Shown here: positions 1-64,000 of the stretch, piece by piece
Layout of the letters: each line of letters begins with the position of its first letter
How positions within the stretch are numbered: position 1 is the stretch's first letter
Source: Kudoa neothunni
Taxonomy: Eukaryota; Animalia; Cnidaria
Direction: 5' to 3'
NCBI GenBank assembly: GCA_964304625.1
Contig: OZ199840.1
Span: forward strand, 10,755,024-10,819,023
DNA length: 64,000 bases
Notes under the pieces: model-generated
What the model was told of the DNA's origin: nothing
What the model saw: the letters and a program-made list of their open reading frames with translations, nothing else
Database searches by the model: none
Program-made: the position numbers and the translations under genes

Positions 1-1221
1 CCATCAAAAACGATACCAGATTTTATGCTATCTAAACGATCAGCTATAGTTGAAATGAAATGTTGTCATGTTAATAAATATATTCAAATCCGTCACAGAT
101 GTTAATATATTCGTCAAATTAACCAATTAACATATTTATTATTAATATAAAAATTATTATAAAATATTCTACATTTGTATTACTATCTAGATTCTAGAAT
201 AATCAAAACTAATAATATTAAAATGGACACTTTGAATATATACGCACGCACGCACGTGCAAATAATTTAAATTATTTTCCATAGAGTGACCGACTTTTCA
301 CTAAATTTTCCACCAAATTTTAAAACCTGTGTAAAATACACAATGAAAATATTTGAAATAAAATGAGTTCCATTTTACTTGGAATATGCTCGAATTTGAA
401 AGTACTCAGAAAATTAGTCACTGCATCCTGTCCAAAAATCACCAAAATATTTCCACATTATAAAATATTCTCCGTTGAATTATATATTTTATAAAACTCA
501 ATTGTTATTTATTACCTGTTGGAAAATAAAAACAGAAACAAAACCTGGAGTATTACATTAGGATTTAATTGAAACCTAATATTCAATAATTCATTATGAG
601 AGATTTGATTAATAGAAAATATCAAGAAAATAGCTGTAAAATCTTTGACAAATATCCCAAATCTCTCCGAAAACCAACGACAACCGACGACAACATCGAT
701 AAATGATGAGAGCGAATTTGTTAAGAATATAATTTTTATTCTCCTACAACTAGAAACTATCATATTCTATAAAAATGCGTCATTAGATCTTAAATAATTA
801 AACTAATAAAGAGGACGATTCATTGTAAGCCTAACTTTAGTTAACAATAACAATCAAATAATCAGTTAATATTGGTCTCAAACACCTATAATGATTGAAA
901 ATATCGCACATATGAAATATCGTAGTTATATTGTTCCTTGGGGTCGATGATACTTAACTTTTGCGGGTTGGATTAGCGTCATTATGTGCTCCATAATACT
1001 TAGTGTTTATCTAAGGATTAGAAAATCGACCAAACTACTGATTAGTTCAAATTTGGTCAATAAAAATTTATCACGCCTTAACAAAAACATAGCTACTGGT
1101 TATTGTTGTGTTTAATCAATATTAGGATTTGGTTTCAATACCCATAGACGGACATTGACCCATTCTTATAGCACGTGACCACCCTTAAACATCTATTGGG
1201 TTCCACACTCTAAACTACCAA

Positions 1222-2770
1222 ATGTGCGACAACACAACAATAGTGTTTAGAAACCATGGCTTGAAATGGAACACCAGTTCGGATGGTAACTTCTGTTCTA
1301 ATTGTTATCACAATGATATACTGTAACTGTAACAGTTGAGGAAATTGTGCGAAAGATAGTCAGCTGCTCACAATTGACATCGCTGACGTTGACAGGCAGC
1401 AGTTTAGGTGTCGAGGCAGCCGAAGCAATAGCCAAAGTGCTCACTAACAAATCATCACTGAGAGTAATCGATCATTCAACCGACAATGTTTGGCTCTTGT
1501 TTGTCACAACTTTGTTGTTTTATTTAGCATTTATACATGAATGATTTGTTCACCGGTAGAGACAAACACGAAATACCAAGTGCTCTGGTAGATAAATAAA
1601 ATTTCATTTCTAGAATGCGCGTTTCTAATAACTCCTATTCATGTGATAGGAGCACATTTTCGACGCTATTGTCCAATCGAAAGCTGCTATTGAAACTTTG
1701 GATCTAAGTGATAATGCACTAGGACCTCATGGAATGAAAGTGGTGAAAAGATTTCTACCTTCAATAGCCATCCATCTCAAGATTCTTATACTTAACAACA
1801 ATGGTTTGGGATCTCTTGGAAGCGAGGTATGCTCACTATTGTTTGTTGTCTTCTAACTCAATGGATGAAGTTATTATCGAATGCATTGGTTGAAGCTACC
1901 AACAACAACTCCAATGGTGATCGTCCGTTGCAACTTGTGGAGTTGTATTGTGGTAGAAATAGACTGGAAGATGAAGGTGCCAAAAACATCAGCAAAATAT
2001 TGAAGGTATCTTGTGGGTGTGTGAGAATGCCATTAGACAGTGAATGGTATGGTTAGAGTGTATCAACGTTGAAAGTTTTGAAGATGCCTCACAATGGCAT
2101 CCAACACAAGGGTATTGGCGAGTTGTGTCAATCCCTTACCAACAATCCTCTGTTGGAAGTATGTTGTGTTATTTTGTTGGTGGATGGAGATAGGATCTAT
2201 TTTATTGATTGTGTGTAGTGTTTGGATCTCAATGACAATATAATCACTGAAAAGGGTGCCAAATTTTTGGCCGACTCTATGCATACATTACATCATCTCA
2301 TGGAACTGGATTTGGGGGATTGTCTACTGCGTGATGGTGGTGGTGTTCACCTTTCATCAGCTCTCCAATCCACCAAATCTCCCCTCACAGTAACCACAGT
2401 TATTTATTGTTATTCAGCGTTAACGAATTATCCAGAAAATTAATATCACCTACAATGAACTGAGTGGTGACACTTTGAAGTCAATTGTGAATTCATTGGC
2501 GGAAAAAACCACAAAACTTTCGTTATTCCTTGATGGTAGGTAGCTACACTTAGTGGACGAAACTTATTTCTCTCTCCGATAGGTAATATGATTGGGAAAC
2601 GAGGAAGGTCTGCAATTTTGGATCTACTTAAAACTCAACAATCTATCACTTACGATGGCATTGAAAATGATGAGTCTACCGATGATGAGGAATTCTTCTC
2701 TGGTGTAGAAAGTGAAGATAAAACAGACGAATCCTTGGCGTCAGAATTCCGTAAAATGGGAATTAGTTAG
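1222..2770 (+). CDS. RANGAP1: Ran GTPase-activating protein (LRR), 9 exons
   Basis: Spliced by hand across short GT-AG introns (e.g. 1286-1335, 1464-1527, 1588-1649, 1827-1870, 2006-2056): MCDNTTIVFRNHGLKWNTSSDVEEIV...GSSLGVEAAEAIAK...DLFTGRDKHEIPSAL...LDLSDNALGPHG...LNNNGLG...CGRNRLEDEGA...HNGI...LDLNDN...LGDCLL. These are hallmark RanGAP motifs (DxFTGR, GRNRLE), followed by an acidic tail. Confidence 0.95.
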
Positions 2771-3739
2771 TTTTCCATGTTAACTTCAAATAGGTTATGT
2801 TTTTGATTCTGTACTGTGTGTATTTTAATCTGAATATCAATCTTTATCTTGATTATACCTTGTGTCTGTTAAATCACACAAATAAATGTCAAAATGATTA
2901 TCCAGCTGTTGGTTTAATTATTCTTTGATTTTGATTAGTAACGTTGGAATTAGATATGATGTTCTAACAAGATAATATCCTTAGTTTTCCTCACAGATCG
3001 GATTAACTTATTTTATGACCTTGCACTCTCAGAATCAATTAAACCCTCTTTTTATTGTTAACACAAATAGAACTGTAAATTATTTCTCTTTGTCGATATA
3101 GAAAGCGATTATAACCGATTTTATTCCAATGATAATCATTATCATTGTATAATTTTTATGGCGTTTCCATATGTTAATAAACCGTATTATGTGAATACAT
3201 GACGGAAAAATGTTTAAAAAATTGACGGTGATAATAACTGTTGACTTATGTTATGTTATGTAATGGAAATAAATTTATGAATTTTTTTTTAAATAGGATG
3301 ATTCTTGGCTCATAAATTTTATGATAAATAGATCATAGAAATATTCATTAGAATTATACATAGTAACTTATGGGTCGTACGTAATATCGTAGAAAACATA
3401 ATTTAATCAATATTTAGAAAATTAAACTTCCATCCCGTAAACTTAATAATATTAATAGCATATTATCTAAATTTGACTCCAGAAAAATTAAATTATCAAT
3501 AGTTTTTATGAATTTCGTATGTCGTGCTAAATTATGGATTGTGTGTAATAATTTTATTCCTAACTACTTAGATTATGGCATGTGCGGATAGATTTTTAAT
3601 TCATTCTCAAAATTTGAATTAATGAAATATTTTCAAAAGGTAGCGGGTAAATAAACCGCTAAATTTGAAACAATAAAGATCTTTGATGTAAAACCAACAT
3701 CTACCTTGAGTACTATTATAAGCATACAGATTAGTTGCT

Positions 3740-3975
3740 TTAAAATTGTAACGATGGTTTATTTCCAAATTAAGTAAAACTCTCACAGGAAAAAAATATG
3801 GAAATTGATCTACAAGTGAAAGAGTGGATTGAACTGGTAAGTGCAAAAAAGACACGTGGTTCTCGTTAAGTTTTTATCAGCACGGCTAGTGAATTCCTCA
3901 TGATTCCCCGCCATCAATACCCGTATCTACTAATTGGTTTATGGCTTTATCCAAAAATTTAACATTTCGCATAGT
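3740..3975 (+). mobile_element. Decayed pogo/Tigger CENP-B-type HTH remnant
   Basis: Interrupted translation KNMEIDLQVKEWIELV...STNWFYGFIQKFNI resembles the element at 33.4-35.4 kb (NDEIDQQVFEWL...YGWFRGFNER). A related remnant lies at about 12000-12190. Confidence 0.45.
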
Positions 3976-4753
3976 ACTTTTTGGTGAATTTTCAAATATT
4001 AAACTTGATAAGTGTGAGGGTTGGTCAAAATATAACCTAATTTATTAATTTTCTTGTTTGTTTTCGCGTATACAAAGTTGTGTCGTGAGTAATGATTTTG
4101 ATTTCCTTTTGAGTACGCAACACCCATAAGTCACTGTCACTGTCACTGTCACTGTATTTAATATCTTTTTTATTAAAAATAATTTGCCAATTTTAAGTCC
4201 GTCGAATGTGAAACTCAACAATTCGATAATAAAAAACATTTTTTTCATGTTTCAGTACGTTATTGCAGATATAAATGGATATTTAAAATGTTGAGTTGTT
4301 TTAGTCGTTAATGTCTCTAAATTCCATCTCATTATATGATTGTATGAATACCAGACTTTATATTTTACAATTTTAGATAAATAAATAAATAAATTTTTAT
4401 CACAAATATAAGAGATAAAATATAACGTTAATTTTTATTATATTTTTTGAGTGCAGTTCATTAGTTGTGAAATGTTATTTTTTACTTAATTGCTATGGAA
4501 ACAGCGAATTGATTTATAGTATTCATTTTTTGAATGCTATCAAACAGTTTTTATTATATCATTAGTATTACAATGCAGTCTCGCACTTCGACCATAATCC
4601 GCTCTAGAAGTGTGTTCAAATTTCGAACCAATTTTTCCCATGTAAAATAATGAAAATTAGTCTAATCCAAACCGCTCATCAAATAAATATTAAATATAAT
4701 AATAAAAATGAGATATACGATGTAACACACGCTCCGAATAGGGATTCGAGATC

Positions 4754-4910
4754 GCATTATTAGCATTAAAAGGCGGTGGTGCCATGCCGCTCTGCTCTCG
4801 ATCACGCATACGATTGGTTGATTACAACCCTTGTTATCCATACGTTATGTGTTATGTAGGATAAATATTTTTTGCTCGATATACGATAGGTTATAAAGGA
4901 TTTCCTTTCG
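4754..4910 (+). repeat. Dispersed ~155 bp repeat, copy 1 (copy 2 at 13190-13339)
   Basis: gcattattagcattaaaaggcg...gattggttgattacaaccctt...tacgataggttataaaggattt occurs at both positions in the same orientation. Confidence 0.85.
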
Positions 4911-5651
4911 GTGACGTTGTCACAGTTTGATTGAGCGAATCTCCTTCTAGAATCTCTTTTCTCCTCCGTTTTTTGCTTCAACTGGATTTGTCCTGTATAC
5001 CCCTTCTATGCATTCGAACTCAAGTGTTTCTGACTACAAATTTTTGGTCGAACTGTATTGTGAAAAATTCATTAAAATATTGGTATTTGGATATTTATTA
5101 CATTATAGGTTTAATAGGATTTTGGGAATAAAATATTTTTTCTATTTAATCTAAAATTTTGTTAAGAAATAGAAATAGTTTTTTAGGATTTCCTTATTTC
5201 AAGTTTTTTTATTGTTCTCTTCAATCTAATATTATTCCATTTAAATTGAAATAAATTGATAATTTTTGAATTCAGAAAACAACTTAAAAATTAGTAAATT
5301 AATAATTTATTAATAATAAATTATGCACGTTACTTTTCTATCGCTTTATAAATCTTCTCAAAAATATAATCGAAATGGATGAATATCAAAAATGGGAACA
5401 AAGTAAAACACACCCAATGTTTTGTAGTTTAAATGTCAATCATATGAATTTTTAATTTTTTAAAAATAGGACTATGAAACTTTGTACTAAAGTAACGGAA
5501 TAAAGTATTTATAGCATAAAATAATAGTTGATTTTTAAATATAATTGTTTGTTAAGGAGACGATGATAATTGTGTAATATAATAGGAACAAAATTCAAAT
5601 CCTAAACACATTTTTGCACATGCGCGCACTTATATTAACATTTAAAGGTGG

Positions 5652-6077
5652 ATGATTGGTTGGCTTGGAAATCTCACAAAAATATTAATACCTTCGTTAG
5701 TGAAAACTAACAATACTACTTTTTCGAAACACCTTCCAAATCTTTATCGTACACAAGTGTCTATCCAAAGAAAAATGCGCATTAACAGCACATTCTTCTT
5801 GGACAGAATGAAAAAGAGGCCTGACAAAGTGATAAAAACGCCATTTCGTAAAGGAATTGTCGTCAAGTTAATAAAAATGCGCCCCAAAAAACCAAATTCT
5901 GGTAATAGGCGTTGTGTGGTGGTGAGACTGAGTGACAACCAACTTGTGAAGGCCTACATTCCTGGTGAGAATGGTCAGGTGCAGGAACATGGCATGGTGC
6001 TAATTTATCCTCGTGTTAAACAAGATGTTCCTGGTTTAAAATATCGAGTTGTTCGACACAAGTTGGATATGAAATAA
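5652..6077 (+). CDS. MRPS12: Mitochondrial ribosomal protein S12 (uS12m), intronless
   Basis: S12 motifs KGIVVK...RPKKPNSGNRRC...VRLS...AYIPGE...QEH...QDVPG...VVR, with a basic N-terminal extension compatible with a mitochondrial presequence. Confidence 0.92.
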   Translation: MIGWLGNLTKILIPSLVKTNNTTFSKHLPNLYRTQVSIQRKMRINSTFFLDRMKKRPDKVIKTPFRKGIVVKLIKMRPKKPNSGNRRCVVVRLSDNQLVKAYIPGENGQVQEHGMVLIYPRVKQDVPGLKYRVVRHKLDMK

Positions 6078-7387
6078 TTTTGTATTTTTCATTTGTTTTA
6101 TTTTTTGTCATCACGCTAACTTTATTATGCTAAGAATTACAAATAATTTTTTGGGGGTAATATTTTAATTAAATTCTTAAAAATATATGATAATCTTTTG
6201 AGTTGGTGAATTTAGGTTAGTAGGTGTTTATTAAAATTGAAGTAATTGAGTTCTAGATCAAGTAATAAGGTTGGATTAAGAATCTCAAAACAACCTTTGA
6301 GTGTCATTTTTTACCTTTTCTTAAGCAAGTTTTCATAATTAAATGAAAGAATATCTAAAGCAAGGATTTGGCTAATTTTTATAACTTCAAATTTTGCAAG
6401 TGCCGAATCCCGAATACAACATCATCGGCACTTGCAAAATCTTCGTTAAGTTTCGAAAACTCACTCTATTATTCCTACATTGATTTCTAAATTAATTATA
6501 TGTCTTAAAAACATTTTTAATAATAATAAATTATCTTCTATATCATTATCTTCTATATCTATTATAAAGTTTTTACAAAGCTATTTCTATCAATTAATAC
6601 ATTTTTTAGTTTATATATTTTTTAGGTGACAATTTATTTGCATTAAAAGGAGTTAGAATCATTTTATCATTAGATTTTTATAGTAACCAAATGATAAGCT
6701 GTCTAATTTTATTATCAATTAATTTTTCGATACTTATTTTTTGAAAAATCTAAATTCGACAAATAAAAAGATGCATTTAACTAAAATAGTGCATGGTAGA
6801 CTTTATGTGTTTATCCTCATGTTTGTTGATAAGTATGGCTTGGAAAAATTTATATTTAATCTAATCTAATATGTTCACAATTAAGTATTATATTTTAAGG
6901 TTTCTATTTTATTAACTATGTAAAAAAACGTATATAAACTTATACAGGTTAATTGAATGGATTGTAGTACTTTTGGAGTTGTTTTGAGAGATTCTTCAAT
7001 ATAAGTATTTTCGACACCGAGTTGAGTTACATTGGGCTATTGACGCTAGTTTCCTTATATAGTAGGTATAAATGCACATTGTTTTAGTTAATCGCCCGAA
7101 ATGCCTCCCTCAGTATTGAAATTTCGAACGTTCAACAGTCTCGACACTCCCATTTTTAAACCTCTATTCGAGATGTTTTCCTGGAATATTGACGATGTGA
7201 AAAAAAGTTTAGATAATGGTGCTCTCTACTCTTGGAAGATGTCTAACATTAAGACCAAAGAATGAGATAATTTTCCATCCATATTTACCAAAGATGGAGA
7301 CGAAATATCCCAACTCAACTTTATTATTTTCATGAAATGCAATTGGTCGTCTAGATTTAAATCTATGATTAACAATCATCAACCAGA

Positions 7388-7487
7388 ATATATTTCACAT
7401 ATATTTATTTCACATATATTTCACATATATTTATTTCACATATATTTCACATATATTTATTTCACATATATTTCACATATATTTCAC
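7388..7487. repeat. Minisatellite of tttcacatata(ttta) units
   Basis: About 7 tandem units alternating between 11 and 15 bp variants. Confidence 0.9.
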
Positions 7488-9173
7488 TGCAAGTCCAAAT
7501 TTACATCATTATTAAAATCTACTCTCGTTAAGCTATATTTTTCGAGGTTTTTAATAAAATAAACACACAATTCAAACATTTTATGAAGTATAAAACTCAT
7601 AATAATTAAGTCCCTATGAAACAGTAACATTTGTTACGTAGTAACAAGCACTAGAATTTTCTATTAATAGAAAATCCCCACTATTTTGTCATTTAAAATT
7701 GTCTACATCACGCATTACATTTTCCATCACATTCCCGATTTTTAGAAATTGTGATAATAAATTAATATGTTCTAGAATCAACTAGATCGATTTGAATATA
7801 ATTATATAATTCGAATTGAGAAAAATTATTAAGAATACAGTTTCGTAGTATGAATAGCATCGAATATTTGTTATTATTTTCTTAAGGATTGGTTTATTAC
7901 TAGTATAAAATTTGCGGAGTCATAATTTCGATATATCTCAAAAATTGAACCTCCCCACACAAATCCATGAGTATGATTTCGTTCGTGTTTCATGTCAAAA
8001 TTTAGGCATGATATTTAATTCATGAAAACACGAACACGAACACGAACGAATACAAGAAGGCGCGCCGTCGATTAAGACTTGATTAAGATTTGATTAAAAT
8101 TGTAAAATACTGTTTTTTAATTAATTATCCGATGATATGCAGAGATTATTGAGTAAGTAATTGCATTACGGATAAAATCGGCCGTCTGATAAGGTACGTA
8201 ATTCGTTGCAACCATAGCTGGGCGTAATACTCTGAGTAGCATAGCAATAATCTGTCACTATCGACATTAACGATCACCTTAGTTTAATTAAAATGTGTAG
8301 GGTCGACAAGATTTTGAAATAATAATTCTTGTTTACTTGCTTTTTAATAGTTTTACGGTGATAATCCTGGTCAAAATTCGACAAAAAAATAATTTATTTT
8401 CGTACACTAAGCTACAAATGTTAACAAATCTACTCAATTTAGTTTCTTGGATATTAAAACCAAAATTTTGACACTGTATTAACATATAAAGCCCAGCAAA
8501 TGCGCTTAAGATAACTTAAATTACATAGAAACAAAAAATCTTAATAAAGTTATAATATTAAGTCGAATATAAATTATCACAGATGGACTTGACTTTTTGG
8601 GGGTCTAGACTTTTGAATGAAAAACCCCAAAAAGGCCAACGACAAACCAAAGTAGAACTCAGAAACTGCATCTTAATCTCTGTTTCCAGTCAAATAAATT
8701 TTTGTATTTCAGCTAATAAAAAATACAATTTACGTATTTTTATAACATTTCCAAACTCCTCTGCATTTTAATATGAAAAATACGCAACAAACACCACGAT
8801 CAAACAAGTATCGGTAATCGGCTTTTTAGCGAGAATAAACGAATTAATCACAATGTTAACTTTCTTCAGTGTTCTAAGTTAACAGACTCTAGCAATCAAT
8901 TATATGAACTTGTTTTTTTGTTGTAACTTTAAAAAATTAGGAACTCATTGAATTAAATCGGTTAGTAATAAATAGAGTGAGTTAATATGTGGAAAAATTC
9001 CACATCTAAAATCACAGTTATTATGATGATATTTAATCTTCTACAGAATTCCACATAACTTTTACGATTTAAACTATTTTTATTCAATATTTATAAATTG
9101 ACCTTATGATGCGCTATCATCCAGTTGTCAGATTATACAGAACCACGACGTTTTAAGCATAGTAACTGACAGA

Positions 9174-10070
9174 ATGCTGGATGGCGATGGTTTTGTTTCG
9201 AAACCCAGTTATTTTAGAATGCTCACACTTGTATGATATTATGGATTTTGTTTTTTTTTTTCGCTTGAAATTCAGCTGTAATATAATAGAAGCTGCGTAT
9301 GCTGATTGACAGCACTATTCCGTATGCGAAAGAAAGATGGACCTTTTGTGCATTATTGGCATGTGTTTATGTGTTGCGAGTCATGATATGGCCCGTAATT
9401 TTGTTATTTACCTCCTCTCCGACACGAATACCAATTTCAACATAATAGGGCTTTTTTTGTTATCACTTATGTGTTGGGAATATTTGCATTGAATATGTTT
9501 ATTGGATTCTTATCTCCAAAGATAACGCCCTGTATTTGCAGACGGTATATATTTTGTGTTTCGATGAGTGGTAACGGTGTGTTTAATTGATTGCCTAACT
9601 GGTTATGTTACCATATGACTGACTTATTTAATTACTAAATGAATAAATATATAAATTAGAGGGTGATTTACAATTACCAATAAGTGACGAAGAGTTCAGG
9701 ACCATTCATAAGAAAATTACCAGAATTTCACTTTTGGTTAATTTCTCATGTCTCCATTTTTTGGGGTGTTGTGATCTCGTTCGTTATTCTAGGTTGTCGC
9801 TCTGTATAGCAATAACGATTTCTCTAATATGTACATGTTTCTCTGTCTTTGATCTACCAGTGTATTGGCCGGGTACTTCTGTTCTACTTTGTAATACTAT
9901 TTTTCCTTACAATGAGAGAAAGAATCGAAGTAAACAATCAGTTCTATGCTAGACGATGATTTGTTCTAATATGATTTCTCCACTTGTAGCACATGGTCAA
10001 ATACAACTATCTTCCATTTAATATGAACAAAAAACGCTATCACACCTCACTTGACGCTGGAGGAAACTAA
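9174..10070 (+). CDS. RER1: RER1 Golgi-to-ER retrieval receptor, 6 exons; four +1 frameshifts as assembled
   Basis: MLDGDGFVSKPSYFRMLTL/KLRMLIDSTIPYAKERW.../FFVITYVLGIFALNMFIGFLSPK.../EEFRPFIRKLPEFHFW/...FDLPVYWPVLLFYF...TMRERIE/HMVKYNYLPF matches RER1 motifs once single extra bases are removed. Confidence 0.9.
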
Positions 10071-10637
10071 TGTGTGGTATCCAAGTATTAGAGCTTGCCG
10101 ACAATTTTTGAATTTTATTTGTAATTCATTATATTGAAATCATTTACAAGCGATTATTTGTTTTTTGATATATGCACAAAAATTTTATAATTGATGAGAT
10201 TTCACCCAAATCCCTTTATTTTTACAATTAATCCATATGAAACATATGAGTGTATCTATAAATAAACCGTTGCCACGCAGCAGTCTCCAACTAATTTCTA
10301 ATTTAATTGTGGTATTTTATAATTTTTTATTGAGGTTTATCCCAACTAGAAATAATAATAAATGTCGAGAGGGGTTTAATTATGCCCAGTGTCATTATCG
10401 TTGTTGGCTATATTAGGTTTGTAGATATTAAATACTTTATTTTTTTATTTTGGAACTATTGTAACTTATTGAAGATTTTCTTGTCGTTTCCAATATGCTA
10501 AAAGTTGTGACATACAGTAATTTATTAATCTGGCGCAATATCGCAACAAATATAAATTAATTAATTAGTATATAAAAAATTAAATTCTTCCCTGTAAATC
10601 TACCACATTGTTTAATTTTTTCGCCTATTTGATTTAA

Positions 10638-11975
10638 CCTTCTAAGTATCAATTAATTAGGGCCCTCGGGATATAACTCTGGTTCATTTGGACCTCAGAG
10701 TTTTTTTTTGGTTTCGTTTAATAATTGTGTTTTCTATCAATCTACTAAATTATAACTTTAAGAAATGTTTTCCCTAAAGCGTGCGCCAATATGCAATTCT
10801 CCTATATAAATAGGACCACTGATTATTTAAAATGACCGATATTGGAATTCGCTAGTAACTCCACTGACACATAATATAGATGCTGGATCTAATCAAAGGA
10901 AAATTTTACTTACGCCATATTTTATATATTGTCTAAAAGAGCAATCGCCTCTAAAAGAAACCAAATTGTTCATCACAAAATATATTTTCTCCGTAGTTAT
11001 AACTTTTGTTGGCCACGTTAACCTGAATGCTCCATATTTCTCTAATTTGGGGAAATTTCTCGTTCAGCTGCCATTCCTCCGTAGTTTCTGCGTTATCAAA
11101 GCGGAGCGCTCTTGTTAGTTGCTTGAATCTGTATAGGGAAAAAAATCGTTGTTATCCTCCTACCTTTGTCACAGCCGAAAATTTCAACAATAGGCTCTTG
11201 GTTATTCTCATGGATAGTTGTTTGCAATAAATAGTCAATAAAACCATGCATTTCATCAATATAAACATCCTCCGGTTATTTACATAATGATTCTTATAGC
11301 ACTGATTGGTATATTTAATTGTTCGTTCCACTATTTCCGTTGAGAAGAAATGATTATAACATCCTGCAATATTAAAGATCCTTTGCGTGACGTACATAAT
11401 CACACTTTGAAGAAAATTCGTTTTATTTTCTGCCGCCATCTTGGTTTTCTTTGGTTTGGCTGCATTCAATAATCTCAATAATTTGTTGTTTTTGTCTACG
11501 AGCAAAGCGTCATTTTCATCATTATCAGCACCAACAGTCTCTTTCAAATACACTAGATTGGGTCTTCTTTGTCATTAGGGTGAATATTATCCTAGCTACT
11601 TTTCGAAAGAAATCCATGCCTACACAATAGAAACTTGCACATGAGCGCTTGCGCGGAACAAAATTATTGGTTGGATTTTGTTATGTAAAATAGGTTTAAA
11701 TTCAATTTCCATTTAAGAATTATTGTAAATAATAATATATTTTTAAAATATCAAAAAAAATTCTGGGGTCCATTTGGACTCCAATTATACTCCGAAGATG
11801 TTTTTGTTATAAAATTTGTTATGACACATAAAAATTCCAATAAATCTATTAATCTTAAAATAAACGTGTTTTATGAGAATAGAAAAAGTTTGGATTCTAA
11901 TTATTATATAACGGCTGAGAGAACAGGATGGCAATCTCGTTTGGTGTCCAAGTGGACCCCACTTTACTTAAAGGG
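10638..11975 (-). mobile_element. Degenerate, internally deleted piggyBac transposon
   Basis: Flanked by TTAA (10634-10637) and TTGA (11976-11979). Ends are ccttctaagta and tacttaaaggg, with subterminal ggggtcca.ttggac repeats. The minus strand reads FFSTEIVERTIKYTN and RFKQLTRALRFDN...YGENIFCDEQ..SFRGDCSFRQY..KYG, with stops and frameshifts. Confidence 0.88.
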
Positions 11976-13189
11976 TTGAGAAATAATTTAAGAATGGGTG
12001 GGTAGAAATGTCAATATTGATCTACACGTAAAACGATGGATTGAATTGACGAAAGGAAAATATATAGGACCTTATCAATGTATTTTTAGCAGTAACGCTA
12101 ATGACATTCTTGGTGATGCACCACAAGCAACCACTATATTTACTTGCTGGTATTAGGAATTCTCAAAAGATTCAGCATTCCGCTCAATGCAATGGAGCAG
12201 GGATACTACGCACTTTTTTGAGACAAAGACTCGAGCGTGTAATAACCCTGCACTATTTAATATCTATGCTTTATTGCCTGCACATATATGGAAAAATTTA
12301 ACTTTGTAATGTGATTCAGAATTTTGATGTGATGGATCTTGAATAATTTCTCTATTTCTCTATTTCTTTTAGATTTTCTATTTAATTTGTTCAATTTTAG
12401 ACTAATTCTCGAAGCAAACTCATGGAAGTGTCCTCGACCGACAGTTATAGGAATGTTGTCTTTCGTGCCGTCCTTTATGCCATTGGCTAATTTATTTCCT
12501 TATTATATTGTACTCTTTGGATAGCTTTATATTCCTCGTTCTCGAAAGTTCGATCCATTTTCTTCATTCTTTTATCGAATAGTTTGAATTTTTTTCTAAG
12601 AGTTTTGCGATAAAATCTGAAAATATTGTTGATTTTATTGATACAATTGTATTTAGTGTGGTGACTTATTTAAGGCCGGAGCATCTAACGATGTTCGCTT
12701 TTGAGCCACTCTTAATTCCTAATTTTTCCAATTATTTAATAATCTACACGTTTTCTTCAAGTAAGCGATAATTTTTCCTATTTTCCCAAACGAAGAAATT
12801 ATTTCTTAATTTTATAATTAAATCTATTGATATATTTTACTCTTATCTCACGATTTATATCCGTAGTTATTTTGTATCTTTTGAATTTTTTACTCTATTT
12901 CTAAAAGTGCGCAATAACCATGCTATTGTTTATTTTTTAATGAGTGTAAAAATGTTAACAGTATTAATCTTGATAGCGAAGAATAAAAACCAACCTATAC
13001 GGAATACTTAAGAGTTCAGAGTCAGGGATATTCTCAATAAAAAGAAAACAATGTGGTATTAACAGCAAAAATAAATTATTAATATTTTTATGAGCATTTT
13101 TTATCTCACTTGGATGGAGAATATATGTTTGTGAATGAGATGAGAAAATCAGAATTGTTGCAAAGAATTCATAGAAAAATAATTGACCA

Positions 13190-13339
13190 GCATTATTAGC
13201 ATTAAAAGGCGGCGGTGCTATGTCGCTCTACTCTCGGTCACACATATGATTGGTTGATTACAACCCTTAGTATCCATATGTTACATAGGATATTTATTTT
13301 TTGGTCGACATACGATAGGTTATAAAGGATTTTCTTTCG
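13190..13339 (+). repeat. Dispersed ~150 bp repeat, copy 2
   Basis: Homologous to 4754-4910. Confidence 0.85.
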
Positions 13340-13750
13340 ATTATGTTTTTTCTCCACGAACCTCCGACTAAATAGGCTGAGCTAAGTGAATACGAACTAT
13401 TTAGTATATTAACCAAGTCTTTATTTATATTTATATTTATGATATTATGTTTTTAAGGTCTGTTTATATTACAGCCTAGAATATACGATCGACTACTTTT
13501 TAAGGGTGAAGACCTCACGGACGTTCCGAATTCAGTGTGCGAACTCAAGGTTAGTAACCATTGGGTTAAAAAAATGACAAAACTAGTTCAAAATAATTAA
13601 TATTTGAGTTTCTAATCACCCAAGAATATGTTAGTAAATTTAATTTTCAAAATAGGAAAACAAACATAACATGTAGATTTATATGATGCACATTATGCAC
13701 GATAGACAATGAAATCAGTCAACAAATATAAGATTATCATTTTTATCATT

Positions 13751-15673
13751 CTACAAAATTTTGTCCACTATCCCAACAGCGACAACGCCATGATTGGATA
13801 TTAGACAAAACCTTCCTAGAGGTTTACACATAGTGAAAGATTGGACACAACAACCATTCTCAAAAGTTATTTCCACTTTAGCAAATGTATTTTCACGAAT
13901 AAATCTATATTTATATGCGAGAGTATATCACACATGAGAATTCAATCAATATACAGCGGATTCTCAACAGGTCCGCCTTTAAGAGTCTCTTGTAGCAATT
14001 TCGTTATGGCGACATTAGTGGTAATATTACATGCGTTGAATACAAACTAAAATACAAATCAATCTCAACCCCCTTCTCAAAAGTATAAGTACATGCATTC
14101 CCAAAGTTATATGTTTGAGTATATCAGTGGTAACGATACTGCATTGTATTTTTGACGTATTAATAACGGCTTGGTGGTCGGCTAGGGTGAGGACATCTCC
14201 TCTTCTATTTAAAATATGGTCGAAATCGTAAAATCAATTTCTCAAAAACATACCTTATTTGGTCAATGTCAGCGTTGATAATGTTTAATGTGACCAAATC
14301 ATTAGTATATGCTTCTTTAGAGATTCCTCATTATTGTTTCGAAAAATTTCTATCCGATTAAATGATATGACTTTTCCAATAAAAATTTTACCTTTTATGG
14401 AAACCACTTGGTTAGATGGAGACAAAATCAGTTTACTATTTCCATACATAATCCCTTGCAATATTTTTCCACAAATCGTCACATAATTTGATTTTTCTTC
14501 AGAAACCAAAACAACAATCTTTAAAAAGAGAAAAACAACACAATGGCATGTACCAGCATAAAAGTCAATTATGGAAATATATAAAGTTTTATGGATCAAA
14601 TGTTCATCCATTATTTTGGTTTGGATTTTGCTATGACAGAATTCTAAAGATTATTGAGAATCACTGAAAAAATCTGGCCGAGATCTGCGATCAATACTCA
14701 ACGAGTCCAATAAACAGCGACCACTGTACCAAGAAGAAAGTTGATTAGGAATATTTGTAAAATTGTCGATTATATTCACACCTTCAACAGCTGAAATGGG
14801 TATAACTTCATAGGACTGTTCCTAGGGAGTACAATACGTGGAATCGTTATTTGAATTTATGAAAATAATGAATACTTTGTATTGATATTTATGGAGACAT
14901 TGTTGAATGGTTGTGGTTATCGCATCAAATCTTTCTTTTCTATATTCAACCTAGATAATCATAAGCACAAATATTTTAGATTATTAATCATCAATTAATA
15001 AAATTATAATAGTACGAGGTCCATTTTATTCAATAAAATGACTATATTAGCCACTCCAAACGCTTTTGCTAACATTATATGAGTGGAAAGAGTGGATTCG
15101 TTCAATGTGTATGGTTTGAATTGTTTCTGGTCGGTTTTGGGAGAGTTACCCTTTCCCAAAGTGGCTTCAAATGAGCCCACACTTGAATCCACTATGTACA
15201 CGGCAACATCAGCCTATACATGGGACCATCATTAAAAAAATTCGTCTATACAAAACCAACTTGACATAATCCTTTTATAAGATTTTGCAAATAATCCATA
15301 TGTCCTGGTGTGTCGATAATATTAAGAATAACGTTGTTATCTGTTGTGATAGTTCTCATTACAATATCCATAGTGATACCACTACGAAATAGAAAATATT
15401 TTTATAAGAAATTGAATTGGTAGTGGTATACCGTTTCCGCTCCTCCTCAAGTTCGTCTACAATCCAGGCATAGTTTATTTTACCAGACTTCTGTTTGAAA
15501 TAGATTCAAATTTTACAGAAGAATGAGAATTTTAAAACGCGAAAAAATACATGTTTAGATTGGACGGTATTTGTATCTAGCAGCAACCTGCCGATTGTTG
15601 TGCTTTTTCCACAGTCAACATGACCGAAGAAAGCAACATTTATAGCAGTAGAAACCATAGAATCGTTCGCCAT
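13751..15673 (-). CDS. HBS1L: EF-1alpha-family translational GTPase, most similar to HBS1; multi-exon, no N-terminal extension
   Basis: G1 [29 protein letters not shown]3 DTPGH, G4 [15 protein letters not shown]...[11 protein letters not shown], and C-terminal LGRFCL...[24 protein letters not shown] and WY.G.CLL favour HBS1 over eEF1A or eRF3. Confidence 0.8.
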
Positions 15674-15709
15674 TCCAATACCCCCGAAGATTAACCACGA
15701 GGGAGTTTA

Positions 15710-16186
15710 ATGGAGGATAGTGACGTGAAAGAGGTAGCTTCGGGGGTGGTATTGTTTAAAATGGTTTCTGAAGACAAACCACAATTTCTACTGATGCAAG
15801 CTTCGTATCCTCCTCATCATTGGAGTCCACCAAAAGGACATGTTGAGGCTGGAGAAAGTCTCAAGGAAGCTGCATTTAGAGAAGTAGAAGAAGAAAGTGG
15901 ATTCCAACACAACTCCCATTATAAAATATACGATGATTTTAAAGTCACTCTACGATATGTGGCAAATGGAAATCCCAAGAAAAGTGTTTATTATTTGGGA
16001 AAAATGAACGATGATATAGATTCTGTCGCGGAAAACAACAAAGTTAAAATTTCCCATGAACATCAAAAATTCGAATGGGTTTCACTTGAAAAAGGAGTGG
16101 AACTAGTTCAACATAAAAACACTCAAAATCTACTTGAAGAAGCTAACGAATGTATAATGTTTAAAAAATCTGCCGGACTTTTGTAA
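15710..16186 (+). CDS. NUDT2: Nudix hydrolase, bis(5'-nucleosyl)-tetraphosphatase (asymmetric Ap4A hydrolase), intronless
   Basis: FLLMQASYPPHHWSPPKGHVEAGESLKEAAFREVEEESG (Nudix box with the NUDT2-type HW.PPKGHV) and ISHEHQKFEW. Confidence 0.92.
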   Translation: MEDSDVKEVASGVVLFKMVSEDKPQFLLMQASYPPHHWSPPKGHVEAGESLKEAAFREVEEESGFQHNSHYKIYDDFKVTLRYVANGNPKKSVYYLGKMNDDIDSVAENNKVKISHEHQKFEWVSLEKGVELVQHKNTQNLLEEANECIMFKKSAGLL

Positions 16187-18789
16187 AATTGATATCAATT
16201 TTCGAATATATTGGCTATATCTACTATATTCTTAGTTTAAATTATTATTCTTATATGTGGAATATTTTTTATTTGTTTTTTTTCTTGTTCGTAAATATTG
16301 CTCACAAACTCTCGATTTATCTTAACCTAAATCATAATCTTAATTGGATTTTTTAAATTTATTGTATGTATCATAGGTGGGATTTAATATCTACAAAATA
16401 TACCTTTTTTGGTATTGTTAATATTAGTGATAATAACTATGGTGCTAATACTGATAACATTGATAATAAATAATTTGGGTTGAATATTAAGAAAGGCATG
16501 TGATGTTGTATTCCTTTTCGATCGATTTTCTCGTTATTTATAAACTAATTGTTTAAATTTTAGTATTATTTATTATTTTTTGTGCGAAGAAATAAAAGAG
16601 AGCTTTTAACGGTGATTTTTGTATCATGGGGATTATGAGGATTGGTGTCTAATTATATAATCATCGCGACAATCACGCGATATGATATATTCCATTTTAA
16701 TTCGTCAGAAACTGGTTAAAAATGTGATTTCTATATTGTTCTTAGTTTAAACTTATCGTATTAAGGTTTTGGGGTTAAATTCTTAAGCAATAATTTTTGA
16801 ATCATTCCATTTTTTTCCAAACAATGTACGAATCGAAAATTGAGTGAATATTTAAAAAAAATAAAGAATTATGTTAGTATTTAAGATTTATTTTTAATTA
16901 TCCGTGTTAGCTACTAAAAAATGTATGTTTGAAAATATTGACGATTTCTACGCATGCGCCAACATGAGGGTTTATTTTATTATTTCATATTAGATAGAAA
17001 AAACAATTCTTATATAATAAATTCTAATAGAGCAGATTCGTTTTTAACATTTATAATTTATTTCAAAAATTTGTTAAAATGAATTTTTTGTAATCTATCT
17101 ACTAGTTATATGCAATCGAGATTCGATATTGAGTTTTTTTTTAAACTAATAAACTACTAAATAAAATAATGATAACGATTTAAAATTAAATTCAAATGTA
17201 ATTGTTTTCAAATGAAAACCTTAAATTACTTAATAATGAAATACGCAATATCTAATTGGGATTATATTTAAATTATTTAGACTTTTCAAAAATCGAGGGT
17301 GATTATGTGTTGAAATGAAGGTTATTAAGGATTTGGAGAGAGATTTCATGATTCCAACGTTTTGTGGTTGTTATTAGTTTTTACAAACATTTTGATATAT
17401 AATACATCTCATTAAATTAATTATATTAGGCTAAAATTCTTGAAACATTCAACCACATAAACATATTGATGTATATTATGAAATATGACGTAATGTTTCA
17501 CTTTATATTCCAAAACTAAGCAATGAATGATTATTTTTAGGTTTTACACCATTTTTATATTATCAAGGTAAGTAATAAAAAAATGCTTTAGATTTATTAA
17601 CATCCATAGTTAATTAATTTTTAAATGTTTAAAAATCGTATATATTCGATTTGTGACAGTTGCTCTACTTTAAAGTTAATTTTAATTAAAAAATAATTAT
17701 TTATTATTTTTCTTTGGAGTTGCTTAATGGATATAAATAATGAGATAATTTGATAAAATAAATAAAAAATTTTCATGTTCGATTTTGGATAAAATATTGT
17801 TATAAAATTTGCTAAATCATGAATATACTGCCTGAAAAAATTTATAAACTAAAACCCGCATTATGTAATGCTACCGTTAATTTGAAACATCAACTTTCTA
17901 ATTTTGAATAGAATAAATCTGAAAGTTCCCTTTTTAAAACAATAAGTCAATATTGAACATTTACAAACATATTACTAACAGATACAAATAAAAAAAATTC
18001 AGTGAACAATTAAAGACTTCAAATTTGTTAAGATTATAGAATAATAATAATTTATTTGATAAATTTATCAACAACAGTGATTCCACGTGAATCCGAATGT
18101 GCTCGACTTGAGATTTATTTCCAGTTTATAGGTTAATTCTTTTTAACTAAATTTAATTACAAAATGTAATTTTTTGTGATAAGAAAATTTCTCCTAACAT
18201 TGATCACACAAATCCATTGTGAACGAATCATATAACCTCTTAATACATTGACTTAATTTAATCTCTTCGATTTTTTTGAAGCCCTAATTGTGTTGTAATC
18301 AAGAGTGTTTTGTATTTTATACAGAATAAAGTGGTATAAATTTTATCTAAATAAAAGTAATTTTCTTAAGTTATGTTATTGATACATAGATTTCGCAATT
18401 TTTATGAACCCACAAACTGATTTTAATTTTGATGTCGTAAATCATAATTGTTAAAAGTAAATTGTTTTAAAAATTTTTAGTTTAATTCTAACTATGGACT
18501 AACTGGAAGTATATATGTATTTTTTTAAATGATTTCAAATGTTTTTCAAACCAAAATATCTCTACTAAGAGGCGAAACTGGGAAATTTTCGCTAGTACTT
18601 TTATATTATTCTAATATACGTTGGCTATCCCATAGAAATGTTAAACCGTGTTTTTTATGTGGGCGGAATTAGTGATTTTCCAATAAGAGTAAGCTCTTTG
18701 TCGTGTAAAATATTTCGAAAAGATAAAATTTATTCTTATTTTTGCATGAATATCTTATTTTGTTGATTCTTTCATTTGTCTTAAATATC

Positions 18790-19420
18790 AAAAGTAGGGA
18801 ATCTGAGTTAACATAATTGACGCTAATAATTGTCTGAGAGTATCCAAATATAATTATCCTTCTGAAAGCTATGGATGATTATTGACAATATGCAATTATT
18901 CCAGTGGTGAGTGAAGCATGTAATGCATATGATGATTTATGAACTGAACTCACACTTTACCAATGGAACCGAAACTAACAGTTCTAACGCAATTAAACCA
19001 ACTCTTGAAATTGCTCCATAAGAATTATCCTTAAAAAAGACTTTCTCCTAGTGGTTTGGAAGATTGTTTACATGTCAAATTGCAATGAATTACTACAATA
19101 ATAAATGCCTTGAAGAAAATATTGGACTTAAATAAAGTGTCATACAACGAGAACTTTTCAAAAGGACAACGCTATCAACGTTTTTATGCCCCCAAATCAT
19201 GATACCTCCTTATTTCTCAAAAGCCTCGGTAGGTATTTTACCATCTGATCTAATTACCTATACAAATAATCTTTTTCAAGATTAATCAATAACGAATGTA
19301 CGGTACTAAACTAACTTCATGTGAAGACGATATGCGAGTGGCACCTTCTAAGACGACCCCGCATATTTCGGTGTTAGTTTTGAAAGAAAGCAACAGAAAC
19401 CTCATTGATATTAAATACTC
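18790..19420 (+). pseudogene. Relic coding sequence of unknown function (paralog at about 28070-28690)
   Basis: The two copies translate as related broken peptides (YAIIPVVSEACNAYDDL*TELTLYQ and DYAIIPPLGKSCNAYYNLGTELRLYQ) with several third-position differences and an intron-like gtaggt...ttcaag. Confidence 0.4.
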
Positions 19421-20514
19421 TTCGATTTTGTGCTAGAATTTTTTTATTTATGTCTTTTAATCTTTCGTCTGTTCAATAAGTTTTGTTCATTATTTTAAAT
19501 AATTAAAATAATTATCTTATGAATTTAAATTCACAGACATATTGCGTAATCGCACATCTCCCCGTACCTAATAATGTTAAGAATCACTGGAATAGACATG
19601 CGTCTTTAAGTTACATTTTATATGTATAATATATGAAAAATTATGAAAAGATAAAAAAATAATAATAGTAGATATTACTCTTTCCTCCTGATTATAAAAT
19701 TCAAGTTGATGGGATGCGTATTGAAACTTGTGAGATAAATAAGGAATAAAAGATTTTAAATTCACAAGCCTTATGAATGATAAATTTATTTTTCCACGTT
19801 AAAAATTATATTAAAAAAATTCTCACTGAAAGTTTTGAAAAAATAAAGGCTATTAATATTTTTGAGGTACATATTACCTCATTGTAGTGATATATTTATG
19901 ATAAAATCACACAATAAATGGTCGAAACTGTTAATTTTATAAACACATGGCATGAAAAATGACGTGTTCGCATTATTTTATTTTCGGTATTCATATAAAA
20001 GCAAAAAAATATAATTATATTAAAAATAAGAACAATGCAGTTTTATCAACATCAAATTATTTTTATGTAATTGAATTTAATTTGAATAGCATTTTAGTTA
20101 TAAATTATACTTATTTCCTTAGCCTGTAAAAATAGATAAATTATTTAGTTCTACTTAAGATAAGTGTTTATTAGGTAAAATATTCATGAATCAATTAGGG
20201 ATTCTATGTTATGCTTAAATTCATTAATATTTATATATTCATCACATGAATCAATTATATTTAATCAATGAATGGTTCACTTTCATTATTTTGATTGTTT
20301 TTAATGCTAGAATCATATGGTACTTAATTAGTATAATAAACACATAATTTTCAGAGGTTATTTAAATAAAAATTACATCGTCTACGTTATATTCAACTTT
20401 GATTTAATTAGTAAATATTATAACGTTTGTTACATAATATATTTCAATATAATTGAATAACCCTATTTAAACAAGTGTAACGACAACTTCCGTGAGTAAA
20501 TTAGACTCAATACA

Positions 20515-23407
20515 ATGAAGCTATTATCTCACATTTTAGGAATATCATTAGTTATTTTTTGTAATTACACACATAATTCCAACACTTGCTTAATAAATTT
20601 TAGCAAAATTTTTTTTATTAAATGGGGATGCTCCAGCACAATCTGCTCCTGCCCCTGTCCCTGAATCTACTCAAAAAGCTCTCAGCTACACTATCCTTAA
20701 AGAAAGCGATGGAAATAAGGTTAAAATTACTTTAAGTGGCAGTGATTATACTTCTCCAAAATGTTATATGAAAAAATCTGAAGAAAATTCCGAAAATTAT
20801 GCGGAAATAAATGGATGCCCTGGAAATGATAGTGGAGCCTCTGGAAAATGTTTTAGAACCTGTTCCGGAGAAGACAATAAACTGACCTTCACTCAATTTT
20901 CCCCAAGGACCAAGTATGTAGCAGTTTTTACAGGGAGTGAAGCTGCAACTACCACTGGAAAATCTACAGGTGGAACAGTTTTTGGGCTCGAATTGCGTAT
21001 ATAATTATATATGTATTTATATAAAATAATATTAGGTTTATTGGTGAATCCGCAAGTAACAATAACAACTACAACTGCAACTTCAAATCCAAGAAAACTG
21101 AAATTAAGCACTGTCACATGCAAACAAGTTGCATGCCCCATATTTTACAAGGGAGTAAAATACGCAGATGGAACTGCTACAAATGATAGTACTAATGAGG
21201 TGGATTTTGATATGATGATACCTCATTACGAAATGAGATGTGAGAATTATCCAAGTTTTTTTTATAAACTGCAAAACAAATATACGTTGAAGGAAATGGA
21301 TGTTTATCAACCCCAATATTATGTTAAATTTAAAGACATTGATAAAACTAAATATCAAATAAAGTTTACTAATAAATTCCCCTTCGAAATATGTCGTTTC
21401 AGTATTAAGGAAGAGTCTACTGAAGTTAATGCGACTTCATCCAATGAATACACTTCAAATTGCGGCGGAACAGGGAAAGATTGTTATGCTCCTTGTAATG
21501 ACGTAGAATTAACATTCTCTGACACAAAAGTTCTGGTTGAAGTTATGATTCAAACAAGACATTTTCCTTTAGGAAAAGTTGATACAAATTACGTTGGATA
21601 CATACAAAAGAAATTTGGTAATAGATCATTATTTTTATTTTTAAATACTTGATATTAGTCATTACTAAGTCCCCCACCGCTGATGGGACGTTATTGTCCA
21701 CTTTCAAAAAAGATGGTGTCACTTTAAACGTTCCTTTATTTAATCCAACAGACAATCCTAAATTTGGAAGTTGCACGGTGACGCATTATGCAGCAGACAA
21801 ACCGGCTCCTACTAGCGGTGAAAGAACAAATTGTGTAAATTCTGGAAGTTCTGGTAGTACTCAATGCGGAGATACATGTACATCGGCTTTGACGATAACA
21901 GGATTATCTCCCGGAAAACCATATATATTTCTTATAGCAGCCGGAGTATCTGATGGAATAAAGGAAGGTTTTAAGGAAAAAATATTCTTTAGAACAGGTA
22001 TATAATTTTAATATTTAATTTATTGTAAAGTATGCTAAGAAAAAGAAGATTCAAAAACATTTCCTCCAGTAACACCAACGTTAAGTGAGACAGCGGCCTC
22101 AATCAAAGCCATATCTGGAGATGACACATTGACAAAAGATGACGCTACATGCGCCTATTATATTAGTCCACGCGGGAAGGATGTTTATGTTTGTGCAATG
22201 TGCATTGATAGTTATCCATGCCGAGGTTTATGCAGGGAAACTCAGACTATTGTTGGATTGAAGCCAGGAAGTGAGTATGACCTTAAGGTTGTTGCACATA
22301 AAGATTATGGGTTCAAAGTACATCCAATTACAACAAGTATATTAACTAAGATAAATTGAATGAGTTGATTTATAGCAAAATCAACATTCACATTAACAAA
22401 GGAATTTGTCGACAAGGGTTTCAAAATAGTAGGCACATTGTCTACACCTGATGCAGAGGCTAAATGCCACTACAACGTGGAAGTTAAGAAGGGAAATCAG
22501 TATACTTTAATTCACCAATGCCCCCAAGCACCAATTTCTCCAAAACCAGCTGAAACCCCTTCCAATAAATCAAAGCTTTCCAAAATTATGGTCGCTAGAT
22601 CAGCAACTGATTCGACTTCCCCTCAATCGAGAAAAACGACCTCAAATATGCCCACCTATTGCACTGAGCCTCCATCATGTTCTGAGATATTATTCACAAC
22701 TAATTATGATCGCTCTAAGAAATATCGTGTGGTGGTAACTAAGGCAGGAGCACACGACGCAAATATTGAAATTCCGGAAAGTAAAATTTTTGCTTTTATT
22801 AAAAAATTAAAATTTGTATTATAATATAATTATTATAATTAGATCCTATTGTAAAAAACCAAGATATAACTAAACAAATTATTATTAGCATTGAGCGTGA
22901 TGGAAACAAATTAAAGGTTACGTCGGCACTACCACAGCAATTCGCTGAGAACACATGTGGATGGGAATTAAGAGACTCAACCAATCCTGAGAACATTTTA
23001 GTTAAATCATGTAATGGAGAAAACGATGGAGGTTGTGAAACCCTTCCTAAATGCAAAGAATTTGAAATCACAAATGTTGAGGATACAAACGATTACCATT
23101 TGACAGTTTATGTTAGCAGTGATAAAACAATCAATGGAAATAGCCAAATTAAGAAAGGTATATGTGTTATATGCTTAAATTATCAAATTCTTCTTAGGAG
23201 AAAGTTACGACACAATGAAATCAACGTAATTTAGTTGTATTTATTTTTGTCTTTTATAACACTTATTTAGATCAAAAAACACTATGTAAATATATAATAT
23301 ATGTATTTGTAAATATTTAATGATTTAGAATAATAATAGTCGCAGCCGCTGTAGGTGTGGTTATTCTAGCTGCCGTTGCTGTGGTTTTCATAAAGAAAAG
23401 GAATTAA
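20515..23407 (+). CDS. Surface protein copy A: Cys-rich FN3-like type I membrane protein, 10 exons, 832 aa
   Basis: Introns 20561-20603, 20997-21035, 21618-21658, 21998-22039, 22337-22375, 22781-22842, 23158-23197, 23226-23270 and 23286-23328 give an in-frame 2499 nt CDS. Signal peptide MKLLSHILGISLVIFSKFFLLNG; FN3-like motifs FSPRTKY, GLSPGKPY, GLKPGSEYDLKVVA; TM and tail IIIIVAAAVGVVILAAVAVVFIKKRN*. Confidence 0.9.
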
Positions 23408-23749
23408 CCAGCGATTTATTATTTAATTACAGATTTTATTTATCAATTAATATAATATTTTAATAAATCATTTAATTTATATTTTCGTTTCTATAGCAAT
23501 TCTCTCTAAATTTTCAGTTAGCTCACTTAAAATATAGAAATTTTGTACCCATTTGAATAAGTTATAAAATAAAAAATAAAAAATCGTGTTTATCTCACTT
23601 AGATGCTTATATAATCCTAATAAATTATTTTATACAACAATATAATTTTAGTTGATTTATATTTAACTTAATTAGCTATGTATGATAATTGCAGAATTGT
23701 ATAATTAATTTTTACTCTCCAATGCGTAGAAATTTGAAAAAACCAATAT

Positions 23750-25400
23750 TAAAATCAAAATATGATAAATTAAACAGTTTCCCTTTATCCATGGTCAATA
23801 TATGCTTTAATTATGAAAAACTACGTTCAACTGCGATCGAAGGCAGTAGAATTAGAGTTAATCTAAAGCAACTTTTGAAAGTATGGGATACTTTCTAGTA
23901 TACTCTTCTTTCGACGTAATTTCAAAATTTTTTCCTTGATCGTAACATTTAGGGAACTTTATATATTCGCTCTTGAGTCCATCAGTGTCCTGGCTTTCAA
24001 CATAAGGAGAAATTAGTCCGAAATTAACATTTTTAAAATTAGGACTGCATAGATCAAGAACATCCATCGTTTTTAAGAAATCAGGTGAAAAGAAACAACC
24101 ATCAGTCTGCTTTGTCATTATTATTGATAGTTCCAAAATCAAAGAATCGATGAATTGTGTCATCTTCTGAAGGATCTTTTGTCGACGACCAAGAGGCAAT
24201 ATTGAAATAACATTTTCATAAGTGCTTAATATTTCTTCTTTAGGAATATTATATTTATTGTTTATCCAATTGTAAAGTTATGTAAATCCAAAGGAATTAT
24301 CAGATTCAATTAAGGATGAGAATTTGTATAATGGATCAAGAGAAGATATTATAATTATAAATTGTATATAAATAGAAAATTCGTTAAAAGATTCTTCGGA
24401 GAGTTCAATGTATTCAATAAATTTGGAGAGAGATTTGTGTCCAGATTCCAGAAAAAGTTCTTTTATTACTGGAAAATAATATCTACATCTACAGCAAAGA
24501 AAACACTTGTAAAGCTGTACCACCTAATGTCGAGCATTGTTGGAATTTCTTTACGACATTCGATTTTTTGTTTAACCAAATAATGCAAAAAGCTAGTTTT
24601 TACTTAGAAATGCGTAAAATTTCATACAGAAATGTTTGGCATCGAGGAATACAGTATCTATTGATTTTTTCACTGATAAATGGATAAGATTTGAAAACAC
24701 GGTATCCAAATAATATTATGATAAATGGTAGATATACTTCTGTAATATTTTTTCATATATGGTGCAGAATTAGATACAATTGTCATACATTGTTTCCGAC
24801 ACTTCATTGGCAATTATAATGGCATTGCATTCGCGGAGAATTTTCAGATCAAGCATAAGTAATTTCCTCGTTGATGTCTCATGATCGTAAAAACAAGCCA
24901 AAATATTTAGCAAAGTCCTATTTCTAAGATTTGGCGATTCATCGATAATGAAAGAAAATCAATTATTTTTTAGCAATAATTTCACACATTCATTATTTTG
25001 TTGAAATAAATATGGCAATTGCTTTTCAACCAAGGCTCGACCATTAGGTAATGATCTGGAAGGCACACAGTATTTGGAAAAAAACCTGCGTAATGTACTT
25101 TTTTTTATCAATGGAAGGTCATCATATACAACCATGGAAATCAAATATATTTCGATAACAATGTTGTTCTTATCTCTAAAAAGGAGATTAAGAACTGGTC
25201 AGGAATTTTCATGAGATAATTTCGTAGATATATGTTTTTTCGAGTTGACGTGTTCTACAACTCTATTTAGTTGCATACGTAGTTTTATTTTACAATATTT
25301 GCAAACAAGACTTTCACCCATGATTTCGGAATCAACTTATTCTGACAAAAAATTGTCAATTGATCTTCGCTTTCTACCCATCTTAGATTTAAACTTCTAG
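23750..25400 (-). mobile_element. Decayed hAT transposase (CGGBP1/BED-like zinc finger type)
   Basis: Fragments LVCKYCKIKL...VVEHVNSKKH, FSFIIDESPN, IVSNSAPYM and YPILSKVALD...PSIAVERSFS*LKHILT (hAT dimerisation motif), with many stops and frameshifts. Confidence 0.8.
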
Positions 25401-26399
25401 CGAAGAAGGCCGGAAAATTCGCGGAAAAATAAACGTCGAAATTAAAATTTTTTAAAAATTCGACGATTAAAATCGATTTTAATCGAAAACGGCAATGCCT
25501 ACTTATACGTAACTTCACAATTATCTCTAGTTCAGCAAAAATCTGGGAACCGTATATCATTTTAAAATATTTTTAAATCGATATCAACTTGAATATATTT
25601 CAATGAAAACACACAACAAATATTAAACATAAAAAGGTAAAATAAGTATTTGTGGTATTACTCAAATCCCAAAGATCTATTGTTAAAAAACATTCGTATT
25701 CCATGTTTTCTATTACTTTCTCAATATAAATTTTTCAATAAAAATAAGTTGCTGCCATTGCATCACCTCAAACAAAGAGGAGAGAAACCACCAACATGCC
25801 TGGGAGGAAATGAATCATATTTTGTGTTGATATAGAAAGTTTATTGATTTCGTTTTTAAGAATGAATTTTAAAGTATGATTTTATAAAAGTCCTTCAAAT
25901 AACAACAAAATAAGAGAATTTAGCTTGAGTTTTGTTTGTTACAAAAGAGTATTAATATTCGACATCATTATAATATAATAATTACATTAATACTATTTTC
26001 ATCAAAATATTTGTTTGAAACATAAAAGAATAAGATACTTACTTAATTTCGAAGTTGAACTTAAATTTGGGTCAAAGAAACGTCAGAATATTATTGTAGA
26101 TTTTAGTTTATTTAATTAAATCCATAACTTAATATTTATAATTCTATGTTCCATTAAAAATCAAGAATATGAAGAAAAAAATAAGTTTAATAATAAAAAA
26201 AAATATATATTACTTTTAACGGAGAATAAAAAATTGATGTTGAAAATTGATCAAACAAGAAAAAATTATATAAACTTATAAACATAACAAAGTTAAATTA
26301 ATATTAATAATAATCCGTCAAAAATAGTTTCATTCTTAGAGATCATCCACAATTATTAACTTTGTTAGTAACTGTTATTTTAATTAATTACAAATTTTC

Positions 26400-26900
26400 C
26401 AATTACTAATCATATTTTAAGCACATTTTAGGAGAAAATTTATCAAATAACGCTCAATAATTATCTCTAGTAGTGTAGTTTTTCGACAATAAAATTCATG
26501 ATATTAAAAATACTTATATAGCCTTACTTTGGATAAAATAAAAATGAAAAAATACTATGAGGATCGAGAAATTTTCAATATTACACATGCCAGAACAACT
26601 GTTTATAATGACTTATTGTTAATTTTTTTAATTATAATACCATGAAAAAATAAAATAAACCTTTTAGTGCACGAATTGTAATCACATTCATATTCCTTCA
26701 TAGTGGAATATAGAAACCAATGTTTAACATGAGGATTATGTTGCTGACTTCACCATCATGTATGCGATTTGAAGAAAAATTTTGATACGCTCCAGATGGG
26801 AAGAGCATATAAGATTTTTTAGAGCCGCTTTCGACGAAAAAAGTTGCAATGAAACTATAAAAATAGAGGAGTCACACGCCCCGCAATAACCCGCTTACGA
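26400..26900 (+). pseudogene. Relic coding-like segment; inverted paralog at about 45380-45960
   Basis: tatgcgatttgaagaaaaattttgatacgctccagatgggaagagcatataagatttttt matches the reverse complement of 45550-45610. Broken peptides WNIETNV*HEDY...HIRFF and WNTETSV*HRDY...HIRFFGTAPDGK. Confidence 0.45.
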
Positions 26901-29804
26901 CTTAAGTTAACTAAAACATAAATTTGTAAAAATTAAAAAATTTTATAGAAAAAAATGTAGTCACATGTTTTTAAATTCAGATTTGAAATATCTGAAGTAA
27001 GAAAAAAGATATTCATCGTCTTAAGAATCGACGGCCCCAGAAGGGATTATACGGTCTCGTTAGAATAGCCAGTGCCTTATTTAATTTAATATTCCATATT
27101 AGACAGAAAAAACAACTCTTATACAATAATTTCTAACAGATAAAATTCTTTTTTAGCATATATAATTTGTATGGGGGAAAATTAGGAATAGTTTATATTC
27201 TATTGAAATATTATTTATTTAGAGTATTCTGTAATATGAATACATATAGCAGGCAAAATGCATTGTTTTGATAATCCATCTACTATCTATATACAGTCAA
27301 GATTTTGTATTGCGTAATTTTTGGGACCGATAAAAAATTATTCAATATCGGGTCATATTGATTTTTACGTTACGCATTATTAAGTCAGGGGAACATAGAA
27401 AAAATATTTTTTAATTCTTTTTAAACGGAATAATTTATTAAACGAAATAAGGATAATGATTCAAAATTTAATTCCAATGCAATTATTTTCAACATGAAAA
27501 TTTTAAATTACTTATTAATGAATTACGATATATCCAATATCGACTATTTTTTAAATATTTAGGATGATACTTAGGCGCTGAGTATCTGTGTTGTTATAAG
27601 GGGGCATTATAGTTTATATCCGATAAAATAGTATTTTGAGCCAATGAATGTTCTTTTCTGAAGTTATGATATAGATAAATAAATTTCGCAATTTTTAAGA
27701 TTCCACAAAATTATCTTACTTTTAATTTCATAATCTCGATTGTTAAAGTATAATACTTAAAAAAAATTTTAAACTTTATCCTGACTATGGATTAAGTGAA
27801 AGTATTAGTGTATTTTTCAAACAAAAATATTTCTACTAAGAAATGAAACTGGGAATTTTGCTCCAATGCTTTTATATTTTTCTAATATAGAATGGTTATT
27901 CCATAGAAAAATGTTAGATCATGTTTTTTATGCGAGTGGAGTTAGCGATTTTCTTGTGACAGCATGATCATTGTCATGCAAAGAATTTAAGATAGAATAT
28001 ATTTTTATTTTTCCATGAGAGAACTTTTTGGTTACTTATTCGCCATAATTATCAAAAATAAATAATCAGTGCTGACATAATTGATGCCATTAAGAGTCTG
28101 AAAGTATCCCGAATAAAATTATCCTTATGAAAATTACAGATGATGATTGTCGACTATGCAATCATTCCACCTCTTGGCAAATCATGTAATGCCTATTACA
28201 ACTTAGGAACCGAACTCAGACTTTACCAGTTGGCTGAAACTAAAAATTCTAAAGCAGTTAGATGAACTCACGAAATTTCTCCATAGGTGGTGTGTCGATA
28301 AAGTTACAACCCAAGTGGTTTAGGCAACCGTTGATTTTTAATATTGCGATGAATTGAAATAATAATAATAATAAATACCTTGATGAGAATTTTAGACTTA
28401 AATAAATTGCCGTGTAAGAATGAATTTCAAAAAGACAACGCTACCAACGTTTTGGTGTCACCAAGTCAAATGATACCCCCATATTTCTCAAAAAGCTATG
28501 TAGGTATATACCATTTGTTCAACTTACCTATACAAATAATCTTTTTCAAGATTAATCAATAACGAATGTACGGTACTAAACTAACTTCATGTGAAGACGA
28601 TATGCGAGTGGCACCTTCTAAGACGACCCCGCATATTTCGGTGTTAGTTTTGAAAGAAAGCAACAGAAACCTCATTGATATTAAATACTCTTCGATTTTG
28701 TGCTAGAATTTTTTTATTTATGTCTTTTAATCTTTCGTCTGTTCAATAAGTTTTGTTCATTATTTTAAATAATTAAAATAATTATCTTATGAATTTAAAT
28801 TCACAGACATATTTCACAATCGCACAGCTCCATGCATTTGATAATGTTAAGAATCACTGGAATCGACTTGCATTTTTAAGTTAAATTACATATGTATAAT
28901 TAATACAATTTTAAGATAATAAATTTATATAAATAATTATCAGAAGATCAAAAGATAATAATAGTTGATATTATTACTATTTTTTCCTGGTTATAAAATT
29001 CAAATTGATGGAATGCGTAATGAAACTTTTTAGATAAATCATGAATAGAAGGTTTTAAATGCACAGGTTTTATGAATGGTGAGTTTATTTCGTACTCTCA
29101 AAATATTATGATAATAATTCTCACTCAAATTTTAGGAAAAATGAAGAATTGTAATATTTTTGAGGTACAACATACTTTACTGTTGTGATTACTTATGATA
29201 AAATCACGCAGAAAAAGGCTCTTTTTTGTTATTTTATAAACATAGAGTGAAAAATTAATTTTTCGCATTATTTTACTTTCGATCTTTATATAAAAATAAA
29301 AAAATATAATTATATTGAAGATAATAACAATGCAGTTTTCCCAACATAAAATTATTTTTAGGTAATTCAATTTAATTTGAATATCATTTTAGTTATAAAT
29401 TATACTTATTTTCTTAACATGGAAAAATAGATACATAATTTAGTTCTGATTAAAATAAGGGTTTATTGATTAAAATATTAATGAATCAATTAGGGATTTT
29501 ATGTTATGCTTAAATTCATTAGTATTAATACATTCATTCATTACATCATATTTAATCAATGAACGGTTAACATGAAGTATTGTTATTGTTTTTATGCTAT
29601 AATCATATCATACTAAATTAATATAATAAATTCATAATTTTCATAGGTTACTTAAATAAAAATTATATCGTTTATATTATATTCAACTTTAATTTAACTA
29701 GTAAATATTATAATGTTTGTTATATAATAGACTTCAATATAATTGAATAACCCTATTTGAACAAATGTAACGACAACTTCCGTGAGTAAATTAGACTCAA
29801 TACA

Positions 29805-32692
29805 ATGAAGCTACCATCTCATATTTTGGGAATATCGTTAGTTATTATTTGAAATTACACACATAATTCCAACAATTGCTTAATAAATTTTAGCAAATTT
29901 TTTTTTATTAAATGGGGATGCTCCGGCGCAACCTGTTCCCTCACCTTCTCAAAAAACTCTCAGCTACGCTATCGTCAAAGAAGGTGATGTTAAAAAGGTC
30001 AAAATTACTTTAAGTGGTAGTGACTATACTTCTACAAAATGTTATATCAAGAAGTCTGTTGAAAATTCTGAAAACTATACCGATATAAATGAATGCCCTG
30101 GAAATTCTGTAAGTGGAGCCTCTGGAAAATGTTTTAGAACCTGTTCCGGAGAAGACAATAAATTGACCTTTGATAAATTTTCACCTAGGACTAAGTACGT
30201 AGCAGTTTTTACAGGGAGTGACGCTGCAACTACCACTGGAAAATCTACAGGTGGAACAGTTTTTGGGCTCGAATTGCGTATATAATTATACTCGTATTTA
30301 TATAACATAAAATCAGGTTTATTGGTGAATCCGCAAGTAACAATAACAACTACAGCTGTGACTACAACTCCAAGAAAACTGAAATTAAGCACTGTCACAT
30401 GCAAACAAGTTGCGTGTCCTATATTTTACAATGGAGTACAATACGCAGATGGAACTGTTGGAACTAGTTGCACTGAAGCTAATCAGAATCATGAAGTAGA
30501 ATTCAATTTGATGATACCTCATTATGAAATGAGATGTGAGCATTACCCCAGTTTTTTTTATAAACTACAAAACATATATACGTTGAAGGAAATAGACGTT
30601 TATCAACCTCAATATTTTGTTAAATTTAAAGAAACTGATAAAACTAAATACTTAATAAAGTTTACTAATAAGTTTCCCTTTGAAATATGCCGTTTTAGCA
30701 TTAAAGAAGTTACTACTGCTGGAGCTGGTGCGACTACATCCCAACAATATACTTCAAAATGCGGCGGAACAACGCAAGATTGCTATGCTCCTTGTAATGA
30801 CGTGGAATTAACGTTCGTCGACTCAAAAGTTCTGGTTGAAGTTATGATTCAAACAAGACACTTTCCTTTAGAAAAAGTTGATGAAAAATACCTTGGCTAT
30901 ATACAAGAGAAATTTGGTAATAGATAATTATTCGTTTTTGAATGATCTCTGTTAGTCGTGACTGAGACCTCCACTACTGGGGGACAACTGTTGTCCACTA
31001 TCACCAAAAATGGTGTCACATTAAACGTACCTTTATTTAATCCAACCACAACCCCGAAATTTACCAGCTGTACAGTTACTCATTATGCAGCAGACGAACC
31101 GGCTCCTACAAGCGGTGCAGTAACAAATTGTGAAATTTCTGGTTCCAACTGTGGCGATAATTGTGCATCAGCTCTAACGATAACAGGATTATCTGCCGGA
31201 AAGCCATATATACTTCTTATTGCAGCTGCTGTTACTAATGGAATAAAGGAAGGTTTTAAGGAGAAAATATTATTTAGAACAGGTATATAATTTTAATATT
31301 TAATTTATTGTAAAGTATGCTAAGAAAAAGAAGATTCAAAAACATTTCCTCCAGTAACACCAACGTTAAGTGAAACAACGGCCTCAATCAAAGTCATACC
31401 TGGAGACGGAGCATTGATAAAAACTGACGTTACATGCGCTTATTATATTAGTCCACGCGGAAAGGATGTGTATGTTTGTGCAATGTGCATCGATAGCTAC
31501 CCATGTCGAGGCATATGCAAGGAAACTCAGACTATTGTTGGATTGAAGCCAGGAAGTGAGTATGACCTTAAGGTTGTTGCACATAAAGATTATGGGTTCA
31601 AAGTACATCCAATTACAACAAGTATATTAACTAAGATAAATTGAATGAGTTGATTTATAGCAAAATCAACATTCACATTAACAAAGGAATTTGTCGACAA
31701 GGGTTTCAAAATAGTAGGCACATTGTCTACACCTGATGCAGAGGCTAAATGCCACTACAACGTGGAAGTTAAGAAGGGAAATCAGTATACTTTAATTCAC
31801 CAATGCCCCCAAGCACCAATTTCTCCAAAACCAGCTGAAACCCCTTCCAATAAATCAAAGCTTTCCAAAATTATGGTCGCTAGATCAGCAACTGATTCGA
31901 CTTCCCCTCAATCGAGAAAAACGACCTCAAATATGCCCACCTATTGCACTGAGCCTCCATCATGTTCTGAGATATTATTCACAACTAATTATGATCGCTC
32001 TAAGAAATATCGTGTGGTGGTAACTAAGGCAGGAGCACACGACGCAAATATTGAAATTCCGGAAAGTAAAATTTTTGCTTTTATTAAAAAATTAAAATTT
32101 GTATTATAATATAATTATTATAATTAGATCCTATTGTAAAAAACCAAGATATAACTAAACAAATTATTATTAGCATTGAGCGTGATGGAAACAAATTAAA
32201 GGTTACGTCGGCACTACCACAGCAATTCGCTGAGAACACATGTGGATGGGAATTAAGAGACTCAACCAATCCTGAGAAGGTTTTAGTCAAATCATGTAAT
32301 GGAGAAAACGATGGAGGTTGTGAAACCCTTCCTAAATGCAAAGAATTTGAAATCACAAATGTTGAGGATACAAACGATTACCATTTGACAGTTTATGTTA
32401 GCAGTGATAAAACAATCAATGGAAATAGCCAAATTAAGAAAGGTATATGTGTTATATGCTTAAATTATCAAATTCTTCTTAGGAGAAAGTTACGACACAA
32501 TGAAATCAACGTAATTTAGTTGTATTTATTTTTGTCTTTTATAACACTTATTTAGATCAAAAAACACTATGTAAATATATAATATATGTATTTGTAAATA
32601 TTTAATGATTTAGAATAATAATAGTCGCAGTCGCTGTAGGTGTGGTTGTTCTAGCGGCGGTCGCTGTGGTTTTCATAAAGAAAAGGAATTAA
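29805..32692 (+). CDS. Surface protein copy B; exons open but first intron donor is GA (possibly silent)
   Basis: Same 10-exon layout as A. Intron 1 starts gaaattac at 29851, where A and D have gtaattac. Ends ...VAVVFIKKRN*. Confidence 0.8.
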
Positions 32693-33410
32693 CCAGCTAT
32701 TTATTATTTAATTACAGATTTTATTTATCAATTAGTATATTATTTTAATAAATCATTTAATTTATATTTTCGTTTCTATAGCAATTCTCTCTAAATTTTC
32801 AGTTAGCTCACTTAAAATATAGAAATTTTGTACCCATTTGAATAAGTTATAAAATAAAAAATAAAAAATCGTGTTTATCTCACTTAGATGCTTATATAAT
32901 CCTAATAAATTATTTTATACAACAATATAATTTTAGTTGATTTATATTTAACTTAATTAGCTATGTATGATAATTGCAACATTATATGATTAATTTTTCA
33001 TCAAAATTTGGAGTTATTAAGGATAACCATTATTTAGATTGATTGAAAATAAAAAAGATATGGAGAATGATTATGTTCATAGTAGTATAAGATGTGTATA
33101 GAAAAATGTTAACCCTCTAAGGCAGGGACTCTCAACCGGGGTAAATTTTAAATGACAGGGGTTAGATTAATTACCATCAAAATTGGATAGGAGAAATTTT
33201 TGTACAATGGGCTTGTGAGGTACTTAAGGATTCCTAAGGAACTATATTATTTAGGGCTATAAAACTCAATACGGTAGGTGACGGCTCGTGCGCACCTGCC
33301 ATGATTTAATGACTTACACTATAGTGCGTCTAATTAAAATGAATCGAATAAAAGCATAACAATTATAATAAATTATTAAAACCTTAGTTTTCGTTTTACT
33401 TTGTTGTATA

Positions 33411-35439
33411 CAGTGGGTGAGGGCTAATTCGTACTTTTATTCATCGCACGCGCAAAAAATTTGGGTCGATTTTATAAGAAATGTGATATTATCCTACTTT
33501 TTTAAAATAAAATTTGTTATTTTCGTTTGCTCAAATCCTTTTTTTGAGATTAGAAACATTTCTTCTTCTAGTTTGTGAAGATAAGATAATCCAACATATT
33601 TGATCCATTCTTAATGAAGTATCCCTTTAAATATTCAAAGCACTTCAGCGCTTCTTTCGTGGTATATGACTTTTCTTTGTATGTTTCGGGTTCACAATCA
33701 AACAATTTCTTTATATCAATGGTTACGCCATCGTTTCCACGGTTGTCCTCAAATTCACAGACTTGAACGAGTTCTTCTTCATCTTGGCATTGTATTATCT
33801 CTGGATCGTCGATTTCATCTAAAACTTCATGGTTTATGGGTTCGTCTATGTACAATTATTAAGTTTGTATAAAATAGTAATAAGGGTCTTCGTTACCATC
33901 GAATCTAAATCTAGCTTTCTTTGGATCGTTACATTCTCCCACGATTTTTTTACAAGCACCAACGCATCTAATAAATCAATTGGCTTAAGTTCGACATCAT
34001 TCTCAACTAAAAATGTAGATCTATTTATTGGATATCTTCTATAAACAGCTTTAAATGAATTAATACTCCCTTGATTCATAGGTTGCAAAACATTAGTTGT
34101 GTTTTTAGGGAAAAATAATGATTAAATATTTGATAATTATAATGGTGAATGGCAACTCGCATTATCATGAAATAGCACAATTTTTTTGTTCTGCTCTTTG
34201 AAATTAGAATTTAATTTAACTAAATATTTCTTAAATATCTCTGAGGTCATCCATGCTTTCTTAATGGAGAAGTAAGGAACTGGATTATCTTTCAAATTTT
34301 TAAAACACCTTGGTTTTTCATGATGACCAATCACTAATGGTTCCAATTTTTCGCCTAATAATGATGCTCCCAATAAAAGCGTAACTCTTTTTTTGATCGC
34401 TTTGAGCATTTTGCATTTACCTCAGTAGATAGAACGTAACTTCTTCCTAAATTAGGTTAACATAAATACGTTCGAGTGAATATAATGTATTGTAAAATAG
34501 TTCTTAAAAAATTCCAATGGGAATTTGTTGATGATTGACATAAATTAAATGTTGATATAATTATTTTTTTAACGACATGTAGCAAGTCAATGACGCTTTT
34601 TGTCGTTATTGTGTAGCTTATGTATCTTACTGGGATGTTGTTTATAGAACAAAGCTGTTTCATCAAGGTTGTACACTTGTTCAGCTTTATAATTTTTCAA
34701 TATATTTTTGAATTGAAGTTCCAATCATCGACAGTTTCCATGTTTACCATGTTTGCCTCGGCATGAAAATTTGGTCGTCGTAAATTACATCTTTCGTTAA
34801 ATCCACGAAACCAACCATAGCTCATATCCTCCGCTTCTTTATTAATGGTTTTTGCAAATTCATTTCGTTTTGAAATAATTTCCAACGACGAAATTTCCAA
34901 TTTTTTTGGACCTCATCCATATTAACCACTCAAAAACTTGTTGATCAATTTCATCATTCGAACCCTTTTTTAAGGTTTTACGATTTTTCTTGACTACTCC
35001 GATCTTAACGGAGCTCCTTATTTCCTCTTTTTTCAATAATATTCCATTCAAAGTTGAAATAGAGGATAAACCAAAATGTTTCACTGTGTGACTTTTAGCA
35101 TTTTTTGGAGGCTAAATTTCGAAGTATTTAATAATATTATATTTTTCGGTAAGTGTCATCCATTTACGCTTTCTTTATTCATCCATATTTCTGTATTAAA
35201 TGATATCGGCGCGCTCTTTGCATCCCTGCTCCGCGGAAATTAGTGCGAATTATCCATCAATGGGTTTAACTTATAAAATTTTCTTATATTTAACAGGATA
35301 AAACATTTTAAAGTTGAATATCGTCATAATTAATGATTCTATTCCTATATATAATGATAAAAACCTCCAGGTTTATTTATTTTGGCGACAATGAAAAAAG
35401 TGCGAGTTACCTATACTGCGAATTAGCCGTCACTCAATG
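33411..35439 (-). mobile_element. Full-length but decayed pogo/Tigger transposon
   Basis: TA TSDs; TIRs cagtgggtgagggctaattcg and cgaattagccgtcactcaatg. Peptides KRVTLLLGASLLGEKLEPLVIGHHEKPRCFK...KAWMTSEIF...LFHDNASCH and PKNTTNVLQPMNQG are DDE_1-type, and a CENP-B HTH is present. Confidence 0.93.
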
Positions 35440-36405
35440 TATAAAAATTAGATCAAATTTACGACTCGTGAGCACTAAGCTTAAGAATAAAGTTGCCAAA
35501 TGATGGGTCATGGGCACTTAAAGAAAACTAAGACGTTACGTTATTTGAAAGATAAAATGGATATAATGCCATATTATGAAAGAATATCGAATGGGGAAAA
35601 CAGATAAACTAAAATTCTCAATTATTTTAACTTAAAATATTCATTTTTTTAAATAGGATTTTGGGTAATAAAGAATCCAATATAAAGTCTCATAATGGTA
35701 TGAAAATTACAAATAACCACAAAAAATTTACTATTTCTATGAATGATGCTTTAATTTATTTAAGAAAACTGTACATATTCTTCAGAAAACGACGTTTTAC
35801 GATTCAAGAATGTCAGAGCTTTACCAGTAAAATATTAAAAACTTTTCCAAAGCAAAATCCAACCAATAAGTATGCTAAAAACTTTTAGTTATATTTTATT
35901 AGGTATATCAATTAATTTTATGAAATTATGCATATCAATATATATTAAATTTATCTTTATTATTAACTCTTACTCCTACTTCTCTTGATTACTGAAAATG
36001 ATTCATTTGTTACGCAACACTTCCTTAAGATATAATGATTCATTAATTAAGTTTTCTGCATGTTTATATTTAAAATCATCCAAACCTTTATGATTAAAAT
36101 AAAAAATAATTTTAATTGTAATAAAATTTGATGTGTAAATTGCATTTATTATTTTTTTAAATTTTTGTTGACAGAAATCATTGGTATTATCATCACGTCG
36201 TCTAAATGGTTTGTTTCTACAAATCAAAGTCAAGGATCGACTGGATTAATCACATTTAAAATTTACATGATTGCTATAAGAAAATATTATTTTATTAATA
36301 TACTTTTGACTATAAATACAAACATAATGATAAATAAGAATGACTAAATGGCAAGATTCCATATTAAAATTTTGCTTTGTTCGCATGCGTCATGACGGCT
36401 CGAAG

Positions 36406-36957
36406 CAGGGCTGCCACCCGGTTTTAGAACAAACCCAAGGTCGAGAAAAAAACTAATCGAAAATACAACAAAAAATAGAATCATGTCTATTAAAGTTTTT
36501 GATCATTTTCCGAGTCTTTAATTACGTCTACAAAATTAAATTTAAATTTATCGTCGTATTATTGCAATTTATTGACGCGAACACTCACTCAAACTCAATG
36601 TCTAATATAGATCAGTGTGTTTGCAATGAATGAATTAATTAATAGTTCAAGATATATTTTGAAATAACGTAAATTTTTTTATTATGTGCGACAATGTTAA
36701 CTGAACAATTGTGTAATCGTGTCATTTAAATAATCTATTGTGCTGTCGTTCAATATTTTAAATGTTTAAAGCCTGCACGATATAATCTGAATAGGATACG
36801 TAATTAAAAAAATATATATATATATATCAATGTCGCACATAATAAAATTTGTGTTATGATTCAATGTTTACAAGTTTCCAATAAAACCCCAAGATTTTGT
36901 AAAAAATGAAAAAAAAACCTCAAGAACCCAAGGTCTTGGGAAAAAACTCAGGCCCTG
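36406..36957. mobile_element. Non-autonomous hAT-like element
   Basis: cagggc...gccctg termini with an 8 bp TSD (gctcgaag / gctcgagg). Confidence 0.65.
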
Positions 36958-37251
36958 GCTCGAGGGCAACTCGAACCCAATTCCTATTTTAATGCCCACG
37001 GCCTGTCACCCACTGTAATAAGAATTATCTTACTTAAGTTTTTTATAATAAATTTTTACGATATAACCATGCTTAAGATATTAATATTTTGAGCTGGAAA
37101 TTTGTTAATATAATTTGACCAGATTTCAAATTAATAAAAATTTAATTAGAATTAGAGACAAAAACAAGGAATTCGGGGTCAATATAAAAAGGAGACAAAT
37201 CTTATGAAATCGCATTATTTTATCTTTAAAGCCACATGCAAAAATTGAAAA

Positions 37252-39852
37252 GGTAATGAGGGAGTATCCATCTCCAAAAATTCATTCTTTTGCGCTTGTA
37301 AAAACCTACCGATTTTATTATAAATTGTCTTTATACATTTTTAAATATGTAGTAATCACAAATATCTTTAAAAATATCAGTTTAAAAAAATCAATAAAAA
37401 TGCAGCTTTGGTCATTATCGTAACGTGCGCACAACTTTGTGCGTCCTTTTTTGCGCTTTATTTCCCTAAGTTTCCATATATATGCAACTTTGAGACCATT
37501 AATATGTTCAATTTAATTAAATTTTATAATATCATTAGTATTATCAATAGATCTCTACTTTAGTTCTACATTTTGGGTATTAGATATAATTTTTGTGATT
37601 TTAATTATTGGTTTAAAAATTTTTATCAGAGATAAATTAATGAGTTATATTTAAAAGTTTCTGAAACAAGCTATCGACTGAAGCTTAGTAATGGTAGAAT
37701 TTAAGTCGCAGCACCAGTTTTACAAGCTGCTTCTAGATCAAGGAACATTGCTAAACTCCTTACCCAGGAACGGTCTATTGCAGAGAATGCCGAACAGGTG
37801 CAAGAATTGTCGTGGGTATAAAACCTATAAATTAAAGATTGAACGAAGGTTAAAAACAATTCCACAGATCTACAATTTATTTGTGAATCAGAAAAATCCA
37901 CTTATATTTGTTCAAAGTAATTTTATGTTACAGGAATTATTCTAGATATACTTGTAAGACATGTCTCTCTCTAAGAACCTCAACTCTCTTTGGAATTATG
38001 AATAAATTTCAAGACAATTCTTCAAAGTTATCGGTTTCCTATATTTTTGAGCTGGTTTATTTGTGGGCTATGGATGAGCTTAGACACCAGATGATCATTT
38101 TAACTGGAATAACAGGAAAAACTATTACATATTGGTACTCATCCTTAAGAAAAATTTGTTGGGAAAATTTTCAGCGGCGTGACAAGTTCGACGGAAAAAG
38201 AATTATTGAAATAGACGAATGACTTTTGGGGGAAACGGAAAAATAATCGTGGTAGGTACTTGGGAGCAGATGACTGGAGAAGCGCCCCTAATGAAACGTA
38301 TTCTCCATCATCATCATGATCTGATGATGACACGGATGATGATGCTGGTGGCACTAATGTCGAAAGATATAGGAAAGGAATAGAAGGTCCATGGGTAGTT
38401 GGAATTTATGAATGTTCCGTTGACGGTGAAGGTAATCGTAAATTTCTGGAGTAGATATTTTTTATTGTGGATCGAAGGGATAAATGTACCCTTATACCCC
38501 TAATTTTTCAAGAGGTATCACATGGCTCCACAATTTACACAGACGAATGGAAAGGGTACAAATGGTTAAGAATTTACGGATATAACCATATAGCTATAAA
38601 CTACTCAGAAGAATACGTTACAGATTACGGGGATCATACAAACACTGTAGAGGTTGTATGGCACCATTTAAAAACGAAGCTTTTGCGAAGGATGAGTGGT
38701 GTGCCGAAAGATATGCTTCAATTGTATCTGGCTGAGGAGTTATCACGATCGAAAAATGAAAATTCATGGGGGTTTTCGATTTTATTAGGAAAGAGATAAC
38801 AAGAATATATTCCATTAACAATAATAATAATGAAAATTAGTTTATTCAATTCTGTTGTACGATTCTTCTTCGATTTACGGACACACATTTAGTATCTTTT
38901 ATATAACAACAATTTAAACTTTGTTATATTGTATCATTAAGTTACGTACATTTAAAAATTATGGAGAATATAGTTTTCACTACGGAAATTTATTACCAAT
39001 ATTTTAAAAGTTAATCATTTGATCGATAGAACATAAGCTCTACCAAACGAATACACTAATGCGTTAAAAAACGATATATATTTTTGTATGCCGATAATTT
39101 TTTTTTATTCCATATAATATAAGTTGTTAACAAATTTATGACAACCATTGATTACTTTTTGGTTGTCTTGGGTGACGAAATAATAAAACTAAACAAAATG
39201 CTTCATTTTTAATATGTTTGCGTTCGTGTAGAGTCCAAAACTAGAGATCATTAAGTAACCTTCTCATTCAAAACGAATTCCTTTAATTATTAATGTTTCC
39301 ATTATACAGTAATTTATTAAATAATTTGTGAGTTTCTAATTCACTACAAATATGGGAAATATTATGATAGACACAATAATATTACAATTATTCGCAACGT
39401 TAAAAAAATAAATCACTAAGACAATTATATAAGCTAAAGTTAGTTGGTTTCGACATTTCTAATCAATTAAACTTTTATTTTTTAACGATTCTTTCTGGGT
39501 AGAAGTTAATTTAAATTCAAACAAATTATCTAAATCTATTACTGCTGAGTCAATTATGTTTTTCACCCATAAATGCTATAATATGACTAATTTGGAGATA
39601 ATGATAGCCGCAAAGTTGCATACATGTGGAAACTTAGGGAAATATAGCGCGAAAAAAAACGTACAAAGTTATGATCACGCTATAATAATGACCGAAACTG
39701 CATTTTTATTGATTTTTTTAAACAGATATTTTTAAAGATACTTGTAATCACTTTACATTTAAAAAATGTATAAAGAAGATTTATAATAAACTCGGTAGGT
39801 TTGCACAAGCGCAAAAAGGCGAATTTTTGGAGGTGGATACTCCCCCATTACC
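37252..39852 (+). mobile_element. Merlin (IS1595/ISXO2-like) transposon with ~245 bp TIRs, decayed
   Basis: Long imperfect TIRs starting ggtaatg.gggagtatcca.ctccaaaaattc; 8 bp TSD attgaaaa / attaaaaa. Peptides IIEIDE, GPWVVGIYE, TLIPLI...GSTIYTDEWKGY...HTNTVE..W. Confidence 0.92.
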
Positions 39853-39964
39853 ATTAAAAATAACAATAATTTCAGCTAACAACTTCCAATACCAAACAAT
39901 GCTACGTGATCAAATAATCTTATTAATAAATATTACCTATAAAATATAGTTAACAAAAATTAAT

Positions 39965-42960
39965 TTAATCTTTTTTCTTCTTCAATACTACGATTCCACC
40001 TATCGTTACGACCACAACCACAGCAACGCATGCAATAATGATTCTATAAAAAGGTTAGTTCATATATCAATATTTAAAGATGTTTACATAAGTTTAGTTT
40101 TATCCCTAAAAAACATTAAATAAAATTAAATAAAATCACTTTACTAAACTCACCCTGAGCTACTTTTAGCTCCTACGATATATAACATTAAATCACACTG
40201 TGAACAAATAATATACCTTGTTGTATGTCCGCACCACCGAAAATATTGTTATCTTGAGCACTGTAAACAGTCAAATAATAGTTATTCCAATCAGGTAAAT
40301 TATTTATTTTGAACTCTTTACAGGTTTCAAAGGCAGTGCATCTGTCTACATTTTTTCCCATGCAAGATTTTACTACCGCATTAGACTTGACACTACTGTT
40401 ACGTAACTCCCATTTGCATTTTGATTTATCGTTCATGCCGGCTGGGAGTGTGGTGGTTACAATGAAACTGTTCCCATCACGTGTAATGACGACTGATATC
40501 AATTTTGAGGAGTCAGTTGGGTTTACTTGTGGTGCACCTAATATAAGTTTCGTTTAAAAAATTCATAATAGAGACACTAATTGTAATACTTGATTCTATG
40601 ATATGCTCTTTTTGTGAAGATTTTCCGATAGCTGTGACTAAAATTTTGTATGTATTGGCTGCTTCATACTCGGGAAATGTTATGGAACTGCAAAGGGGAT
40701 TTGAAGAACATGTGTTAGTGCTTTTCGCGGCACCAGCACGTTGTGTATTTGAATTATCTGAAACTGACGATTTCGCCTTTGGCATTAGACCACCGTCTGC
40801 TACCATTGGTGTAGCAATTCTAGCTATACTGAGGTCTTTAGAACTTAATCTGGAAACAGGAACTGAAACGGGTGTTGGTGATACTGGGGCGGTAACAGGT
40901 GGCGTTACTTTCGGCACCACTGGACATGTGTAATAGTCTGTGTAATCGTTGCCAGTCTTCTTTTGTATGATATAACTGCATGTTGCACTTGGATCCACGG
41001 AATTTAATTGTGCCTTCAATGCCAAACCATCCAAGGTGATCTTGTGTGTTATCATTAAAGTTGTTAATGCTATTAAAAAATCATAGAATAAATTAAAACT
41101 TCAATAACCTGTTCGTATTTCTTTGTAATCTTTTATATCGTAGTCCATATGTGCGATCACTCTGATGTCATAAAGAGCGTTTGGTTCAAGGTCTTCTAGA
41201 GTAACTTGATCCCTGCAAATTCCTCTACACGGAGTGTTGCCATTACATTTCGCGGGATAAAAGCTATCTAATCCAGCTGGACTCATCAAATACTCACAGG
41301 TAGGTTCATTTTGTCTATTTTCGGGTGAATTTCCACCAACAGCTGTAAGAGAAACTGTCGTATCTGTCTTTGTAGGATCAGTAGTTTCATATGCTTTATC
41401 TCCCTTTTCTGTATAATTCATTATTTTATAAAATTATTATAATGATTTACTTGTTCTTATGAATATATTTTCTTTATAAATCGTTGAAACATCATCTCCT
41501 TCTAATGTGATCTCAATCATATAAGCTTTTCCCTCTGGAAGTTTCTCTATTGTCAATTTAGAGCAATTGGTGCTACATTTATCGTCGTCTGAACTAGCAG
41601 TGGAACATTTTGTTTCTTCTAGAGTGTCTGGTTTGATTTTGTCCGCAAAATAGTGTTTAAGAGTACATTTATCAATTTTCGGGTTATCAGTGCTTTTAAA
41701 TAGGGCACTATCAATTGACACTCCCTGGTGCGTGTACTCTGACAGGAATCCTTCAGTTGATCCAGTAATTGCTAAAGGAAATAAGAAAAAATTAACATTA
41801 ATATACGGATTACTGATTTTAGTTCGTTCGCAATCTCCGAAATTACCACTAGTAGGATTTATGTCGTGGTGCCTTGTTTGGATTAAAATTTTGTAAATCT
41901 TTTTACCCACAATGCCATTGAGTTCGACGTACTTACAAGGGGCGTAACAGCTCTTGTCGGCTTTACCACAAATTGATGTATATTTTAGATTGTTTGTAGT
42001 ATCCTGACCATCTTTTAGACTGAACAAGCATATTTCAGATGATAGCGAGTTAGTGAATTTAATTCCTACTTTGTCCCCAGTTTTGGCAACAATATAAAAC
42101 TGAGGCTTATAAATGTCTATGCTTTTCTTCATGTATTCATTAGGCATATTGTAAAAGAAACTAGGATAATTTTCGCATCTTACTTCATAATACGATAACA
42201 ATAAATCAAAATCAACAATGTTCAATGTATTATCACTAATACAATCGCCCCCCTTGGTACCATCTGCATATTTAATATCCTTATAATAAATAGGACAATT
42301 TACACGTTCACATGTTTTTGCTGCCAATTTCAGCTTATTTTTGCTGGCTGTTTCTGCAGAAAGAGACACGGTAATTTGTGGATTAACCAATAATGCTAAA
42401 TTCAATTTATTTTATTATTAGATAAAATGGATTTACGTATTGAATATCCGAATACTTTTGCTTCTGCCCCCTGAGTGATGTCTTTAATAGTATTTGTGTT
42501 CTCGCCTACGTAGACGAATATGTATTTTGTTCTTGGCGACAACTTTTTGTAATCAATAGTATTCGTATTAATGTCACAATCGACAACACATTTATCGGCA
42601 GCTTCACCATCGGTATTAGCAGTGCAGCTGTCGATGTTCATAAATGCAGCTGCTGGTGGTGCAGCCGAAGTACCAAGAGTGGACGCAATTTCTGCCTCGT
42701 TAGATCTCCTTAAAAGGCACTTTTTTCCATTTGGATATTCAGAGCCTCCAAGATTGATTTTAATTTTGTCTGAGCTATTAACTGTATCTTTCACAATCTG
42801 ATATGTCAGTGTTTTTGTTGTAGCCGGAGCCGCAGCAGGAGAACTTGGACTTGCAACAGCATTGGCTGAGCTTGATAATAAAATACCTATACTTACATCA
42901 GTATTAAAATTAACTCAGGAAGATACCTAAAACAAGGTAAAGAAATCCAGTTATTTTCAT
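39965..42960 (-). CDS. Surface protein copy C (divergent paralog), 10 exons
   Basis: Signal peptide MKITGFLYLVLGILLSSSANA. Shares LSPRTKY, LLVNPQIT, CPIYY...YADGT, YEVRCENYPSFFY, CYAPC, IQTRH and LEPNALYDIRVIAH with A. Microexons at 40154-40172 and 40088-40105; TM and tail IIIIACVAVVVVVTIGGIVVLKKKKD*. Confidence 0.9.
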
Positions 42961-43246
42961 GATTTTCAATTAAATGAGCTACCAATTGATGGTTCGGAAT
43001 ACAATTGACCCGAATTTCACTTATTTATGGATACAACGATTCATTCATTATCAGGTATAAAAACTTTGACTATATAATAATTATTCAAACTATTAACAAA
43101 TTATTTTAAACCAATTTTTTGTTATCTACCTCAAATCGGTGTGGTAAATTATTTAGAACTTTTAATGGAATCATAAGTTTTCCTACATTACATTGTTTTT
43201 AGAGTAATATCGAAGTAAAATATTAAGCTTTAGAAAAATAATGGTA

Positions 43247-45233
43247 CCGAAGGCAATTGGTTTTTCGTACTTTTCAGAGCGCGCGTGTCTTAAAAATCAT
43301 GATAGTTGGGGAATGATTTAAATGGGTTTTAATTAAAATTTTTATTATTTTCTGTTTCATTTAATATAAATAATTAAAAATAAACCCGTTGAATGCTATT
43401 ACCGATTTGAGAAAATTTAATTTTTTTATATTTTAAATGACATTTAACATTTATTTCAAAATCTTATTTATTGTAAGAATAAATTTTCCGTAAAATTCCG
43501 TCTTTGTGATTAAATAAAAATTTATTCTGCTGTAAATTTTGAGCTAAATGATCTCGAATTAAATTATTGCAGCTACAAGAAACGATAGTAATGGTTTTCT
43601 GTTATCTTATCTCACCAATTTTTATCAATTTTGACAATCAATAATGAAAAATTGCTAATAGAAACCAAATAATAACTGAGAAACAACTTTAAGAATCGTT
43701 TTTTTGGAAATAATCAGTTATCTTAGTTTGGCTAAATTTTTTTGAATAATATGTTTGACAACGCACTTTCCAGCTTTATGAACAAGTTGTACGCATCAAT
43801 TGCATTAGGCTTGATGAAACTTTAAAGTTTTTTAATTGATTCTATAACTTCCATCGAAGAAATATCATCGATTAGTAAATCTAAGGATATATCGTCATCA
43901 TAACGGTTCTTTTACCTTTTCTATGTTATGCTGTATGTTAACTGAATCTTCATTATTCATAGAAAATTATCGTGTTCCTCTAGAATCATCTCGTCAATTT
44001 CCACATCAATTTCGGTTTGTTCATCGAGCGTAATTTCATTGTTTATATCTTTATCGTTAGCAGAAGAAAATCTAACTTTAAAACAATTTAATATGGTCTT
44101 ATTTCCAACAGACTCACACGCTTCTTCAATTAAAAATATAGATTCCACGTAATCTGAGGAAGTTGGGAGAGAGCTAGCTTATGTGAATACAAAGAACTTT
44201 TTTATAATTTCTCATTTATATGGCTAAAATCGTTGTGAAAATTAGAAATTGTACTGTCGAATATAAAACAATTTTATTGTAATTTATTCAAAAAATTATT
44301 TATAACAATTATATATTTAATAAATATATGATCAGTCATTCATGCTTTTTCGCTGCACTCATACTTTAGTATAATATTTTTCACATTTTTGGAGCATCTC
44401 GATTTAGAAGAATGCAAAATAATCAAAGGATCGAGTTTCTTACCAGATTTGAAAGCACCAAAGAGGATTGTTATTATTTTTTTTTATTCGATTATAGGCT
44501 TTCTCCTTAGTTTTAATATAGCTCTTTCCTAAAACTGTGCAAACATATACAAACAAAAATTTTAGTTCTTGTTGCTGATAGTATAGCGCAATTTCGTCAA
44601 TTTTAAAAACACAGTCGGGTGAGCAGACCTTTATTACATCTAATAACATCGGAATCCACTTTTAATTGTTTCGCTGTCACGATACAAAAATCATCATGAT
44701 AATTTTGCAATTTTAGGTTGAATATTGATTAAACCATTTAAACTGTTGGTTGTGAATGAATCCACACATAAATAATTTGAGCGAAATTCTCTCATCTTAT
44801 TAATCATATCAATAGAAATTGGCTCTATTTTTTGAGCGCATCAAATTAATCGACTCAAACTTCTCCGAATCAAACTCTTTGTTGATACAATATTTCAATT
44901 TTTTTCGGTGAAGCCATCCCACCTTCACGGGATTTCAATATTTCTTCTTTCTTATCAAGAATTCTATCCAATGTTGAAATTGTAAGAAGTTTAAAATATC
45001 GGACGGTAACATCCCCAGCTCCCTTATTAGACAAATGTTCGAAAAATTCGATTATTTCAAATTCTTACTTAATTGTAACGCTTTTTTTTGTTTTCGTCAT
45101 TCTTTCTTTATTTTTAAACTTTTTTAAATTAAATTTTAATGATATTCTAATATTGAATCTTTACTTTTACAGAAAATTTCAGAGTAAACGAGAAACAAGA
45201 AGTTAAAAAGTACGAAAAATCGATTGCCTACTG
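43247..45233 (-). mobile_element. Decayed pogo/Tigger transposon (second family)
   Basis: TIRs ccgaaggcaattggtttttcgtactttt and aaaagtacgaaaaatcgattgcctactg. Peptides ISTLDRILDKKEEILKS, VFKIDEIALYY and GKKLDPLII. Confidence 0.82.
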
Positions 45234-47198
45234 AAATAATATTTATTATAGAGGGTATTTTGGGCTGAAATTTGATATACGCCACCCTTTACGCCCAGTT
45301 CAAAAAGAGAATTATTTTGTAATAAACGAGATTATATTTACTACTAACGATAAGTATGTAATAGTTAATAGTCATTCTAACACGATGTCATACATCACTA
45401 TTTGAAGAGCATTGATAAAACCATTCCACAAATCATTGCAGTTTTTTTCTCCTTCATAGAAATTCAGCAAGGAATTCGGGTAATGTGGAGCGTGTGGTTC
45501 CCCCATTTTTAGCGTTTTTACGACTTTTTCCGTCGGGAGCGGTTCCAAAAAATCTTATATGCTATTCTCATCTGGAGTGAATCAAAATTTTTCTTCTAAT
45601 CGCATATATGACAGTGTAGTAAACAATATAATCTCTATGTTATACACTAGTTTCTGTATTCCACCATGAAGGAATACGATTTTGAGTACATATTGTACAT
45701 CGAACTATTTTTTTATTTTTACATGATATCTTTAAATAAATTAGCAGTAAGTCATTATTGATGGCTGCTGTTCAGACATGTAGAATATTGAAAATTTATC
45801 CAGTCAAAACATTTTTTCTTAATTATAGCAATATAACTATTTTCAGTGTTACATATCTTCCCATTCGAAACGCTCTATCATTTAAGACAATTATTGAGTG
45901 TTAATTGGTAAATTTACTCCTAACTTTGACTTTAAAAAGTAATTATTAACTGGAAAATGTATAAACAACTAATGTATTAGTTCGAAAGAATGTCTAAAAA
46001 TTGAAATAATCTCCAGGAATGAATTTTCTTTGATTGGGAATAAATTCATGAAAAATAAACATAATTACACGATATAGATATAATTTTTTATTTTGATTTT
46101 TTTGATCTGCCATCTATTCAAGAACCATTCGTGTTTATTCATTTTAATAATAAAAATAATAATTCTATGAATATAAATTAACGAACAATTAGCACAATAG
46201 AAAGGTTCGATACACTTAAATACGATGGGAACCATTAAAATAGACTCAAGTTTTTTAAGTAAAATTTCATATGTATAATTGAAAAAAGTTTAAAATGATA
46301 AATTTATATAAGTAATTATCAAAAGATAGTAAAAAAATAATAGTAAGTTGATGTTATTATTATTTTACTAATTAGAAAATTAAATTTGATGTGATAATAA
46401 AAAGTGTGAGATAAATTGGGATTAAGGGATTTTAAATGTATCACTTTCATGAATGATGAAGTTATTTTTACATGCTCCAAATCCTATTATAATAATTCTC
46501 ACTCTAATTTTAGGAAAAATGAAGAATAATAATATTTTGGAGGTACGACATACTTCATTGTTGTGATATACTTATGATAAAATCAAGCAGAAAAATAATC
46601 GGAACTTAATTTTATAAACACATGGCGTGAAAAATGAATTTTTCGCATTATTTTATCTTCGCACTTTATACGAAAAACAAAAAATAAAATTATATTAAAA
46701 ATAAGAACATTTCAATTTTATCAGCGTTAAGTTATTTTAATGTACTTGAATTTAATTTGGATATCCATTTAGTTATAAATTATACTTATTTCCTTAATAT
46801 ATAAAAATAAATCAATTATTTAGTTCTAATTAAAATAAGCGTTTATTAGGTATAATGTTAGTGAATCAATTAGGGATTTTATGTTATGCTTAAATTCATT
46901 AGTATTAATACATTCATTCATTCATTCATCACATCATATTTAATCAATGAACGGTTTACATTAATTATTGTTATTATTTTGTATGCTATATTCATATCAT
47001 ACTGAAATAATATAAACTCTTAATTTTCAGAGGTTATTTAAATAAAAATTATATCGTTTATGTTATATTAAATTATGATTTAATTAGTAAATATTATAAC
47101 GTTTTTTATATAATAGACTTCAACGTAATTGAATAATTCTATTTGAACAAGTGTGACGGTGTGACGGCAACTTCCGTGAGATAATTAGATTCAATACA

Positions 47199-50088
47199 AT
47201 GAAGCTATTATCTCATATTTTGGGAATATCTTTAGTTATTATTTGTAATTACACAACTAATTATAATGATTTCTTAATCAAATTTAGCTAAATGCGTTTT
47301 ACTAAATGGAGAAGGTCCAGCAGCTGTTCCTGAATCTACTCAAAAAGCTCTAAGCTACACTATTGTCAAAGAAACCAATGGAAATAAAGTTAAACTTACT
47401 TTAAGTGGCAATGATTACTCTTCTTCAACAAAATGTTATATTAAAAAATCTGAGGAAAATGCCGAAAATTACGCAGATATAAGTGGATGTCCTGAAAACG
47501 CACATACTGGAGCCTCTGGAAAATGCTGTAGAACCTGTTTAGAAGGTGAAAATAAACTGACCTTTGATCAATTTTCACCAAGGACCAAGTATGTAGCAGT
47601 TTTTACTGGAACTGATGTTGGAACTGCCGTTGGGAAAACTACAGGTGGAACAGTTTTTGGGCTCGAATTGCGTATATAATTATATTTTTATTTATATAAC
47701 ATAAAATCAGGTTTATTGGTGAATCCACAAGTAACAATAACAACTACAGCTGTAACCACAAGAAAACTGAAACTAAGCACTGTTACATGCAAAAAAGTTG
47801 CGTGTCCTATATTTTACAAGGGAGTACAATACGCGGCAGGAACAATGGGAAGTAGTTGTACTGCTGCAAACGGTAGTGATAATGAGGTGGATTTTAATAT
47901 GATGATACCTCATTACGAAATGAGATGTGAACATTATCCCAGTTTTTTTTATAAACTGCAAAACAAATATACTTTGATGAATATGGATGTTTATAAACCC
48001 CAATATTACGTTAAATTTAAAGACATTGATAAAACTAAATATCAAATAAAGTTTACTAATAAATTCCCCTTCGAAATATGTCGTTTCAGTATTAAACTAG
48101 AGTCTACTGAAGTTAGTGCCGCTACATCCAAAGAATATACCTCAAATTGCGGCGGAACAACGAATGATTGCTATGCTCCATGTAATGACGTAGAATTAAC
48201 GTTTGATGCCTCCAAAGTTCTGGTGGAAGTTATGATTCAAACAAGACATTTTCCTTTAGGAAAAGTTAATAACAAATACCTCGGTTATATACAAGAGAAA
48301 TTTGGTAATAAATCATTATTTTTATTTTTAAATAATTGATATTAGTCGTGACTAAACCCTCCACTGCTGACGGAACGTTATTGTCTGCTTTCAAAAAAGA
48401 TGGTGTCACTTTAAACGTCCCCTTATTTAATCCAACCACAGCCCCGAAATTTACCAGCTGTACAGTGACACATTATGCAGCAGACGAACCGACTCCTACT
48501 AGTGGTGTAACAACAAATTGTGGAAGTTCTGGCAGTGGCAACTGTCAAAATGCATGTGACGCACCTTTACCGATAACAGGATTATCTCCCGGAAAACCAT
48601 ATATACTTCTTATTGCAGCCGGGGCATCTGATGGAATAAAAGCTGGTTTTAAGGAGAAAATATTCTTTAGAACAGGTATATAATTTTAACATTTAATTTA
48701 TCGTAAAATTCCTTAAGAAAATGACGAAACAAAAACATTTTCATCAGCGAAACCAACGTTAAGTGAGACAGCGGCCTCAATCAAAGCCATATCTGGAGAT
48801 GACACATTGACAAAAGATGACGCTACATGCGCCTATTATATTAGTCCACGCGGAAAGGATGTGTATGTTTGTGCAATGTGCATCGATAGTTATCCATGTC
48901 GAGGTTTATGCAGGGAAACTCAGAATATTGTTGGATTGAAGCCAGGAATTGAGTATGACCTTAAGGTTGTTGCACATAAAGAGTATGGGTTCAAGGTACA
49001 TCCAATTACAACAGGTATATTAACTAAGATAAATTGAATGAGTTGATTTATAGCAAAATCAACATTCACACTAACAAAGGAATTTGTCGACAAGGGTTTC
49101 AAAATAGTAGGAACATTGTCTACACCTGATTCAGAGGCCAAATGCCACTACAATGTGGAAGTTAAGAAGGGAAATCAATATACTTTAATTCACCAATGCC
49201 CACAAGTACCAATTTCTCCAAAACCAGCTGAAACCCCTTCCAATAAATCAAAGCTTTCCAAAATTATGGTCGCTAGATCAAAAGTTGATTCAACATCCCC
49301 TCAACCCAGCAAAACGACCTCAAATATGCCCACCTATTGCACTGAGCCTCCATCATGTTCTGAGATATTATTCACAACTAACTATGATCGCTCTAAGAAA
49401 TATCGTGTGGTGGTAACTAAGGTAGGAGCACACGACGCAAATATTGAAATTCCAGAGAGTACAATTTTTGCTTTTAATGATAAAATAAAACTGTTATTGT
49501 AATATAATTATTATACTTAGATCCTATAGTAAAAAACCAAGATATAACTAAACAAATTATTATTAGCATTGAGCGTGATGGAAACAAATTAAAGGTTACG
49601 TCTTCACTACCACAGCAGTTCGCTGAGAACACATGTGGATGGGAATTAAGAGACTCAACCAATTCTGAGAACGCTTTAGTTAAATCATGTAATGGAGAAA
49701 ACGATGGAGGTTGCGAAACCCTTCCTAAATGCAAAGCATTTGAAATCACAGGTGTCGAGGACACAAACGATTACCAACTAACAGTTTATGTTAGCAGTGA
49801 TAAAACAATCAATGGAAATAGCCAAATTAAGAAAGGTATATGTGTTATATGCTTAAATTATCAAATTCTTCTTAGGAGAAAGTTACGACACAATGAAATC
49901 AACGTAACTTAGTTTTATTTATTTTTGTCGTTTACAATACTTATTTAGATCAAAAAATACTATGTAAAATTAATATTGTTTATGTGTTTATAAATATTTA
50001 ATGATTTAGAATAATAATAGTCGCAGCCGCTGTAGGTGTGGTTGTTCTAGCGGCGGTCGCTGTGGTTTTCATAAAGAAAAGGAATTAA
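47199..50088 (+). CDS. Surface protein copy D, 10 exons, apparently intact
   Basis: Same exon layout as A with canonical GT-AG introns; MKLLSHILGISLVIISKCVLLNG...VAVVFIKKRN*. Confidence 0.9.
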
Positions 50089-50508
50089 CCAGCTATTTAT
50101 TATTTAATTACAGATTTTATTTATCAATTAATATAATATTTTACTAAATCATTTAATTTATATTTCCGTTTCTATAGCAATTTTCTCTAAATTTTCAGTT
50201 AGCTCACTTAAAATACAATATTTTTTTATCTATTTAAATTAGTTAAAATTAAAAAATCGTGTTTACATCATTTACTTTCTATGATGATCCTACCCATTTA
50301 TACAAAAATATAATTCTAGTCCCATTTATGCTAATTTGACTTGTTTAGCTATGCATGATAATTGCATTATATGATTAATTTTTCATCAGAATTTGGAATT
50401 ATTGGGCGTATTCATTATTTCGATTGATTGAAATTATAATAAGATATGGAGAATGATTATGTTCATTATAGTATAAGATGTGTATAGAACGACTTTAACC
50501 CTATAAGG

Positions 50509-53457
50509 CAGTGGCTCTCAAACGAGGGTTAATTTTACATGACAGGAATTCAATTAATTACCATCAAAATTGGATAGGAGAAATTTTTATATAGTGGGTT
50601 TGTGACGTACTTAATGATTTCTAAGGAATTATATTATCCGGGGCTATAAAACTCAATATAACGTTGACAAACCTGCTTAAAATATATTTAGAGCAGGGGT
50701 TCCAGTTGGTGGAGCGAGATCCATTCAAAGTTAAAATACTTTTTGATAATTTTTTGTTGGAGAAATTATTTATTTTGTGATTTTTATGTCGTAAAAAATT
50801 TTGAATTCAGAATTATTTTTTTAATCTTATCAGTCTTGCCTTATTATAATGCAATAATATATGAACAACCAAATTTAATTTACAGATTAAGTGAATAAAA
50901 ATTTTTCTTTAAATAAATGTGGCAATTTAAGACGAAGGATATGTGTGTAGATTAAAAACAATCCCATTTACACGACCCAGAAATAAGTGATTTTTAGGGT
51001 AAAATCAATTTATTAATCACAAAATAGATTAATTTTAAATTTTTATAATTAATTGCTGCAAGTATTGGAATTTATCCACAAAAATTTTTCATTGCCTAAT
51101 AACGTAACATAATGTAATGAAAATAAATTGAACATCATTATTTTAAAAATTAAACAAAGAAAATTGAGTACAAAAGTTCAGCCAAAAAAATTAAGTTTAA
51201 AGAATTGATAATTACACATTCGAGCGACATCTTACCCACGTGTAATCTCCATTTTGTTTACAAAAACCTAAAAATTCCTTATTCCCTGCATATTTTAGAA
51301 TCCTTTTTACTTTAAACGACATATTATATTTTTTAAAGAACTATTAAACCAACAATAGATTTTAAGTGTTCTATATATTGACATTAAATTTTTCAAATAT
51401 AACAAAAGTAATTTATTCGTGTGTTAATAGATGGAATATATATAACTATTGGTTATAACATTAAAAAACGTTTTTTAGTTTAAATTTTGTTGAGGAGTTT
51501 TCATACGATAGATAAAGGCTAAATTACAGTATACGTGTCTGGTCTCAGCTAACTTCGTTGAATATTCGGTTTCCGCCGCCAGTGACTGCTTTTAAAACAA
51601 TATTCACTTTATTAAACATTGATAAAATAATAATGTTAGATTATGGATATTTTCGAGAGGGTTTATCTTATACCATTAAATTTTTACAGAATATTGGTTT
51701 AGTAAATAGTATCCGCGCTTGTTCTTGTGGTGGAAGTATGTACATAATTTTAAGAAAAGATATTGTCGATAGATGCCATATAAATGCGAAAAATGTTCCA
51801 ACCGATGTTCCATAATAACAGGGTCTTTTTTGAACAGTCAAAGATTCCAATATGGAAATCTTTTCTTCTGATAGTATGCATAATACAGCATCCTAATATG
51901 ACATATGAGAGTTTATGCAATCATTTGGATATTTTGTCTTATCCTACAATATGTGATTGGAGAACAATGATAAAAGATCTGATGGCTTCAATATTGGATC
52001 AAAAGTTTTCAAAAATTGGTGGGAAAGACATTGTGATTCAAATCGATGAAACCGCCATAACAAAGAGAAAATATGATGTGGTCGCATCCTTTGAAGTCAA
52101 CAATATTGGATGACTGGGGAATAGACGAAGATGGTAATTGTTTCCTCAAGATATCTCGAAAAATAAATCGCATAGTCCTAGAAGAAACCATATGCGAGAA
52201 TGTAGAGGAAGGTTCCATTATTTGGACTGATGATTGGGGTGGATACAACCGCATGGAAACATTAGAATTTACCCACGGAACCGTTATTCATAAGCGCTGA
52301 TTTTTTTGTGATGAAGGCGTCCATACGAATAAAATAGAGGCGACATGGGGTGTTTTCAAGCGTAAATATGGAAACGCGACCAATAAAAATCTAGACAGTC
52401 TTGTTAAATACGTGGCCAATTTCTTGTATCGAAGAAAATACCCCGGAAAAGAAATTAGCCCCTTTTTGTGAATACATAATGAGTTTATATATTGCTTAAA
52501 TATTGTTTACGATTCTTATCGAGTGTGAATTTTTTCGCCCCATGTTAGGCACGTATACCGTAATTTAGCTTAATCTTAAATCTTAATAAATAAAGTACAA
52601 GTTTTAAAATTTACACGCACGCTCGCCAAAAAAATAACGGAGATATTTTCAAAGTTTATTTTATATTCAAAATAAATAAAAACTAATATGATATTTGTGG
52701 TCGGTGACTTCGTATTACAGCTACAATCTTTGGATATTTGTTTTCTCCACGTTAAAGCGTTGAATCAAAAGTGATAACTTTTTGGATATTGTTCAAAAGA
52801 GAAAGCAAGTATGGGTCATTCACTTTCCGTTGTTTCAATTGCGACAGAACAACAAGATCCCTAATATCGCAAAATACTCGCTATTCAGAAACTTTTTAAA
52901 GATAAAAAGACGAAACGATAGAAAATTATGTCGAAACTCGGTCTTTTGCATTCAAAATCTAACTCAGATTATTGGAGCACCGTTACCAGCATTCAGTGGT
53001 GTTATAGTTTGGGATTAAGGCCGCGCAAAAGAAAGAGAACTGGAATAAAATAGACTAAAGGTAGTGATGGTATTCCTCCCAGTTTAGTCGTGTCTAAACT
53101 TATATCTCTGTAGCGTGGGCCCCGCGTCGGTCTCCACCGGGTCGCCCACCCGGGAACGACTTCCCTCTTTATTGTGAGGGATTGTGATTCTCGGATTATG
53201 ACAAGTGGGATTTTAACAAATTAAAAGGTTTAAAATCTTTATTATTAAAATTATTCTAAATTTAGATACTTGCTATATGAATAATAATTAATTAAAATGG
53301 ACAAAATTGTTCATATTCGATATCGTCAAACACATCGACAACAGTTATTTAAATTTAGATGCCAATAAAAAATTTTCATACGTATTTCTGCCGCGGATCC
53401 CCTAGGCAAGCTTCACGGAATCCATGGGAACCGTGAAACCCCGGTTGAAAACCACTG
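50509..53457. mobile_element. Charlie/hAT-like non-autonomous element containing nested insertions
   Basis: Ends cagtggctctcaaac and ggttgaaaaccactg; flanks ctataagg / ctctaaag. The same left end occurs after copy B at about 33123. A second hAT-like end at about 50694 makes the left boundary uncertain. Confidence 0.5.
51517..52570 (+). mobile_element. Merlin (IS1595/ISXO2-like) transposon, short TIRs, frameshifted
   Basis: TIRs ggctaaattacagtatacgtg and cacgtataccgtaatttagct. Peptides IGGKDIVIQIDET..TKRKY, GSIIWTDDWGGY and GVHTNKIEATW. Confidence 0.9.
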
Positions 53458-53465
53458 CTCTAAAG

Positions 53466-55277
53466 CTATTGGAGGTTCCTTCGCACAAGATTCTCCTAAA
53501 GGTAGGCACTCTAATTATATTGCTAAGAAATTTTGATTCACTAAAGTTGCGTAACGGCACTCGATTGGTGGTAAAGTCGTTAATGTCATCTTATTGAGGA
53601 CATTATCGTAATAGGTTGTACCAAAGTAAAAGATTTCTATATTTCGAGAATTCCGATTATTCTTTCAGACACCTCCATTAATTTTAGAAGACTGCAATTG
53701 CCCATCAAACCATGCTTTGCAGCGTCCATAAATAAGGTCTAAGAGCAAATCATCGAAGTTGCCAGTTTATATTTGGAGGAACCGTGTTTTTCTCATGGGC
53801 AGTTGTATGTCGTCAACTCCAGGGCAGGCTCCAAACATAATTTATACGGGTTTTCTCCAAACGGTCTGACTAAAAATATAGTTTATAGGGAGATATTTCG
53901 ATAACTGACTATGCTATCATTTTCTTATTTTTATAGATCTTATTCGCCTACTTGAATTCAGTGTTTATGTAAATTTCATTCAAATTTATTTATATGAAAT
54001 AATGTCTATTTGATTCTATTTTTGGAAATATATCTACAATGACATGTGGAACATTATTCTATTTTCATTAAGTGATAAGAGTATAGACCTTACACGAAAC
54101 ACTTTTATTTGCCAATTTTTTGAGTGAAGAACCGATAACAATCTTCATCCCCGACATTTATTTTAAGATTTAGCAGTAGGTTATGCGATATATGTGCTTC
54201 GTTTACTGTTTGAAGTAATTTTTGTTAATTTCACAAAATAAAAATCTAATACTTCATGCCGCTGATCTAACTTTATGGGGGTTATTGATCGTAACTTGGA
54301 GTGTTATATCAACCTCTATTTTCTTTTTAAAAACGTCGTCAATATCTATCACTGTAATAGGATCAGAAGTTGTTTGGATTCCCAAAAAAAGCTTAAAATG
54401 GTAGATATAGCTATTTTTCCTGTTAAATATATCCTAGGTGTTGGAAAAATACGTACCTGTTCCAAAAACGTGTTGCTGATTAGTGCGAAACTTGCATACG
54501 CAAATTTTCCATAAAATAAATTTTGTAAAATGTCGGTTCGTCATCGTCTTAAAGCTACTACGATCTAGTTACATGGTCAATTTGAACCCAAATCATAAAG
54601 TAACCACAAATCATGATTAAATAAACGCGTTAATTTTAAAAGTGGCTTTGTATTGGGTTGTTATATCTTTGAATAAGCTTGTGGAAGTATTTTGAATTTG
54701 TTTGTCTACATTTTTCAAGATTTCGCGTGTGACGAAATTTCATTGGCAGCCGTTTATAAGATTTCATGTTCAAAATTTAATCTACCACATTGCTGTAGGT
54801 ATGATTCAACTGAAAAGGCCTGTAAAGGATTTCAAGTGAGATTTCAATGTCGGATTCTATATCCCTTTACGCGTCGACTCTAGTATAGTTGTATTCCGTT
54901 CTAATGCCTCACGTATACGTCGCTTTCTATAAGCTTTTCTTAGTTTCTTAACACCATGGACGCATCAAATAATGATGTTGAGATTTAAACGAAATGAGAT
55001 TCATTTGTTAGTATTATAATTTTTTAAATTTATATATATTATGTTTTTTCTGTTTCTTCTTAAATATAATAACTACTTACATTATTAAGTAAAATTTTGT
55101 TACATTTCGTTTACGACTGTTTATTTCGCACAGTAGATTTTCGGCAAATGTTTGTGCTATTAATATAATAAAACGTTTATTGTATTAAAAAATATAATAT
55201 AAAACATTTTTATTTCAATTTTTCCCCATGAATTAGATATTTCCAACACCCCGAGTGTAGTCAGGTATTACGGCTAG
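53466..55277 (+). mobile_element. 3' part of a Helitron (Pif1-like helicase remnant and CTAG terminus)
   Basis: 53470-53904 reads PSHKILLKVGTLIILLRN...NGTRLVVK...RRLQLPIKPCFAASINK...FSHGQLYVVNSR...TKNIVYREIF. The segment ends ccccgagtgtagtcaggtattacggCTAG|T (hairpin-like sequence plus CTAG). That the helicase remnant and this terminus belong to one element is inferred. Confidence 0.8.
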
Positions 55278-55830
55278 TTAACGATATAATTATAAAATGT
55301 GTATTAACTAAATAATATTCAGCTAGCAAGGTCTATCCAAATGTAACTCGAATTATTTTCATTAATGAAACGCATACAACTCTATTAAATATCATCTTTT
55401 AAATGAATATATCAAATTAATAACATAAAACAATGACAAATATTCCTCTAAATTTTACTTGGAATCAATATTTAAAAAATATAATTAAAAATTATAATAA
55501 TTTCAAATCATATTGTTATGTTGGCGTAAAACTTGCTTTTATTATTACTTTTGACCGAACGATTAAATTGATATTCACTCGATATTACACTGGGATTAAA
55601 TTTATCACAATAAAAATATTAAAAATTGTTTGTATAAGTGTCGATTTTTATTGAGAACTTTATAATAAGGAGATTAATTATTGTCTTAAAAAATCAGAAA
55701 ATTAGAATTATAAAAATTACTGTATATTTAATGTTTTTATTCACATCAGTCAGTAAAATTGATTTTATTTAATCGATTTCTAATTTTGACATAAAAATTA
55801 AAAAAATTTTTAAAATATAATTACAGTAAT

Positions 55831-56387
55831 GGATCGGTCGTACGTAATCCCTTTGAGGATGAGGAAATTGTACGTGCTATTGGTCCCGGCCGGATAGTAC
55901 TTTTTTGCTCAAGCGCACAAAATTTTGAACACACAAAACAAGCTGTAACTTAAATATTAATGAAAAGACAATTGTTTTTTTTATTTAAAATTACGATTTA
56001 ATAATGAATAAACATCTGGAATAGAATCAGTCATAAACTCCCATTTTTTGAGCTATGATGTTTAATATAGTTGCCAAACCCTTCTAAATAAAATAACGCC
56101 AACTCTGAAAGGCTCGATTTTTGATCAATAAAATAATCATCCTTTTCTGAATTATTGGGGAGGGACTGTCATTGCGCCATTGTTATTTCTTTGAATTAGA
56201 CAGGACATCATTGTAAACCATACTACTATGTATCTACAACATATGTCAATGATTGATCTTCATTTTTCAACTAGATACCATATTTATGTAACTATAAAAA
56301 CTTTATAATTGTTTAATCGTGGTAAAAATGAAGGAAAACGCTTATTTTAATCACGCGGCAAAAAGAAAAGGTATGTACGACCGATCC
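55831..56387. mobile_element. MITE-like element
   Basis: Perfect 13 bp inverted termini ggatcggtcgtac / gtacgaccgatcc; no clear TSD. Confidence 0.5.
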
Positions 56388-57009
56388 TCACATGACTTTT
56401 TATTTTACATATTTTCGTACTAATTATGCTTAAAGTTATTTGAAGCGAGTAATAATAACATTAAATCATTTTCAAAACAATTTTAAATACGAGAGAACCT
56501 TTTAATATCTAAAATAACTAATGTACGTACGTGCGATGCTACGTACAACCTGTCCTTCGCAGTATAATGAAAAATATAAAAAAAAGAATATTTTCGGGAA
56601 TTTCATCTTTTTAATTATTAATTTATTAGCTTGGGAATTATAAATTTTGAATGTCTAAAAACGATAAAATGACTCAAATTATTAAGAATGTATACTTTTA
56701 TACAAGTAATTTAATTAATTCCTACATAAAAAATTATTATAGGGTATTCTTTGTTTAAATCCGGATGAAGGGATTTACTAGGATTATTAACGAAATTAAA
56801 ATTCAAGAGATACATAAAATGAACTTCGTGAAAAAATATAATTTTTAAGATATGTTTATTCTAAAAGAATAAAATATTTAATTTATACAAAAATTCTAGA
56901 CATTGATTATTGAAATAAATATAAAGTAATTTTACTGTAATTGTAAATAATAACCATCGTTTTATATGGAGTAATATAACGTTTTCTCTAGTAGATGGAA
57001 ATGAGATGT

Positions 57010-59642
57010 TTAGTTCTTGGATTTTCTTGCCATAAAGACCACTCCGCCGATAACCAAGCCCATAGCTCCTATTACCGCGAGGAAACTAAATAAAGATTAT
57101 ATGCAATTTCTTGTTATATTAACATTTTAAAGTTACATCCACCAGTTCTTTTTCATCCAACCACTATAAAAAATAATTTAGATTTAAAAATAAAAAAACT
57201 TATTTTTACCCAGTTCCTTGTCCTAAAAAATATAAATCACAATACATAAATAGTAATTAATAAGTTACTTCCAATTTCAATCTCTTGAATAAGTGCTGCA
57301 GTTTGTCCTTCACCTGACGATAACCGATAACTGTAATTTATATCTATATTGTCCAAGACAACCGAATTGGCACAATCAATGTCATCATCAGTTGATTTTC
57401 CAATCTTCTCAAACAAGAATTTGTCATCTGGATTCGTGGGATTGATTGCGTAAATCACAACGTCACATAAATTCCCTGGCTGAGTCTTGTCTGGTATGAT
57501 TGTTAACCTTTTTTCATCAATGTCAAATGTTATTTCTGGTTTTACTTTATTTTCACTTGGTCCTAAAGTTTGTATTTTAATGTTCATAAATCAATATTTA
57601 TTCACTTATTTGTCGCGACACTTGATAAACTGGATGATTAATGTGACCAGCATGGACCAACTCGATACTTAGGGTTATATTAACAGGTAAATTTATCACA
57701 TAAAATCTTTGAGAACACAAACCCCAACATAGTTTTCCATTCGAACAGGTTGCTATTATTTTTCGCGATTTTCTGGGTATTCTATATCTCACGTAACATT
57801 TCATTTTTGGGAGATAAGACTCATATTGAGTCTCCGTTCTTGGGGTCATAATCATTGTGTCACCAAAAAACAAGGCTTGTGTCCCATCGAATTTAATTGG
57901 AGCTAATAAGATTTAGTATTTATAATAAATATGTATATACTCGTTGCCAGAAGTTTATTAACAACATGCTCTGCAGCACTAGAACTTGATCCTATTTTCA
58001 TCTCAAGTATATATGCTGTGTTAGGAGTTAGAAGTTTCAATGCCGTTTTTCCGGCACACGCATCAGTACATGCTTCGTTTCTACCATCTCCGCATATTTT
58101 GCTCATAGGAATCCCCGGAAGTTTTGCGGGTAACAAGGACGGATAACACTTGTCAGAAGCTTCAGTATCGGTAACTTCATAATTAGCTGATGTTGCTGTG
58201 ATATCAGACAATGTTACAATATTTTTATTGGCTAGATTATATTATATTATTTTATATTTATTTATTAAGAATATACCTTTAATTTTATATTCTTGATGTC
58301 CATGTCTAGTCGTTATTTGGATAGTGTAATCTGTAAGAGCGGATGTACTTTGCCCCGTCAATTCTAGAGTGGTAGCTCCACCACAGTATTTATAGCATTT
58401 TTCATTACCAGTTCCAGTCTGACTACATTTATCCTTATAACTAATATCACCACCCTTTATTTGGAAATTGCAGATTTCATAGTCCATGTATGGATTTTGC
58501 ACTTTTAACGGGAATTTGTCTGATGTACCCGTTTGTGATACGGTGAAAGGAACATATTTAAATTTGTTATCTTTATTATAGAAAGATTTGTTGGCATAGA
58601 ACATGATTTTAGCTTGGGTAGCACCACAGTAAGAGTAGTAGGCATTAGACATTGAGTAGCGAATTGGTACAGTAATATTATATGCAGAACAATTGTTATT
58701 TTCCACCTTGACCAAAGTTGTATCTTGGTTAGTGCTTTTAACTCGGCATTTGTAGTTGTCCGTGCAGAAATTGTTAACACCGAATTGAGCTTCTTCTTCA
58801 CTAAGTGTAACATTAGTTTCAGGAAGTCTTGACATATCTACCAAAAAATAAGCTTAAAAACTAAACTATTTTTATTTACCAGCTGGAACCGCTAATATAT
58901 TAACTTTGATTCCTTCAGTAATTCTGAAATAATGCATCGATCTTCCACTATTAACTTTAATCACAACCTTCTCGTTACATTTAGGTTCGCATATAACTTC
59001 TTCCTCGCCAACAGCTATTCTACACATAATTTCATTGAATTTGGCTCTAACTCCATCTCTAATAAAATGTTCTATTTTGCATTTATCGGCTTCTACTCCA
59101 TTCAAATGAATTGTGATTTCATCCAAGTATTTGGAGATTTCTTGATCAACTATAGGTATATCTTCTGGATTTATTATGGTTTCAATAGGGTCGGCAGTAG
59201 TAGTAGATTCTGTGCTCTCATTTGATGAGGAAGAATCAGTCGAAGATTCGGTATTAGTCTCTGTCTCTGGCTCAGTAACAGTATCAATATCAGTATCAGT
59301 CTCATCATTTTCAATACCATTCTCATTATCGTCTGTAGCGCCAGTAGCATCCGCAGCACCACCATTACCAGTGTCACCAGAAATAACATCTTCACTTTGA
59401 ACCTCTTCAGTGGATTTCATAAGTATCAAGGGAATGCTTGAGGTTGAAGTGTTATCTTGAATAGCATTAATTTGATTATCACCTTCTGGCTGTGGAGCTA
59501 CAGGTACAGGTCGTTCGATTTGTTTGATAAAATACTTATGACAACATACTAAATATGAATAAAATATTTAAAGGAAGATAAAAAGTAATAGTTTACTCGT
59601 CGTAAGAATAGTTGAAAATAAAAACCAAAATGGCAACCTCAT
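57010..59642 (-). CDS. Surface protein copy E (most divergent; N-terminal acidic Ser/Thr-rich region), 9 exons
   Basis: Signal peptide MRLPFWFLFSTILTTICC. Family motifs EICNFQIK, CYKYC, IQITTRH, LTPNTAYILE and LCWGLC...LVHAGH. Microexons at 57210-57222 and 57137-57163; TM and tail WWIFLAVIGAMGLVIGGVVFMARKSKN*. Confidence 0.85.
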
Positions 59643-59943
59643 ATTATATTAATTCTTCGTTATTATCTATTATCGGTATTAATGAGCACCAAATAAATCG
59701 TGCATAAGTTACACAAGGTTCAATACGCTGGATATAACCGGCCTTATCATTAAACGCAAAATAAAATATTTAGCGAATAAAAAAAGGATATATCATGTAA
59801 AAATTATTGCAGAAACAGTAGTTATGAAATTCTAAACATAATGATTGTACGCGTAGATTATAAACCAATGAATCTATTCAAAGTATGAAAGACAAACTAA
59901 TGTATTCATACCTCCTAGTGTATTCATCTATATGTATGTATAA

Positions 59944-60730
59944 CTAGCCGTAATACTCGGCTACGCTTGGGGCGTTAGAAATATCTAATTCAGGGGGAAA
60001 AATTGAAATAAAAATGTTTTATATTATATTTTTTAATATAATAAAAGTTTCATTTTGTTAATAGCACAAACATCTGCCGAAAATTTACTGTGCGAAATAA
60101 ACAGTCATAAACGAAACATAACAAAATTTTACTTAATAATGTAAGTAGTTATTATATTTAAGAAGAAACAGAAAAAACCTAATATAAATAAATTTAAAAA
60201 ATTATAATATTAACAAATGAACCTCATTTAGTTTAAATCCCATCATCATTATTTGATGCATCCATGGTTTTAAGAAACGAAGAAAAGCAAATAGAAATCG
60301 GCGTGTACATGAGGCATTACGACGGAATACAACTATACTACAGTCAACGCGTAAAGGGATATAGAATTCGACATTAAAATCTCACTTGAAATCTTTTATA
60401 TGTCTTTCAGTTGAATCATACCTACAACAATGTGGTAGATTAAATTTTGAACATGAAATCTTATAAACGCTTACCTAAGAAATTTCGTCACACTGAAAAT
60501 CTTGAAAAATACAGACAAACAAATTCAAAATATTTCCACAAGCATATTCAAAGATATAACAACACAGTACAAAGCCACTTTTAAAATTAACGCACACATT
60601 TAACAGGATTTGTGTTTACTTTATGATTTGGGGTCAAATTGACCATGTAACTAGATCGTAGTAGTTTTAAGACGATAACGAACCGACATTTTACAAAATT
60701 TATTTCATGGAAAATTTGCATATGTAAACT
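59944..60730 (-). mobile_element. Helitron 3' non-coding segment; inverted copy of 54490-55277
   Basis: The reverse complement aligns along ~790 bp and ends ccccaagcgtagccgagtattacggCTAG|T. Confidence 0.85.
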
Positions 60731-60847
60731 TAGAATTGATCGGCAGTGTTGTAGTTTCTTAATGCGGCAGAAAATAGACACACAGTTTAGCAAAGGCAAG
60801 AGAGAGGGGATGAGCGATATTTCTATCTACTATGTGTTTATCTAGAA

Positions 60848-61967
60848 CAGGGGTCGGCAACCGATATGACCGGAAGAGCCAAGTATTGATGGCGAGGAAA
60901 GAATTTTCTACTTCCGGAGCCGCATATAAAATTAAGCCTCGAAAATCAAAATATTTAACTTTGAAACCATGAATATATACATTTCAGAAAATAATGGATA
61001 AAATTATCCAATTATTTTGTTCACACGTTTTTCTGTAACTAATTAACCTATTGATTTTATTATTAATATCTTAATGCAGGGGTAGTAATAAAAAAAAAGT
61101 AGCGCTTGAATTTGTCTGATTACTTCAAATAATATTGTAATTTCGTTTTCGATAACTTCCACTATGATGAATTATACGTTTTACCATTGACATCTAAACA
61201 TCAAATATACTATATAAAATTCACTTTCATGAATATTATTTTCAACAAAAAAAATTTAAACCATTTAATTTAATCTTATAAAGTATAAAGAATTACATAC
61301 TTCCTTATGTCTTTTCCTGAATTTAATTATTTTAACGACATTTTATATGGGGTTTTCTTTGTAACAAAACTAAACAACGTTTAATATTACAAGAGAATTC
61401 TTTATAACTGATATATTTTAATGAAAATGTATGTAAAATTACTTTTTTAAATAAAAAAAGTTTTGCATATAAAATAATATGATGTATTTTGTATAATATT
61501 CTAAAAATTTATTTTTAAATAGTTTCAGTTTAATAATAACCTTTTTATTAAGGAGGAATTTTTATTTATGACAAAAAAATTTTTTTTGATTTAAAACCAT
61601 AGACAAAATTGAGAACATTTAGAGTTATTTCGCTTCACTAATTATTGCATATGCATGGTACAATGTTCTACGAGGGATTTTTAATATCTAAAAGTTATTA
61701 GATTTTATAGAATCTTTTTTTTCTATATTTAACTTTAAGTTAAAAATTAAGATAATTAGTTCAAGATGGAGAAATTGGAGTCCCAGACATTCTTTCAACA
61801 CGCGTATATTTCCATTAAAAAATGATTTATATCTGATAAAAATTTAAAATTTGAACGTAATAATTAGTTCAGCAATTAATAATTATACAATTTCTTCGCG
61901 TTTTAACCTTAGATATTGTAGTTTATATTATGCACATAAGGTGGGGAGCCGCAGGTTGCCGACCCTG
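60848..61967. mobile_element. Non-autonomous hAT (Charlie-like) element
   Basis: TIRs caggggtcggcaacc and ggttgccgaccctg; 8 bp TSD atctagaa / atctagga. Confidence 0.88.
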
Positions 61968-62067
61968 ATCTAGGATATGGCAAGCAACACGTTTTCAGAA
62001 TAGTTATGAATTTTTCTAACACCCATTATATGTTTAAAAGGAAAAATAACAATACCTACCATTTTAA

Positions 62068-62930
62068 CCCATTCAGGGTTTTCGTTGCGTTTTCGCAACG
62101 AAATGTATTTGATTATATAACAACATATAAAATTATTATTTTAAATGTATTTTGTTATTTTAAATGCCCAAACATATTGATTTATGGAAACAAATATTAT
62201 TGGAGTTAATTCATATTTTAAGGTTGAACAAAATATGATTTTATGTGCTATTTTTGAAATTCCAACTAGACGAACACCAACTAGAGTTTCGCCTAATACA
62301 GATCATGAAAATCTTAGTAAAAAACATATCAACTGCCAATTGTCATTAAATATCTATAGATGATAATGAATGCATCAAAGGATTAATTAATAAATATTTA
62401 TTTGTAAAAAACATGTGTTGCGAAAACGCAACGAAAACCCCGAACGGGGTAATTGTGCGCACTGTTTTAAATATCACTGTATAATGGATCCAAAATCCTA
62501 CATGAATCTTTTTGATGCGGTCAAAGAGTATGAAGATAACGAAAATCTAGAGTCGATTGATTTTGTGTTATTACCTCCTGAAAAAGTCAACGCGCTTACA
62601 GATACCGAGGATAATTTTGAATCCAATTTTAATGGCATATGTAACATCAATTTAATTCCTGAGACGTATGGAGATATTGAAGTATTTTCTAAGGCTCTTG
62701 AATCCTTCGTAAAGGATGATACCTTGATATGGACTGATAAAATTAATGTCGATTCTACTCAAGAAAAATCAAAATTTTTGTCAGAATGAGACTATATTGA
62801 TCAATCGGATTATGGATAATTTTTCATCAATACTTAAAAGGAACTTAAATTCTTATGGAATTTTTTTGGAGTTATTTGATGAAAATTTATTTAAACTAAT
62901 ATACGTTACACATTTGCAACAAATAGTAAA
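62068..62930 (+). mobile_element. piggyBac left end and 5' part of a transposase (or a piggyBac MITE at 62068-62448 followed by a transposase fragment)
   Basis: TTAA|cccattcagggttttcgttgcgttttcgcaac has an inverted copy at 62417-62448. The downstream peptide IDFVLLPPEKVNALTDTED...YGIFLELFDENLFKLI resembles the PGBD N-terminus. Confidence 0.7.
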
Positions 62931-62979
62931 TAACTTAGTTCATTTATAGTAGACATCATTTTCGTATCATGATTTTTAA

Positions 62980-64000
62980 TCACACATTCAAGTCATCTGA
63001 AAACTTCAGTGGAAGTTTAAAGTAATCTCCGCAAAACTCTGCAGATGTAGCCGCCAACTTTTTTGTAAGCATTGAAGACAGTTTTAATCTTTGAGAAAAG
63101 GTTTGGATAGTGTCTTTAGGTTTGATTTTTACAACTCCCTCATCATGAAAATCTTTAAAATTGTTAACATTTAGAATATTTAAGAAATTATTCGCATGCT
63201 CCCTAGTCCAACGAGAATGGCACAATGATTCATCAAACAAGTTGATTAAGTTGAGTGCACGTTTTTGTAGAATATGACGACAAGGAAGCTTGAATGCTTT
63301 ATGCATTGAACAATTACAGGAGTAATAACTGGAATTTTCTCCTAAAGTGGCTTCTTTTATTTTTGACAATTCTTTTTGGATTATACTTGAAGAATAGGGC
63401 GTGAGATAATTATGATATTTTATGAAAGTCTCATTGTCGTTGGAAGAATCGTATGGTTTTATTAGTTCCATAGCAATGGTGCTTTGCCGCTCAATCCTTT
63501 GTGATTTCAAAAATCGGAAGAAATTGTCGAAAAAATCACTCAAAGTTGAAAACTTTTTTACTACGGTTTTTAGTTTTGCATTAATGGATTCAATTCTGTT
63601 ATTCGTTGTATTATTATAGTAATGCTCAGCCATACTTAATCCAATTATCCATTCCTGGTAAATGGGTAGCCAATTCTTTTTGAAATAATCATTAAGTTCC
63701 TCAACTCCGAGGTCAAAAAGTTCACAACATAAGCGGTCAAAGTTTTCCTTGTTCTTGACATACGTCATTTTTTCTAATATTTGAAGGATAAGTGTTTTTG
63801 TTTCGGTTGTTATACCATACTTTCCGACTTTTATTTCCCGCTGGAACGCTTGTAATACATGGAATTTACATAGTATCAACTTTGTAGAAGGAAATACGAA
63901 ATTTAAACATTTTCGTAACAAATGGTCTTTGTCGGTTATTATTGACATCGTTTTGGATTGTAACCACGGTGCAGCATCCAACAATTAGTTCAGAAACCAT
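62980..64000 (-). mobile_element. MULE/Mutator transposase-like ORF with SWIM zinc finger; 5' end lies beyond the window
   Basis: IITDKD...VFPSTKLILCKFHV (MULE DDE with CxxH), TTNNRIESIN, and SWIM CNCSMHKAFKLPCRH; at least 334 uninterrupted codons. Confidence 0.85.

What the first reader, a model, noticed from the sequence alone, without database searches (positions are those of the whole stretch)
20515..59642. Five-member cluster of an unrecognised Cys-rich FN3-like surface protein family: candidate variant surface antigen locus
Seen: five paralogs (A 20515-23407 +, B 29805-32692 +, C 39965-42960 -, D 47199-50088 +, E 57010-59642 -). Each has a signal peptide, 5-6 ectodomain exons that are all phase 1-1, an invariant cysteine scaffold (C..Y...C...Cxx[x]C before an FN3-like L.P...Y motif), one TM helix and a 4-5 aa basic tail with no signalling domain. 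Substitutions and indels concentrate in loops between cysteines (e.g. DGTATNDSTNEV / DGTVGTSCTEANQNHEV / AGTMGSSCTAANGSDNEV). Known: a conserved Cys scaffold, variable loops, a conserved membrane-proximal end and a tiny tail is the design of Giardia VSPs and other parasite variant antigens. Inference: an undescribed host-interaction or immune-evasion family in a reduced animal parasite.
Basis: partly seen in the sequence, partly recalled or inferred. Interest (0 to 1): 0.88.

Follow-up and report, generated by a model that had tools for sequence, protein, structure and literature searches.

The report
Large Kudoa surface-protein gene family
The five neighbouring genes are real and belong to an undescribed family of about 200 or more membrane-anchored, rod-like surface proteins in the tuna-muscle parasite Kudoa neothunni; it probably sits at the host interface, but nothing yet shows that it works as a switching antigen coat.

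Summary
All five genes lie at the stated coordinates as complete multi-exon type I membrane proteins of 748-875 aa. Each has a signal exon, 5-6 phase-1 ectodomain exons, a 13-28 nt micro-exon and a TM exon with a 4-6 aa basic tail.

The genome matches the published Kudoa neothunni (Myxozoa) assembly. The cluster is a small sample of a superfamily with about 190 or more members, set in arrays on the arms of all three chromosomes. Most sampled copies are intact.

AlphaFold models of two modules give FN3/Ig-like beta-sandwiches, each braced by about four cysteines. "Cys-rich" overstates it: cysteine is 3.2-3.8%. No Pfam, PDB or annotated protein matches. The only relatives are short fragments and collinear contigs from related unnamed species.

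Evolution is mosaic. Gene conversion homogenises the membrane-proximal 3' half; A and B are identical over about 1 kb. Distal modules D1 and D4 diverge. dN/dS stays below 1 in nearly every comparison (0.15-0.67, one pair at 1.06).

The reading as an undescribed host-interface family is supported. The variant-antigen reading is untested, because no RNA data could be laid. E is only a distant member, and B has a GA first-intron donor. The scan had already flagged this family in other windows of the same genome.

The parts
20515..23407 (+). Gene A, 9 exons, 827 aa type I membrane protein with seven beta-sandwich modules
   Evidence: Coordinate-built model, no internal stop; intron phases 1,1,1,1,1,1,1,2.
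20515..20560 (+). A exon 1: start codon plus signal-peptide exon (46 nt)
   Evidence: Begins MKLLSHILGISLVIF and ends at a phase-1 GTAATT donor.
20604..20996 (+). A exon 2: distal module D1 (4 Cys). It is among the most variable modules
   Evidence: Domain HMM hit at 1e-41. Family-wide mean identity 0.38; omega 0.25-0.67.
21036..21617 (+). A exon 3: double module D2-D3 with the YPSFFY motif. It is the most conserved module family-wide and holds the hypervariable D2 loop
   Evidence: Alignment A1. The AF2 model shows two tandem beta-sandwiches. FN3 and cytokine-receptor fold matches. 196 genomic matches to the motif pattern.
21659..21997 (+). A exon 4: module D4 (4 Cys, L.I.GLSPGKPY motif), fast-evolving
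   Evidence: Pfam fn3 hit below threshold at E=0.12. Within subfamilies identity is 0.47-0.67 and omega 0.33-0.67.
22040..22336 (+). A exon 5: module D5 (5 Cys)
   Evidence: Pfam fn3 and FN3_DSCAM hits below threshold, E 0.001-0.01. Domain HMM hit at 1e-42.
22376..22780 (+). A exon 6: module D6 with a Pro/Ser-rich insert
   Evidence: 100% identical to B at protein and DNA level.
22843..23157 (+). A exon 7: membrane-proximal module D7
   Evidence: AF2 pLDDT 85. The best fold matches are FN3 domains, TM 0.5-0.65. Within subfamilies identity is 0.85-0.97 with low dS.
23198..23225 (+). A exon 8: 28-nt stalk micro-exon (phase 1 to phase 2)
   Evidence: Needed to keep the frame into the TM exon; conserved in B and D, with 19-nt and 13-nt equivalents in C and E.
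23329..23407 (+). A exon 9: TM helix plus KKRN tail and stop
   Evidence: Translates to IIIVAAAVGVVILAAVAVVFIKKRN followed by a stop.
29805..32692 (+). Gene B, 826 aa, close paralog of A
   Evidence: Exons 29805-29850, 29894-30277, 30317-30916, 30956-31282, 31325-31621, 31661-32065, 32128-32442, 32483-32510, 32614-32692.
29851..29852 (+). B intron 1 donor reads GA instead of GT. Without splicing, an in-frame TGA follows
   Evidence: Intron ends listed; sequence. This may be a very recent inactivation or an assembly error.
22236..23290 (+). Gene-conversion tract: A is identical to B (31521-32575) apart from a 10-nt stretch. Shorter perfect tracts lie at 19254-19478 and 23456-23652
   Evidence: Perfect runs of 758, 287, 225 and 197 nt inside a 5.4-kb alignment that averages 86% identity. 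dS is 0-0.016 here against 0.31-0.58 in exons 2-4.
39965..42960 (-). Gene C, 8 exons, 875 aa. It belongs to a different subfamily, and D2-D3 and D4 are fused in one 945-nt exon
   Evidence: Exons 42927-42960, 42437-42886, 41451-42395, 41109-41408, 40590-41069, 40217-40537, 40154-40172, 39965-40043. Its D7 is 90-92% identical to genes on chromosomes 1 and 2 while its D4 is only 47-51%.
47199..50088 (+). Gene D, 825 aa, close paralog of A and B
   Evidence: Exons 47199-47244, 47288-47671, 47711-48304, 48346-48675, 48718-49014, 49054-49458, 49521-49835, 49876-49903, 50010-50088.
57010..59642 (-). Gene E, 8 exons, 748 aa. It is a distant superfamily member with an acidic Thr/Ser-rich N-terminal region and five ectodomain exons
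   Evidence: Exons 59597-59642, 58880-59548, 58277-58837, 57941-58231, 57606-57902, 57269-57562, 57210-57222, 57010-57085. A1 profile hit at E=2.6e-7. It has about 15 closer paralogs elsewhere in the genome.

Best explanation
These genes belong to a lineage-specific superfamily of the myxozoan Kudoa neothunni, with about 190 members or more. Related but unnamed species carry it too.

Each gene encodes a type I membrane glycoprotein. After a signal peptide come seven beta-sandwich modules: D1, the D2-D3 pair, and D4-D7. Most are FN3-like, each braced by about four cysteines, and together they would form a rod roughly 25 nm long. A short stalk, one TM helix and a 4-6 residue basic tail follow, so the protein itself cannot signal.

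The repertoire grows by tandem duplication in arrays on the chromosome arms. Gene conversion and ectopic recombination then reshuffle it. These keep the membrane-proximal 3' half, D7 above all, alike within subfamilies. The distal modules D1 and D4 and individual loops drift apart under relaxed, though still purifying, constraint. D2-D3 stays conserved across the whole family.

The most likely role is a surface coat or adhesin repertoire at the host-parasite interface, or at the interface between parasite stages. In that respect it resembles the SRS and 6-Cys families of apicomplexans more than a one-at-a-time switching antigen.

Shown here: the gene structures, the family size, the fold, the mosaic evolution and the overall purifying selection. 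Inferred only: surface location, glycosylation and host-interface function.
For: - Complete models with conserved splice phases.
- Coding-type GC in the gene-bearing windows, compared with the published exon GC.
- Family size: 196 motif matches against 6 in the control, and at least 150 scored of 304-471 candidates per module.
- Clustering on the arms: 18 of the 44 chromosome-1 matches lie in its last 0.85 Mb, and only 2 lie between 3.3 and 11.2 Mb.
- Of 40 sampled loci, 39 carried the family. 21 sampled loci (plus window gene C) pass a strict filter with all six exon modules each in one open frame, about 28 show no frame break, 5 are clearly degraded and about 6 have one or two frameshifts.
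- Fold: the D2-D3 model has pLDDT 74 and matches tandem FN3 receptors (Foldseek E about 3e-4; VIA Z 6-7.5). Single FN3 domains align to residues 85-193 at rmsd 2.7-3.2 A. The D7 model has pLDDT 85 and its top matches are FN3 domains, TM 0.5-0.65.
- Mosaicism: perfect A/B tracts; dS is 0-0.016 in exons 6-7 against 0.31-0.58 in exons 2-4. Family-wide, D7 dS is 0.06-0.33 against 0.34-1.2 for D2-D3 and D4 in the same gene pairs, including pairs on different chromosomes.
- Selection: omega is 0.15-0.42 for D2-D3 and D7 and 0.25-0.67 for D1 and D4.
- Collinear D1-D5 genes at 21-50% identity sit on AT-rich contigs of related species.
Against: - There is no transcript or protein evidence for any copy.
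- Surface location rests only on the signal peptide and TM architecture.
- The fish stage of Kudoa lives inside muscle fibres (my own knowledge), so the relevant interface may lie in another stage or host.
- Fold scores are middling: Z is below 8 and Foldseek E is 1e-3 to 1e-4. Pfam fn3 hits fall below threshold.
- The assembly comes from roughly 7x HiFi coverage, so single frameshifts and B's GA donor may be errors.
- dN/dS comes from pairwise Nei-Gojobori counts on recombining paralogs. It is not a site model.
Confidence: 0.6

Rival explanations
1. This is a true antigenic-variation system. One or a few members would be expressed per plasmodium or clone and switched over time, so that the parasite escapes fish antibodies. 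Gene conversion would create new mosaics.
For: - The repertoire is large and mostly intact, and it sits in chromosome-arm arrays.
- Mosaic conversion tracts are present.
- The distal modules and loops are variable.
- The cytoplasmic tail is tiny.
- A 2026 preprint states that antigenic variation has been observed in Sphaerospora molnari and a few other myxozoans, with no mechanism known.
Against: - No module shows omega above 1. Only a few 15-codon windows reach 1-2.6, on counts of 2-4 synonymous changes.
- The divergence gradient is mirrored at synonymous sites.
- No expression-site-like feature was seen, and there are no RNA data.
- The muscle stage is intracellular (my own knowledge).
Confidence: 0.12
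2. This is a parasite-internal recognition or adhesion system. The proteins would mediate contacts between the parasite's own cells, for example in cell-in-cell development and sporogenesis. Alternatively they would mediate self/non-self discrimination between co-infecting plasmodia, as the tandem Ig-like Alr proteins do in the cnidarian Hydractinia.
For: - The organism is a cnidarian.
- A myxozoan transcriptome paper speculates that IgSF proteins serve non-self recognition, citing the Hydractinia Alr family.
- The family shares with Alr a tandem beta-sandwich type I architecture, clustered genes and a variable distal module.
- The conserved D2-D3 could bind a conserved parasite partner.
Against: - The tail of 4-6 residues has no room for the signalling motifs that Alr tails carry (Alr features from my own knowledge).
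- About 200 copies is far more than structural adhesion needs.
- No sequence link to Alr was tested or seen.
Confidence: 0.15
3. The family is not functional. On this view it is a repeat or pseudogene family, transposon cargo, or an assembly artefact such as uncollapsed haplotypes in a low-coverage meta-assembly.
For: - The assembly comes from roughly 7x coverage and is 45.6% 'repeats'.
- B has a GA donor.
- 11 of 39 sampled loci have at least one frameshift.
- MULE and ISXO2-like transposase remnants lie between the genes, and an 800-bp inverted repeat brackets E.
Against: - A, B and D lie in tandem on one scaffold with different neighbours and about 14% nucleotide divergence.
- omega is well below 1.
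- Splice sites and phases are conserved even between genes only 25-45% identical.
- Most sampled copies are open.
- Related species hold collinear genes.
Confidence: 0.04

Closest known systems
Apicomplexan SRS (SAG1-related) and 6-Cys (s48/45) surface-protein families
   Same: Both are large parasite-specific families, often in tandem arrays. Both encode membrane-anchored proteins built from tandem disulfide-braced beta-sandwich modules, used for attachment and immune modulation and expressed by stage rather than switched one at a time (my own knowledge). The family here shares the array organisation, the mostly intact copies and overall purifying selection.
   Different: No sequence similarity was found, and neither family scored in the Pfam scan. 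Here each module has four Cys rather than six. The anchor is a TM helix with a short tail, not mostly GPI. The modules are FN3-like. The host organism is an animal, not a protist.
Giardia variant-specific surface proteins (VSPs), including the VSP-like genes reported in Sphaerospora molnari (preprint 10.64898/2026.02.11.705288)
   Same: Both have a signal peptide, a cysteine-containing ectodomain, one TM helix and a tail of about five residues. Both form a large repertoire.
   Different: [quoted passage not shown] Here Cys is 3.2-3.8%, there are 0-2 CXXC motifs, and the tails vary (KKRN, KKKKD, ARKSKN). There is no Pfam VSP hit. The ectodomain is a chain of beta-sandwiches.
Hydractinia allorecognition (Alr) immunoglobulin-superfamily gene complex
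   Same: Both occur in cnidarians. Both are clustered families of type I proteins with tandem beta-sandwich domains that only structure prediction recognises, and both have a variable distal domain (my own knowledge; the family is cited).
   Different: Alr proteins have long cytoplasmic tails with signalling motifs and number roughly 40 genes (my own knowledge). Here the tails have 4-6 residues and there are about 200 genes. Homology was not tested.
FN3 domain superfamily and tandem FN3 cytokine-receptor modules
   Same: The predicted fold matches. D3 and D7 superpose on single FN3 domains, and the D2-D3 pair superposes on IL-7R, gp130 and leptin-receptor tandems. The L.P..Y-type F-strand motif is present.
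   Different: Pfam fn3 scores 13-16.5 bits against a cut-off of 25. There is no WSxWS motif. The C-x-C-x-C-x3-5-C brace is extra. No kinase-coupling tail is present, and sequence identity is 5-15%.

Membership tests
FN3 domain (Pfam PF00041) / FN3-like fold | Sequence match to the Pfam fn3 model at or above its gathering score | tested here: not met
   The best hits are 16.5 bits (D5) and 13 bits (D4) against a cut-off of 25; the other modules score nothing.
FN3 domain (Pfam PF00041) / FN3-like fold | Seven-strand beta-sandwich that superposes on solved FN3 domains | tested here: met
   D7 model (pLDDT 85): its top Foldseek matches are tencon, contactin, titin and integrin-beta4 FN3 domains, TM 0.5-0.65. 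D3 aligns to FN3 domains at Z 6-6.7 and rmsd 2.7-3.2 A over about 80 residues. The scores are middling.
Giardia VSP family | More than 10% cysteine with many CXXC motifs | tested here: not met
   Cys is 3.2-3.8%, with 0-2 CXXC motifs per protein.
Giardia VSP family | Conserved C-terminal tail motif after the TM helix | tested here: not met
   The tails are KKRN, KKKKD and ARKSKN. They are basic but not conserved between subfamilies.
Class I cytokine receptor homology module | WSxWS motif in the second FN3 domain, plus a signalling cytoplasmic domain | tested here: not met
   None of the five proteins has WSxWS, and the tails have 4-6 residues.
Apicomplexan 6-Cys (s48/45) / SRS families | Six-cysteine domains recognised by the Pfam s48/45 or SAG models | tested here: not met
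   The Pfam scan of nine exon translations gave no such hit even at E up to 1. The modules carry four Cys.
Hydractinia Alr IgSF family | Sequence or profile homology to Alr ectodomains, and ITAM/ITIM-type tails | not tested
A tail of 4-6 residues cannot hold such motifs.
Clonally variant antigen system (functional class) | Mutually exclusive or switching expression of family members | not testable with these tools
No run on record as RNA holds the locus.
Clonally variant antigen system (functional class) | Diversifying selection (omega above 1) on exposed regions | tested here: inconclusive
   Module-wide omega is 0.15-0.67, with one pair at 1.06 for D6. Some 15-codon windows reach 1-2.6 on very small counts. 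No site model was run.

The most novel reading that the evidence does not exclude
The family is the repertoire of a clonally variant surface coat in an animal. Kudoa, a cnidarian, would express one or a few of about 200 mosaic FN3-rod genes at a time and renew them by gene conversion. That would be a var/VSG-style immune-evasion system that evolved independently inside Metazoa.
Probability: 0.12. Interest if true: 0.9.

Novelty: new variant of a known kind. Interest (0 to 1): 0.62.

Why it matters
Myxozoans are economically important fish parasites, and how they deal with the host is largely unknown. The Kudoa neothunni genome paper predicts 5,316 proteins from protein hints and does not mention this family. 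About 200 genes of 2.5 kb would be roughly 4% of the gene count, and they may partly sit in the 45.6% of the genome labelled repeats.

The family gives concrete candidates for the parasite surface. It makes the open question of antigenic variation or host recognition in myxozoans testable with RNA-seq, proteomics and antibodies. It also offers diagnostic or vaccine-type targets, and a case of var-like mosaic evolution built on an FN3 scaffold in an animal.

Tried and rejected
- **Pfam:** the scan of nine exon translations gave only sub-threshold fn3 hints.
- **PDB sequence profile search:** no hits even at E up to 10.
- **HMMER profile against 1.84 billion representatives:** 17 short unnamed fragments and no annotated protein.
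- **Word-indexed protein search with C's 314-aa exon:** one ENA fragment.
- **JGI metagenome scan:** no relative.
- **ESM Atlas, by features and by shape:** only generic FN3 or dockerin-type beta-sandwich clusters.
- **Sample accessions of the relatives:** found in no paper.
- **Gene finding:** a longest-ORF dynamic-programming gene finder over-extended the gene ends. I dropped it in favour of coordinate- and profile-guided models.
- **Contig 4:** the first 10 kb (of 18.2 kb) gave no tRNA or rRNA hits, so I could not confirm it as mitochondrial directly.
- **Internal repeats:** profile-profile comparison of D7 with D2-D4 was only weakly positive (E=0.04), so homology between the modules rests on the shared Cys and motif pattern.
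- **Rejected readings:** haplotigs, transposon cargo, transfer of a host cytokine receptor (no sequence similarity; parasite-type introns and composition) and membership in VSP, 6-Cys/SRS or cytokine-receptor families.
- **Not run:** Complex prediction, because I make no binding claim.

Full report
**Scope and constraints**

I searched and folded the spliced models exon by exon, by reference. I assembled joined coding sequences only by coordinates inside local scripts, for translation and dN/dS. No joined sequence went to any search or folding tool, so that step was left out.

After that I sent no reference overlapping those places to any search tool, and worked with exon coordinates on either side of them. 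Local scripts still read the whole window file.

**Observation**

Six-frame ORF comparison showed three close paralogs, A, B and D, at 69-100% amino-acid identity per exon. C is a divergent paralog at 25-46% identity. E gave no hit at E below 1e-5.

- A, B and D have 9 exons and 825-827 aa.
- C has 8 exons and 875 aa.
- E has 8 exons and 748 aa.

None has an internal stop. Introns are 38-62 nt. Every intron flanking an ectodomain exon is phase 1. A 13-28 nt micro-exon and a longer phase-2 intron come before the TM exon. The tails are KKRN, KKKKD and ARKSKN. Cysteine is 3.2-3.8%, about four per module, in the pattern C-x(17-31)-C-x(6-11)-C-x(3-5)-C.

E matches a 24-sequence profile of the D2-D3 module at E=2.6e-7 over nearly its full length. 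It has about 15 closer paralogs of its own elsewhere, so it is a distant superfamily member. B's first intron begins GA rather than GT.

**Organism**

The assembly is 40.26 Mb, in contigs of 17.15, 12.04 and 11.05 Mb plus one of 18.2 kb. The window's GC is about 30%. Nuclear-receptor zinc fingers are present and no Wnt is detectable. The only DNA-holding runs carry 31-59% of the locus each, under a species label that also has huge WGS and RAD-seq runs, which points to a host label.

This matches the Kudoa neothunni genome recovered from yellowfin tuna HiFi data: 40.2 Mb, N50 12.0 Mb, three chromosomes plus a circular mitochondrion, GC 30.4%, median intron 49 bp, and a (TAAACC)n telomere at one chromosome end only (PMC12239612). 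I found that repeat at exactly one place, the last 540 bases of contig 2.

**Family size and state**

- The D7 exon and the D2-D3 exon each gave at least 150 scored matches out of 304 and 471 candidates, on all three chromosomes.
- A back-translated YPSFFY pattern gave 196 matches against 6 for the reversed control.
- The matches cluster on the chromosome arms. On chromosome 1, 18 of 44 lie in the last 0.85 Mb and only 2 lie between 3.3 and 11.2 Mb.
- I sampled 40 motif loci, and 39 carried the family. A strict filter (each of the six exon modules covered at 85% or more in a single open frame) was passed by 22 genes: 21 sampled loci plus window gene C. About 28 loci showed no frame break, 5 were clearly degraded, and about 6 had one or two frameshifts. 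At roughly 7x HiFi coverage those few frameshifts could be assembly errors.

**Fold and homology**

Pfam gives only sub-threshold fn3 hints.

- D2-D3 folds as two tandem beta-sandwiches (pLDDT 74). Its matches are tandem FN3 receptors, and its second half matches single FN3 domains.
- D7 folds confidently (pLDDT 85), and its best matches are FN3 domains.

The D2-D3 profile, searched against 1.84 billion protein representatives, found 17 short unnamed fragments. PDB sequences, JGI metagenomes and the ESM Atlas gave nothing specific. The fragments sit on AT-rich contigs from other samples. They are at most 74% identical to this genome, and they carry the modules in the same order at 21-50% identity. 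Related species therefore have the family too.

**Evolution**

A and B are perfectly identical over 758, 287, 225 and 197 nt, inside an alignment that averages 86% identity. dS falls from 0.31-0.58 in exons 2-4 to 0-0.016 in exons 6-7, while omega stays at 0.2-0.65.

Among the 22 intact genes:
- D2-D3 is the most conserved module overall (mean identity 0.54).
- D1 and D4 are the least conserved (0.38 and 0.41).
- Within subfamilies, D7 is 85-97% identical while D4 is only 47-67%. This holds even for gene pairs on different chromosomes.
- D7's dS (0.06-0.33) is far below that of D2-D3 and D4 (0.34-1.2) in the same pairs.

The "constant base, variable tip" pattern is therefore produced largely by conversion or ectopic exchange of the 3' half, together with weaker constraint on D1 and D4 (omega 0.25-0.67 against 0.15-0.42). 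No module reaches omega above 1, apart from one D6 pair at 1.06. A few 15-codon windows exceed 1, but on counts of 2-4 synonymous changes.

**Interpretation**

The data support a real, undescribed, very large family of type I FN3-rod membrane proteins that evolves by tandem duplication and mosaic conversion. A role at the host or stage interface is the most economical reading. Antigenic variation, self/non-self recognition and adhesion between parasite cells all remain open. Nothing here tests expression.

The VSP analogy is architectural only, and the VSP, 6-Cys/SRS and cytokine-receptor membership tests fail. The closest functional analogues are the apicomplexan SRS and 6-Cys families and, within Cnidaria, the Hydractinia Alr complex.

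**Literature**

The genome paper mentions no gene family, surface protein or orphan class. A 2026 preprint reports VSP-, RIFIN/STEVOR- and ETRAMP-like families and a MULE expansion in Sphaerospora molnari, and notes that antigenic variation has been observed in some myxozoans with no mechanism known. No paper in the library describes this Kudoa family. First-stage notes of this scan flagged the same kind of cluster in many other windows of this genome.

Noticed in passing
window 29851-29852: Gene B's first intron begins GA instead of GT, while A and D have GTAATT at the same place. Unspliced, the frame runs straight into TGA. Either B was inactivated very recently or this is a base error in a low-coverage assembly.
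   Followed up: partly
window 54474-55280 and 59941-60745: An inverted repeat of about 800 bp at 90% identity brackets gene E (57010-59642). It could be two transposon copies, or the ends of a larger mobile unit carrying the gene.
   Followed up: no
window 37249-39855: Inverted 280-bp repeats (83% identity) flank ORFs that include an ISXO2-like (IS1595) DDE transposase fragment at 38455-38796 (Pfam E=1e-15). This is a probable DNA transposon lying against the 3' end of gene C.
   Followed up: partly
window 62983-63984 (-): A 334-aa open frame has a MULE transposase match just below threshold (E=6e-5). This fits the MULE expansion reported for myxozoans in the S. molnari preprint.
   Followed up: partly
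window 15695-16183 (+) and 5646-6074 (+): Two ordinary housekeeping genes lie upstream of the array: a NUDIX hydrolase exon and a ribosomal protein S12/S23 family exon.
   Followed up: partly
G000:C2:12039536-12040069: The (TAAACC)n telomere repeat occurs at only one chromosome end in the whole assembly. The end of contig 3 near this window (230 kb away) therefore has no assembled telomere.
   Followed up: yes
G000:C4 (L023, first 10 kb of 18.2 kb): The small fourth contig has 42-45% GC, strong AT skew, and no tRNA or Rfam rRNA hit. It is presumably the highly divergent Kudoa mitochondrial genome.
   Followed up: partly
G000:C1:10296485-10306767: The only three nuclear-receptor zinc-finger (zf-C4) matches in the genome lie within 10 kb of one another. 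No Wnt domain was found anywhere.
   Followed up: no
G000:C3:10820394-10820783 (just beyond the window's end): A sixth family gene begins just beyond the window's end. Its D7 exon is 93% identical to gene A's in the genome search, so the A/B/D subfamily array continues.
   Followed up: partly
window 19254-19478 and 28524-28748: A 225-nt stretch about 1 kb upstream of A and B is perfectly identical, inside flanks that are only 63-90% identical. It is either a separate conversion tract or a conserved upstream element.
   Followed up: no

What the first reader, a model, noticed from the sequence alone, without database searches (positions are those of the whole stretch)
21323..50096. Copies A, B and D are patchwork mosaics: repeated segmental gene conversion
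The closest pair switches abruptly along the gene. A and D are identical over 21323-21408 / 48010-48095 and 22075-22175 / 48753-48853 while B differs. A and B are identical over 21988-22088 / 31273-31373 (including intron 4) while D differs. B and D share the 3' end of intron 2 (tataacataaaatcag), ccgaaatttaccagctgtacag in exon 4 and gttgttctagcggcggtc in the TM exon while A differs. A single duplication tree cannot produce this. Inference: ongoing ~100 bp-scale ectopic conversion shuffles variable segments, as in the trypanosome VSG, Anaplasma msp2 and Borrelia vlsE systems.
Basis: partly seen in the sequence, partly recalled or inferred. Interest (0 to 1): 0.82.

Follow-up and report, generated by a model that had tools for sequence, protein, structure and literature searches.

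The report
Gene-conversion mosaics in Kudoa surface-protein genes

Summary
The switching of the closest pair along the gene is far beyond chance. Pattern runs number 343 against 497±12 expected. The PHI test gives z = -15. Quartet sites support all three topologies (129/48/51), in blocks.

A, B and D are same-strand paralogues 9 to 27 kb apart. Each has 10 exons, introns of about 40 nt and an open reading frame of about 831 aa. Each encodes a signal peptide, Cys-containing FN3-like modules, one TM helix and a short tail. They belong to a family of at least 150 (353 candidates) copies in a 40.26-Mb genome that matches the published Kudoa neothunni assembly.

Tracts run from about 50-150 bp in the variable 5' half to about 1.4 kb of A=B identity in the 3' half. 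Introns and flanks follow the same mosaic. Silent divergence falls from 0.3-0.6 to 0-0.16, and pN/pS is about 0.34. This is DNA exchange, not selection.

The best reading is ordinary interlocus gene conversion in a tandem family. The VSG/msp2/vlsE analogy is not supported: A and D are complete genes, and no expression-site architecture or cis element was found.

The scan had already found the same phenomenon in other clusters of this genome.

The parts
18289..23713 (+). Repeat unit of copy A. Gene from ATG 20515 to stop 23407: 10 exons, 9 introns of 39-62 nt, 832 aa.
   Evidence: Self-BLAST. Splice model solved by frame-consistent GT-AG search.
27587..32998 (+). Repeat unit of copy B. Gene 29805-32692, 831 aa, open frame. 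The intron-1 donor at 29851-29852 reads GA instead of GT, so B may not be spliced correctly.
46084..50383 (+). Repeat unit of copy D. Gene 47199-50088, 830 aa, all introns GT-AG. The B/D homology continues to 50658 / 33271.
40203..42821 (-). Copy C: a divergent family member on the opposite strand (25-43% aa identity to A). It has no DNA-level match to A, B or D and takes no part in the exchange.
   Evidence: Local tblastn. No blastn hit.
22236..23698 (+). Recent A=B tract (B 31521-32983). It consists of exact identity over 758, 342 and 243 bp, spanning exons 5-10, introns 5-9 and the 3' flank. Two small unconverted islands interrupt it: 22994-23003, and 23346-23455 (TM exon and the start of the 3' flank).
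   Evidence: D differs at 96 sites across the three exact stretches (41, 21 and 34).
21988..22088 (+). A=B exact tract of 101 bp covering intron 4 (B 31273-31373). D differs at 17 sites.
22074..22235 (+). A=D tract. It is exact over 22074-22175 (D 48752-48853), and the HMM extends it to 22235. B differs at 13-18 sites, and copy E is also close.
21323..21408 (+). A=D exact tract of 86 bp in exon 3 (D 48010-48095). B differs at 11 sites.
21625..21660 (+). Short A=D tract over intron 3. Intron identity is A-D 95%, against A-B 71%.
19254..19543 (+). A=B exact tract of 290 bp in the upstream non-coding region (B 28524-28813).
20942..21009 (+). A=B exact tract of 68 bp at the end of exon 2 and start of intron 2.
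   Evidence: local script only.
21757..21813 (+). Patch in exon 4 where A matches paralogue F (contig C1, 3.25 Mb) at 96%. B, D, E and the rest of the family are 75-83% alike here. It is a candidate inter-chromosomal conversion.
   Evidence: patch alignment; 12 concordant polymorphic sites in a row, 1/2000 permutations.
23346..23413 (+). TM-exon island where A alone differs. B, D, E, F and G share the other state, so the B=D identity here is ancestral.

Best explanation
A, B and D, together with a fourth copy E that starts just past the window end, are tandem same-strand paralogues of a very large family of single-pass membrane proteins built from disulfide-containing FN3-like modules. The genome is almost certainly Kudoa neothunni, a myxozoan cnidarian parasite of tuna muscle.

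Over evolutionary time, homology-dependent repair has copied stretches of one paralogue into another. This is non-allelic (interlocus) gene conversion.

Where the copies are already similar (exons 5-10, the membrane-proximal half), tracts are long and recent, and neighbours are homogenised: A with B, and D with E. Where the copies are divergent (exons 2-4, the membrane-distal half), only short patches of 50-150 bp get through, and each gene becomes a patchwork.

Shown: the mosaic, its statistical support, its extension into introns and flanks, the intact reading frames, and the family size.

Inferred: the mechanism (conversion rather than double crossover), its direction, its recency, and the surface location of the protein.
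For: - Exact identities.
- Clustering of site patterns.
- Quartet topologies in blocks.
- PHI z = -15.4.
- GENECONV-style longest runs: A-B 137 sites (0/2000), A-D 25 (4/2000), A-F 12 (1/2000).
- HMM tract map.
- Introns follow the mosaic: intron 3 is A-D 95% against A-B 71%; intron 4 is A-B 100% against 83%.
- dS is 0.3-0.6 in exons 2-4 and 0-0.16 in exons 5-10, with dN/dS of 0.2-0.65 throughout.
- All three ORFs are open.
- The nearest pair shares most: A-B, 9.3 kb apart, share 349 sites, against 198 and 170 for the other pairs.
- The patches have a paralogue on both sides, so single crossovers cannot explain them.
- Family: 353 candidates, of which 150 were scored, all at E<=1e-61.
- FN3-like fold of the exon-5 module: pLDDT 90.4, with Foldseek hits almost all FN3.
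- Genome identity: 40,260,978 bp in 4 contigs, introns of 39-62 nt in this gene and GC of 23-36% across the window, and one (TAAACC)n array at 12.04 Mb of C2. These match PMC12239612 (40.2 Mb, 3 chromosomes plus a mitochondrion, GC 30.4%, intron length 49 bp, that telomere motif, N50 12.0 Mb).
Against: - There is a single genome from a single sample.
- The assembly rests on only about 7x k-mer coverage of HiFi reads. A 200-N scaffold gap lies inside copy E right after the window end, so this cluster was not trivial to assemble.
- Direction and non-reciprocity of the transfers cannot be read from three or four sequences.
- Some short HMM segments are probably noise.
Confidence: 0.85

Rival explanations
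1. A programmed variant-antigen system of the VSG / vlsE / msp2 / ves1 type. Segmental conversion would happen somatically during infection and feed new variants into an expressed copy from silent donors.
For: - The family is large, with a predicted type I surface topology.
- The variable half is membrane-distal and the constant half membrane-proximal.
- Possibly silent or broken copies exist that stay nearly identical to neighbours. B has a GA donor. G has stops yet is 95-100% identical to F. About 8% of scored exon-3 hits carry stops.
- Very recent tracts exist.
Against: - A and D are complete genes with start codon, signal peptide and about 1 kb of conserved upstream sequence, so there is no expression-site/cassette architecture.
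- Conversion also homogenises the copies.
- No G4 motif was found at the tracts; boundary repeats were not looked for.
- pN/pS is about 0.34, with no clear window above 1.
- There are no expression data. No RNA run holds the gene.
- Somatic variation is untested.
Confidence: 0.08
2. An assembly artefact. The patches would be chimeric consensus between paralogues or haplotypes in a low-coverage meta-assembly.
For: About 7x HiFi coverage, a diploid parasite and purged haplotigs. A scaffold gap lies inside copy E. The reads check was not possible.
Against: - The assembly was built from PacBio HiFi reads. From general knowledge of HiFi read lengths (roughly 10-20 kb, not stated in the passages read), single reads should span the 2.9-kb gene and the 4.3-5.4-kb unit together with unique flanks.
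- Chimerism at 100-bp scale between loci 9-27 kb apart that are only 75-90% identical is not a known failure mode.
- All three mosaics keep open frames, and 26 of 27 splice sites are canonical.
- Four separate runs hold 39-94% of the 31-mers of copy A. They are from the same sample, so this support is not independent.
- The reported assembly QV is 48.5.
Confidence: 0.04
3. There was no exchange. Regional differences in constraint or mutation rate, or convergent selection, would make different pairs look closest in different places.
For: Divergence does vary by exon across the family. Exon 4 is the most variable and exons 3, 5 and 7 are conserved.
Against: Rate variation cannot switch the nearest neighbour. 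The tests condition on polymorphic sites only. Introns and intergenic DNA show the same switches. Synonymous divergence changes in steps.
Confidence: 0.01
4. Unequal crossing-over or partial re-duplication only. A few chimeric-gene events would account for the pattern, rather than many patch conversions.
For: The long A=B 3' block and the D~E 3' similarity could each be one crossover product. The unit boundaries differ between copies.
Against: There are at least 10 well-supported topology switches within 4.3 kb. Short tracts are bounded on both sides. Unconverted islands sit inside the A=B block. The downstream flanks of A and B diverge right after the tract.
Confidence: 0.02

Closest known systems
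Interlocus (ectopic) gene conversion and concerted evolution in tandem multigene families (general phenomenon; e.g. MHC, KIR, globin clusters)
   Same: Same-strand paralogues a few kb apart. Patchy non-tree-like similarity, with tracts of tens of bp to about 1.5 kb. Introns are included. Closer copies exchange more. Tracts are long where identity is high and short where it is low.
   Different: The gene family and the host lineage (Myxozoa). In the literature searched, gene conversion between paralogues is not reported for myxozoans.
Plasmodium falciparum var genes (ectopic or mitotic recombination making mosaic genes)
   Same: A large family of complete genes, each with its own upstream region. 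The extracellular part is variable and the membrane-proximal part conserved. Mosaics arise by recombination among members, including members on other chromosomes (the A-F patch).
   Different: There is no evidence here for mutually exclusive expression, subtelomeric location, cytoadhesion or exposure to antibody. The fold is different (FN3-like, not DBL/CIDR).
Segmental gene conversion systems: Trypanosoma brucei mosaic VSG, Borrelia vlsE, Anaplasma msp2, Babesia bovis ves1
   Same: Short segments are copied between related sequences to give patchwork coding regions.
   Different: Those systems have an expression site fed in one direction by silent or partial donors, at high rate during infection, and often with defined cis elements. 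Here no expression-site or silent-donor layout was found in the window and no G4 motif was seen; the direction and rate of transfer, and flanking repeats, were not tested.
Candidate variant surface families reported in the myxozoan Sphaerospora molnari (VSP-like, RIFIN/STEVOR-like; bioRxiv 10.64898/2026.02.11.705288)
   Same: An expanded, lineage-restricted membrane-protein family in a myxozoan, proposed for immune evasion. MULE transposons are abundant there, and a MULE fragment lies at 62980-63984 in this window.
   Different: A different protein family. The preprint does not mention fibronectin or gene conversion.

Membership tests
Interlocus gene conversion among paralogues | Homologous sequences at distinct loci of one genome | tested here: met
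   A, B and D lie at 18.3-23.7, 27.6-33.0 and 46.1-50.4 kb on the same strand, with different flanks.
Interlocus gene conversion among paralogues | Significant phylogenetic incongruence along the alignment | tested here: met
   Runs, max-chi2, longest-run, quartet and PHI tests are all beyond 2000 permutations.
Interlocus gene conversion among paralogues | Tracts bounded on both sides (patches, not single crossovers) | tested here: met
   For example, the A=D tracts 21323-21408 and 22074-22175 and the A=B tract 21988-22088 each have a different nearest pair on either side.
Interlocus gene conversion among paralogues | Non-coding DNA takes part (this excludes convergence by selection) | tested here: met
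   Introns 1, 3, 4, 6, 8 and 9 and the upstream and downstream flanks follow the mosaic.
Interlocus gene conversion among paralogues | Non-reciprocal transfer with an identifiable donor and recipient | not testable with these tools
   This needs population or isolate data, or ancestral states. The outgroups only suggest that A is the recipient of the F-like patch.
Programmed antigenic variation by segmental conversion (VSG / vlsE / msp2 / ves1 type) | One expression site and an archive of silent, usually truncated or promoterless donors | tested here: not met
   A and D are complete 10-exon genes with ATG, signal peptide and conserved upstream DNA. The apparent truncation of E is a 200-N scaffold gap. 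B has a mutated first donor and G is a pseudogene, so silent copies do exist, but no cassette layout does.
Programmed antigenic variation by segmental conversion (VSG / vlsE / msp2 / ves1 type) | High-rate somatic change during infection | not testable with these tools
No same-species isolate was found.
Programmed antigenic variation by segmental conversion (VSG / vlsE / msp2 / ves1 type) | Dedicated cis elements at the recombining region (70-bp repeats, 17-bp direct repeats, G4) | tested here: inconclusive
   There is no G4 motif anywhere in the window and no GC bias in the tracts. Other kinds of element were not searched exhaustively.
Programmed antigenic variation by segmental conversion (VSG / vlsE / msp2 / ves1 type) | The product is a surface-exposed, antibody-targeted antigen under diversifying selection | tested here: inconclusive
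   Topology is predicted only (hydrophobic N-terminus, one TM helix, a tail ending KKRN). Overall pN/pS is 0.34, with windows near 1 only around the exon 4/5 border.
Fibronectin type III-like domain proteins | FN3 beta-sandwich fold of the modules | tested here: met
   This holds for the exon-5 module only. The AF2 model has pLDDT 90.4 and pTM 0.81. Foldseek top hits are almost all FN3 domains or monobodies, with TM 0.5-0.67 and weak E-values of 2e-3 to 1e-2. A profile search against PDB gives titin/fibronectin FN3 at E 4e-6. Pfam fn3 matches are below threshold. The exon-3 module model failed (pLDDT 40).

The most novel reading that the evidence does not exclude
The family of about 350 FN3-like membrane-protein genes is a true variant-surface-antigen system of a metazoan (cnidarian) parasite. 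Segmental conversion among full, silent and broken copies, including copies on other chromosomes, would create new variants during infection of the fish. This would be functionally convergent with var/VSG systems of protists.
Probability: 0.1. Interest if true: 0.85.

Novelty: new member of a known kind. Interest (0 to 1): 0.45.

Why it matters
Myxozoans are economically important fish parasites, and how they deal with host immunity is poorly understood.

A family that may hold several per cent of the roughly 5,300 predicted genes would be a concrete candidate for host-parasite interface variation in this phylum. Its predicted products are single-pass surface proteins with a variable distal half, and its members keep shuffling segments.

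The mechanism itself is textbook, and the scan has already reported the same phenomenon in other clusters of this genome. This window therefore adds a clean, well-quantified example. It shows polarity of tract length and unconverted islands, gives a hint of inter-chromosomal exchange, and includes a possibly silent copy. It is not a new principle.

Tried and rejected
- **Read-level check.** From then on, no letters of 20997-21033 were sent to any search tool. Exons 2 and 3 were queried beside that stretch.
- **Exon-3 module structure.** The model was poor (pLDDT 40.5), so no fold search was made on it.
- **Pfam on the exons.** Only sub-threshold fn3/DSCAM-Fn3 hits and a chance MAP10_N hit were found.
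- **Relatives in 1.84 billion representative proteins.** There were 15 short ORF fragments. The two contigs looked up are only about 70% identical in DNA to this genome, so they come from other species and are useless for an isolate comparison.
- **Recombination cues.** No G4 motif and no GC-biased conversion signal were found.
- **Positive selection.** None was detected by sliding pN/pS.
- **Donors elsewhere in the genome for odd segments.** B 31374-31520 has no closer donor. A 21100-21270 is closest (85%, with a shared length variant) to a copy at C3:4.916 Mb.
- **Spliced protein.** No search was made with a joined (spliced) protein. Exons were searched one by one by reference, and that joined step was left out.
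- **Literature.** No paper was found linking Kudoa or Myxozoa to paralogue gene conversion or to this family.
Full report
**What is there**

A self-comparison of the window shows three same-strand repeat units, pairwise about 85% identical:
- A at 18289-23713
- B at 27587-32998
- D at 46084-50383

Each unit holds a gene of 10 exons and 9 very short introns (39-62 nt). I solved the model by a frame-consistent GT-AG search and lifted it onto B and D through the alignment:
- A: 20515-23407, 832 aa
- B: 29805-32692, 831 aa
- D: 47199-50088, 830 aa

All three frames are open. Every intron is GT-AG except intron 1 of B, whose donor reads GA, and no in-frame alternative donor exists.

The product has these parts:
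- a hydrophobic N-terminus
- six exon-sized modules, with 4, 7, 4, 5, 4 and 4 cysteines
- two juxtamembrane micro-exons
- one TM helix and a five-residue basic tail

A fourth member, C, lies on the opposite strand at 40203-42821. It is too diverged (25-43% aa identity) to match at the DNA level.

A fifth member, E, begins just beyond the window end. It looks 5'-truncated only because a run of exactly 200 N, a scaffold gap, sits there.

**Check of the observation**

I classified the 751 polymorphic, ungapped columns of the shared unit by which pair agrees. A=B accounts for 349, A=D for 198 and B=D for 170. Permuting the order of polymorphic sites gave these results:
- Runs number 343, against 497±12 expected (0/2000).
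- The longest runs are 41, 13 and 9 sites, against permutation means of 8, 4.7 and 4.2.
- The max-chi-square statistics lie beyond all permutations for all three patterns over the whole unit.
- The signal survives removal of the long A=B block (178 runs against 244±8).

I then added the closest outside paralogue as an outgroup. This is F (L004), on contig C1, 78-80% identical.
- The quartet-informative sites split 129 (AB|DF), 48 (AD|BF) and 51 (BD|AF). They come in blocks, with 70 runs against 134.5±6.4.
- My implementation of the PHI test gives z = -15.4 for the unit and z = -9.4 for the variable half.
- Counting only blocks of at least 5 consecutive concordant quartet sites leaves 10 topology switches, where 0.26 are expected.

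One tree cannot fit the alignment.

**Anatomy of the mosaic**

An HMM and an exact-match scan agree on the robust tracts.

| Pair | Tracts (A coordinates) |
|---|---|
| A=B | 19254-19543 (upstream, non-coding); 20942-21009; 21988-22088 (covers intron 4); 22236-22993; 23004-23345; 23456-23698 |
| A=D | 21323-21408; 21625-21660 (intron 3); 22074-22235 |

The last three A=B tracts add up to about 1.34 kb without a single difference. Across the same three stretches D differs at 96 sites.

Introns track the mosaic:
- Intron 3 is 95% A-D but 71% A-B.
- Intron 4 is 100% A-B but 83% A-D.
- Intron 1 is 95% A-B but 77% A-D.

Synonymous divergence is 0.3-0.6 in exons 2-4 and 0-0.16 in exons 5-10. dN/dS stays at 0.2-0.65 throughout, and overall pN/pS is 0.34. 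The contrast between the halves therefore reflects different coalescence times of the DNA. It does not reflect different protein constraint or convergence.

The closest copies share most: A and B are 9.3 kb apart. In the 3' half, D pairs with its neighbour E at 97-99%. E's first 87 bases are 97.7% identical to B, against 78% to A and 75% to D.

The recent A=B block contains two small islands:
- At 22994-23003, B keeps a variant of its own.
- In the TM exon, A keeps a variant of its own.

These islands fit either separate events or patchy mismatch repair of one heteroduplex. That interpretation is inference.

In the TM exon, the state that B and D share is also carried by E, F and G. A is the odd copy, so the B=D identity there is ancestral.

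In exon 4 (21757-21813), A is 96% identical to F on another chromosome. B, D, E and 15 other family members are 75-83% alike there and resemble each other. The A-F run of 12 concordant polymorphic sites was reached in 1 of 2000 permutations. This points to an occasional inter-chromosomal exchange.

A's exon-3 segment 21100-21270 is closest (85%, with the same length variant) to a copy 5.9 Mb away on the same chromosome.

**What the gene and the genome are**

Pfam gives only sub-threshold fn3 hits.

For the exon-5 module:
- A profile built from 24 paralogues finds titin and fibronectin FN3 domains in the PDB, at E = 4e-6 and weaker.
- Its AlphaFold model is confident (pLDDT 90.4).
- Its Foldseek neighbours are almost all FN3 domains or monobodies, with TM 0.5-0.67 and weak E-values.

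The exon-3 module could not be modelled.

An exon-3 profile finds 353 candidates in this genome. The 150 that were scored are all at E ≤ 1e-61, lie in clusters on all three large contigs, and about 12 of them carry stop codons. The same profile finds only 15 short fragments among 1.84 billion representative proteins. The two I traced come from other species.

The genome matches the published Kudoa neothunni assembly, which was recovered from yellowfin tuna HiFi data (PMC12239612).

| Feature | This genome | Published assembly |
|---|---|---|
| Size | 40,260,978 bp in 4 contigs | 40.2 Mb, three chromosomes plus a mitochondrion |
| GC | 23-36% across the window | 30.4% |
| Introns | 39-62 nt in this gene | intron length 49 bp |
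| Telomere | a single (TAAACC)n array at 12.04 Mb of contig C2 | (TAAACC)n at one chromosome end; N50 12.0 Mb |

That paper does not describe this family or any exchange between paralogues. Neither did any other paper I could find.

**Mechanism and rivals**

The best explanation is repeated interlocus gene conversion in a tandem family (confidence 0.85). The mosaic and its statistics are shown. The direction, recency and exact repair pathway are inferred.

- A and D are complete genes with their own upstream regions.
- There is no cassette layout and no G4 motif.
- Conversion homogenises as much as it diversifies.
- No positive selection was detected.
- Possibly silent copies do exist. B has the GA donor. 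G has stops and frameshifts yet is 95-100% identical to F outside exon 4.

A var-like or VSG-like use therefore remains possible but untested, at about 0.1.

An assembly artefact is unlikely, at about 0.04.
- The assembly was built from PacBio HiFi reads. From general knowledge of that read type, such reads are several times longer than the units.
- Reading frames and splice sites are intact.
- Four runs hold 39-94% of copy A's 31-mers.

No search was made with a joined (spliced) protein. Exons were searched separately by reference.

**Relation to earlier notes of this scan**

Follow-ups on other windows of the same genome had already reported three things: gene-conversion mosaics in this family, the Kudoa neothunni assignment, and a family size of at least 150. 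I re-derived each point independently here.

This window is another, well-resolved instance of that phenomenon.

**Verdict**

- The gene family is undescribed and lies in an unusual lineage.
- The antigenic-variation reading is unproven.
- Interest is 0.45. Novelty: a new member of a known kind.

Noticed in passing
L006:1297-1496 (= 200 bases right after window position 64000): A run of exactly 200 N sits inside copy E of the family. It looks like a scaffold gap, but withheld stretches also read as N in this tool. E therefore looks 5'-truncated only because of this N run; its exons 4-7 contain no stop codons in the local tblastn, and later exons were not checked. E's first 87 bases are 97.7% identical to B 30958-31044.
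   Followed up: partly
window 29851-29852: The first intron donor of copy B is GA instead of GT, and no in-frame alternative donor exists. Read-through hits a stop after 15 codons. B may be a freshly silenced copy whose 3' 1.4 kb is identical to A.
   Followed up: partly
L004 / L005 (G000:C1:3.25-3.27 Mb): The paralogue pair F/G is 95-100% identical over most of the unit but only 77-81% in exon 4. G carries a stop in exon 3 and frame breaks in exons 4, 6 and 7. A pseudogene has thus stayed almost identical to its intact neighbour.
   Followed up: partly
window 37249-39855: Inverted repeats 37249-37526 and 39577-39855 (83%) flank an ORF (38467-38799) with an ISXO2-like/IS1595 DDE transposase domain (E 7e-15). 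This is probably a DNA transposon sitting between copies B and C.
   Followed up: no
window 62980-63984 (-): A 334-aa ORF with a weak MULE transposase match (E 6e-5, below the Pfam cut-off) lies at the very end of the contig, next to the gap in copy E. A 2026 preprint reports that MULE elements are expanded in several myxozoans.
   Followed up: no
window 54474-55280 and 59941-60745: A 0.8-kb inverted repeat (90% identity) flanks minus-strand ORFs at 57237-59429 that have no Pfam match.
   Followed up: no
window 21100-21270 vs G000:C3:4916072-4916242: This exon-3 segment of A is closest (85%) to a family member 5.9 Mb away, with which it shares a 15-18 bp shorter length. Neighbours B and D are only 80-81% alike here. 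This is either an old long-range exchange or a retained ancestral variant.
   Followed up: partly
window 26329-26891 vs 45478-46023 (inverted); 4754-4918 vs 13190-13347: Further dispersed repeats (72% and 84% identity) lie between the family members. They are unexplained.
   Followed up: no
window 5652-6077 (+), 15710-16186 (+): Housekeeping genes lie upstream of the cluster: ribosomal protein S12/S23 (E 5e-19) and a NUDIX hydrolase (E 5e-17).
   Followed up: no
window 23198-23285: Two micro-exons (28 and 15 nt) lie between the last FN3-like module and the TM exon. They are needed to keep the frame open in all three copies, and are identical in A and B.
   Followed up: partly
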